Part shown: piece after piece, positions 1 to 64,000 of the stretch | Position numbering within the stretch: position 1 is the stretch's first letter | Layout: each line of letters opens with the position of its first letter | Assembly (NCBI GenBank): GCA_012295275.1 | Contig: CM022671.1 | Span: 31,930,001-31,994,000, forward strand | DNA from: Chrysomallon squamiferum | Taxonomy: Eukaryota > Animalia > Mollusca | Direction of reading: 5' to 3' | DNA: 64,000 bases | Program-made: the position numbers and the translations under genes | Notes under the pieces: model-generated | What the model was told of the DNA's origin: nothing | The model's database searches: none | Seen by the model: the letters and a program-made list of their open reading frames with translations, nothing else

Positions 1-96
1 AAGGCTTTGAATTCTTACTACTTCCCCTGCGATTGCTGGATGAAGACACATCCATCTCAGCTAGTAGGTGAAATTAGAACATTAACACTGTTTTGA
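1..96 (+). CDS. Possible 3' end of an upstream gene, PLAT/LH2-like C-terminus (KALNSYYFPCDCWMKTHPSQLVGEIRTLTLF*)
   Basis: Open frame from base 1 to TGA at 94-96; YYFPCxxW resembles the PLAT-domain end motif; AATAAA shortly downstream. A minus-strand exon reading is also possible. Confidence 0.3.
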   Translation, partial: KALNSYYFPCDCWMKTHPSQLVGEIRTLTLF

Positions 97-1559
97 TATT
101 AACAGTAAAATGGTTAAAGTTGTCCAATAATAAATAAGAAAATAAATAAAATGTCTCTCTTTAGATAGATACTTGGGAAAATGTACACTGATTAGATGTT
201 TCTTTACATATATTAATATTGTAACCGTGAAAACAGGTATAAGGCACCAACAAAATAATGACTTGTTAATTTATTGTAATAATATCTATATTAGAATATA
301 ATTATTTTATTTTACATTAACCTGCAGCTGATATGAAATTAATATACAGATGTAACATATATGTGACAGGAAATACGTATGATTCCTGAAAATTTCAAGC
401 AATATGTATAATGTCTCTGCCATGCTGTTCATCTTGACTCTAACTGTGGTGGGCTGGGTTTCACTAAATGCTACTGTGCAGATTCCAAGTGATTCAAACT
501 TCTTGTTGCCGATTTTTTCTTTAATTTTCATTAAATTGACATGATTTTAATTTACTGGGGGCAAAAAAAAAATCAGTTTTGTAATTCAGCAGAAGATTGT
601 CATATCTGTATGCACAAAGGGAATAACTTAATATATCAGTTTTATCTTGTGACAGTGATAATACTGAATTGATCTGAATTACAGAATGATATGATTGTTT
701 GTATTAATGAATTTGAATGACATTTATAAGAGCTTTGCTTAAATCCTAAAAGTAAATTACAAAATACAAACATAAAGAGTTGATTTTACATATTTCAGAA
801 TACAGCTGCAATGGTAAAGGTACTGGACCAAAAAGCTTATAACAAAAATTATCATTGTTAACAATTTGGAAAATGGGAACTTTAAAAGTGTCTTTCAGAA
901 AACAAACACAGATACAAACATACACAACTACACACACTCTCACACACACAACAACCAAAATACACATATACTCTTACACACCTCACACATAACACACAAA
1001 CACATTTACTATGAAACTTGTAAACACTGTGAGTGACAGCAAAAACTGTGATAAAAATATGTACAATGATGAAAAAAATATTCTGGTTTAATGAGAAAAT
1101 AATATAACCATTAATGTCATGAAGAGTTTTGTTATATTTTCTTTACAAAACAAAAATTTATTTGTTGGACTGGATTAGTATAATCTATTAAATTTCTGAT
1201 TTGATTAATTGTGGTAATTATAGAATATATATATTTAACTTATCTTATATTGAATTTAAATGGTAGTGTTTTGATGTTGGTATATAGAATTTTTCTTTCA
1301 GTCTGAAAAAGTAGCATAGATCTCTGTGGGCAAAAAGTCTGCATTTTTTGATGATGTAATATGTGAGCTATGTGATAAACATGACATCCAAAAAAAAAAA
1401 TTCATTTACACACTGACAGACAAAAGACATGTTCAGGTGAATAAAGATGACTCTCATTATTCTAGAAGAATTAGCATCAATTTAAAATACCACACTCCAT
1501 CAAAGTGACCTATTGTTTTCTTTACTTTCTTATGTTTGTATTAAAACTTATTTATAAAA

Positions 1560-3725
1560 TTCACATACCAGACCATTTTTTTAATAATATAGGTTCAATA
1601 CCATTATTTATATCCACTTTTATATATAATACTGGTACCAGACCATTCATATATGGACAATTACTATAAAAATATATATATATATATTTGGTTAGTTAGC
1701 AGTTCTTATGTAAAAGGAAACAGCCCATTTATAATAAACAAACACAGATCACAAATGTATATTACAGACACAATACACATTTTTATTTATAATACAGATC
1801 CCAGGCCATTTGTATATAATATAATACAGATAAGAGACCATTTATATATAATACACACAAACCATTTTTGTTGAAATAGAGGTAACATACCGTATATATT
1901 TGTAAAGGCGACCTTATGTATATGTAAATGTGTATTTCAAGACCAAAAATTGCGTCATTTTAGTTATTACTTGTGTATGTACTATAGATTGATGATTTTT
2001 GAAGGAATACTGGTTTACATTGTACGCCTACTGTAACTGATGTACTTTAACTTGCACGAACATACCATAATAACGTAAATGCATGTATTACACGAGTTTT
2101 GTTATATTTTATTTAAATGTATCATAAATAAGTATTGTTTTAATGTAATAGGTCTAACATGGAGACCTAATTATTTTTATATTTAGCCGTTCTATGATTT
2201 ACAAAATTTGTCGGTAGTGGATATATAATGACGATTGCAATATTATTTCACCAAATTTTAAAATTAAACAAGTGAGTTTTGTTTATGAAATTAGGACCGA
2301 TATTTAGTGTAATTTGGCAGAGAAGTCTGCATTCCTAGATCATTGCAAGACGCCGTAAGGCATAACGCCGTACTGACGGTTTTCTCGCTTTAAAATGTAT
2401 TTTTATGTCATTAAACGGAAGAATATCATGTTTTACATTCATATTTGGTTTTGTTATTTAATTTTTCAAAAATTTTTATACGATAAAATCATATTTTTGA
2501 AAAGCTGAAAGACCGCGATTATTTTTGATGCATCCCGTAGCAAAAAATAGTCAAAATGGCGACTCTTCAGCAACAGCAACAAAAGCATTACCTATGTATA
2601 AGTCGACCCCCAAAATATTACCTTAATATAGTCTCCCAAAAATTCGACTTATACACAAGTATATACGGTACCATTTATATATAATACAGGTACAGATAAG
2701 TTATATATAATACAGATTCCATGTCATTTATATATAATACAGGTACTCAGATCATCCATGTCATTTATATATAATACAGGTACCAAGATAATTTTTACAT
2801 AATGCACATTCCATGTTATTTATATATAATACAGGTAACAGATAATTTATATATAATACAGGTACCAGATACTTTATATATAATACAGATACCAGATAAT
2901 TATTTATAATACAGATCCCAGGCCATTTGTATATAATATAATAAAGATAAGAGACCATTTATATATAATACAGGTGCCAAACCATTTGTGTAAAATAGGG
3001 GTACCAGGCCATTTATATATAATACAGGTATCAGACATTTATATATAATACAGGTACCACACCATTTGTGTAAAATAGGGGTACCAGGCCATTTATATAT
3101 AATACAGGTATCAGACATTTATATATAATACAGATATCAGACATTTATATATAATACAGATATCAGACATTTATATATAATACAGGTATCAGACATTTAT
3201 ATATAATACAGGTACCAGACAATTTATATATGATACAGATACCAAATAATTTATATATAATACAGATTCCAGGTTATTGATATATAATACATGTACCAAA
3301 CCATTCATATATATTTCAGATATATCTATAATACAGGTACCACACCATTTATGTATAATTCAGGTACCAAACCATTTATATATATTTCAGATAACCAAAA
3401 ATAGATATATAATACACGTAGTTGGCCATTTATATGTAATACAGGTACCAGACTATTTATATAAAATACAGATACCAAACCACATATATATTTCAGATAT
3501 CCAAAAATAGATATATAATACAGGTATCAGACCATTTATTTATAACAGATACCAGACCATTTATGTATAATACAGATATCAGACCATTTATGTATAATAC
3601 AGATATCAGATCATTTATGTATAATACAGATATCAGACCATTTATGTATAATACAGGTATCAGACCATTTATGTATAATACAGGTATCAGACCATTTATG
3701 TATAATACAGATATCAGACCATTTA
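1560..3725. repeat. ~30-bp minisatellite (ATTTATATATAATACAGGTACCAGACC), interrupted by a MITE at 1890-2668
   Basis: Dozens of tandem copies visible; it generates the spurious LYINGL/MYNTDIRPF ORFs. Confidence 0.9.
1890..2668. mobile_element. Non-autonomous Tc1/mariner-superfamily (Tc2-like) element
   Basis: Left end TA|CCGTATATATTTGT; right end TCGACTTATACACAAGTATATACGG|TA; TA target duplication; CCGTA termini typical of Tc2-type elements; CpG richer than flanks. Confidence 0.75.
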
Positions 3726-4533
3726 TCTGGCATGCCTGGGGCTGCGGGCAATCAGTAATTCCAGATTTTCTGGTTTTCTGTACCAAGACTTAATACACAC
3801 TTAAAATATAAAATAAACAATGAAAAGTAAAGAATGAAATTGTATTTAAAAGATAGTTTACAGTTTTCTATAAGCTGAATAAAAGAGTCTGTGTTATGTA
3901 TGTTAAATGAAATAATAAAAATAAACATGGGATTGAGATAAATTTAAAATTTAGTTTGCCAATCAACATAACATTGTTTTTTTCATTTTACTTGAATGGT
4001 AAAATTCTTACAGCTACGCAACTTTGAAATAAACACAGAATAGTATCTAACACTTAAAAAAAAAAAAAAATAAATAAATAAATAAAACAAGAGTTCAAAT
4101 TAAAAAGTCTGTGATAAGTAAAACATTTTGAGTTGTCATCTTAAATGTACATATTAGGTCTCAAACAACCAGTCAACAACACTGTTAGTGAGAATGTGGT
4201 AAGAAACTTCTTCCATACCCTCACAGATAAGTCAAAAGAATGGAATGGCCAAGCATTCTCAGTTTTTTTTTGTTTAGGGACAAAATACCTAATAGAAATT
4301 ATGAGATTGCCCATCTAAAAAAGGTTATCTAAATTACATTTATATCTTAAACACAGAAATGAAAAGATATTACTGAAACAAGAGAAAAGGTAATTAGCTG
4401 GTAGCATTGCATCAGTGAATTTGAAAATGTTTTTTTCTTTTGAATCCACACACTGCTGTGTGTTTTCATCTATCTGAAGCTTCCTCATAAGGCAAATTTA
4501 CAACACACTCATGATAAATTAGCTATCTGTATC

Positions 4534-4699
4534 ATGGTTAGCCAACTGAGTCTTATATTTTTAATGTTGTTTGTAGCAACCTGTTCCTGGAACAGAAGAT
4601 GGTGTTGGCCAGGAGACTGTTCTGATCACCTGGCATCATCCTGCAAGTGTAGAAGAGGTTTCAAGAAAGTGGAAGGACCAGATTTCACTAAGTGTGACA
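4534..4699 (+). CDS. Gene A exon 1: putative signal peptide + EGF-like module
   Basis: MVSQLSLIFLMLFVA-TCSWNRRWCWPGDCSDHLASSCKCRRGFKKVEGPDFTKCD, 6 Cys; donor GTGAGT at 4700; an alternative acceptor ends at 4576. Confidence 0.75.
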
Positions 4700-6367
4700 G
4701 TGAGTTTCTACATGTACATTTTCATTTAATAAGTGTTATGTAACAAAAATAGAAATACAGCATCCAAGAAGTGATTTCAGCATTATTAAAGTTAAGTTTC
4801 CTACAATATGATATCTAAGCAGGTCAGTTTAATACAGTTTCACTTTGTTTGGATACAAGACTGAAATACAGTAGGACTGTGACATCTACTAAGAGAAAAC
4901 TGGTGAAGGACAGGATCACAGCATCATCTCTTCACTAAGTAAAATTTGTCTTAATTCAGACTTGAGGTTTCGCAGTCACATGCTCTGATATTTGCACTTT
5001 CCTAATCTCATTATGAGCCAACAATATGAAATGTTCAAATCCAGTGTATGTATTTTTGTTCTTATCATTGTTTTTGTTGTTGTTGTTTTTTTTTGAAAAA
5101 AAAAATGTATTTTATTTGATTTTATTTTTACTTTTTTTTTTTTTTGTTTTTCTTTTTTATTTTATTTTATTATTCTTTTTTTTTTTTTTTATTATTATCT
5201 TCTTTTTTCTTTTCTTTCTTTTTCTTTTTTCCATTTTTTCTTTTTATTCTTTGTGAATATCTATCAAGACTTGAAATAATTGTTTATTTTATTTTATTTC
5301 TTTCCTTCTTGTTTATTTATTTATTTATTTTACCATTACTGAAAATATGACATTATTATTATTAATTTTATTATTATTATTAATATAATTTCTATTTTAT
5401 TTTTATTACAATCAAAAATATAAATAAATTGCAAAAAATGATTTTTTTTTTTTTTTTTAAATCCAGTTTCAGCAGTGCCTGATTTGATGACATGTAACAT
5501 AAGGATAGAAGATAAGAATGGTCAGATTGTTAGATCAACTCCTGGCAATGTCACTGGTTGTGAACATGAGACAAGCACCTACTCAAACATGCAGCCTAAC
5601 AAGATGTTAAATTTCACCATTCTGGCATCCTTTGACAACAAAACTGATCTAAGCAATTCAAAATTTAATTACATTGTTAAATCAGCCAACCATGCAGGAA
5701 TTGTGAATGGAGTTGCCAACGTCTTTGTGGAAATGGTTAATGGTACAGTTTTTGTTAAATTATTTGAAAATGTTATTGAAATTGTTAATGTTACAACTAG
5801 TGATGGAAACTGTTGTGTACACATGGGGATGGCATTACCCTACTTTTTAGTTTCCAGTTTATGTCCTGTTTCTATACTAGTAGAGAGTTACAGATGTTTT
5901 GTATTATTTGTCTCACATAAAATAATAATAATAATAACAACAACTGCTTTTTCAGGTAACAAAAGTTTTTCAAGGAGGAGCTTATAGCACCCACCTAGTT
6001 AAACTCTGTGAACCTTAGCATACCTGTAGTTCCTAAATCACATTTCCACCAGTGATTATATTTTTCTCAACTTGTCTTTCCAAATGGATACTGATGCATC
6101 TTTAAAAAATTATTTTATTAATTTCTTTAAAAGAAATATAATCATATGTACTTGTTTTCAGAAGAGTTGTTAACTGTATTGCTACTTAGAGTTTGCAGTA
6201 TTGATAATTTTAGACTTTATAAATCAGACATAGGCAACCTTTTTCAACAAGCGGGTTGTTTCAGAACACAGCTCATCATCAAGTGGGCCACACCACTAAT
6301 TAACATTATCTTCCTTGTGAAAATAGGCATTCATTCGGAAAGTCTTTAAGGCTGCAGTTTGATCATG

Positions 6368-6407
<40 letters not shown>

Positions 6408-9400
6408 TCCATATGAATTTCTGCAGTATGATTTATTGGGATTTTTATATTTAAGGAAAACATCGCACGGTAAACACCATAAATCTGAAAGGTGGTGGAG
6501 ACTGCAGTGAACACATAAATAACAGAAACCCTTCAACTCTCCTTGAGTGCAGCTTCTCTTTAAATATCAGCCAGAATTTACAAAATGGAGAAAGGTATTT
6601 TTTAAAGTACTTTTTAAACAAATTTAGAGTACCTTCCCAACTTCTTTAACATATCAAATTTTCTTTTCAGAACTCATTGTTTAAAAAGGAAATCAAATTA
6701 CCTAATAGGTATTCATTTAAATATTGAAAGTCTATATTAGTTTTGATACATTGTGATGCATGAATGTCTCAATATCATAAGTAAACTGCAATAAAAATAG
6801 AGTATTCATTTCCAGACTGTGCACTGAATTTGTTGTCTCGTCTGGTGGGTTTTTCGAATACACAGACTTTGATGGAAATGCAAAAGGAACAGAAATATTC
6901 ACACCCTTGTCCAGTAGGAAGACTTTATGTCTAAACTACGATGATGTAAAACCTGAACACTGTTTAGCCAGTCAGTCTGTGCCATGTAAAAAGCTGCTGA
7001 TTGGACTTGCCAGCAGAATAACGAAATCTGAAGAGGTCACTCTTTTTCTAGGAGAAGGATGGAAAGATCCATGGACAGAAACAGGTTTGTCAAAACATGC
7101 ATCAGGGCTTAAAACCTTCATGCTGGAAGTACACAAAGTCAAACCAAAAGGAAATGTATTAGAAGTTGATAAAGGAAGCATGACTCCTCCAATTAAATTT
7201 GAATTATTTGCTTCATCTCTTGTCAATATAACATTTAAACTCCCAAAGGCCCCATCTTTGTATTGTATCATGCTTGAAGTGCATGATATTGCAGGCAATG
7301 TGAGATTTGCCAGAAGATTTGTCCTGTTTGACAACGAATCAAAAATTGAGGTTAATAACAGATTTCCTTTAAGAGTGACTTCTGCATCGAAATCGACTGG
7401 GTACAAATGGCAGGTCAATCATGGTTTGCTTTGTGTACAGTGGAAAGAGAGATATTACAATTCTTACTACATCCACAACAACCTCCTGGCTCTTATTACT
7501 CTAGACACTGCTAATGGAATATCTGGTGTTTATGATCAGCAAACTGGCAGACTCCCTGTCAATGGAACCAAAAGTATCCATGGATTAACAGGTTTCATGT
7601 ATTCCTATTCCTTAAACAATGGCACCTATACTCCAGAGAAATATGTGGCTGACTTTGAAAAGGAATCACTGTGTTTAAATCTGACTTTCTCAGATGGTGA
7701 TACATACAACGTCATCATCACTGCTGAAGACATCATGGAAAACAAACTGAGTGAAAATGTGACTGTTCACATAGACAGAACAGTTCCTGATATCAGTAAC
7801 ATGTGGCTGGTTAGGAATAACAATGACAAACTCTACGTCCACCACAGCACTGACTTATCACACATGGTGTTGCAATTTGAGGCAACAGATGCACACAGTG
7901 GTGTCTACTCAGTGGAATGGTTCCTGGGCACACAACACAACACTGCTGATATAGGACACGGAGCCCTGCCAGTGGTCAAACTTCCAGTTGGGGTAAGTTT
8001 ATCTTATAAACTTCGTTTTTGTTACAGATGTGTGTGTATGTATATCTTTTTAAAGAACACCATGTAAACAATTTTTAAAAATAATATTAAAAGTAAAGTA
8101 AAAATAAAATAAAACTAATAGAAATATGTTTTTTAATTTTATATTCATTATAAAAGTAAAGGAACGTGTATATATATATATATATATATACAAACATACA
8201 TACATACATATATAATGTATAAACCTGAAATATTCTTTTAGACAAGCTGTAAAGATGACAGAGAGTGTTATTGCCCATCTGTTGGTCCTTGTGCCTTCTT
8301 CAACTACACTTTAAAACTGAACAGTCTCATACACAACAACACACACATAGGAAACCATAACAGAGATTACCATTTTACACTAACTGCTACTAACATGGCC
8401 ATGTTGAAGTCAGTGTATCACTTGGACGTCCTCTTAGATGCATCACCACCAGTTGCTGGTGTTGTTCATGAAGGTTCACCAGATGGACCTGACATTGACT
8501 ACACCAGTGAAGACTACATCAATGTCAACATGCACGGCTTCATTGATCATGAAAGTGGGATAAGATATTACCTGGTTGCCCTAGCGGAACAGTGTTTAAC
8601 TCTGGAAGAGCTAACCAAACAAGAATCCCACAACACTTCTACTGTTTATAGAACAGACTCTCCAGTGATAAAAATACAGTTTCCAAACAGTGGTCTCTTC
8701 TACTCCTCTGTGGTTGCCTTTAATAATGCAATGGAACCGTCCACTGTTGTCTGTTCTGATGGAATCACAAAGGATGCCACTCCTCCATTGATGGCAGACA
8801 TCAAACTGAAAAACGGGAAAATGAAACAAGGCATCTGGTGTAAAAAGGCTAAGATTTGGCTTGTCAACGGGAACATGACTTTAACTGAATTACAGCAAAC
8901 CAAAACTTGTCAGAAGAAATGTTTACATCTTGAAAACATGGGATATGCTGACTCCTTGCCTGTGGAAAACACAGAGTTAGACAATGATACATCTGATGGT
9001 TTATGTCATAGATTATCAGTACTGAAAAATGATTCTCTCATCTATCTTCCATCTGATAAACTTTACTTGGAATGGAAAACTGATGAGACTGACAGTCAGA
9101 TCAGAGATTATTTGATAGGTATCGGTGATGACACATCTCAGATTGATTCACCACAAGTGATAAATTATGAATCCACACATGGGAAAGAATTCTTTCATTT
9201 TCAACATACTGGACTGAGTAGAAGATCTTTATTCTACATCTTCTTGAAAACTGTGAACAAAGCTGGACTGACATCATCCATTGTACTTGGACCTGTGAAG
9301 ATGGATGAAACACCCCCACAGGTGACAGAAAAACTGTATCCAAGAGTTGAAGGCAGCAGGGTGATTGTTAAATGGAACAACAGCAGTATTATAGATCCTG

Positions 9401-12400
9401 AAGAAAATGGCTATCATTTTACAGTACTCTACAGAGTTGGTAAGAATATTTCAATAAATTAAATGTGAATTTCTGAAGCTGACGTGGAGAGTGTTTGTTT
9501 TTTAGGAGTTACACTGTTTGTGCATATGTCTCAAGGGCTTAGAACTGTTTTGGTTCTCAACCTTTCTTTATAAAATGTGGGCTCATGGTTTTATGTATGC
9601 TATGAATACAATGTATGTCATTTGCCTCAATGTTTTTGATATATTAATATTTCATTTATGTGTAAATGGATTATGCATATAATGTTATTAGTATATTTAT
9701 TCCAGCTGTTGGTGTTGAATACATGACACCAATCCTTCAAACTCCCGAACGCTTACAGGGGCAGTGTCACAGGAAAGGATATGCAGGCTGTGTTCAGTAT
9801 CCTCTGAAGTCATTACAAAAACATGACTCTGAACAAGGGCTTTCTTTTCACTTTGAATTGTACATCTACAACACAGCTGGCCATTTCTGCACAGTGAAAA
9901 CTGAGACTTTTACTCTCCCTTCTCAGTTCCCTCCAGGAAAAGCCACAGTATTTGATATAAATCCTTACCATAAAGAAACACTCGCAGATGTTGACTTTCA
10001 CAATGCTTCACAACAAACATGTGTCTACTGGACAGGCTTCTACCATCATCATAATGTCACATTTCAAGTTGGTATAGGACTCCAACCAAGCCTTGATGAC
10101 ATTCTTCAGTTTGCTGAGGTGGATCTGAATCCAGTTTGTTTTAATTCCTCCAAGCTGAAACCTAATAAGAAATATTACACTTCAGTGAAAGCTGAGTCTT
10201 CTGGAGGTTCAACTGTTTCATCCTCTGATGGTTTCATCATAGTAGACATCACAGATTCTGAATATATTCTTGATGTCTTTGATGGATTCCCTTGCAGCAG
10301 TAAAAGCAGTCAGAAGCATCTGTCTCCACTGGTGAAGAAAAACCAGCTTTATGGATTTAAAGCCAATCACTTGCAGGTTGGATTAGAATATACACTGTTC
10401 TTCACTGATGCTGAACTTGGACACAACATCACCACCATTGTCTCACATAATGCAGTGATTCTCAGAAATGATCTTGAAGAAAGTCATTCCTTATTGTTTG
10501 TACCAACAGTATCAGACCCTGACTTCCTGTTGGATAAACCAGTCTCAGACCAATCCAATACCAGTTATGGTTATGTGAGTCAGTGTGTTATTGATTCTGA
10601 TTTTCTACTGACTGGACTTCAGTATCCAATGCACTGGAAAGTAAGTGGCTTGGTGGAGCAACAAGTTACATATTTCATTATATCTCTTGATCTTGACACA
10701 TGTAGCAACACCTCCAAAGACTGTGTTAGTGAAATAGCCAGATCTACAGTCCATGGAACAGAAAGGAAATATGTGTGGAATCAGCTGTCACTTCCTACTA
10801 GATCTTATGTCAAAGCCAATGTCAGGCCATGTTTTGAAGGTATCTGTATGAAGAAAAAGTCATCCAGTGGGTTACTGGTTGTTCAGAAACCAAGAGTTAC
10901 AGGTCTGCAAGCTACAGTTCTGTCAAAATCAACTAACTGTACTGATTTGTCGGTGACGATGGATGCTCTATGTGATTCATCAAACTCTGTCAGGATTTTC
11001 CAGTGGTACCTTGCCAAACATGAGTATGGTTATCAACAGTTCACATCAGTAAACACCATCAGCAAACAAAAAAGAGTTACAGAGGTAATTTTGTGCTGAT
11101 TGTTTGTTTTGTAACAAAATTAATTTAAAAATGAAAAAAAAAAAATGAAATTATAAAATGAAATTAATGAGGTGTCAAGGCATAATTAATTTTTGATGAT
11201 CACAATTATATCAGCAAGAAAGCCTAATATCCAATTTAAATTTTGTATTTACTTATTTCTTTTTAATTCATTTCTGCTTCAAGAACTTAGATAAGCAAGA
11301 TAATTACAAATATTGTCTTTGAAAGTATGTACTAATTATTATTTTTTTTAAAGGTTGTTGTGTTATTTTGTTAGGAAGAAAACTGCATTCATTTGATGGT
11401 GCACAGTTTTCAGGATCTGTTCATCTGTGCTAAAGTATTCTGCACATCAGGATTTTCAGACATAATTTGTACACCTGTAGGACTGGAACAAAATATCCAT
11501 AGATATAAAACACATGTCATCTATGACATTGATTTAAATGATTTCAATGTTGATAAAGCTTCTAATCTGGTAAAAAGTCAGTATCTTGATAAGGATAGTT
11601 TGAAATATCTTCATCACAAAGAGATCAATTTCGTGACAAGTGACACCATAATTGGAGCTGTTTTGACAAACTCTGCCAACAGGAATGTTACCTGGTACCT
11701 TACAACAAACAGTTCTCTTCCACTCGACTGTAATTCTGATGACACGTGTGTCTCAAAGCTTCACACAGTCGGTGGTGTAGCAGACTTCAGAAGTGTACAT
11801 TTACAAAACCAGAAACTTTACTTCATTTGTGCACACATCCAGGCCTCTGTTGTCACCAGAGAATTTTCTACAGAAAAACTGGAATCATTTTCAGGCTGCA
11901 GCAATGGTTTTGTTGTAGATGATGATCCACCAGAACCAGGCCGGGTTGACATTGCAGGACAAAACAATGGGTTCATGATACAACAAACAACACTCTATGC
12001 AACTTGGAGAGGTTTCTCTGATGTTGAGAAATATCTCACAGTTCCTTCTGCATCAGGAATTGCTGGTTATGCCATTGCTGTTGGTAAGAATTGATGAATT
12101 TAATATAAGTTTAATGGTGTTTAGTACAGAAAATAAAATAAAAGATTCTAAATTTCCAGTATAAGTTACAACACAATATGAAATTTATTTTGATTTGTAA
12201 TAAAAGAGTTTAAGAAATTAAGAAAATCTGATACAGAACATGGAATAATGAAATTTATTCATCTGTCAGCTTTATTCTAATATCACAGTCATTATAAATT
12301 CTTAATTTTTATTGTATTTTACATGATTATTTTCCTTTGATGTTTTTATCACAAAACTTTTAGGCTAAGTATTCCCAAAACTGTTATATACAATTTAAAA

Positions 12401-15400
12401 AAAAAAAATGTATTAATCAGTTCAAGAAGTCCTGTTCTCAAATGTAACATTTATATTTACTTGTTTAATTATAAATGATTCATGTTGCCTTATTTCTCCA
12501 GTTTTCTTTTTCAGGAACTCTTCCAAATTCTGAAGATGTTATTTCATTTTATAGTGTTGGCATGGCAACAAGTCACCTGATACAAAATCTTACACTTGTC
12601 AGTGGACAAATCTACTATGTCACTGTCAAAGGTTTATAATTTGCATCCAGATTTTCAAATAATACTAAAAATTCTTTTCATGATTTTCAATGCTGCTTTA
12701 ATAAACAAATTTTGTATTTTAGAAAGACAATTCATTCATTTACAAAAAATCTTTGATTCACACTTAAATTAAAATTTATTTTCTTTGTTTTTTTTAAATA
12801 ATTATTTTGACTTATAAAAATCATAGGAGTTAAAACTTCAGAAATTAATATTTATTTAATCTTATTATTTTAGCAGATGGTTGCTCACTATATCTATGAT
12901 TCTCTATCTAAATTAAAATGTTTGCTTGTTTCGTTCATATTTTTATTATTATTATTATTATTACTTTTTTTTATCTTTTTTTTTACCCATATCACTGTGT
13001 TAATAATAAAATATTAAAACTATGAATTACCTTTCTCCAGCATCTGACTACCTTGGACACACATCATCTTCTGTCTCTGAAGGTGTTTTGGTAGATACAA
13101 CACCTCCTGTTCCAGGTAAAGTAGATATAGAGGGACTTCTCTTCCATCAGCATTTTCTACCATGGAATGAATTTACAATACAGTGGCATGGTTTTGAAGA
13201 CCTAGAAAGTGGTCTGGTTGATGTTAGACTGGATATTGGTTCTGTTGATCATAAATACGATGTAACTGTTTTGAAGAAGTACACTGACAATTTTGCTCAT
13301 ATTAGTGAATCAGAATTTACTGATGGACATCAGTATCAGATTAGATTTGAGGTGAGGAACTGTTTGTTTTGTTTATTTCTTTGTTTGTTTCATTTATGTA
13401 TTTCTTTGTTTGTTTAATTATTTATTTATTTTAATAATTTATTTAGTAAATTAGTCACTTATTATGTTTACCTTTTTTATCAAATTATTTATCTATTTAT
13501 TTATTTCATTTATTTATTGCTTTATTTTCTTAATTTATTCATGTTTTTATTAGTTAAAAAATTATTCTAATCTTTTATTTGTTTAGTGATTACATATTTC
13601 ATTTATTTATTTTAAAACTTTACATTCATGATTTTCATGCTAGAAAAATCAATATATTTTATTTATATAACAGGTCTTTAAGAAGGACATGCATAATATC
13701 CATTTATATAATGTTATAATGAAATTTTACTTAGAATATTATTATTATGGTTTTTTTAATTATTATTATTTCTATTATTATTGTTATTGTTTTTATTAAT
13801 ATTATATTACTGCTATTATCATTATTATCACTACCACTATTATTGTTATTATGTTTATTATTGCTATTATTAATATTATTATCACCATCAGTACTATTAT
13901 TATTGCTGTTGTTATTATTATTATTATTATATGGAGCATAATATAACTATAGACGACTGTTTTGTTCAGACAGTTCTTCTTTACCCTGTTGATAATTATA
14001 GTTCATTCGTATATCAGTATTCCTCTAAAATTATGTCTGATACTCATTTTCAGGTAACTAATCAAGCAGGATTATCTACAGTTCAACATACAGTTCCATT
14101 TGTCATTGACACTTCACCCCCTGACACTGGTGTTGTCAGAGATGGTCGTCAAAGTGAGAAGGTATTTAACTGCGATTTTTAGTGTATTTCAACATGCTAA
14201 TGATTATTAACTGCAATTTGTTGATCTCACAATGGAAACCAGCTTCTACGGAAAATGTTTAGTTTACTTCTTGCTGATCAACATAAAAGAATTTATACAT
14301 ATACATTTTATTTATTTAGGTAGAAAGATTTGGAAATTTCTTTCATTTGTTTAACCTAAGTCTTGTTAAGAGAGTATCACAGAAAAAAAATTATTATCTA
14401 AAATAAAATATAAAACAATATTGATATTAATAGGATATAGATTACCAGTCAAATCTGACCACCTATCACTGTCACTGGTCGGGATTCAGAGATGCTCATT
14501 CAGGTATTGCTGGCTACCAGGTGGCTCTTGGTTCAAATCCACTTGATGATGATGTGGCACCTTTAGTGTCTGTTGGCCTCCGTACAAGTAAGCATACGAG
14601 TGATTTAATCTACCACCTCCTGTTTTATAGTTTTACAATTTTTAATTTATTTATTTGTTTGTTTGTTTTATTTATCTGATGGTTTTAGTTTCTTATTTAA
14701 CATTTTTATATATTTATTTATTCATCCATTCATTTATTTAGTTCTTTTAGTTACTTATTCACTTATGTCTTATTTGTATACTCATTTTTCTTCATTCAAT
14801 TTATTTCTATTTTTGAGTTACAATATGAATGCTTATTTCTTTTTTGTTTATTTATTTATTTATTTATTTAATGTTTTATTTATTATAGACTTCACATGGA
14901 CAATGTCATTTACTCCTGGTAAGAAATACTATGTAAAAGTTAAAGCTTGTAACCAGGCGGGTCTGTGTACGGAGACATCGTCAGATGGACTCCTCATGGA
15001 CAACACACCACCTTTATCAGGTCAAGTGTTTGCTGCATACAAACAAAATCACCAGCACTACGTCAGTCAAAGGTAAAACTACATATTTCCTAATAACATA
15101 TCCGAGTATCAGATTGAAAATGTTCAACTGATGTGCATGAAACAGTTATGTGGGGTTCTTTATATATATTATAAAAGTAGTAGTAGTTATGGTAGTGGAG
15201 ATAATTGTTGTTATAATAGTAGTAGTAGTTGTTGTTGCAGTAGTAGTTGTAGCAGTACTTAGTACTAGTATTAATATTTATAGTAGCATGATGTAGGTAG
15301 TAGCAGTAATGCTGGTGGTAGAGATGTAGTAGCAGCTGCAGTAGTAGTAATATAGCTATGTCAATGCTGTCAGTTTAATGTTGATAATAACAACATAATA

Positions 15401-18400
15401 CCAACAACAACAAAATAATATTAACAGCAATGTGAAGAACAATAGTGTTATAATAATACTTAATAATAAGAGTAGAATTCTTATAAAAGGAAAACAACAA
15501 TTAATGAAAAGAAATTAATTTAGAATCTGCATTACTGCATTTACACCGAGATAAAATAAGAAGGAAAAAAATGTCTCATAATTAGATTTAACTATAATTT
15601 CCTTTTATTTTTTCTTCTTTTTTTATATTTTATTTTTCTTATTTTTATTTTTTTCTTCAATTTTTTTTTCTCTGCAGATCTTCACTCTCAGGCCACTGGC
15701 AAGGATTTGAAGATCCAGAATCAGAAATTAAACACTTTGAATGGTGTCTCGGTTATCAACCCTATCAATGTAATCTGACATCTTTTGAAAACACACAGCT
15801 GTCAGATACATTTCTAAAAACTGGACTTCAGTTACCAGTTTCTGTTCCTCTGCACATCACTGTGAGAGCAACAAACAATGCTGGCTTACAGTCTGTGTCA
15901 ACATCTGATGCTTTCATTGTAGACAACACCACACCTCAAGTAATACAACGTCCACACTTTGTAGCTCCTAATTTAGACCAAACACAAAATACTTCTGTAC
16001 AGTCAGATATTTCTTTACTGCATGTAGCCTGGAGGTTTGATGACAGGGAAAGTCCAGTTGTAAAACACATTCTTACATTAAAAACACACCATGAGAGTAA
16101 AGTTTCATTAGAGAGAAAAGAGATAGGAGCAGAACATGAACAGATATTAACATTCAGCAAAACCAACCAACTCAAAAGTGGTGATGTTTATTCCTTGTCA
16201 GTTACTGGTTGCAACCAGGCAGGTTTGTGCACTACAGCTCACAGTGAAGATCTGTTAATAGACTCCACTCCTCCTCAGCTGGGTGGATTCAAGAACCCAC
16301 TGACATGGGAACATGTACAAAGTAAAAATAAGACCCTGACACAGGTTAATTTAACATGGTATGGTTTTTCTGATTCTGAATCAAAAATCACTCAGTATCA
16401 TCTAACAGTGAGCAGATCTTATGATGGATCTGAACTGTCACAGGGAATAACACATATATCACCGTCATTCAGTTCTGAAGACCAGTCAGTCTCTGTTTTA
16501 CTTTCTGACCAACTAAAAAATGGTGAAAACATTATTCTCTCAATCCGTGCTGAAAATGCTGTGGGTTTAATAACAGAGTTTAGTAAACTAACTGTCACGG
16601 TTATTGCTTCAGATCAGGAAGCAGATAAAGGTTTACTGGAGATTCAGAGACATTCCTGTGACATCCATTACTGCTCTAAGGACTGTACGTGTGCCATTGT
16701 TGGCAGAACCTGTGAACAAACAGATGTCCTAGAGCCGTGTGTAAACATACAACTGCTGACAGACACTGACAAATACCCAGAAATAAAGATCAGCAGTCTT
16801 CTTAAAACTGATGGCAGTCGATACTATACCACATCAACTTCCTGTCTTTCAGCAAACTGGGAACTTGAAGCGACTGCTCTTCCCAACATAAAAAGATTTC
16901 AGTGGAGCATGGGACTAAAAGGTCATGAAGAGGGTGATGGGATATTTGATTTGAGGACAGAAAGAATTTGGCATAGCACAGGAAAACTGCACAATATCAC
17001 CTACTGCTTGCCTCCTGATAGGCACCTCAGTGATGGAGAAGAATATGTTGTCTATGTTAGAGTATGGTATTCTTTTACAGAGTTCAAACAGTTTGAATCT
17101 TCACCTGTTTTAGTTGACTCTACGCCACCAAAGATAAGACGTGGAAAGGCAGTGAAAGATTCAGATGCAACATGCAGCAGTGACTATGACTTTGTCACTA
17201 AAAAAACCCAGTTAACGGCTTGCTGGAATGATGTGTTCCAAGATTCTCAGAGTGGAATAGAGTTCTATATGTTTCAAATGGGTTCCAGCCCTTATGGTAT
17301 ATCTTATTATTCTGGCTCATGCCCTTATGGGCATTTCTTATTGTTTGATAGTTACTTTTGATCACAAATTTAATTTTAAATAATTTTTTATCCAAATTAT
17401 CCAGTTAAATAATTTTTCTCTTACCTAAAATTATTAAAGTGTAATTAACTTTAAACAAAAAAAAAAAAAAAACAAAATCAGACAAATCAGTTCATTTTAA
17501 TCAAATTATTTTGATACTATTACAGTAATCAGTTTAGACATACTTATTTATAATATTATTTCTTAAAATCTTTCAGGATCTGATGTGATAAAGCCAACAA
17601 GTGTTGGAAGAAATACAAATTATTCCATTTCTCAGAAGCTGCTTAAACCAGGCATCAGATACTACACAACAGTCAAAGCTCTCAATACAGCTGGTCTCTC
17701 TGGAGTTGCTTTCTCTGATGGAGTTGTTGTAGATGATGAAGTTCCACTTGCTGGAGTTGTCTTCAACACTGCAGAGCATGTCAACAAGGTATCTCAGTCA
17801 TCAACATCAACATTTGGGCTCTCCTGGCGTGGATTTCAAGACCGCCATTCAGCTATAGTCAGTTACAGAGTAGCAGTTTACAAAACCACAGACATTCTCT
17901 CACAGCTTGCTCAGATTAGTGTAGGCTTTCAAAACAAGGTAGTTATTAATAATTTGTCCCTTGTTCAAGGTGAGAAATATCAGGCTTCGGTAACTGCAGT
18001 TGACTTGACAGGACATCACAGTGCTGCGGTGATGTCTCCTGCTGTACTCATTGATTCGACTCCACCCACTGGTTTTGAATGTCTGAAATTTTCTGATAAA
18101 ACCTCCAATATATCATGGAACAATAACAGCATAGTCGGAGACAATCCTGAAAATATCCTTAAAGCCTCAATTGATGTAAAAGAAAAAATGTATTTAAAAA
18201 TTTCTGTCACAAAATCAATACAGACTAAATATTTATTTCCAGAAACAAACATTTTCTTTCAAGTTGATGATGAATGTATTCCCACAAAATTCATATTAAC
18301 TGATAACAAAACAAAAGCTGAAGCCCATTATTATTTCCTCACGTCACGATCTGGAATTCTAAACCTTCAGATAATGACGGACAAAACTAACTTTATATCT

Positions 18401-20323
18401 GAAAATGATGTAACCATTCATTCCTGTAATGAAACAAAAGAGGTTGACGGTGCCAGAGCTTTAACCATTCAGCAGATATCTCCATCTCTCCTGCTGGTCA
18501 GTGCTCGTGTGTCTGATCCTGAAACTGAACAAAACTAATTAAGATTGGAGTAGGAACAACAAGAGGAGGATTTCAAATACAGCCCCTGAAGCCAACTTTT
18601 CTTCATTTCCACGAACTCGTAGAAGCTGAAGTGCCTCATGGCACCCGAATTTTTGTCACTGTAACTGCTGAAAATTCTGCACAGTTGGTGTCAGTGTTTC
18701 AATCAGATGTTTTAATTATTGACCACACACCACCAGTAATTACTAAAGCAACAGCAAATCTGGTCTATTATTCTGAAAGAAGTGTTGAGAGAGTTGTTGT
18801 CAAGGTATCGTGGAGTGTAGAGGACAAAGAAAGTGGCTTGAAATCTTGTTGGTGTGCACTGGGTAAGTAAATGTTTGTTTAACAAGAAACTTCAAATATT
18901 CTGTGAAATAATTACAGACTGCATTGCTATGATTATTAAAGCAGCAAATAAACTTTCCAAAGACTAATGTATTGTACATTTAAAGAAGCTATAATGTTTT
19001 ATTAATAATTATGCCTTCATAAATGTTTTAAATTCTGAATTAGTATATTGTAATCAATCAAAACTAATCACAATATTTTTGTTTTATGGAAACTAATATA
19101 TTTATTCAAAAGATAAATTAAGTATATATTTATCTCTGACATCTTTTAATATGAGAATTACTGTGTCACCTTATTCTAAAAATATACTTACAGGTGTGTA
19201 AAAAATTAATTTTGGTTAAGGTAGTTTAAATGATTTTTTTTTTTTTTTTGTTTTAATTATATTAATTCATAATCTCAACTCTGGGATATCTCATGATTTA
19301 ACACATGATTTTAATCTGCAGGACACAGTCCTATGTCTGAACACATACAACCATGGACACTCTCTACTTACCTTACAAGATGTAGCTTGGTCCTCCCCAA
19401 TCCTTATCATCGTGAAAAGATTTATGCCAGTGTTGAGTGTTTTAACCAGATTGAGCTGCACTCCTCAGCATCAGTTGGTCCTCACACAGTGTTACTTCAG
19501 CCCCAGTCATCACTGGATGGGAAAGTCATGTTTCTGCAGGCAAATCAAAGATCTGGTCCTGCAGTAAGTCTTCCAGTTCAGACTGATACATCACGACTCC
19601 AAGTGACCTGGTCAAGGCTGGGCGACGACAGCAACACTAAAACTTTCCTCTACCGCATCACTGCAGGAAAAGATCCAGTGACAAAATGGACAAACACAAG
19701 CTGCAACTACATTGATGTGAATTTAGCTCTGACCAGTGGTGTCACATACACAGCCGAAGTTGTTGCAGTAGATTCTCGAGAGCTGAAGAGCGAAGTTGTG
19801 TCTGGTTCTGTTGTTGTAGATAGCCGTCCACCACAGCTTACAGGTTACTGTTATTATATTTCAACAGTTTCAGCATAGTGCATACAAACAAAATACACAT
19901 ATAAAGTAGTGCCTATGGTTCAAAGTTTGTCTTTATATAATTATTGTTGCAGTTTTAGGATTAAACAATTAAAAATATTTAATATATATATATATGTATG
20001 TATGTAATTTTGTTTCAATTGTTTATAAATTTATTAAATTAAACTTTGTATTTTTAGGTTCATCTGCTAACATACACTGGAAGGGGACTACAGTTCATCT
20101 GGACTGGGGTGCAGTATTTTCTCACCCTCGATCAGCCTTGGTCTACAATGTTGCTGTTGGATCCAGAAATGGCTACTCTGATTTATTTCGTGTTGCAGAG
20201 ACTGATGTATCAACAGCTGATTTTCCTGTGACATCATCAGTCACATCACTGAATATGATCATCACAGCAACAGCAGACAATGGACAATGTGTTAGATACA
20301 TTTCATCCAAAAAAAGAAACTAA
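4534..20323 (+). CDS. Gene A: giant (~3,200 aa) probably secreted EGF-like + FN3/Ig-like DxTPP-repeat protein, 16 exons, 1-bp frameshift near 18527
   Basis: Exons joined with GT-AG sites and consistent phases; CDS totals 9611 nt, i.e. 3204 codons if one base is restored; many NxS/T sites; no C-terminal TM segment. Confidence 0.85.
5467..5742 (+). CDS. Gene A exon 2
   Basis: Acceptor atccag, ORF VPDLMTCN...EMVN, donor GTACAG; phase 1-1. Confidence 0.75.
6456..6594 (+). CDS. Gene A exon 3 (not in ORF track)
   Basis: GKHRTVNTINLKGGGDCSEHINNRNPSTLLECSFSLNISQNLQNGE; supplies the phase 1 to phase 2 bridge needed between exons 2 and 4. Confidence 0.75.
6816..7992 (+). CDS. Gene A exon 4
   Basis: Acceptor ttccag, long ORF with Ig/FN3-like repeats, donor GTAAGT. 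Confidence 0.9.
8242..9439 (+). CDS. Gene A exon 5
   Basis: Acceptor cttttag, DASPPVAG and DHESGI repeats, donor GTAAGA. Confidence 0.9.
9706..11084 (+). CDS. Gene A exon 6
   Basis: Acceptor ttccag, long ORF, donor GTAATT. Confidence 0.9.
11375..12083 (+). CDS. Gene A exon 7
   Basis: Acceptor ttgttag, DDDPPEPG repeat, donor GTAAGA. Confidence 0.85.
12515..12631 (+). CDS. Gene A exon 8
   Basis: GTLPNSEDVISFYSVG...GQIYYVTVK continues the repeat; phase 1-1. Confidence 0.85.
13041..13351 (+). CDS. Gene A exon 9
   Basis: DTTPPVPG...WHGFEDLESG; donor GTGAGG. Confidence 0.85.
14054..14161 (+). CDS. Gene A exon 10
   Basis: VTNQAGLS...DTSPPDTGVVRDG; phase 0-0. Confidence 0.85.
14434..14587 (+). 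CDS. Gene A exon 11
   Basis: DIDYQSN...WSGFRDAHSGIAGYQVALG; donor GTAAGC. Confidence 0.85.
14889..15072 (+). CDS. Gene A exon 12
   Basis: GKKYYVKVKACNQAGLC...DNTPP; donor GTAAAA. Confidence 0.85.
15678..17296 (+). CDS. Gene A exon 13
   Basis: Acceptor ctctgcag, multiple repeats and a Cys cluster (CDIHYCSKDCTC). Confidence 0.9.
17577..18862 (+). CDS. Gene A exon 14 (contains 1-bp frameshift near 18527)
   Basis: Two abutting ORFs in different frames (DPET.. / TKLIKIGVGTTRGGFQI); donor GTAAGT. Confidence 0.8.
19322..19843 (+). CDS. Gene A exon 15
   Basis: Acceptor tctgcag, ORF to DSRPPQLT; phase 1-1. Confidence 0.85.
20058..20323 (+). CDS. Gene A terminal exon 16
   Basis: Acceptor tttttag, final FN3-like repeat, TAA stop, AATAAA near 20467. 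Confidence 0.85.
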
Positions 20324-20490
20324 GTGGATAATTGTGAGAAACAGCATCTGAGAATATTTTAATCTCTCAAATTACACTACATTATTTTTTATTTTTTTTT
20401 TTTTTTGGTTTGTTTGTTTGTGAGTTTGGAGGGGTTTTTTTTTTTTTTTTTTTTTGGTAGACTATTAATAAAATAAAGAAGCAGAATTCT

Positions 20491-21006
20491 GTGTTTTGTG
20501 TGGCATAAATTAACAATATGTTTATACTAACTTAAATCATTTGTTTTATTATTTACAAGTATTCATTTATAATTGTATCCAGATAATTAATCTTCTAAAA
20601 TAATAATATTATAATTTGCATATATATAAAGTAGAAAATAAATACAGATAAATAGACTTATTTTTATTTTTAAATTAATTGTTTATTATTATTTTAATTA
20701 TTGCTTTTTGTACATAACCGAATCACAAAATGTGTGTTAGTGACAAATTATATCACTTAGTAACATTGTTCTGGGAATGTTTTGTTTTGTGTGCCATAAA
20801 TTAACAAAACTTCTATTTTGACTATTATTTATTATTTACAAATACAGATTTATAACTGTATCCAAGTATTAATGTTCTTGAACAGTAATATTATAATTTA
20901 TATAGAAAATAAATATGGATGAATAGATTTGTTTTTCTTATTTTTAAATTTATTTTTTATAATTATTGTTATAATTAATTTTGTGTTCATTTAATAATTG
21001 AATCAC
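20491..21006. repeat. Diverged ~290-bp tandem duplication downstream of gene A
   Basis: TGTTTTGTGTG(G/C)CATAAATTAACAA...TTTATAA(T/C)TGTATCC...GAATCAC occurs twice (~20491 and ~20783). Confidence 0.7.
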
Positions 21007-24000
21007 TGAATCACATCAAAAGGTATGAAAAGGAATGAGAATTTTAAAGAATATATTCTGTAATTTTTGCTTTCAAGGCCAATTTATTATCATTACAAAT
21101 TTGATTATCTGAATCCAAATTTCTAAAAGGAACGTGGATACAAAATTTGAAGAATTGTGTCAAAGGAGAACATTTTTCAGAGAACATGGAAAAGGACAAC
21201 CCAAAAAACTGAATAAATAATATGAAATAATATTAATGAAATATAGTAGAAAGGAAACTGAAAGAACTAAAATGGAAATAAAATTTTAAGATATTAGGCT
21301 GAAAATAAAATTGAAACACGGAATATATCAAAAATAACATGAAAAATAAAAAATAAAACTGATATGCGGTTAAAAGAAGTAAAATTGAGGAATTTAAACA
21401 ACTAAGTTTTAAAACGATAACATTATTGAAAACGATAACATGAAAATAAAAATGTTAAATTTTAAATGTAAAAAATATTAAATATTTAAGAAAATAAATC
21501 AAAAATATTGTGACATTTATAGAATTGATGAATTTTGTTCAAGGAAATAATATGAAACATGTGACATTTAAAAACAAAAATAAAATTCAAAACAAAATTC
21601 AATAAACAGAAAGATTAAAATAAGTATAATGGAAATAAAATAAGAGATAAATAAAAGTCAAAAACTAAAAATAAAATATTAAGTATGTATAATCTAATTC
21701 GAATTTTAAAAAGGTAATTTGTCAGAGAGTTAAACAAAATACATTTAAAGATAAAACAAAATATTTAAATAACACAAAAGAAAATTAAGATTTACTGACT
21801 TACTGGTAGATGATGATTTTGGTGTATCTATATAGCTATCTTTAAATGCAGTGATTGTCTGAAAGGACCTAACCTTTTATAATCACTATCTTGAAAACTA
21901 ATACATTTTCAGTATATTCAATATTACAAATTTTATATTAAAAAAAAAAAATTAAAAAAAATTAAATGGTTTATAATAATAATAACTGTTTCTCCATTAC
22001 ACATTTAAAACATTGTTAAATAAAGATATAATACTGCCTCCTAGTTTTCAAAATACTTATATCAAATCAAATCAAGCCTCTATTATACTCACATGATTTT
22101 GATAGATTCAGCGTTGTGATTAAAAGAAAGCTTCGTATGTTCTCTGTAATCATCAACAATATTATTTAAGTTTCTTGGATTTTTTTTTTTTTTTTTTTTT
22201 TTTGAAAACATACACGAGTTGTAAAATTCTTTATTTTAACAAAAAAGAAAAAAGTAAAAACAGAAAAGAAAAAATAACAAGAATAACGAAGAAAACAGAA
22301 ATTAAACACACATCAAGATGCAAATATTACTAAAATAAATTAAAATTATTTACGACTGAAAAAAATTATAATAATAAAAACAAAATCTGTTTTGTAGAAA
22401 CACGACTGATACTTCTAAGTCTGATTCCACTTAGTGGTTCACTGAGCTATATGCCAGTCTAACCAAATTACTTGAACCTCAGAATCCGTGATATATGCTA
22501 TCCTATCCTAAAATGTAAATAAAAGATCTCATCTTGATAATGGAAAAATGTAGCATGTTTAGTCTGAAGGCTATGACAAAAGAACCATACTGTAGACACG
22601 ATACAGCTGATGGACATTCAATCAATGCTGTCATTAAATACGAGAATATTAACAGCTGTTTATATGATATCGAACATTTGGCAGTTTGACATACAAAGGA
22701 AATTCGATTTGCCGTTTACATCAAGCGATACTTATAATCTTTTCTCCAGTGTGTCACTCCTGAAGCATTGGTTAGAACGGAAATAGCGCTTTAAATAAAT
22801 ACAACAACAAGAAGAAGAAATGGGAGAAGAAGAAGAACAACAACAACAACAATAATAATAACAGCAATAACAACAACAAAAAAGAACAATAATAATAATA
22901 ACAATAACACTATTAATAATACTAGTAAAAGCATGGACCAACAGGAACGATAACTCGTAACGGCACAAATTACGTCACGGAAAAAAGCCGATTTAATGGT
23001 AAAAAACAACTCCTAAATGTTCTTTTCTGCTATGTTCTGAAAGCGGGAACATTGACAACAACAAAAGTTAATACATTAATCTTATTCCACATTATAGTTT
23101 CAGTTTATTATGAACGCATTTACACAAAAATAATCCAGTTTGAAAAGTTTGCTCATGTTGAAAAAGTAGTTAGAAAAGGCTCCTGACATCATGGATTGGT
23201 AATATGAACAACCATCCTTACCTTTATCAATGTAAATCATAAAAAGTTATGAAAAATGGACGCAAAATAATTTAATTTGGAAGTTCAAAAATGTCCGTGA
23301 GTTCACGGAAACTTCCGTTAATATTTAAGTGTTTATATTATCATGTTAGCTCTTTATTTAAAATACATTGTATATTATATATCTCTTTTTATTTTCACTA
23401 AAATTGTTTACTTTTAAAAAAAAAAAATATTTATTTTATTTGTTTTAAATGTTATATAAGATTTTACTAATTTTTTAATTTTCTATGCTTGTTAAAATGC
23501 AAAGTAACTTTCTTTTTGAACTTTATTGACTGGATAGTGGTTAATACCATGTTTTTGAAAAGTCGCTAAAGGTTTTTACACACAACCATTTGCATCCAAA
23601 ATATCAATATCGTAGTACTTGACTGACTCGGATAAATTGGTGTCCTGGTTCAAATCCTGTTAGTGGTGGTTGTGTATATTTTATAAAAACTGGGTGAATG
23701 GTCTGATTTTGAATAAAGGATGAATATTTTGATTTCGAAGTGATTTGTTAAATTAAAAACTGTTTATAATGAGCTGATACCACAGTCATTTAAAATCAAA
23801 ATAAGTTGCTATTTTGTATTACAGATTTTACCGATGTAATTAGTTTACACCATTGCTTCTTTTATTTATTTGTTTATTTTATATATCAGTCTAAAATCAA
23901 CTTACAAAGCCTGTGATTAGTTCATTTATTTTTGCTAAAAATCAAAGTTTGCCTTGCATTTGTGTGTTGTGTGTCATATATGATCAAAATGTATGTGTCT

Positions 24001-26323
24001 TTAAAAACCTGATATCATGTTACTATTGGTCACAGAACATCAATGTTTAAAAAGTAATTTTGATATTTAATTATATTTATATTTTGTTTCCTGTTTTGTT
24101 TTTATATATATTTAATAAAATGGTACTTTATATTTTCATCTTTTGCATTGTATTTTAATTGTATTTATTTATTTATTATTTTAATTATTAGGGTTTTCTT
24201 ATTATTATTATTACTGCTACTACTGGTAACACCCTTTAATTATATTATTTTATTATATAATTTTTCTATTTATTTACTTATTTTTATCTTTTTAATTATA
24301 CAGTTTTTGTGTTTTGGGAGGGTGAACAGGGGTTTTTGGTTATTTATTTTTTCTTTGTTGCTAAAAATCAACGTTTGCATACAAAACATTATATACATCA
24401 CTAAACACACTGATTGTATTTTATTCTGTAAAGTTTATAAGCTGTGTATAACTTTTTATTTTCATTGACATGTTTAGAAACAAGATTGTTTTAACAATCT
24501 AATTATTTAATTCATATCTAAAACAAGACATTGTTTTATATATTGTATGTATATAATTTCACATACTGTAACATAGATTGTTTTTAAAAATCATAATACT
24601 TCCTTGAACCAGAAACAATGCTAATTTGGTGAATAAAAAATAAAAAATAAAAAATTATGATGCCTGCTTTAATGTTACAAGAATAGGTTTAGATACAGAT
24701 ATATGTAAGATATATTAAATCATGATTTTACCTGTAAAAATAAATATAAAAAAAATAATAATAATTTTAATATTTGTAATATATATATTTTCCATAATAA
24801 GTTAAGAAACAAAGTAGATATTTATCTCTTTTTTTTCATGATGTCATGATTCAAATGTATATCAGTAAAAAACATGAATGGAAACTATTTTTGATTGTTA
24901 TACACATCAAATAAGTTTAGGTACTATGCACTTGGGTAAAAATATTAACTGCTTAACATCAATAAATATATTTTATTTATGTTGTTATTTATTTCTTTAT
25001 TTATTATTACTCTGTATAAGTGATATTTCCCAATCTGACTTATGCTTACTACTGAATTAAATATGGTCTGTGCTCAACAATATTTTAAAAATCAATTCCA
25101 AACTGCTGATGTGTCTTGATATTGCAGTTTTGTCTTAAGTTCTTGTCATAAAATTATGTTTAGTATGTTTTTAAAATAGAGAGGAACATTCCAAACACAT
25201 ATCTGTAATAATTACGGATCCAATTACAGATACACATATTTTATATTTCATTAATTTGTTCTTTTGCTGTGAACCCAATTCCTGGACAGTTAATTTCTCA
25301 GTTTTAATGTCTTGTGTAAAAAGTGATATTTGAAATCTGCATTTTTTGCATTGTACTTGACTGTCTTAGATTAAGTTAAAATCATAAACTGTTATAAGTG
25401 ACCAACATTCCTGCTTTTCTCATGCCCAAAAACACATTTTAAAGTTTCACTGATAACTTTAATAATTATGTATGAAAATGGATCAAAACAGATTCAAAAG
25501 TATACCAAAACTGATGAAATAAGTCCAGAAAAATAAGCTTGTATTTTTCTGATATATAACTGTAAAATAAAATATGTTTAGTGCATACTTAAATAAAACC
25601 CTTCCCTTCTTGCAATTTAATTCCTCTAATACAAAATTTTGTTCTCAAAATCCATGCAATGTTAAAAATTTCTGAGAATAAGAAATGAAGTATTTGTAAT
25701 TAAAAACTGGAGAGTTCATTACAATTCCAAAAAAAAAATAATCATGTTAATAAAATAGATAACTTAATCTGAAATCCATCAGTTTTTAAAACAAAAATTG
25801 GTAGTGTTCTTGAATTTATTTTAATTCCTTACGTTTTTAGAGAGAGATTTCAGATCAAATTCTAGTTTTAAATTAAAACAGCAAAAAAATCAACAGATTT
25901 TTGTCTTTTTCATGTTTATTAGTGAATATGGATGTCATCATATATATATATATATATATATATAAAATGCATTAATGTAGATTAATATTTCGTTTCTTCT
26001 GAAGAAACAGTTCTTTAGTTACTATTGTGTCTCAGATAAAAACAATTATAAAATTTTTATGAAGTCCATAATTAACTTGGATAAAAAATTAACGTCAGGA
26101 ACGTTTATTGCAAAATACAATGTAATTTACTTTAGAAAACAACATTTTACTATAAATAACTATGAAAAGGGGGGAAAAAAGTAAAAATGAAAAATTGAAA
26201 CAACACAAAAACGTCTACAACTACATTAAATGAAATAACAGAATTGCTTGAATTATTTATTATTTCTATAAAGTCTTCTAAGCCATCTTGAATGACTATT
26301 AAAAGTGAAACAAAGAATGTTTG

Positions 26324-26492
26324 TTAAATTTCAATTTCAACCAGTTGGGGAGTTTTCTCATCCAGTAAGACCTGTGGATCAATAGGATGGACTCTAACTG
26401 GAACTTGGAACATTTCCTGTAGCTTTGAAGCACTGAGGTTGTTAGATAACTGAACATCATGTGTATGATCAGAAACACTGTCAGGAAGTAGA
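26324..26492 (-). CDS. Gene B alternative terminal exon 37b (tail ...RVHPIDPQVLLDEKTPQLVEIEI*)
   Basis: Acceptor tttttctctcag, same phase as 37a, open frame to TAA; paralogous to 37a. Confidence 0.65.
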
Positions 26493-27536
26493 CTGAGAGA
26501 AAAATAAGTTAATAATTAGCTGACATTCTCTTTTATTTTTAATTTGTATGTTTACTGATATATCTTAAAATTCAGGACTTAATGATCAGAAAATTTGTAA
26601 TTTGAATTTACTTTATTGTATTTTTTTTTTTTTTTTTTTTTTTATCATTATTATTATTTTAATGGGTTGAAGTCTTTGTTATTATTTTTGAAAGGGAAGT
26701 TCATGGGCTTTGGTGTAGTTTAATTTTAAAAAGAAACTAAACTATTCAAAAAAAAAAAAATGTAAAAAATAAAAAAATAAAAATAAAGAAGAGTAAGAAT
26801 AAAACCATATGGGCCAAAAACAAAAATAGCTAAAGAATTATGCATTTATAGATTCATGTATCAGTTCTTTTAATTTGTATTAAAATTATATTCACATGTG
26901 ATATTTATAGTATATGGATCAATAAAATAAAATAATTAAAAACTGGGTAGTTCATTACAGTTCTAAAAACAAAATGATGTAAATAATTTGTAAAATGTTT
27001 AACAAAATAGATAACTTCTTTTCATCTGAAATCCAACAGATTATAAATTTACACAGAAATTGATTAAAAACAAAAACCAATGATATTCTGGAATTTATCC
27101 CAATTCCTTACTTTTTTATAGAGTGATTTCAGATCAAAATACCATTTTTTTTTAAATCAGCAAATTAATTAAGTAATAAAATTACATTAAATTCAACAGG
27201 TCTTTGTCTTTTTCATGTTTATTAGTGAATATGGATGTTACAAGTGTTATCAGAATATATAAAACCACGCATAAATATAGATAAAGCAAAACAAAATTAA
27301 TATTTCATTTCTTCTGAAGTAACAATTATATAATTTTTATGAAGTGCATAATGAACTTGGAAAAGAAATTAATACAAGTTTATTATGAAATGCTGTAAAT
27401 AATTATAAAACGAAAAAAGAAAGAGATAACAGAATTGTTAGAATTATTTAATATATCTATAATTATAATGTCTGCTAAACTATCTGGAATGAATATTGAA
27501 AGTGAAACAAAAATGTTTGTTAAATTTCAACTTCAG

Positions 27537-27738
27537 TCATCTGGGGAATTTTCTCATCCAGTAAGATCTGTGGACTGACGCTGTAGACTTTTTTTTCATT
27601 GGAGCTCCAACCATCAGGGATCCATTTTCATGGCTTCCAAAGGGTCCCACTTGTATCATTTCCCGCAGCCTCGAAGAATTGAGGTTGTAAGAGTCCTGAA
27701 CATTGTGTGTTTGGCCAGCAACAGTGTCTGGAAGCATC
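27537..27738 (-). CDS. Gene B terminal exon 37a (cytoplasmic tail)
   Basis: Acceptor tttttttctcag, phase matches exon 36; probable A8/A9 indel at 27589-27596. Confidence 0.75.
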
Positions 27739-30700
27739 CTGAGAAAAAAATAAAAGTTAATAATTAGCTGTAAAATATTACAATCTGAAATAACAGATAT
27801 TGATTGTTGTCGTTCATTATTATTATTATTATAACATATATTAGGTTATTTTAGTAATTATTTTTGTGTAAGATGATGACATTTTTTTATTCTTTTAATT
27901 TTTTCTTTTTTTCTTATTTAATTTGTGTTTATTGACATAACTTAAAATTCAGGCTTAATGATAAAAAAATAAAGAAGAGTAAAAATAAAACCAAATGGGC
28001 AAAGAAAAAAACCAACTAAAGAATTATGTATTTTAGTTTTAACTAAAATGATATTCGTATGTCATATTTATAGTATATGGATCAATAAAATAAATGTTTA
28101 GTCACTTGTTTCTGACAACTTTAATCTCACCTCAGATCTTGGATATAGTTCTGCGAAGAATAAACGTTATGCATTTTGTATTTCAGGTAGTATCTGAATG
28201 AAGCAGCAGCAATGAGAGCCAAGACAATGAGACAAGACACAACAATCACAGCAATGATGACAGCAGAGAGACCAGAATCAACTTGTGGGTTAACAAGAAC
28301 CTGAATGGTAATCGGATGACTGTAAGCATTATCTCCATCCTTGATGATGAAAGATACATTTGCTGAACCAGTGAAATTTGGAATATGATACAGCCAGAGC
28401 TGCTGTTTAGATATAGTACCAGGTGTTCCTGCAAAAAAGTCTTCTGTATCATATTGTTCTGAAGGTGATGGAGTTAATGAAAAGTTCAGAGTTGGTGACA
28501 GTTCTGGAAATATCTGGAAGTATGAAAGACTATCATTAGCGTCTGCATCTGTCATCCAGAAAGTGCCTACAAGATGTTTTGTTTTATCATTTGTGAGTTC
28601 TACCTCCACCAGTCTTTCTTCTGCAGAATTCAACAACAGACTGTCACTGGAATTTTGGAAAAACAGAGTTGGAGCATCATTGACATTGTCCACTATTATA
28701 GTGATAAATGCTGTAAGAGTGTGAGGCTTAGCACCTGGAACATTTATCACCTCAGTAGCAGATATTTCTATTTCATCAACACCAGTGAAATCCTGTTGAG
28801 GCATGTACTGCAACAATCCATCAAGAGAAACATTGGCTGTGCCGTGCTTGGGTTGAGTTTTTATAGCAAATATCAGCTCATCTCCTTCAGCATCAACAAA
28901 TTCAATTGAAGCCTTCAGAATATTATCTTCTTTACCATCTACCTTTGTGGTGACAATAGAAGGGATGGAATTACGAAGTTCAGGTCTAATTTCTACTACA
29001 ATGAAATGTCTAGGAGAAGACAAATCTTGGGTACTTCGTTTTTCATAGTTAGGATTCCCAAAGGATAATGATGCTTGTGTGAAAGCTTTTTCACATACCT
29101 GAACAAAAACACAGCTTGTTTAAAATGATAATAAATAGTATTTATAAAAAAAAAAATTATATTATCTGATATAATTCTTAATTTAATTTATAATAGATAT
29201 CTCAAAGTACGAGAACTGAAATAATGTTTGCAAAAATAATAATTTTCAGACATTTTAATAAAATGATATTCATAGGTCATATTTATAATACATGTAATAA
29301 TAATAATATAAACAGCAAATACTCTTGTTTCAGTTTGCTAAACAGAAATGTGGATATTCATATGCCAAAATTCAGTAATGACAACAATAACAATAATAAC
29401 AATAAAAATAACAATAATAACAGTAATAACAATAATAGTAATAATAACAGTAACAATGATATTTAATTAATAAATAGAACAATTACTTCAGTATGAAATG
29501 ATTCAGCAGTCAGGATGTTTTGGTTTTCCATACCACAAGGTTCCTGTATACTTCGCCATACCTGAGCATCTGAACATAAAATATAAAAATAATATTACTA
29601 ACATGTAGCTTAATATAAACAGTACATTAACAAAATATAATATTATTATAATGAATAATATAACAAGTATCTGTTTTATTGTCATCAATTATTATTAAAT
29701 TTGTTATATAAATATTAGTTCTGTTTATAAGGCTCTTCTCTAAAATATTATATTTAAAAATAAAATAAATTAGGATTTATAAAACAGGTTGACTATAATG
29801 AGAGAGCTGCAGATACTTTTATATAGTTTTAATAATTTGGTAAATGAAATAAAGTTTGTGTACACTAAAATATCAGAAAGCTATAAAATTTATTATCACT
29901 GCTGCTGAGAATTTTTTTTTCAGAATTTGAGATAGTTGAGTTTAAACCTGTAATTCAAAAAAACTTACGGTTATCCCAGTATATAAGAGTAGGTTCAAGT
30001 CCATGAGTTAAATTTGTTTTTTCCAGTTGCTTTGTCACATTTATTTTCTTTTTCAGTCTGATCTGTGGAACTGGGGCAAGGTAAAACATTGGTTTTTGTA
30101 TTGATACGAGTCTAAAAAACAAAACAAAATAAAACTAGATCAATAATATTTATTTAATATTTTGTCATATTTAATGTTTCTGTATGTTTTCATCTGTATA
30201 TGTGTGAATGTACATATGTGTGTGCATGCATGTTGTATCTTTGTATATGTAAGTAGGCACAGTGGAAAGAAAAATGAAACAGAAAGAAGAAAAATACATT
30301 GAAAAAAATTAAAATGTCTGAATGTTAAAAAAAGAAAAAAGATGAAAATAATTAAAAGAAGAATTTAAAAGTAAAAGAATAATAGAAAGGAAGAGAGAAA
30401 ACTCACCTGTCATGGAGAAATCTTGACAGTTGTTCTGACGTCAGTTCTGGGTCAGCTATATAAGGGAGATAACCTGCTGAAGCTGTTGAACCATACAGGC
30501 TCTGTACATCTGACTTCTCTAGAACACCCACAGTCAGACGACCATCATCAACTGAACAGAAAGAAAATTATTTCAGTAACAGAAAACAGATGTGTCTTGA
30601 ATTACAAAACATTTACAGTTAAAAGCTAAATCTTAAAGTACAAAATAAAATTATGAACAAACTAAATTGTAAGTTCAAAATAAAATTATGCAAAAATTAA

Positions 30701-33700
30701 ATATAACTCTGAAATTAAAGAAACATATTTGTGTAGCATGTATTAAAGAAACTGCTATTACTAAATATGTTGTTTTTGTAATTACCTTCAAAATCTAATT
30801 CAAGCTCTGGTTTTTCACTTGAACTGGTGGAATCATTTTCTCTTAATTCTCCTCTGGTATTCACAGTGAGGTGTGTTTTTCCTGTCATCAGCAGTTTGTC
30901 TTTCACTCCTAAATTTTTAAAATTAATTTAAAAGGTAGGACCAGATTTAGTTAAATATAAATAAAACACTAAAAAAGAACAACCCTGAAATTTACTTTTA
31001 AAACAAATAAATAAACACTTATTTTATTATAATATTATTGATAAAATGTAATGCAAATAAGGACAAAATCAAATGACTTTTGAAACTCATCTGAGGCTAT
31101 CAAATTATGAAATGTACATTCATGTTCAAACCTTAGAATCAAGTCACACAATAAATTAATATTTTGGGATGTCTTTAAGCTACAGCATGCTTTTCTAAAT
31201 TAAAAACATCATAGTAATTCAAAGTGCCACTAATGTTGGGTCACAGTTATACATAAACATATATAATAATAAAGAAAATTAAATATGTAGAGCCAAATAT
31301 TGATAATACAAACTAAATATGTAGAACTGTGTAGTGATAATTAAAAACTACATATGAAGAACTGTATGGTGATACTAAAAACTAAATGTAGAACAATCTA
31401 TTCATAATAAAAACTAAATATGTAGAACCATATACTGATAATAAACAGTAAATTTGTAGAATCTTATAAGGATAATGAAAACTAAGTATGTAGAACCATG
31501 TGTTGATAATAAAAACTAAATATGTAGAATCTTATATGTGATAATAAAAACTAAATATGTAGAATCGAATATTAATAATAAAAACTATATATATAGGACT
31601 ATATATATATATTGATAATAAAAAACAAAATATGTGGAATCTTATATGTGATAATAAAAACTAAATATGTAAAACCATGTATTGATAATAAAAAATAAAT
31701 ATGTAGAACTAAATATTGATAATAAAAACTAAATACATAGGACCATATATTGATAATGAAAACTAACTATGTAGATCCATATGTTGATATTAATCTGGAC
31801 ACTTACTTTTAATACATGATGGTTTTACATGGATCTCACTGTACAAATGTGATCTGCTCATAGCATAAAGTGACTGGTATACACAGCGACCAGGCTCTAA
31901 CATGAAGTGACTTTGTTTCTTTGGTGGTTTCTCTTTTTCCATATTTGTCACTGTCCGTTCAAAGAAGTCTGAAAGTCCAGGATTCTTGTCAGAACCATCA
32001 AGTCTCATTTCACCATTCACAATTCCAACATAACTCGTTTCTTTTCTGCCAATTCTCACCAAAGGGAAAATGTCGTGTGTTTCACTGGAACTGCCAATTT
32101 TCCATTCTGAAAAATTATAAATTGTTCTTGATAATTGTTATAGTTTGTAAATGTGTGTTTCTGTGTGTGTATGTATAAATACAGAGACAGCTATTATAAT
32201 GTCAATGAAAAGTAAAATCTGTAATCTAAAAGAAACAACTTAAAAAAAAATGTTATTCTTATTTTACTAAATTTTACAAAATGAAATATTTGAATAAATA
32301 TATATATTTTACGAATATAAATTTTACAAAATGAAATAGTTTACTAAATATAAATATTACAAAAGGAAATATTTTAATAACTATAAAAATTACAAAATGA
32401 AATTTGAGATCATTTTCAACATTACAATAAAAGTTCAGTTTAAAGAGTATCATTTATGAAAAAAGCATATTAAAAAAGAAAATATTTACCATAATATTCA
32501 GCACCTACAATACTGTTATTATCCCATGCTAGTCCAATTCTGTCTGTGTACTCTGTAATGACAACTGATTCATTAGTAAAATTTGAACTTTCAGAAAACA
32601 AGGACATGACTTTTGCATTACTTGTATCAGGTGAATTTATGTCCATTGTAAAGTTGCACGACTTCATGCTGCTTTGTCCAGCTCCATTTTGTACTTTAAC
32701 ATTCACAAAATATTTGTTCATATGAATTAGTTTACCATCAAGATTTCTGATAACTAAAGATTTGTTTGATGGAACAAATATGTCTGGCTGGATATCCTGT
32801 TTCCCTAAAGCTGTTCCGATGCTTACAAATGTAGAGACAATTCCACTGACATCTTCTCCAGCTTCCCATTTCACACTGACAGAGTTTTTGTTTCCTAGAA
32901 ACTGAACTGCTTCATCTGAAGAATAATCGGGGTCCAAGCATTTTACATATTCAATGTTTGGTGGAGAAGTGTCAACCAACACAGCGTCTGACTTGGAATA
33001 GGTCACCAAGCCAGCATAGTTTTCAACTCTGATGTCCACAAAGTATGTAGAGAGTTTAAAATCTTGGAAAGCTTTGGAAGAGTTCACTTTTGTTTCATTA
33101 GTTTGAACATCATCACTGGCTGATGCCAGAGTGAGGTTCTGAAGATCTAGTGTAATTGGAACTATGCCTTCAGGAAGCTTGCATGTGTCTAGACAAGTAG
33201 ACTCACATGATTTGTCACATAAATGACAAAATGTAGAATACTCTTGGAAAGGTACAATATTTGCAGTCTCATTTTTAGTGTCAGACAATCCAATTGATAT
33301 CTTTTTAAGTCCACTTTCAAGATCATAAAATGGAGCTCCATAAACACACAGAGGTTTTATGTGTTTTGGAATCCTGATACTTTTAACAAAAGCTTTAGTT
33401 TTAAATGGCTCAAATGGGTCAGTAACTGGTGGAACGTAATGATGGATGTTCCAGGTAAAGATGTTCAAAGAAATGTCATTGTTCAGTACCAAACCACTAA
33501 ATGATGCTTTCTCCATCCCATTCAGAAAAAATGTCACATCCCAGCTGGGCATGAAATAAACAGTTTTGTTATACAACATGAATTTAATTTCACTGCTGTC
33601 AATCTGGAAATCCAGTTCTAGTGTCTGAGTATGAAATTTGAATCTATCCTGAACCCAAATGATTACTTCTTGTGCACTGTTTACACTGTCTGATAGTTTC

Positions 33701-36700
33701 ATGAAAACACCAAAGTTAAAACCATGATTTACAAATGGAGTGCAGTCTGAGGAATTATCAGAACATTGTGCAAATTTTGCAAGCAAAACATCCACAAACT
33801 GGTTCGGGTGAATGTAATTATCTTCAGACATGTAATTAATTCCTGTGAGAATATTTTTCCCCAGAGCTGGTTTTATATTCACAGAGTAATTTCCACCAGT
33901 CAGTTTTAAGTGTTTAAAAATCACTGCCCCTTTTTCTATCAGTTTCAAAGTGGAGTCATGTTGCATCGCCAAATGAATTTGATCAGATTCCATAACTACA
34001 CTGCCATTTGAAAATTCTTCATCATCAAGGAATTCAACTGCATCTGGAATAATGTAACTTTCACTCTCAGTGTCATTTTTGTCATGTGAAACAATCAAGG
34101 TGGCTTGGATAGAATCGTTGTTTCTCTGGAAATATACTGGATGTTTCCAGTCACTTCCTGGATGAACTGAGCCAGAAAAAGGTGGAGACTCATCTAATTT
34201 AATTGGTTTTGACTGAACCAGAGTTTTAAGTGCAGCTGGGTTGTGTGCCTCGACTGAAATGTAGTATACCTGATTTACTTTTAGTAATATATCATTAAAA
34301 ACAGTTTTATTATCGTGTTTCACATTTTGTCTTTCTATTTCTTTTCTTGTGTCACTGATCACTGGTCCACCATCAGTGCACGGTTGTCCTTCTATAATCA
34401 CAGTGTAAAATTCAATGCCACTTTCCTCATCTTCAAAACCATGAAGATAAACAACAAGTTCGTTTGGTACATTTAAATACATCACGTCTTCATCAATTGC
34501 TCCTTGTATCTGAATATTACCAGCTGTTGGCGGAGTTGTGTCAACAACAATGGAGTGACTTCCCATCAAGAGGCAGATACCAGACTCATCATGAGCAATA
34601 AGCAGAATGTAGTAAGAAGAACCATGTGAAAGAGAAAGATTTGTAAACGTGTGCATCTGGTCAAGACCCACACTAACAAAATCATGAACATCGGCTGAAA
34701 TATTCATCTGCTTTATCTGACTACAAATAAACCTTTGGTTGTCATGGTGATGTGTGGAGATGCCAATATGGTATTCCCTTACACCAATATCAGAGTAAAC
34801 ACCAGACCATGAAGCCTGCAGAAAATCAGTAGCTGACTGCACTGGTTGGCATTCAACCACACCTGGAGTAAATTCTCCTGTAAACCCAACTCTTATACCA
34901 TTGGAGTATGCTTCCTGGAAACTTCCAGCCATGCTGTATGCCCTCACTGTTATGTAGTAAGTTGTTGTCTTTTCTTTCAGTTTTAGATTGTGGAATGTGA
35001 CAGACCTGTTCAACCCTACATTATGGAAATACATAATGTTTACTCTGGTGTCTGGAAACCTCCTGTCATTTCCAACAGCCACTTCAAAGTACCTGATCTT
35101 TTGAGATGGGTCAGCTGAACTGTCATAACCAAAACCGTTCCAATTAGCAGAGAGAGTATCATTGCTGTGTTGAAAGTTAATATCCTCTCCCAAGCCATCA
35201 TTGACAAAACCAGGATTTGGTGGCTGGATGTGAACCATTACACCATCAGAGCGACCAGTGAGTGTCCTGTTCATTGCATCCACCACTCGAACAACATTGA
35301 TGTATGTTTTCATGTTCTCCAGACGTAGTTCATCGTTGTAAAAGTCAAAACCTTTGTCTGGAATAGGATGAAAAGGCTGGATCACAAAACCAGAAATGTC
35401 TTCAACAGACCAGTCCACTTTCAAAGCAGGACATGCCTGAGAAAATGACCAGTGCCCTTGCATCACTGACAGATCAGTTTGTGTATCTTGATCTTCTGGC
35501 CCAGCACCATCACTTACCAAAACATGAATATTAGGACTGATAGAGAGGGCTTCTGATGAAGACAGGAGATAGAGTCCAGCTTTGTTGTAGACCTTCATTG
35601 TAACAAAAACTGTTGTCCCTTCAACAAGATGCAAATTCTTTAGTGAGACTATTCCATTAGTCAGATCAACTTTGATAAAATCCTTTACATCTGAAGCTCC
35701 TTTGATGCTTCCAATAGCTGCTTCATATCTAAAAGTTGTACCAAAAAATTCATGTTTATTAATTGTGTACATAACTTTACACATACACAAACACACAGAC
35801 ACACATATACACACATATAGGCAGACACAGAGATAGATAAGTACATTCTACCATCTGATAATAGCATTTTTATGCGATACCTAGATCATACAAATCTATT
35901 CAGTGCTGAAACATCAGCACTATTTTCAGAATGATAAAAACCACAGAAACCTGCAATTACCTACTTCTTCATTTACATTCTTCATTAAAACAATTACAAG
36001 TTTTAAAATCTAATACAATACCTGTCAATTCCAGATTCCTTATCTTTAAAGTCATGAACTGCAAAATCAATGTATGATGTTGGAATCTGGCATAATTGGT
36101 TCTGAAATTTATTAGCATGTCCAAAGCTGGTAACAATATGAATATTGCCATTTTCTGGTGGAGTTCTGTCTATAATAATCAGCTTGTGTATTTCTGTTTT
36201 AAGATGGATTTTGTTCATTATGGTCAAAGTGATAAAAAGTTTATCAATGTCCTTCTGCAAGACATCATTCATATCTCTGTTCCAGATTTTATGTAGTCGT
36301 GATACATTCTGAAGTGATACAATGTTAGAAAGAAAAGGCTGGGTCCCTACAGATATATACAGATTGCTGACTGTACTTTCATCATCTCCAATGGCATCCC
36401 AAGAACATTTAACATTTGATTTCATTGGTGATATAGCCTTGGTACATACAATGTTGTTTATGAATGGCTCTGTGGAATCGTAGACAATTGGGGCTGATGT
36501 TTTCTCAGCAATGTTGCCAGCCTTGTCAGTGGCTCTGATAATCAGAAACCTTGTATCTCCAGAAACAACAGAACCTTTATTTATCTTCAGACCTTCTTCC
36601 ATCCCATCAATACTTTTGAAATGATTCCTCCCAAATGGCATCTCATTCATTGACCATTCATAGAGTACAATTCCAGTATTGTCTGTTGCATTCCAGTCTA

Positions 36701-39700
36701 CACCAGCTGAAGATATATTTACATGATGGTAATGGCACTGATCAAGAGACTGGTTATCTTCATAGGAGAAAGAAATAGGTGGAGGAACACTGTCAACTGT
36801 TATACCATCTGAAGAAGACACTACATAATTTCTGGGACAGTTGTTTCCAGTTCTTGCTCTAACAGATACATAATATTTAATCCCATCAAAATTTGTGTTG
36901 TGTATCTGAGCAAAGCCAGATGTGGAACTTGTGACTGCTAGTCCATACTCTGTGTATGAGAGGACATCAGTGAAGAAAGGCTGAGTGCCTATGGCCCATT
37001 CAAACCCAAATATTCCACAAGCTTCACTCTCAAAACCTGAGAAAGACATAGCCAGTGATGACATGTCACGTTGATAATTTTCATCATGATACCTGTTTCT
37101 TCCATCAAATACTAGACCACGCACATCACCTTTTATCACTCTGATTTTCTTGGACTCTACCTTTGAGATTAACTCTGCCCCATTGACAACTTCAACAAAA
37201 ACAGAATAAAGCTGGTTTCTGTTAGTAATGTCCAACTTAGAACTGTCAATCTTGGTGGATGTTTCTTTGCCAACAGATATGAAATCTGTATCTTTCAAAC
37301 AGTCATTGTTTTTCAGAGCAAGACAAACTGATGATCTGATAATATTGCTCTCTCCATCCCTTGCCGTCCATGAAACATGCAAAGCATCACCTTGTATATG
37401 AACAACTGTTTTTCTATCATCATCCAGTTCTTCTTCTTCTCCTGGCATTGCTATTAGAACCTGAAAGAAAGGTATATTCAGAACTGTTTTTCATCTCATA
37501 ATTATTTTAAACTTTAAACACTATTTTAAGAAAAATCTTTATGAGAAATAATAAAAATTACTACACTTGATATTTCTAATTTGGTTTTGTCTTCATCAAA
37601 TGTACATTTTTTTATAAATGTCATTACATAAATTAATTATATGAAATATTTTCATGGATAATAATTTTATATTAAATTCTTGTTCACAATAATATTTCTT
37701 ACATTTTTCAGCAGAGGTGGAGTAGTATCAACAATAACTCCCTGGGATTCAACTGCAGTTGACATCAAAGCATTATTAATTGCTGTCACATGGATGAAAT
37801 ATCTAGCTCCATTTTGTAGAGACAGATGTGGAATCTGCAAATCTATTTTCATTAATGAATGTTTTCTTAAGTCTATTGAAGTGTACTCTTTATCTTTTGG
37901 TTTGAACTTGATCTTTGATCCTCCTTGTTCTTCAAATATTTTGTACCTGTATTCTTTCAGACTTGATTCAGAATCAGCAAATTCCCATTTGAAATTAAGA
38001 ACTGAATTTTCAGACTGATATAACACCCTGGTGACTCCATCAAAATGAACAACTCTTGGTGCTGTTTTGTCAAGGATATAGCCATCAGTCTGTCTCACAG
38101 TTTTCAGTCCAGCACCATTTGTTGCTTCCAGTTCAATTTTAACCCTGTCTCCATGTTTGGAGGCTATAGAATGGTCAGTGAATGAAGTGTCTTGTCCAAC
38201 ATTAAATGTTCCTCTGAGTTCCTCATTGACATAAACTCTAATCAAATAGTCTGCTATTTTGCTTTCAGGATCAAAAAATTTGTCCCAAACAGATTTCACT
38301 GTAGCCGTCTCAGAGCTGTAGTCTAAATCCTCCATCTTGTTGTCACCATCGTGTATCCATCCAGGTACAGGTGTCGTTTTATCAACCAGTACTGTAATTA
38401 TTTTAAATTCTTATACAAATATGATTTAGTATAAATACTTTTTTAACATAAATATATTTTAATATTCATTTTATGTTATTATAAGGACACTTTAAATATC
38501 TTTTATTAATATAATTTATTTTAAATATTTGGTTATTTAAATACAAATATATTTTAAATAATTTTTATTTCAATATAATTTATTTGAAATACTTTTTAGA
38601 TAAATATTATTTATTTTAATTACATTTTATATCAATATTTTTAAATACTTTTTAAAACAAATATATTTTTTAAATTTTTAAAACAAATATATTTTAAATA
38701 CTTTTTATATAACTATAATTCATTTTAAATATTTTTAATGTAATTAAAATATTTTTTTTAATAAATATAATACGTTTTAACTTCCTTCAAATACGTTTGT
38801 TACAAAAATATTTATTTTAAATACTTTTTCATATAAATATAAATATGTTTTAAATATTATCATTTTTATAAATATAATTTATTTTAAAACTTCTTATATC
38901 AATATAAATTACTTGACATATTCTTTTTAATACAAATGTGAATTATTTGAAATCCTTTTTTATATAATTTGAATTCTATTTTATATAGGTGTATGTTTTT
39001 TTAAATATTTCTCATATAAATATAATTTAATTCAAAATTTTTATAAAAATTTAATATGAATGTGAATATATTTCAAATAAATATAATTTAGTCTATATAC
39101 TTTTCTATATGAAGCTATATTATTTTAAATATTTTTATCTAAATATAAATTAATTGAAATATTTTGAATAGAAATATAATTTACTTTATATACATTCTTA
39201 TTTAAGCACAAATTATGAATATATTTTAAATAAATATGGATATATTATTTTAAATATTTTTATCTAAAAATAATTTATCCAAATATTTTCTATATAAATA
39301 TAATTTATTTTAAATACTTTTGTAATAAAAATATGAAATTTTTTTAAAAACATAGAATTTATTCTAAATATTTATATATAAATATATATTAATTTAATTT
39401 TTTTTATATGCAAATAAATTAGTTGAAATATTTTCAATGTAAATATAATTTATTTTATGTTTTTTTTATATAAACAAAGATAGTTTTAAAAAAAATGATA
39501 TAAAAAAAAATGATATAAAACCTTTTTATAAAAACTTTTTTATATAAATTATTATAAATATTTTTATATAAAACTTAATTTATTTTAAATATTCTGTATA
39601 TAAAATTTGTTATTTAATTTTTTTTTATATAAATTAAATTATTTGAAATACTTTTTAATATAAATATAAATTATTTGAAAAACTTTTTTTATATATATAC

Positions 39701-42700
39701 TATTTTTCATATATGACTCACGGTTTGCTAACCTCACAGTCAGCCTATTTTTTACACCTCAACTGGTTAACGAATACGTTATAAAATTAATTTAGATTTG
39801 TCTTTTTCTTTTCTCTTTTTTTTTGTTTTTTACCTCCATCTGACACAGCTGTGACATTTTTCTGGTTCAGAGCTCTGTTGTAGACTATCACTGTAGAAAA
39901 GTATGAAGTGTTATGCTGCAGCGTAGCTGATGAACATGACATTTTCACATCACCAGAGAACACTGTGTATGGAACAATGTCATCAATGTTAGGTTTTGTA
40001 CCTACACCCCACTGATAGCTGAAAAAATAATGATAAATAATATAAAATGAACATTAGTCAAAAAAATTGAAAATTGGGGATAGACATTTCTATTGCAGTT
40101 AAATATCATAAAATTAAAAAATATATATATCTTTTAAAAGATTTATTAAAAGTGAAGATAACTGACAAAAAAGAACATAATAAATATTTTATAAAGAGGT
40201 TTTTCTGAATTCATATTTATTATAGTCGAAAACAAATAAGGAATGGTATTAAACTGATACCAATTTTAGAAAGTATTATTGGATAATAATAAAAAAATTA
40301 TTACATTTTCCCTTTTTTGAGGAGCTAAAGTAACTTTCCAAAATAATAGATGTAATCACAAAAGTTGAAAAGCCTACATTACATTAAAACTTGGTAATTT
40401 ATTCTTATAGTAAAGTAGATGTCCAGAACTGAATAAAACAAGTGAAAATATATAGTACGTATTTGTACACTTTGTCTTCAGCAGTCCTTGTTAAACTACA
40501 GTCAGCTTGCCTAATCCACATATCCATGGACATCTACAGATTCATGGATCCAGGACATTCACAGGTCCATGGATCCAAGACAGCTACGAACTAAAGGATT
40601 CAGGATATCCACAGATACATCAATCCAAGTTAACCCAAAGAAAAATGGATCCAAGACATCCACAGATGTGCAAAAACCATGAATAGTCATGACATTTAAT
40701 ATAAAATGATATTATTTTACTTTCTGAGTTCATAACTTGAAACTGCATCTACAGGTACCACAAAGAATTGCTAAAACCCATGTAAATCGTAATGGCCACT
40801 GTATTGTTCATTATAGCATTATAAGAAAAAATTTAGTGTTCAGTAAAATTCAGAATTTTATAACAAAATATTTTCAAACTGCTGTTGGTCAATCTGGGAA
40901 TGACAAGCCTGTGGATAAGGTGGGCCAACTTTATTTTAATGTTATTCACATATACTTATAATACCTTGCAATGCCAGATTCAGCATCAAAAAAGTCAATC
41001 CACTGTGCACAAATCTTGTGATTGTCTGCCTGATACTTGAAATCTACCTTGAGCTCATCACCATCATAAACATGTCCTACTTCTGGCGGTGTTCTGTCAA
41101 TCAGTATTGGCTCATTTCCATAGGAAGCCGTAATGAGATCAACTAAATGTTTATAAAATTATCAAATTATCTCTCAATGTTAAGACCATAAGTGATACAG
41201 CATGAGCTGTAAATGTACATCTAGTTAAATTTCTCCCAAAAATTTCAACTTCTTTAAATTAACAAAATGTAAAATCAAAAAACATTTTTTAAAATAATAA
41301 TTACCTTATTTTCAAAATCTGCAGTGTAAAAAGCAACAAAATTTCATATGCATTGTGGGATTATGTCATTTTAAGAAATAGTATCGACTGAAAACCAGAT
41401 CTCATAAGTAAAATGAATAACATTGTACAAAATGAAGTATGTTAAGAATACAATATATTCATATTTAAAAATTAAAATTAGAAATTTGTTATAAAATCTG
41501 GAAAAGCATAAATGTATTTTTATTTTCTGCTTTATAATGAAATTATATTTGTAACTGATTTCAAATTCAATCATACTTTTAACTAATTTCAAACTGAATC
41601 ACAATTTTAATTGATTTCATACTGCATTATATTTTTTACTTATTTCAAATTGAACCATGCTTTTAACTGATTCAAACTGAACGATACTTTTAACTGATTT
41701 CAAACTGAACCATACTTTAAAGTTAGTTCAAACTGAATCATATTTTTACTAAATGTTGTTTACCTCTGTTTACAGCTTGAAGTCTCACCCAAGCCTGAAC
41801 TCCTGGTTTCAGTCTCAGATCTTCAATAACAAGGTAGGGATTTTCTCGCTGCATAAAAGCATGACGTGTGTAAGGCCTGATCATGACATCATACTTAGTT
41901 TTACCCAGACCAAAATCCACTCTGGCTATTCCTGAACCCGGGTCAGAAACATTATAGTAGACTCCCATCAGGTCAAAATCCTCATCAAACAGCAGGTCAC
42001 TGACTTCGTGAAAGACAGGGGGTGAAGTATCTATGGTGATAGGGGTGGAGTGACATACAGTTGTAACCAAAGCACCTCCATGGATAACTCTGTTAATGGC
42101 TTGAGTGGTGACATAATATTTTCCATCTGGCAGAATCAGGTCTTTAGCAAAGCCGGTGTATGTCCACTGTTTGGGACTAGCCAGGTTAGAAAATGGATCC
42201 ACAAATGTAGAAATATCACTTGAACAAACGTTGGTACCTGCAGCCCATGTGTATCCCCATATACCACTTTCATCGTCATGGAAACCATCCCAGTTAGCTG
42301 AAAGTTCCAAAAAATTACTTTGATTTAATTATAAATGGATATGCAAGAATAATAGATTTTAAAAAATTTGAACGTGATTATTAATAGTAAAAATCTTTAG
42401 AATTTTTTTTATTTGTTTTTTTATAACTAATGAATTATAAGCCTGCTCAAATACGCAAAACCTGTTAATCAATCATGCTGAAATTTAAACAAAAAATAAT
42501 TGAATAGTAAGATTTTTATTTAGAGAATAAAAATTTTAAGAGTCAGTAACATAAATATTTTGTTATAAATATAGAGAGATAAACAGATAGATAGAGAGAT
42601 AGAATGAAAGACAGACAGATAGATACAAATTCTCGATAAAGATTACTAGTAATTATTATATATAATTTATATTTATATTAATTTTTTAAAAATAACTAAA

Positions 42701-45700
42701 CAAACATGGCTGACAATAGTAAAATACCTGATATGTAATTATTAGACATGGAATATAGTGTTTCCTGCAGTGGTTTGTGACCATTGAAAACTGTTTTACT
42801 GCCGGGCCCATCAATTATTTTTCTGAAATATAATAAGTTATCATTTTTTTAAATCAAAAGTAATTTCTTAAACAGTAAGTTATCGTTCAATTCTAAATTG
42901 CATATTTCTAATTTATTAATGTTAAATCTGTACTGAAAAAATCAAATTGGTTTTGTTGTTTTTGCTTTGTTTTTGTTTTGTTTTGTTGTATTATTGACAG
43001 TTTTATTTTTTTTATTTTAGTGATTCGTCGGGTTTTTTTTTGATGGGGTTTGTTGTTTATTGGTGGGTTTTTTTTGTTGCTTTTTATTATAAATCTCAGG
43101 TTTCAACACTGTTTATCACTATGTGAAAATTCCAAATTAATATAATATAACAAATACAATTTTAGTTTAAAAATGTAATAATAATAATACAAGTGAAAAT
43201 GATAAAAATATAGATTTATCTTAATTTATTATAGAAAAAAGTATTTTGAATATGCTTGTTAAAAATAAATGAAGGTTTTATTATAAGACTTTTTATTCAG
43301 TGCACATTTTGAAAATAAAATATATTGTATGCAAATTTAATATTTTAGTAGTAGCAGCTGCTGTTATTGTTGTTGTAACTGTAGCTACAATTGCAGTTGG
43401 TTGTAATAGTTGTACTTGTAGTTGTGGATGTAGCTGTAGGTGTCAGTTTATGTATGTGTAGTAGTAGTTGCTGTCATGGTTGTAGCTGTAGTTCTTATAA
43501 CTTTATTATTATAATTTTTATTATTATTACTATTAATTATTATTATTATTATTATTGTTATTATTATGATTACTATTATTATTGGTGCTGTAAACAAAAC
43601 AACTAATATCAGTGTAAATTTCAGTTTTCTTAGATCAAAGCTTTATTGAACATCCAAAATTTAAATTAACTGTCTACCTGTGATTTGGTTTCCAGGTAAC
43701 TTCAGTGCAGCGTTGACTAACAGCAGCTTGACATCCATCATTTACTACTTCATCTTGAATCTTGTTTTCAATAAGTCCAGGTTCTGGTGGAGTAAAATCC
43801 ACCAAAGTTCCTGTTGACAGAAGGTATCCATGGTAACCAAGTGCATTGTATATATGAGCATTGATGTAATATCTTGCTCCATGTTCCAGAGTTATGTTGT
43901 ATTGTTTGAATGAGCTGTAGCCAATTCCAAGTCGTTCGTAATTCTGATATGATCCTCTAGCTCGAAGTTGTGAATTTGGTCCTTCTATAACTTCATGTAA
44001 ATCACAGGTCTCAGTATGTGTCTCGTAGTCAAAAGAAATACATTTCTTACCATAGTCTATGCATTTTCGAGCACACTGAACATCATTCCTTGTTTCTGTT
44101 GAATAGAATGGCTGAGCAGTCATCTTCCCAGACCTCGGAGGACTGAAATATTTTAGTTCATTGTTTACATCTGATCTGCTCCTAGTAACATTCAGATACA
44201 GTGGTTCATCATCCTTGATCTCTCGGCCATACTGACCTGGACTGTAGCCAACAGAGATATTGTGTATCTGCAGCAATGGGGAATCTTCAAACACTACAAT
44301 TGTAGCACCTATCATGTTAGGATGACTTGTATACTCATAGGATGCTTGCACTCTGCCATCTGGCAATGTATTGTCATACGTTTCAAGCTTACACTGAGCA
44401 AAGTTGCTTAATCCTTGACTGTTTGTAACCTTCACAGTCCAATGCAGAGGAATTCCATTTGGAAGATGCACAGGTGTCATTTGCACTTCCCCTCTTATCT
44501 TTGCCCATCCCATGACATTCTGACCACCTGGGTGATCTCCTATAGAATAATGGATGGTGAGATCACTACTCTCATCCTGAACAGGTACCTCTAAGCTGAA
44601 TGCAGGGTCTGTATGATGTCGACCCTGCAGCTGTTTCACAAAGCAGCCTGAAGCAGAAGTGGCGTATCTTTTGTGTCTTTTACACGAAGAAGAACAGCTA
44701 GGAAATTGTGGCTCAGAATCATCATTTATATAGCTGATCTTTTCAAAGATTCTGTGTCGGACACTTGGTGCAGTCCAGTGCCATATTGTTTTCTCAATAT
44801 TGATAAAAAATAATATTTTCACATATGCTGTCAGCTTCAATTCAAAAGGTATCAATTCAACATCCAAAGCTTTTCTGAAAGAAATACATACCTATAGTGT
44901 CATTTGTTTAATTTTTTTTTATGATAAACTGCTTTATTTTTATTTACATGATAGGAACATATATAAAATCCATTTTAAAAATATTTTCAATTCAGAAAAG
45001 GATTGCAGTGTCTGAATGGGTAAAATATTACACACAACTACACAGATCAAATCATCAAAATATATATAAACACACATAGAAACAATGAGAGTCAGGGACA
45101 GAGACAGATACAGACAGACAGACAACCAACCAAATATATAAATATTTTCTATAGACTGTGTGTGTGTGTGCCTGTGCATTTGTGTGAGTGTGTTTGTATG
45201 TGTGTATGTGTGTACATATGTTTATGTATGGATCTGTCTTCTGTGTGTGAGGTGTGTGTACCTGTCTGTATGTATCTGTGTCTCTACGTATATCTGTAAG
45301 TTATTAAAAGAAGCCTGTCAAAACACAGAAGACATGGGTAACAGAATTAGTCCTTAGTTTTCATATTTTCTCTAAGTTCAACTTGTTAATAAAACTTATT
45401 AATTATTGTGTTAACTGAGAAGTGCATAGAAAAGACTCTAATTATTATTATTTAATAGTACTGAAGTGTGTCAAGCTGTCATAAAACAATTTCTGTTCTT
45501 GAGCATCTTTTAATTTTACACTACATCAATACAAATCAATGGTGAATCATTATTAAAAGTGATTTATCAATTATACATACGTTTCTTTAACAGGTAGTTT
45601 GCCATAATTCACTTCCAGTGACAGAGGAAAATGTGTTTTCATGATGTAACCAATAAATCTGATGCCACCTTCACCAATAACAAAAAATACTGACAGGCTA

Positions 45701-46084
45701 GCATCAATTTTACCTGCCACCCAGGGTATAACAACAATCTGCAACAAATGAATAAATGAATGTATAAAATGTGTTTCTTGTGTAAGTATGTGTGTGTGTA
45801 CATTTGCATATTTGTCTGTGGGGGGATGTGGGGGGTGCATGCATGTGTGTGTGTCAGCGAGTGCATATGAGCATGTGTGTGTGTGTGTGTGTATGAGTGT
45901 ATATGTGTGTCTGAATGTGTGTGTGTGAGTATATGTGTAAGTGTGCATAAGTGTATGCTCTGTATATGTGGAGGGTGTCTGGGTATATACAAGTGTGTGT
46001 ATATATGGATCGATGTGTCTGTGTGTGAGGGTGTGAGTATGGATTTAAGGATGTGGGTATGAGTTGTGCATGTCTGTTAGTGTA

Positions 46085-46138
<54 letters not shown>

Positions 46139-49100
46139 CATGTATAGGTTATTAAAAGAATATATGATAAAAAGATTTAAAAAGTATTAAAAAAAAAAAA
46201 AAAAAAAACTTACTCTGACTAAAGATTTAACACTTTCAGTCTTTGCTCTAAATTTTGTCCCTATAGCTCCTCCAGCTGAAAATTCTGTTTAAAAAAATCA
46301 ACATAATACTGGAGAGCTTAATATATCTTAATCCAATAATCCAAATTAAACAAAGTTCAATAATTAGAACAATTGTTCTATATGTAATTTACAAAATATT
46401 ACAAACAGTAATTTACTTAAATATTGTTTATTAATAAAATTCCTTTAATTCACAAATTGCTGTTCTGTTTAACAAATTAATTAACTGCCACAGCAAAAAA
46501 TATTTGTTTCTGAAATTCTGTTATCTAAAGTTATCATGCTATCACTGTTATATATAATCTTTCATAATCCTTCACACAATATGTGTGTGTGTGTGTTTGT
46601 GAGTGTGTGTGTGTTTTAAAAGTCTAATAAACTGTATCAACTAGAGAATCTGCTAAATTATGTCAACCATTAGATTCCTTAAAATAAGTTAAATTAATCC
46701 TCCTTAGTAATATGAACATATAAACTGCCTAATGTATGTCGCAGTCCACCATAAAACCAGTCTTAACATGAATGTTGTGTGTTTTGAAAGAAAATATGAT
46801 TTAGATCTACAAGGATCATGGATTATTCTGATACATAAGCCAGCTTTGTAGGAGTTATGGCCCTTGAAGTTGCCAGATCTGCTGGCCGCCATTTTGATAA
46901 AACAACATCATTTCCTTGCCAACCAGGCGCATATTGTAACCACACTTTTCAAAGGTTGTAAATGCAGTTTTGTGATCCCCAAAATATAAATTTGCAGTCC
47001 ATTTGGTACATTTTTTTCTCAGAAAATAAAAGGTAAACGGGTCAGTGAACACAAACAATAGCATCCTTACTGACTTTATTTTAAAAAAAAAAAAAGTATC
47101 GTATTTAAGTTATGGCAATTTGTGAAATATATTTGACATCTGTATCATAATTTAGGACCTTCAGAATGCATCTGGGTCAAAAACGAAAACCTACCCAGTC
47201 AAACCACCCTTGTTTATATAAATGACTGTATTAAGGCATTGCTGGCTGTGATTTAAAACTAGCTTTTGATGAACTGTCACAAGTGTTATAGCAGTTTCCT
47301 TCATACTAAGTAATGATAACTTACGTATTTTGAAAATGAATGGCCCCACTGGAAAATGTCTCTCAAATTTAAAGAATGGAATGTACACTTCTGATCTCTG
47401 TCCTGGTTTTGGATAAGCTCCTTCGTCCTTCTTAAAATCAGGATTCTTAAGCTCCTCACTAAATTCAGCATATAGCTGTCTAGGCTGACTGTCCAGCTAG
47501 ATTTTTTTTTTAAAAGAAGAATATTTATCTGCATCCTGCTACAATGTTTACATATGTATGTGTGTGTATGTACAACAATAATATTTTGGTTTAAATAAAT
47601 TTAAAAAAACAAAACAAAATTATTGAAGTTAAAACTGAAGAAACTCAAAATATACCTTAAAATACTGAAACAATTCAGCTTCCTACATATAAATAAATCA
47701 TGAAATTTATCACTACACCCACCTGATTCCTGATTGCATTTCGCATGTCATTAACCTGCTCAACTAAATCTCCACTATCCAGGTTGAGATTGGACACAAG
47801 ATTTGACATGCCAGCCATGGATAAAGAGTCCAGATAATCTGTCTGCCTTTTCTCTCTTCCATGTCCATTTAGTTTCCATGCAGTGTCAAAGGATTCATCT
47901 GTCATATGTAGCATTGTGTAGTTATCAATCTCAGGCCTGTCCAATAATGAAGATCTTTTGGTTCTAAGATGTGCTGTAAAGAAAATTATAATTTATATTG
48001 TGGATATAATTACATGAAAAAATGTAAATATACCCTCCTATGTATATAAATAAAGACAAAGAAAGAAGTTCATACATATGTAGACACAAACATGTTTCTA
48101 TCCACATGTCGGACCAGATCCCATTCCAGAGTCCCGGCTTGTGACGCATGGTGTGTTCACCTCTCACTTCAGGTGGGAGATGCTTCAATGTACTCAGGTA
48201 GTACAACCCGTATCTCGCATAGTTGAAGTGAGCAGAGGCAAAAAAGTATGGCATCATTTGCTCTACTGCCCAGAGGTGGTGTGGCCAGTCTGCCTCTCGT
48301 TCTGCCCGCACGAAGACCATCATGATGAAGACGGGTTGATGACTGTGACAATGTTGTTGAAAGTCACTTGTTTAAGGACTGAGTCAAATCACTAATGGCA
48401 ACATGCAACAGCATAAGTAAAGGGGATGTTCTGTAATGACTTGGATATACACTGAAGTTGATTTTTGCATATTTTGCAGAAAATATTGGTGTGATCAACA
48501 CTGTAATGGTTTAATCTGATTCTTTACCCCTAAAAACATGTGTATAGACACCAAAATTATTTTGATACCATGTGTAGTTACTGAGATATTGACGAAAACC
48601 AGATTTTCAGTAATGGCGGCCTTAATATGCCTATTCAGCACAAAATATTGGTGTGTTCTTGACTGAAATGGCTTAATCTGATTCTTTACCCCTCAAAACA
48701 TGGGGATAGACACCAAAATTATTTTGATACCATGCATAGTTAATGAGATATTGACAAAAACAAGATTTTCCGTAATGGCGTCCTTAATTTGCATATTGTG
48801 CAGATTGCCCAAGGATGACAGAGTGGCACCATTCAGAATCTTAAAGAGCACATCCCGGAGGTATAGAAACAACTAAACAAAAACTTTGTACGGACTGTAT
48901 TGCAAGGTTCTCCAAAAGTCTGCGGTTTGGCAACCAGACTATGTCTTGTTACTGCAGTGTTGAGCCATCAGGCATGAAGCAGGTCAGTTCTGGGATTAAT
49001 TATGTGTATAAACTCCACTCCAAAGCTAAAAGGTAATTAGAAGGTGACAATAGTAATGAGTAATCTTTATGACAAACAACCTATGAATACACAAAGTAAA

Positions 49101-52100
49101 AAAAAATAAATAAAGAAAAAGAAATTATTATATTTTTATTTATAAGTATCATGTTCTTCAGTTGGCTAATGATGTTTTTAAAGATGTGGGTTTTTTTGAT
49201 GACACGGTAATTTATTACCAATATTTTTTATTATATACATTATACACATTCAAATTTTATACATTATCGCAAGCAAATTTAAATAAATATGTAGAGAAAA
49301 TACTTCTGTCATTAAAAAAAATGTAATTTTATCAGAGATAAACAAAATAATAATTCAAGCAACCAATAGCGTCTTACCAGCAAACAAGCTAATAAAGGCA
49401 GAAAGAAACTAAGATTTACCTGAGAAACATTTTTACCTTAACCGTGACACATAAGAGTAATATTGAAATATACCCACCTGTATAATTAACTTTCAAATGG
49501 TTGATGACTGGTATTCCAGGAAGACATAATCTACTGTTACAGAGAAGAAGTTTTATAGATATCTCTACAGTTGGAGCCTTGAATTTAATGTTAGTCTCTA
49601 ACTTCAGAACAAAACCAAACATTTTGATTCCTGGTGAAAATAAGTCTTTGCTTTCTGTAACAAACAAAAATACAATAACATTTCTTTAATGTAACATTAC
49701 AGATTATAGTATGAATCAACAATAATAACAAAAAAGAATTAACTAAAAATATGATGTATTTTGTAACAACAAAGTTATAACATCAGTACCAAATTAAATT
49801 TTCTGGACACAGATGATATGGAACCTCTTTTAGACCTGATAAAATTAGAACTGGCAGTTGAAATTAATTAATTCACACTAAACGTTTTTTTTTAAATTAA
49901 TAATTACATTTTCTTGATACAGCCTGTGCTAATTTCTATGCTAATATATTTCATTTAATAATTTAATTCTTATTTAATATTTTTTTAATTAATAATCTGA
50001 TTTTATTGGCACAGCCTGCATTAATACACTTGTACCATTTATGCTCATACATTTCATTTGTTTAATTAAAGTTTCTGGTAGTGTAACAGTTTAATGGATA
50101 TAATGGAACAGAAAAAACTGAGTGTGTAAATTAGTTATTGGCAAAATATATATCTCAGCATGTTGTTCTTGAAACAGCCTGCATGAGCCTTTGTATTATG
50201 TTTTGTATTTATACGTATATATTCTTCTGTATATTTCATGTTATATGCAGTCCTAATACTTATGATGTTTTCTGTAAGTTTTATGTTTTGCAAAGGCCTA
50301 ATATTTATGACTGTACATATTTTATGTTTACCTGTAGGTCTAATAATTATGACTTTTTCTACATGTTTTATGTTATGTGAAGGCCTACTATTATGACTTT
50401 CTTTAGAAGTTTTATGTTATATATAGGCCTAATACTTATGACTTTTTCTTTAAGTCTTGTTATATGTTTATGTTACAGTTGTATTTTATAAGTTCAAGAT
50501 ATATATGACTTGACATTTAGGTAATTTTTGTATTTACACTAATGACTTTCTCTATACATTTTATGTTATATTTACGATACATACGACTCAAAGTGAAGTT
50601 TTTAGAGTATCTGTCAGCAAACACTGACACAGTCAGTGCTGTGGGGTAAATCCGATATCCAGCTTTCAGACTAATAGATCTTCCAAAAACAGTAACTTTT
50701 GTCTCACAGACTACACCCAGACAGTCATCATCGGCACTGCACATTTGACCTGACCCTTTAGATATGCCATTTCTAAACTCTGGACAAGCTGAAAAACAAG
50801 AGAAGAAGATATGATGAACTCGGATTCTTTGATATTTATGATTCTTTAAATGTTTATAGATTTGTGGAGATTTCTGTTTTGAAAATTAGGTTATTAACCC
50901 TAGAAATTTCCCATACATCGTGTTTCACTCACAACACTTTTCTTCAATTTCTTGGTGGGAATTAGTTAGTGAAATTATGAGTTTACATTTCCTATCATTT
51001 AGTGGCAAAAATAGAACAGTTCAGCAGGTTTTTAGCAAGCACTGACTGTATAAACTTTCTCATTCAGTAAATGATTATTTTTATTTACTGTAGCACTTTT
51101 GTTGAACTACCAGTAATCTATTTCAAAATTCCAAATGGCTGTTTCAATCTTCTCCTTATAAATTTATACATTAAAGATATTAGATTTGATATCACCATAA
51201 GATTTTCTATAGTTTATTAATGGACTTTTTGTCTGTAAATATTTTACTCTGCAAGCATTTTCACAGTGTATTTTTTTGTATATACACTGCACATGAAGCT
51301 GATTAGAAAAAAGAAACAAAATACCACAGTCATAGTCTAAATATACATAATAGCTACAGTTGCTGGGACACTTATAAAGCTTCTCTTAAAGGACATCTAT
51401 TGTTAGTTAGGGTTAATTATGTTTTCTTTTCTGGAAATTTCCATTTTAAAAATGATGGATGAACTGGTTCATGTTACAATATATAGAACTAGATTACCAA
51501 TTTATGATTCAAGTTTTTTTTAAATATTGAAAAAGAAAATAAAAAATTTTTAAATATATATTGTCCTTAATATCCGATTTAAATCAAATATATTAAGATT
51601 ACAAATGTTATTTTTATTTTTTAAATAAAGAAAATGATATATTATGGTTCTCAATATGATGTTTGTGTTTGATATTTTTCCAACTTTGAAAGGTTGATGC
51701 AGGTAAAATGGCCAGAGAAATGGAAAGTAAAAATATTTTATAAAGCAAGGGAAGCATTTTCTGTTGACTGAGTTTTATAATACTTACTAATAGAAGCTGA
51801 ATTTTTTAACATAGAAAGAAAACCAAATTTTCCTCCAATAAAAGGCAATTTGAATTTTTTCATATTTTTGCCCAAAAGTCCAGATGAAAAACCATCCATC
51901 GATCCAGCAAGTGGCATTTTGAGAAGATTTTTCAGTTTCGTCATCATAAATGTCAGTCCATTGAATCTGTCTTCGAGAAAGTCTACACTCTCTATCATGT
52001 TCATAACATTCTTTAGAGAAAAACTGCCCATGTTAATTTCATCAAAGAAGTTCTTCATGTGTTCACTGAAATTTTAATAATAATAAATAAAAAATACTTT

Positions 52101-55100
52101 TTCTAGAATGTGGAATATTCTGTGAATCAAAAAGCTAGGCGATATGCATTTTCAAGAAAATACAAATCTTTTCATATATTGATATAAAATTATGAACCTA
52201 CCATGAAATATGTCCTAGTTATTTAAAATCAAGTTGGACAGCAGTTTTGTCTGTAATGTCTTCAAAACAGAACAGAACAAATGCAAGTTTCAGATTAATT
52301 TTTTTTTCTTTTTTTCCTGCTGTTTAATCTTAACTAATAACAATGTATAACAACAGAAATATATGGTTTACATACACCTGTATTTCTGTAGTTGTGATAT
52401 CATTAATACAGAACCGATCTATTTGATCTAATATTTATTCTAGTATCAAACAAAATATAGCTATCAGAATACTGTGTACACAGTGATAATAGAGTAAAAT
52501 GGAGCTGTTCATATGTTTTGTGGCAGTGTTATTTTCCTCTGAAACTTTCTTATTAGTGAAGACAGGTTTCCCAAAACAATGAAATTTTAGCTCAGAAGTA
52601 TAAAGAATATTATAAGACCATTTATTCATACCATGTGAAGTGTACTTTAATATTATGATATAATATCACAATTACTATATACTGAGTGAGCTACTGCATG
52701 ATTTCCTATCACAAATGCTGCACTGTTGTGTATAAAAGATAATGGTCTATGTATAAAATCACTGGTTTTAATGTCTCATTGTCAGTATAGCTCACCTTTG
52801 ACACCTAATTATTATTAATATAAACATGCACCATTTTTCATATTTATTGATTCACTGATTACTGAAGGATAATTAAATGTAATATAAAGAGACAATGTAA
52901 CTTACTCTTGATTGTTAAATATGTTGCCTAAATTTAGGGCCTTAAGAGAAAAATCTCCAAACATTGAGAGAAATCCTTCAACTGAAGACATCAGAGACTT
53001 GGGAACGGAGTCAAGCTTTTGTATTTCTTTCATTATAAGACCAGATGCAAATTTCACTGCTGCTCTTCCCAATTCTTTTAAAATTCTTTTAAATCCTTCA
53101 GTTAATTTACCATTTTCAAATATCTGTCCAATATGTTTGAATGTGAAATCTTTACACTTCTGGGTCCATTTTGGGACTATTTTTAGAGAATCTAGAAAAG
53201 GAGAAGGGTCAAGATAAAAACAACCACTGCTGTCATTGGTTTTCTTGCGCATGGCAACATGAATATGGCTGACACTGCAGCCATTGTTCCCAGCAGAAAT
53301 GCCAATATTTTTACTGGCTTCAACATAAATACCATCACTGTCCTTTTCTGGATACTCAGTGTTTGGAATTATATTAGATATAATGATTTCATAGTTTGAC
53401 AGATCAGACCCTACTGGCCTCAGAAGCAGAGAGCCGTCCTTTTCTTTGAACACCATAGCATTCACTGGACAAGGTATCTGCAAAACATGAAACAGATTTC
53501 AGCTTTTAAATTTTGTATACTTTTTTTTAGGTCATTAGAATTTCACAAAAAATAAAGAAATTATATAAGGTAATGGAGTACACATGAAAATGTGATAAAT
53601 ATGAAAACATAGTTTGACCCATATGACTTAATTTAAATTTTTTATAAATACCATTATGGTAAACTCAGGTTAGTCAAATATTTTATGTATTTTTCTCTTT
53701 TTTTCAGAAATTATGTCTGATTGGAGATGTATGTATGTATATATGCAGTATATTTACATGTGCTTGGAGATGCATGTAAACATGTATACAGTATATTTAC
53801 AAAGATTGGAGATGCATGTATAGATCTATGTATACAGTGTATTTATATGTGCTTGGATATGCATATATGTATACAGTATATCTGCATCTGCTTTGAGATG
53901 TAGGCATACAGAGTATTTATATATGCTTTGCGATACAGTATATCTGCATGTGCATTGAGATGTATCCATCTATGCATACAGTGTATTTATATGCTTTGAG
54001 ATATATGAATATATGTATACAGTATATCTGCATGTGCGTTGAGATGTATACTGGTTCTATACAGTATATTTGCATGTGCTTGGAGAAGCATGTATGTATA
54101 CATACAGAATATTTACGTGTATTTGGAGATGTATGTATGTATAGAGTATATTTACATGCTTGGAGATGCATGTATGTATACATATAGGGCATATTTGCAT
54201 GTGCTTTGTGATGTATATATGTATAGATACAGTAGATACAGTATATTTGCATGTGCTTGGAGAAGCATGTATATATACATACAGAATATTTACATGTATT
54301 TGGAGATGTATGCATGTATACAGTATATTTACATGCTTGAAGATGCATGTATGTATATATATAGGGCATATTTGCATGTGCTTTGTGATATATATATGTA
54401 TAGGTACAGTATATTTACATTTTCTTTGAAATGTATGTATCTATGTATACAATATATTTACAAGTGATTGGAGATGCACATATGTATGTATATTGTCTAT
54501 CCAAATATTGCAGCTCACATACTTATAACAATTTTTCTTCAAATATTTCCTGTGATAAAGACACACATGTTTTTAAACTAATTAAACTAATATTCTGAAT
54601 ATTTACTCTCCAATCCTTGTTGCTTTCTGAAATCAAGTCCACACCAGGTGTTGTGTATTTTTTACAGGTGTCTGTTGGGTAGGTACCACAACCACAAGTA
54701 TCATCACAGCCTTTTCTTTGACTAGGAAACTTTTCATAGAATTTGTTGCCAAATAAAGCATGGATTGTAGATTTAACTTTCTCAACTCTGAAAAGGAAAA
54801 GCACAAAGATACTTTCATTCATTTATATGAAGCTGTAAGACACAAAATGTATTTTGGGATGCAACACTATATAGTCACAGATCTGCTATTTGTTTGTTAA
54901 ATGGGACAGTTTGTATTATTATTAAAAAAAAAAAAAATTCAGTTTAATAAATATTAAAAGTAATGATATAAATACAAATGTTTTTTTTTTTTTTTAAAGT
55001 TAAACAATTTGAACAGAGTGACAAATTTTAACAACTAAAACAAAATGATAAACAACAAGGATATCTACGCTTCTTTAAAAGCCTCAAAAGATGACTTCAT

Positions 55101-56307
55101 CATTTCTGTAGCAATTTCTCGACTGTCAGATGCATCCTGAAATTTCTTTGGTGCTTGCTTTTGTATGTTTTCCAAATGTCCAACTAAAGTGTCCACAGCT
55201 TTCTGGATACTGGACGTTCCTTCTTCAACTGAATTACTCTGAAAAATAAGAAACATTCTTTTTAATAAATCCAAGTTTAAAACTACTGATGAATCCTAAG
55301 TAATTCATGCTTTATTGAAATCCCATTTTAAAATCAGCTGTAATTACCATTTAAAAGAGTTTGTTATATTTAATTTCTAACATCTGCTGCAGATTATATA
55401 TAACTTACAATCTGTGTTAATCCCATTTTGAATCCAGCAACAAATCCTGCATTCCTTTGTTTTGATTTTTCTTGTAACTTAAGACTGGCCAACTTCAACA
55501 TGGCAATCATATCTCCAATCTCCCCTCCATTTGACATCCATGTTGATTTGTCTCCTGTAAGAAAAAAAATTAATTAACTATTTCTTGTACCTCAGAAATA
55601 TTCACGTATCCATATGCACGTATTCAGCCATGCAGTCAAACACACACACACATACAAACACATATACATACAGATACACATTAAGCCCACACATAAACAC
55701 ATAAACACACACCTATATAACTGATATTCACAAATATACACACATGGACACAAATACACATACATGCACACAAACACAAACACATGCATAAAGTTCCTAA
55801 CCATCTCTTTTGACTTGTACTTCCATCTTTGACCATCAACACAATTTTATATGTACCATTTAAAAAATATATATATATATAAAATAAGTTTGTCTTATTT
55901 CATTAATAATTACTCATTTTAATTTCAATCTGATTTTCTATTCCATAATTTGAAACACATATAAGGAAATGAATGCAAAGTTTTAAGTTACACTAGCACT
56001 GTTTGTTTTACCTTTTAGCAAAGATGTTATCTCCCAAATAATTGAATTAGATTTTAACACTCTTGCCATTCCTAACTGATATCTGCAAGAGAAAGGACAG
56101 ACAATGTGCAATTTTTTTTGTATTTTAAATAATACTGTAATCTTTCATTCAAATAATTTATTAAAACAGAACATTAAAATAATAATATGAAATTAATGTT
56201 AGACATTTATGCAACTCATACTAAATTTTCTTTGTAATAAATTATTTTCAAACTATTCATTAACTGATGAATGCATAACTGCATCTTTGTTTATGCTGAT
56301 CAATATT

Positions 56308-56354
<47 letters not shown>

Positions 56355-59300
56355 AATAACTTTGACAGGAACTTAATAAGGCAAAAAAAATTTACTTTAG
56401 CCTTGTTTCCTCCAGTGCCCGGAATGACTGTGTTGGAGACTTAGCAATCTGATGCATTAGTTTTAAGGCATTATCGGTTGCGTCACTTATTTCTTTTTCA
56501 GCAAAAGGCAATCCAACCATAGCAACATCAGCAATGTTCTGTAAATACAAAATATATATGTATTTTGACATTCTTTCATTAAAATATGTTTTTATTTCAG
56601 TCTCTTTTTTTTTTTATATTGTTATCAAGTATATGGTTTTATTTTGATGTTTTTTTACTTTTTCATGAACTGATTAGTCTCTATTTGTCAATGACATTAC
56701 ATTCTCATCTAAAATCAAATTCAATTTGAAAAGCTTACAATTTAATATTACTGCAATCAAAACATAATTTTAAAAAACACAAAAACAAAACCATATATAT
56801 AAACTAGTATTCATAAGCAAAAGAATCTATACAAAATTATTTTTTATTCTATTAATGGAGAAAACTAAAGAAATATGTGAAAAATATTTTAGATCAGCCC
56901 CACTCTGATAAATGCAAATACCTTTTTATTTATAAATTTTTAAAAACTCATAAAATCTTTCAGTATTCTTTCTAGTTTGAAATTATAATTTGACAGAGTG
57001 AAATTAGTAGAAAAGAAAATATTCTGAAAATGTTTTGATGAAATGTATTCATCTCAGGTCTTCTCATCATGAACAGAAATTTAGTTTAACCTTTAAGCAC
57101 TATAAGCTTTTAAAACAATCAATACATACATTGTAAAAGTCCATGGCATCTGAATGAAGATCTTCTACAAGTGACTGTGCACTTTCAACTGTCTCCTTAA
57201 ACTTTATCATCCAAGGGAGACCACTGAACTGATTGGCAGTTCGTGTCAGGTTAAGTGCTGCATCCAGAGCTTTCTTGGTCAAGTTTGGAATTTCACTGGT
57301 AGCATTGACAAATGGTTCAAACACACTTTTCCTTATAAATTTGTTGTCAGTTTCTTTATCATCTGAAAACTGTTTGGCCATATCATTTGCAACATCAACC
57401 ATTGGTTTCATCATCTTGTCAACCATCTGATCAAAGGCACTGGAAATATCTTTTGCTAGATTCACTGAAAAGTCCTGAAATAAATGAAGATTTGCAGATG
57501 AGCCTGGAGTTTGTAGATGTGTTGCATTTTCCACAAAAAAAAAGGTCCACATACTCCTTTATTTACATGAAACAACTTTAATTTTAAATTATAAACTTAA
57601 ATAAATAAAATTAAATATTATAGTATGATACCTTATATATATTCATGTTGTATTCCAGTCGTCCTTTATAACAAACTTCTATCAACAAGATATCAAAATG
57701 AAGATCCAGCATTCCTACATGGGCCTCAGCAAACAATTTATCATCTACATTCAGATCTACAAAACCACTCAATGGTCCTGGCAGAAGAAGAATACAAATT
57801 TAGCTTAGTTTATTGAAAAGTATTAATATTTCATAACTGGAATAATTTCAACAAATATTCTATACAGACACACCAAAAAATGTCCTTCTCATATATATAT
57901 CTATCTATCTATGTATACATATGCATACACACATATTTTTTTGTTGAATATCAAATATAAATACTTATATTAATACTAATATAGGGACAAAACATAATTA
58001 AAACTGAAGAATTTTTTAGATTTTTATAGATATAAAATATAGTATGTTACTCTTTAAAATATTAGTACACATTACTTGTAAGAAGAGTATAAAACATTAT
58101 TATATATCAATGTTGGACCATTTATCAGGCTTCCAGAAAAAACAAATATCAGAAAACTGGTTTTAGAAGTCTATTAATCTGTATTAGTTAAATATAGTTT
58201 CATTTTTTACTTTATATTCTTTTGTTGTTATTGTGGGGTTGTTTTGTTTTTGTTTTTTTAAATTTTAAGTACAGATTAAGTTTTGGTCCAGAAAAATGGA
58301 AAATCCAGAATTAGCGGGTCACCTCAGTTTACTGGATAAATGGTCTGTTATCTATGTGCAAAACAGATGATCTTTATCAACAGAACAAATATCATTCCAA
58401 CAATAAATGAAATCTTACGAAATAATGCGTAAAGATGATTATCAAATTTAACCCCAAAGCTTGCTCCTATGTTTGTAGACCCAATGACTTTTGTCCACTC
58501 ATATGGTGGGATCTCCAGTTTGAATTCCAACAGAATTTTGTCAAGGAAACTTCTTTTGACCCTCATCACAGTGTGATAATTGTACTGGTTTCTGTCAATA
58601 TAAATTAATGTTGTAATAAAAGAAATTTTTTTTTTAAATGAGACAGGTTTTGTTTGTTGTTTGTTGATTCATTTAAATTCTTTTTTATTTCTTGCTATTG
58701 GCTATTACTTTTGGTGCTAATACTTTCAAATGGAAAGGAGTTACCCATTTTTATTATTATTTATTAATTGTGAATTAAAAAAAGAAAATTAAATGTTTTG
58801 GTAGATGCTTTCATAAATTAAAGTTAAAAATGGCATTAATTTTCTTAGTTTAACTTTTTTTCTTTCATTATTTCTTGTTTTTGGTTTCTATTTTTCACTA
58901 GTTTTCTGTGAAGTCTCGTTTTAAACAAAACTAAATAGACAATTCTTTTCTTGTCTAATGACATTACAGTGATAATATTTTTTTGAAATATGTTTTTTAC
59001 ATAATATATATAAAACATTCTGACCTCAGCAAGACATCACGGTGTGCAGCTGTAATTTCCTTTCCCTTTGGATGTTTTCTGTATTGTTCCCGAGCCATTT
59101 TTCTAACAGTTTCATCTTCATCAAACATTGCGCTTTCAAACAATGCCAGAGCACTCTGACAACAAACACCAACAAATGTAAATAAAATATTTAAAAAACA
59201 CTCTAATGGCTTTCAGTTTTGATCATAATATTGCCAACATGCATGTTTGTATTAATAAACAATAGTTTATCAGGAACCAGAGAAAGATCTCTTTTTCAAG

Positions 59301-62300
59301 TAAAATGAGATATCAACTGATTATCAGATTTAATGCAAATTAGGCTACCAAGTGGAGATATTGATGTAGGGGTGCTACTGTTGTTGTTGTTGTTGTTGTT
59401 GTTGTTGGCAGCAGTACCAAACAAATTAATAAAAAATAATTATATAATTATAATAGTATGTCACTCATATCATCACTATCATAATCACAATGATTATCAC
59501 CATTATCACCTTAACAACTATCAGAACCATTACCATCATAATAAATCATCATAATTATGTTCATAATAATAATTATCATAATTATGTTCATAATACTGAT
59601 CATGATTATTATAATCACCTTAATAATCACCATTATAATCACAACAATTATCATCATGATAACCCTAACCCTAACCCTAACCCTATTGATATCATCATAA
59701 TCAGCAGCATTTCATCATCATTATAATCATCACTTTAATATCATTATAATTGTTAGAGTTACTCACAGAGCAACATTATACTGCTATTATCATCATTCTA
59801 CAGACATAATCAATCCAAACATCAAAAACATTATTACAGTATAAAAATTGTAATGATTCCAAAACAAACCTCTGTACAATTATAGTGTCTCAGTGCTGTT
59901 ATGGCTGCCCTTTTCCATGCATGGTGAGCTGGGTTAGGGTGGGTGTGGGAGATAATGTGAGGCAGAGAGCGTTTCAGTGCAGCATTGCCTAAACTGTGAA
60001 TCAGAGTTGATCTTCCAAGGATGTACTCTTCTTCTTCATTTGTTATTTCAGTTAAAGGGACCGATCTTTTGACACGAATTGTAGCATTCACTGTAGTTAA
60101 ATATTAATTATCAAAATTTACATTGCAAGTTTACAACTGATTTTATGTAATTTGTAGGATTCACTGTTGTTAAATATTAATATCAAAACTTATTCATAGT
60201 TTACAATTGATTTTATGTAATTTGTAGCATCAGCTTAACTTAGCTGGATATAAACATAGATATTGTTTTATTATGTAACATTATGGAACAATTAAAAAAC
60301 AAAAATTTGAAAACTTAACAACTGTTTTAATGATTGCAAAGCATTTTTAACAAACTGTAATTTCAGTGATGTTCTATATTTTGAAAAAATAAAAAATATG
60401 CAGCATTAATTCTGTTTCATGGTAATCATATTTAAATTATATTTATACTGTTTACTAGATGCATTTTACATTTATATATAAAATAAGACTAATAGTTTCC
60501 AATGGTAATATGATCTTGATTGTTGTTATTTATTTATTTATTTATTTGATTATATTAATGAAAAAATCTTTAATGAAAGAATATGAATGAATTCAGATTC
60601 TCACATATGAAAATGTAAATAAATAAAAAAACAAGCTGCCCATTATTTCAAACATTTCTGACATATTTATAATATTTTAACATAACAATGAGTAATTTGT
60701 TAATGATTTACTCTGTCACTTTCAGAGTAAACAATCCACATCATATTGTTTTATGAGATTTCACTGACATGTTTGCATTTTGTTGTATCTAAATGGTGTT
60801 ATGGTTAACATTTTTACAGTTTACAATGTTTAGGGAAACTGGAACAAGGGAGATATAATTATATGACGTCACTGGGAGTATGCTTTAGTTTTTGTATGTA
60901 GCCATTTTGAAATGAAATAAATGTTTGGATACTAAAATGAATTTTATGTTTTTAATGATAAACGTAACACATTTAGTTATTGCTGCCTTGTTTTGTTTAG
61001 AAAAAAACATCATATTTTGGAAATGTATAAAATGTAATTATGCTACTGCCTTTGCAAATCAGTATCAGTATATTATATCTGTATTAAACCTATATAAGAT
61101 AATTAGCAAATCCTTGCTGGTCCACTTTGGTTTTGAAATCTACTTAGAGCTTTCATTAATTATTTTAAGTCTGTTTTTTTAATACAATTAATTTAAATGA
61201 TAATCAAGACAGAACATAATTAATTTGTTTTTACTGAAAGTTTAAGTAAAGAGATAAAATTCATATCTGGAAATGTACACATAATGAAGATTTTAAAACT
61301 TACCCTGTTTGTGTTTGTGAATCCAGCTTTCAATTTTTTCTACTATGCGTTCTGCCTCCAGTGTTCTTTCCTTGGCTAAGTTTTTAGCAAGTGAACCCAA
61401 AGCAAGACAAGCCCGCCGTTGTGTTAGTGTGAGATTCATAGACCCTGGTTTCAAAACGAAAACAGCATTCAAATCATCATTCTGACAATAAATTTTCTTC
61501 ATCTTTTTTTTTTTTTATGGGTTATTTTTTTATTTCTTTTTTTATTTAATTATATTTTGTTTTCTGTTGTTGTTTGTTAAAAATATATAATCTAAATTGT
61601 AAAAGGATTCAGATAAAATTATTAGACTGTATATATATATATTATCAGTAATTATTTCATTCACTGTTAATCTATAAATTAAATAAGTGATTTGAATAAT
61701 TAATAAGTAGAATTTATAAATTAAAATAAATTAAATTACAAAATACATTTTATAAAAAAATATAAATAAGCCAAAAGTAAAATACCATACCATGTAATGA
61801 ATTATTTACACCCAGGCAAAATCGTTCAATAGCTTCTAAAAAATCCTGTCAAAAAATTAATAATAATAATAATAATAATATATATATGCGTGTGTGTGTG
61901 TGCAGTGGAAACTGACAAAACCAGATCACCACAGTACCTTATAAAATATTCAGTATGAATGGGATGTATGTATGTATGTATGTATGTACTGTACAATTTA
62001 TGTCTCATTTTTAACTTTAAAAATCCCATACAAACCAAAAAGTTTAAATTTTATTGTATTTTTAAAACATCAAAGTTATATCATGAGTGTCACTGTGTAT
62101 GCTCAGGCATGCCAGAACCATCTCCATGTGAGTTATTTCACTATGTCTTATTTGCATGCTATTTTACATCTCATTTTCCCACCACTCTTGTTCTTTTCAT
62201 ATTCAGAATAATATTCATTCTTTTTCTTTAAAATATCTAATACTGTTGAAGTGCCAATTAACAATTTCTCAGCTAACAGTTTCTGATTTAATTTGGGTAT

Positions 62301-63968
62301 ATATGTAGATCACTTATTAAATTAATTTTGGATTTTAATGAAAATTCAATTCGCTGGCATTCTGGTTACTGTTGACTAGATATTTTATAGAAATTGATGT
62401 TTGTTTCTACATCTGCACTTGTTTATGTGCATCTATTAAATAAATGATAAAATATGTGCATAGTTGATGTTTACATTTGATTTGTAAATTGTGAATAAAA
62501 TGTTACAACGAGTAGGGGGCTATGTCACTTTTAATTTGTTTGTTATCAACTCCATAAATCCATGAGATAGTTAACAAATTTTATCATAATATCATAGTGA
62601 AGATGTAAAACATGATTATGGATGTAAGGCACTAAGAAGTCCAACCATACTGATAAGTACAATAAACACCAATCAATGACTAATTACCAGACAGCCAGAA
62701 TGTCTGATCTGTGATCTCACCATAGTGTAACAGTAGAAACTGGGTCCCCTGCTGTTTCCAATCAGGTAGCCAATTGAGTTTACCTGGCTTACAGTTTGTC
62801 AAGGGTAATTAACAAATAACTCAAGCCTCTGGGGATGAAAACTGATCCAGTAATCATAATATACAGGATTCGGTTTATTAAAGGTTTTAATACACATAAT
62901 GTATACATGTAAATTCAGGACCTAACATGGCCGGAGTAGACGGTAATCCAGGATAACCAGTGACCAGTTTTGCCAGTTTCCACTGAATATTCACATATAT
63001 GTATATTTAAGGAACAGTCAGCAAATTCTGAAATAAATTTCCTTCTCAAACTAATCAGCATTAAATAATTTATGAAAAAAAAAAACTGATAAATAAATAC
63101 ACTGGAAATATTTGAAAAAACAAAATAGTAAAAAACTGTTGAAGGAGAAAATTTAAATAACTATTGATCAGTCTTAAAGATTCATGCTTTAACATCTGTA
63201 ACAACTCACCTGTGTTGGTTTCTTGATTACAATGCAGTGTACAAACACTCTTCTGATCTCATCCTGATCTGGTTCAGCAACATTCAGCACTTCTTTCAGA
63301 ATAATCTGCTGGGACACAACATCACCTGCTCGAGCCACCAAATCAATGTACACACGTCGAGTTTCTTGACACCTCTCGTCTTTGGAACTGCAAGTTTTGT
63401 TTAGAGTTGACTCCACATGATCATGATAGTCTGATTCATAGAGACTCTGCAGCAAAATTCTGATGTTTTGAATGCATGAAGAACGATTTGCATCAGCTGG
63501 AATGATAAAGCAGTAATTGAAATAATAAAAGAAAAAAAAAGATGATTTTTATTAATATTAATCTCATAGAAACTCTTAAAGAGTAATTTCCATCTGCTCA
63601 CATTCAAGTAGTAATTGAAAATTTTTTATTTTAAATATAGTATGGTTATGTTGGAGTATGCAGAGAATTACATTTTTAAGTAAAATACATAATTTTACAC
63701 ATATAAAAAAATAATACTAATTTGCCAATTGATTCCCAGAATCATTACCGTATTTAATTTGGTTGATTTATTAATAATTTTATTTAGTTATATTCAAAGT
63801 AAAGAGATATAAAGAAGATAAAAAGATGAAGATGAATACAGATATAATAAGCTTTGTGAAACATAAACATAAATATAGGAACTTACTGATGTCAGAGATG
63901 TTATGGACACATTCCATGTTTCCTTCTATATGAGAAATAACTTCATTCAGTCGTTTCTTTTCTTCAGT
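27537..63968 (-). CDS. Gene B (5'-partial): giant type I membrane protein, LLTP/vitellogenin-like + LECT2/M23-like + PAN + FN3-like repeats + Big_9/cadherin-like + TM
   Basis: 37 exons joined with consistent phases, 13,695 nt (4,565 codons) in window; continues beyond 64000. Confidence 0.88.
28131..29098 (-). CDS. Gene B exon 36: Big_9/cadherin-like Ig module + TM helix
   Basis: DAEGDELIF...QPKHGTANVSLDGLLQYMPQQDFTGVDEI...VDNVNDAP; TM LSAVIIAVIVVSCLIVLALIAAASF followed by RYYLKYK. Confidence 0.9.
29487..29569 (-). CDS. Gene B exon 35
   Basis: HAQVWRSIQEPCGMENQN...; phase 1-0. Confidence 0.75.
29969..30111 (-). CDS. Gene B exon 34
   Basis: LVSIQKPMFYLAPVPQ...YWDN; donor GTAAGT. Confidence 0.8.
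30407..30551 (-). CDS. Gene B exon 33
   Basis: Acceptor tctgttcag, donor GTGAGT, open frame, phase 1-2. Confidence 0.8.
30786..30908 (-). CDS. Gene B exon 32
   Basis: VKDKLLMTG...LDFE; phase 1-1. Confidence 0.75.
31300..31790. repeat. ~34-bp minisatellite (AACTAAATATGTAGAACCATATATTGATAATAAA)
   Basis: More than a dozen diverged tandem copies in an intron. Confidence 0.85.
31807..32106 (-). CDS. Gene B exon 31
   Basis: EWKIGSSSE...KPSCIK; donor GTAAGT. Confidence 0.85.
32490..35728 (-). CDS. Gene B exon 30 (3.2 kb, FN3-like repeats)
   Basis: 1114-aa ORF with DTTPPTAG, DESPP and DTSPP repeats; acceptor acttttag. Confidence 0.92.
36022..37460 (-). CDS. Gene B exon 29
   Basis: 481-aa ORF with the same repeats; acceptor ctttcag. 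Confidence 0.9.
37703..38391 (-). CDS. Gene B exon 28
   Basis: LVDKTTPVPG...DTTPP; donor GTAAGA. Confidence 0.9.
38420..39710. repeat. Extremely AT-rich degenerate tandem repeat (ATATAATTTATTTTAAATA-like)
   Basis: Recurring motif and very few G/C over ~1.3 kb of intron. Confidence 0.65.
39834..40018 (-). CDS. Gene B exon 27
   Basis: YQWGVGTKPNIDDIVPY...VSDG; phase 2-1. Confidence 0.85.
40520..40685. repeat. ~24-bp degenerate tandem repeat (CATGGATCCAGGACATCCACAGAT)
   Basis: Several copies visible. Confidence 0.65.
40965..41142 (-). CDS. Gene B exon 26
   Basis: IDRTPPEVGHVYDG...WIDFFDAESGIA. Confidence 0.85.
41550..41745. repeat. ~28-bp tandem repeat (TTTCAAACTGAATCATACTTTTAACTGA)
   Basis: About seven diverged copies. 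Confidence 0.7.
41764..42297 (-). CDS. Gene B exon 25
   Basis: ANWDGFHDDESGIWGY...DTSPP. Confidence 0.9.
42728..42822 (-). CDS. Gene B exon 24
   Basis: KIIDGPGSKTVFNGHKP...; phase 2-1. Confidence 0.8.
43678..44874 (-). CDS. Gene B exon 23: furin site, FN3-like repeat and PAN/apple domain
   Basis: KRHKR; QCARKCIDYGKKCISFDYETHTETCDLHE matches the PAN C-x3-C-x6-C-xSF-x-Y...C pattern. Confidence 0.9.
45581..45738 (-). CDS. Gene B exon 22
   Basis: IVVIPWVAGKIDASLS...; donor GTATGT. Confidence 0.8.
45780..46140. repeat. (GT)n-rich microsatellite region
   Basis: Long TG runs. Confidence 0.9.
46214..46284 (-). CDS. Gene B exon 21
   Basis: QFSAGGAIGTKFRAKTESVKSLVR; donor GTAAGT. Confidence 0.8.
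46700..47060. repeat. Probable interspersed repeat remnant (AAGGGCCATAACTC motif on minus strand)
   Basis: Motif plus AAAATGGCGGCC recalls common mollusc non-autonomous DNA elements; no family assignment possible. Confidence 0.35.
47325..47496 (-). CDS. Gene B exon 20
   Basis: LDSQPRQLYAEF...FPVGPFIFKI; donor GTAAGT; weak acceptor (A-run + TCTAG). Confidence 0.7.
47723..47973 (-). CDS. Gene B exon 19 (two furin-type sites)
   Basis: HLRTKRS...GREKRQ; donor GTGGGT. Confidence 0.85.
48092..48941 (-). mobile_element. Truncated Academ (AcademX-type) DNA transposon: one TAG terminus, ~160-bp subterminal repeat x2, transposase fragment
   Basis: Minus-strand terminus TAGTCTGGTTGCCAAACC (Academ ends are TAG..CTA); fragment RAEREADWPHHLWAV..MMPYFFASAHFNYARY...RHKPGLWNGIWSDMWIET; duplicated block 48481-48630 / 48642-48793. 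Confidence 0.75.
49478..49654 (-). CDS. Gene B exon 18
   Basis: SKDLFSPGIK...KVNYT; phase 1-1. Confidence 0.8.
50200..50465. repeat. ~42-bp degenerate minisatellite (AGGCCTAATACTTATGACTTTT...TTTTATGTTAT)
   Basis: About six copies. Confidence 0.7.
50585..50788 (-). CDS. Gene B exon 17
   Basis: CPEFRNG...CSADDDCLGVVCET; donor GTATGT. Confidence 0.85.
51788..52065 (-). CDS. Gene B exon 16
   Basis: EHMKNFFDEI...; donor GTAAGT. Confidence 0.85.
52906..53477 (-). CDS. Gene B exon 15: C-terminal part of LECT2/M23-like domain
   Basis: IPCPVNAMV...IGIS...SHIHVAM...LDPSPFL. Confidence 0.9.
53720..54500. repeat. ~40-bp minisatellite (ATACAGTATATTTGCATGTGCTTGGAGATGCATGTATGT) with a ~178-bp higher-order duplication
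   Basis: Tandem copies; ~54058-54230 nearly repeats at ~54236-54410; source of spurious ORFs. Confidence 0.88.
54607..54787 (-). CDS. Gene B exon 14: N-terminal part of LECT2/M23-like domain
   Basis: RKGCDDTCGCGTYP...TPGVDL resembles LECT2 RxCDxxGCGxY...HxGVD. Confidence 0.85.
55069..55238 (-). CDS. Gene B exon 13
   Basis: SNSVEEG...AFKEA, amphipathic helical; phase 0-2. Confidence 0.8.
55409..55554 (-). CDS. Gene B exon 12
   Basis: DKSTWMSNGGE...GLTQI; donor GTAAGT. Confidence 0.8.
56012..56082 (-). CDS. Gene B exon 11
   Basis: YQLGMARVLKSNSIIWEITSLLK; phase 2-1. Confidence 0.75.
56396..56538 (-). CDS. Gene B exon 10
   Basis: NIADVAMVGLPFAEKE...; phase 0-2. Confidence 0.8.
57130..57474 (-). 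CDS. Gene B exon 9 (amphipathic helical region)
   Basis: DFSVNLAKD...MDFYN; donor GTATGT. Confidence 0.85.
57632..57777 (-). CDS. Gene B exon 8
   Basis: PLSGFVDLNVDDK...CYKGRLEYNMNIYK. Confidence 0.8.
58107..58354. mobile_element. Short degenerate MITE with GACCATTTATC-type inverted ends
   Basis: GGACCATTTATCAGG at ~58116 versus reverse-complement CAGACCATTTATCCAG at ~58346; homologous to 3712-3808. Confidence 0.5.
58419..58591 (-). CDS. Gene B exon 7 (RVKR furin-type site)
   Basis: NQYNYHTVMRVKRSFLDK...; donor GTAAGA. Confidence 0.85.
59025..59155 (-). CDS. Gene B exon 6
   Basis: SALALFESAMFDEDETVRKMARE..., matching the D-x-D-x-x-V-R helix end seen in LLTPs. Confidence 0.85.
59870..60090 (-). 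CDS. Gene B exon 5: LLTP/vitellogenin-N helical motif
   Basis: LIHSLGNAALKRSLPHI...WKRAAITALR resembles the LLTP LxALGNxG...RxAAxxALR motif; RVKR site. Confidence 0.85.
61304..61444 (-). CDS. Gene B exon 4
   Basis: TQRRACLALGSLAKNL matches the LLTP A-x-L-A-L-G-S-L helix; donor GTAAGT. Confidence 0.8.
61791..61845 (-). CDS. Gene B exon 3
   Basis: DFLEAIERFCLGVNNSLH; phase 0-1. Confidence 0.75.
61903..62985. mobile_element. pogo/Tigger-like MITE (~1.08 kb)
   Basis: Inverted ends CAGTGGAAACTGACAAAACC and GTTTTGCCAGTTTCCACTG; TA target sites degenerate. Confidence 0.7.
63210..63496 (-). CDS. Gene B exon 2 in window (LLTP helical domain)
   Basis: RRVYIDLVARAGDVVSQQII...KKPTQ resembles LLTP 'lDal..aGt..s' and 'PT' motifs; donor GTGAGT. 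Confidence 0.85.
63887..63968 (-). CDS. Gene B first exon in window (internal exon)
   Basis: Acceptor ttttacag, TEEKKRLNEVISH..., donor GTAAGT. Confidence 0.8.
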
Positions 63969-64000
63969 CTGTAAAATCAATGTAAAGAAAATTTGTTTCA

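Follow-up and report, generated by a model that had tools for sequence, protein, structure and literature searches.

In the published descriptions covered, the large lipid-transfer proteins (LLTPs: vitellogenin, apoB, apolipophorin, MTP, and dLp) are soluble. The strands of the MTP A-sheet are given as twice as long as those of its C-sheet (PMC6717300), and immune roles have been reported for some vitellogenin, apolipophorin, and apoB proteins (PMC12214520). The crustacean dLp/HDL-BGBP precursor is described as an LLTP that furin cleaves and from which a glucan-binding protein arises (PMC8416765). Degenerate M23 folds are described as serving as binding modules (PMC9662197), and GNBP3 is described as binding glucan via its N-terminal Ig-like domain (PMC8949617).

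Here we characterize a gene, likely molluscan, in a 64,000-nt stretch of DNA (the window). Its product appears to belong to a membrane-anchored branch of the LLTPs, found from sponge to lancelets. Such a branch would extend the family tree by an architecture and is relevant to the question of whether modules for lipid transfer worked at cell surfaces before circulating lipoproteins arose.

Gene Model and Transcript Support

The gene model occupies 27537..63968 on the minus strand, as do all features given below, and comprises 37 exons totaling 13,695 nt (4,564 aa plus a stop) with no internal stop. All 37 exons have AG/GT ends and the 36 junctions are in phase, and the exon order is that of single full-length proteins (e.g., P0001, P0002, P0010, P0020, and P0029), which agrees with the original prediction of one phase-consistent frame of more than 4,500 aa. 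The coordinates predicted for the helical domain, M23-like, PAN, and Big_9 modules and for one hydrophobic helix hold as well. The protein is 42.3% identical to P0001 across 4,450 aligned residues and carries 56 NxS/T sites. The gene runs off the window at its 5' end, and the protein is incomplete here because the signal peptide and the LLT beta-barrel (~270 aa in orthologues) fall beyond position 64000. A direct join of exon 2 to exon 4 was rejected in favor of an intervening 55-nt exon (61845-61791), which has its counterpart in orthologues.

RNA contigs from three runs of one study support the seven of 36 junctions that were compared (14-15, 15-16, 16-17, 17-18, 18-19, 19-20, and 20-21). 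These junctions span the least conserved part of the protein. The RNA exon joins are continuous from the M23-like domain to sheet II, and one contig extends 1,194 nt, by its length to the end of the PAN domain. Allelic differences in the RNA change the residue in 8 of 11 altered codons of exon 20 (14 of 16 differences listed) and in 6 of 9 altered codons of exon 15 (9 of 11 listed); they could stem from paralogues.

Predicted Lipid-Transfer Head

The LLT alpha-helical domain (aa 8-311, exons 1-7; 58576..63947) shares 45% identity with the Vitellogenin_N region of P0001, and Pfam PF01347 (Vitellogenin_N) is above cut-off in five of the 10 full-length relatives scanned (P0001, P0002, P0020, P0029, and P0040). 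The window's own LLT, M23, and sheet exons gave no relevant Pfam match when scanned singly, so the domain names are taken from the orthologues and from the fold of a sponge member of the family, P0213, on which, rather than on the window protein, the LLT fold was predicted. Lipovitellin, MTP, vitellogenin, and apoB take up Foldseek ranks 1-11 for this model (E 4.5e-15 to 6.1e-9, the next match being at 1.5e-4), and VIA gives Z values of 20.0, 19.4, 17.4, and 16.7 for four LLTPs, with the next chain at 12.3; TM-scores against the top four LLTPs are low (0.37-0.39, rmsd 10-16 Å). An N-terminal beta-barrel is predicted in P0213, which aligns with LLTPs from residue 22-30 onward, and the barrel, which lies outside the window, was found in 15 head-to-TM records. 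The head of the window protein is read as an LLTP module, as the original prediction had it, with the fold predicted for barrel and helical domain. A search with a 12-sequence family profile returned no LLTP. Exon 30, P0001, and the GH16-like stretch by itself, each searched against PDB sequences, returned no LLTP or GH16, and the ESM Atlas gave no usable match; a search for shorter head-like proteins yielded one 101-aa fragment out of a crowded candidate list.

Two amphipathic beta-sheets follow. Sheet I (aa 328-417; 57460..58527), recognized by its alternating hydrophobic conservation, is from its position likely the LLT C-sheet. At 60% identity, it is among the segments best conserved relative to P0001. 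Sheet II (aa 1288-1434; 44748..47409), with long alternating strands, is likely the A-sheet, and sub-threshold MTP_lip_bd matches occur there in two of the 15 proteins scanned (P0049, E 0.017; P0086, E 0.18). The strict hydrophobic alternation in both sheets is as expected for a lipid-facing surface under selection. An insert of ~870 aa that holds the M23 domain splits the two sheets, a split that had been missed. Between them lie amphipathic helical region A (aa 422-693; 55101..57447), defined by helical moment (above 0.45 in 39% of 11-residue windows) and with sub-threshold ApoLp-III matches in 2 of 15 homologues, and helical region B with a six-cysteine domain (aa 879-1176; 47969..53135), defined by RNA exon joins and by six cysteines that are all invariant in 33-34 family rows. 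Scans of 10 full-length relatives (E≤0.1) and of 20 window frames (E≤1) matched neither vWD nor DUF1943, and the chain closes with Big_9 and a membrane helix, consistent with the earlier claim that it does not end in vWD.

Enzyme-Like Domains and Stalk

The M23/LECT2-like domain (aa 710-875; 53145..54771) is identified by Pfam in relatives and by a motif census. Pfam M23 is above cut-off in the orthologue P0033 and below it in P0001, P0002, and P0040, while the 12-sequence family profile gives weak matches to M23 (E 0.097) and LECT2 (E 0.57). The domain is supported as predicted, and the window protein keeps the HxH motif (HIH at aa 835-837). In place of HxxxD the window protein has TxxxD (TTPGVD), so that one zinc ligand is lost. 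This loss had been overlooked. Among 31 family domains, HxxxD is present in seven and HxH in 11, and P0010, P0186, P0187, P0188, and P0190 retain both.

The stalk (aa ~1483-4009; 31807..44603) consists of ~19 FN3-like repeats ending in DxTPP-like motifs. Its FN3-like nature, as predicted, is seen in the repeat profile and in Foldseek and VIA matches to FN3 proteins (mean AlphaFold pLDDT of 79 for exon 30). The many DxTPP repeats once claimed are borne out as 19 units of the profile, but the literal motif occurs only 12 times. Within one FN3-like repeat lies the predicted PAN/apple domain (aa 1632-1713; 43911..44156), with a Pfam PAN_1 match just under cut-off (E 3.8e-4). A prokaryote genome scan with exon 25 gave 74 pattern matches and no confirmed relatives, and a recent bacterial origin was rejected since bacterial proteins such as P0012 have the repeat type alone in common with the family.

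A GH16-like domain (aa 3391-3623; 33352..34050), also overlooked, is inserted in the stalk, and a beta-jelly-roll fold is predicted for it from VIA, profile, and alignment. The top 27 VIA rows for its model are all GH16-type glycanases and transglycosylases (best Z 15.2, rmsd 3.1, 175 aligned), and its profile matches the lichenase 3wvj (E 3.1e-4). The domain is without catalytic glutamates, and it has no E-x-D-x(x)-E pattern (GEIDIXE as described in PMC8949617); this pattern occurs somewhere in 7 of 70 family GH16-like domains and never as a conserved column. The strand at the catalytic position, located by inference from the aligned blocks on either side, is G-F/L-G-x-Q/H in the family and FNFGVFM in the window protein. 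The domain varies across the family, with just 30% identity to P0001.

Candidate Cleavage Sites, Membrane Helix, and Tail

Two furin-type sites fall at domain borders. RVKR (aa 316-319; 58552..58563), between the helical domain and sheet I, is present in 21 of 21 family rows, counting those with both flanks. RHKR (aa 1458-1461; 44667..44678), between head and stalk, is conserved as RxK/RR in 17 of 39 rows and as just KR or RR in 15 more. RxK/RR also precedes Big_9 in 25 of 36 rows, where the window protein has KR only. Against a background of 6 in 91,907 stalk residues, RxK/RR at these borders is conserved far above that level in family rows that are not independent of each other, which marks candidate convertase sites and gives the proposed shedding of the head a basis in sequence.

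The Big_9 module (aa 4212-4444; 28292..28990) scores 37.1 bits against a Pfam cut-off of 23.6. Its profile matches Cdhr2 (E 1.7e-7) and also protocadherins, and it contains about two cadherin-like units with acidic motifs (DAEGD, NVNDAP, and DADAND). The "bacterial-style Ig" label given to it originally is thus better replaced by a cadherin-like pair, which carries no sign of bacterial origin. A predicted single transmembrane helix, the one hydrophobic stretch that had been proposed, follows at aa 4454-4472 (28208..28264). The EGF pair that precedes the helix in most family members is absent from the window protein, and there are two copies of the last exon, a proximal one (27537..27738; tail ending ...KFPR) and a distal one with an AG acceptor and in phase (26324..26492; tail ending ...VEIEI). 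Both features had escaped notice, the distal exon lying outside the range first considered. NPxY/F is found in 20 of 66 family tails and the window tail is without NPxY; PDZ-like C-terminal ends occur in 14 of 48 tails vs. a background of 8.8%. A headless relative with the same repeats adjoins the gene.

Distribution of the Family

Among 214 collected proteins, 25 carry the helical domain, sheet I, M23, sheet II, PAN, the GH16-like insert, Big_9, and the membrane helix, each in one chain and all in the same order. They span four phyla (glass sponge, molluscs, acorn worm, and lancelets) and none bears a characterized name. Judged by these sequences, other genomes share the architecture: it occurs in many marine invertebrates, where public records call it "uncharacterized." One record, P0186, has 5,143 aa on a 16,087-nt Logan contig, is hence intronless, and most likely represents one transcript. 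In lancelets, the variants P0040 (with no membrane helix) and P0041 include Sushi and C-type lectin domains. Coral-like ENA relatives retain both head and stalk; their helical insert is far longer and M23 is missing. In 9 of 34 records with helical domain and M23, Big_9 or the membrane helix went undetected. No vertebrate, arthropod, or nematode names appear among the 120 listed of 139 matches of a word-based search, by which absence is not provable. Open-access PMC and bioRxiv main texts yielded no description of the family, in keeping with its having been proposed as undescribed.

Proposed Function and Alternatives

Two of the family's domains have the folds of enzymes directed at microbial or algal walls, and in the window protein catalytic residues are missing from each. 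The reading we favor, with a probability somewhat short of even, is that of a type I membrane protein with an LLTP head acting as a convertase-cut surface receptor that captures lipid and, via two likely disarmed enzyme domains, microbial wall polymers. Furin-like enzymes would process the precursor to several chains, which either remain associated or are set free, and sheets I and II would together enclose an MTP-like lipid pocket from which the ~870-aa insert loops out. The M23-like domain may bind peptidoglycan-like ligands and the GH16-like domain beta-glucans without cutting them, while the stalk, tens of nanometers long, would hold these domains out from an epithelial or phagocyte surface. 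Captured material would then be taken up, assisted in some members by NPxY/F or PDZ-type tails. A shared fold alone does not reveal the ligand; as GNBP3 is described as binding glucan through its N-terminal Ig-like domain, binding by the GH16 fold is not assured.

The LLT fold, the amphipathic sheets with their long helical regions, the furin-type site at the head/stalk border, the weak ApoLp-III matches, and the coral-like relatives with a longer helical insert and no M23 would also suit a lipid-transport precursor. Its anchor would retain the LLTP at the surface or within the secretory pathway while lipid is loaded, until furin frees a lipoprotein-like particle in which amphipathic helices wrap lipid, the M23-, GH16-, and PAN-like parts serving for docking and not for microbe recognition. 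We consider this somewhat unlikely, as it accounts neither for the variants with lectin tails nor for the allele variation of sheet II, nor for a stalk of 3,000 aa that includes a glycan-type domain, and molluscs are described as already having vitellogenins and apolipoproteins (PMC10799875). Hydrolysis of bacterial or algal walls by M23 and GH16 in a surface-bound digestive complex, whose head collects the freed lipid, draws on the members with intact HxxxD (7/31) or HxH (11/31), among them the five with both; the TxxxD of the window M23 and the strand at the GH16 catalytic position, in the family and in the window, make it quite improbable.

An adhesion or matrix role, in which a long FN3/cadherin/EGF-type surface protein mediates cell-cell, gamete, or mucus-layer contact and the LLT head is a protein-binding scaffold no longer carrying lipid, would account for the cadherin-like pair with its acidic motifs, the EGF pair of most members, the 19 repeats, the NxS/T sites, and the adjoining headless relative. 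It is improbable given the strict hydrophobic alternation of both sheets and the conservation of sheet I, and a tether that bears load would lose strength through conserved cleavage sites. That annotation has fused two adjacent genes, one encoding a secreted LLTP and the other a membrane stalk protein, fits the nine records in which Big_9 or the membrane helix went undetected and the fact that no RNA contig was seen across the whole gene, the compared joins running from exon 14 to exon 21. We give it very little credence, and uphold the original claim of one gene, in view of the 36 in-phase junctions without a stop, the spliced RNA from M23 to sheet II (one contig reaching, by length, the end of PAN), the intronless P0186, and the 25 single records in four phyla, whose domain order is shared from sponge to lancelet.

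Returning to the capture receptor, such a protein would serve both feeding and immunity. A wider proposal, which we regard as rather unlikely in its entirety, is that this undescribed, membrane-anchored LLTP branch dates back to sponges and has apparently disappeared from vertebrates and ecdysozoans. Its furin-processed receptor would catch microbes with disarmed M23 and GH16 domains and draw lipid, or microbial molecules with a lipid anchor, into an MTP-like pocket, which would tie feeding on microbes to innate recognition and to the origin of animal lipoproteins. A conserved receptor that combines lipid-binding, peptidoglycan-type, and glucan-type folds would allow direct tests of microbe capture and sorting by filter- and deposit-feeding invertebrates. 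In farmed oysters, mussels, scallops, and abalone, the gene is a candidate for a part in immunity or nutrition.

Comparison With Known Systems

The window protein resembles MTP in having a predicted barrel and helical domain followed by two sheets, no vWD, weak MTP_lip_bd matches at sheet II, and strands longer in sheet II than in sheet I. MTP, however, is an LLT module alone, ~890 aa, soluble, and PDI-bound, whereas here the sheets lie ~870 aa apart, furin-type sites fall within the LLT part, and the chain continues through a stalk of 3,000 aa to a predicted membrane helix. The LLT barrel and helical folds predicted for the family, and its putative proteolytic processing, are shared with vitellogenin, apolipophorin, and apoB, but the family has a predicted membrane anchor and, in ten relatives, has no Pfam match to vWD or DUF1943, two of the three domains (with LPD_N) by which vitellogenin is described (PMC10799875).

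LECT2 and degenerate M23 proteins are likened through the Pfam M23 fold in relatives and the weak LECT2 profile match; in the window, however, M23 is an internal domain of a giant protein and has lost the histidine of the HxxxD zinc ligand, where LECT2 is described as being without a catalytic histidine. With GH16 beta-glucanases, betaGRP, GNBP, and factor G the window domain shares the jelly-roll, its sequence being nearest to bacterial lichenases, but it is without GEIDIXE and sits in an FN3-like repeat of a membrane stalk.

The closest working analogy, likened by description, is the crustacean dLp/HDL-BGBP precursor, with ~4,800 aa, an LLT N-terminus, furin sites, and lipoprotein chains together with a glucan-binding protein (PMC8416765). 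It differs in that it circulates, and its available description names LPD_N and DUF1943 and does not mention M23, PAN, an FN3 stalk, or a membrane helix (PMC8416765).

Gene Structure and Continuity of the Transcript

The window's DNA is eukaryotic, rich in AT and has short introns, and its best protein matches are to abalone, oyster and mussel, which makes a molluscan host likely. Combining tblastn with relatives, a splice-site search and reading of the sequence, we modelled 37 minus-strand exons whose introns are all GT-AG (36/36). Exons 1 to 14 lie at 63968-63887, 63496-63210, 61845-61791, 61444-61304, 60090-59870, 59155-59025, 58591-58419, 57777-57632, 57474-57130, 56538-56396, 56082-56012, 55554-55409, 55238-55069 and 54787-54607; exons 15 to 20 at 53477-52906, 52065-51788, 50788-50585, 49654-49478, 47973-47723 and 47496-47325; and exons 21 to 36 at 46284-46214, 45738-45581, 44874-43678, 42822-42728, 42297-41764, 41142-40965, 40018-39834, 38391-37703, 37460-36022, 35728-32490, 32106-31807, 30908-30786, 30551-30407, 30111-29969, 29569-29487 and 29098-28131, followed by the last exon, 37, at 27738-27537. 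Joined, they give an open frame of 4,564 aa, bearing out the single phase-consistent frame of more than 4,500 aa in the original prediction. The product is 42.3% identical to its relative P0001, and since this alignment begins only at residue ~281 of P0001, about 270 N-terminal residues lie outside the window. Intron 18 contains a high-copy repeat (~48000-48900, depth up to ~4,800 in run X5), probably a transposon remnant, which includes a tandem pair of 162 bp and matches DUF6589 weakly (E 0.0014). Four TAACCC telomere-type units lie within intron 5 (59660-59685), and a short frame at 62151-62309 with a weak helix-turn-helix match (E 0.078) resembles a transposase fragment.

That the locus comprises two separate genes rather than one seems very improbable. 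Words of 32400-38400 are present at 28-48% in four RNA runs of one study, and contigs from three of these, and from one run with intron coverage as well, were compared with 46650-53700. Spliced contigs join exons 15-16 and 18-19 in three runs each, 17-18 and 19-20 in two each and 16-17 in one, all with ends as modelled. Loose contig ends agree with the last letters of exon 14 (30/30) and the first of exon 21 (29/30, run X2), which brings the junctions supported by RNA to 7 of 36. No contig among those compared with 46650-53700 spans the whole gene; judged by length only, one continues upstream of exon 15 for 2,652 nt, against a sum of 2,292 nt for exons 1-14, and a second extends 1,194 nt past exon 20, to the PAN end. 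The whole series from head to membrane helix is also contained within a single record, and in one order, in 25 of 214 collected proteins, 15 of which carry the barrel as well; the 25 comprise gastropod, bivalve, argonaut and lancelet records, P0210 of Saccoglossus, and P0073 and P0214 of the glass sponge Oopsacas. The 5,143-aa frame of the related protein P0186 nearly fills its 16,087-nt contig and therefore leaves no space for introns. Not one of the 25 is named as a characterised protein: "uncharacterized" or "hypothetical" is the title of most, and a few were labelled automatically, for example as "CRB-like" or "Apple domain-containing".

The Predicted Lipid-Transfer Head

The predicted large-lipid-transfer (LLT) head is supported, as Vitellogenin_N exceeds its cut-off in 5 of the 10 relatives scanned and structural searches with a modelled sponge member rank members of the LLT protein (LLTP) superfamily first. 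The AlphaFold model of this sponge member, P0213 (548 aa, 31 rows, mean pLDDT 75), places a helical superhelix after a beta-barrel. Foldseek ranks 1-11 are filled by lipovitellin, MTP, vitellogenin and apoB, and VIA-align gives Z of 20.0 for apoB, 19.4 for lipovitellin, 17.4 for vitellogenin and 16.7 for MTP (421-459 aligned residues, rmsd 10-16 Å), with the next match at 12.3.

The helical domain is followed by sheet I (aa 328-417), by a stretch of ~870 aa with amphipathic helices, the M23-like domain and a domain with six cysteines, and then by sheet II (aa 1288-1434). Hydrophobic conservation alternates in both sheets, their beta-moments are the highest in the whole protein, and in 2 of 15 proteins sheet II gives sub-threshold MTP_lip_bd matches at identical positions of the profile. 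The lipid site of MTP is described as lying between the C-sheet and the A-sheet, the latter with longer strands (PMC6717300). We infer from these sequence features that sheets I and II may correspond to MTP's C-sheet and its A-sheet, separated by a large insert. MTP is the nearest to this head in layout. The family has the barrel and the helical superhelix, two structural features of the LLTP superfamily, and sheets I and II may form the lipid cavity that is a third.

Stalk, Anchor and Tail

A profile built from segments ending in DxTPP finds 19 stalk units between aa 1483 and 4009, with the PAN and GH16-like domains each inserted within one unit; these, and the FN3-like sandwiches in a model of exon 30, agree with the anticipated FN3-like/DxTPP repeats. 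The repeat recurs in 17-25 copies in proteins of bacteria and cnidarians and in animal proteins that lack the head, and is therefore a widespread spacer. Bacterial or metagenomic giants P0012, P0007 and P0011 carry 19-25 copies without a head. The Big_9 module has profile matches to Cdhr2 and protocadherins and acidic motifs of cadherin type. Of 64 records having Big_9 and a membrane helix, 62 carry an EGF pair ahead of the helix; the window's gene product lacks this pair.

The last exon is present twice. The distal copy (26492-26324) has its own acceptor and 3' flank and is in phase; its end, VEIEI, resembles those of relatives P0187 (TKVEI) and P0016 (KIDV), while in the proximal copy (27738-27537) the homologous end is read in a different frame. 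The distal copy would encode an alternative cytoplasmic tail.

Furin-Type Sites

Furin cleaves at R-x-K/R-R. The window's protein has such sites at aa 194, 316, 1178, 1214 and 1458, all within the head or at its border. Counts were made over 40 family rows of protein alignment A6, which include close kin, with five coral-like rows excluded and both flanks required per row. The site before sheet I, which the sponge shares, occurs in 21/21 rows, that after sheet II in 17/39 (KR/RR in 15 more), that before Big_9 in 25/36, and those at three other positions in 9/19, 6/27 and 12/34. Set against a stalk background of 6 per 91,907 residues, this conservation suggests a precursor likely cut into several chains, with release of the head possible.

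Two Enzyme-Like Domains and the Proposed Function

Active M23 peptidases are reported to require H(x)nD and HxH (PMC9662197). The predicted LECT2/M23-like domain in the window retains HIH and reads TTPGVD in place of H(x)nD, and it is probably a binding rather than a cutting domain. Among 31 family domains, HxxxD is found in 7 and HxH in 11.

The GH16-like domain had not been part of the original prediction. In the exon 30 model (1,079 aa, mean pLDDT 79) one domain is inserted among the FN3-like sandwiches, and its VIA matches 1-27 are all GH16-type glycanases or transglycosylases (best Z 15.2, rmsd 3.1, 175 aligned). A 19-row sequence profile, independent of the model, finds lichenase 3wvj (E 3.1e-4) and three related chains (E 0.006-0.01), and aligned blocks of a 12-row profile flank the active-site strand on either side. 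The GH16 catalytic motif is given as GEIDIXE (PMC8949617); the strand between the blocks runs G-F/L-G-x-Q/H across family members, and the window's domain has FNFGVFM there. Both domains are likely disarmed enzymes.

We tentatively propose, at somewhat less than an even chance, a putative surface receptor capturing lipid and microbial wall material, in which the head would bind lipid, two pseudo-enzymes would bind polymers, and all three would be kept off the membrane. Hints for this reading are lancelet variants with lectin-type tails, a gene present several times per genome (Oopsacas has three records whose locus tags lie close together), NPxY/F in 20 of 66 tails, and RNA alleles (or paralogues) with many amino-acid changes among the differences listed. 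Lipoprotein-type transport, in keeping with the superfamily of the head, is rather unlikely, and adhesion, for which the cadherin-like module speaks, more unlikely still. An active enzyme is least probable among these roles: five gastropod records retain both HxxxD and HxH, but the window's product fits the definition neither of an active M23 peptidase, given TTPGVD at the H(x)nD position, nor of an active GH16 glycanase, GEIDIXE not being conserved.

Among the differences listed, one run changes five neighbouring residues on sheet II's first strand. Exon 20 (47325-47496) is highly polymorphic among RNA runs, with 16 differences in 172 nt in run X2, and with 9 differences and an insertion of three letters in X1; of the 11 altered codons listed, 8 change the residue.

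Related Proteins and Known Systems

A second large gene (4444-20323, plus strand) lies tail to tail with the LLT-headed gene. It encodes a relative that lacks the head but has the FN3-like repeats of the stalk, and it is colinear with proteins of ~3,400 aa from lancelets and sea stars, P0089 being the best match (~30% identity); its first exon opens with cysteines and a stretch that is hydrophobic and signal-like. ENA proteins P0088, P0097, P0101, P0104 and P0106 form a second subfamily whose frames are ~4,000 aa long and in several cases lie on contigs of 12-29 kb, with the LLT helical domain, both sheets, a longer helical insert and the stalk, and with no M23 match or membrane helix within the called frame. 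Each is likely one giant exon from a coral-like host. P0095 (ENA), possibly of non-animal eukaryote origin, combines the stalk with a stretch that looks GH16-like by eye, with Big_9, with a cysteine module of TNFR type and with a hydrophobic helix.

The gene product does not answer to the definition of a vitellogenin or of an MTP. The passages of PMC10799875 and PMC12214520 that name LLTP members list soluble ones only, and a search of open-access full texts found no description of this membrane-anchored family. It is a real, conserved and apparently undescribed membrane-anchored LLTP branch, in which likely binding domains occur in an unusual combination. The crustacean dLp/HDL-BGBP precursor is described as a furin-cut LLTP giving rise to a glucan-binding protein (PMC8416765), and by analogy this is the system that the present protein would work most like.
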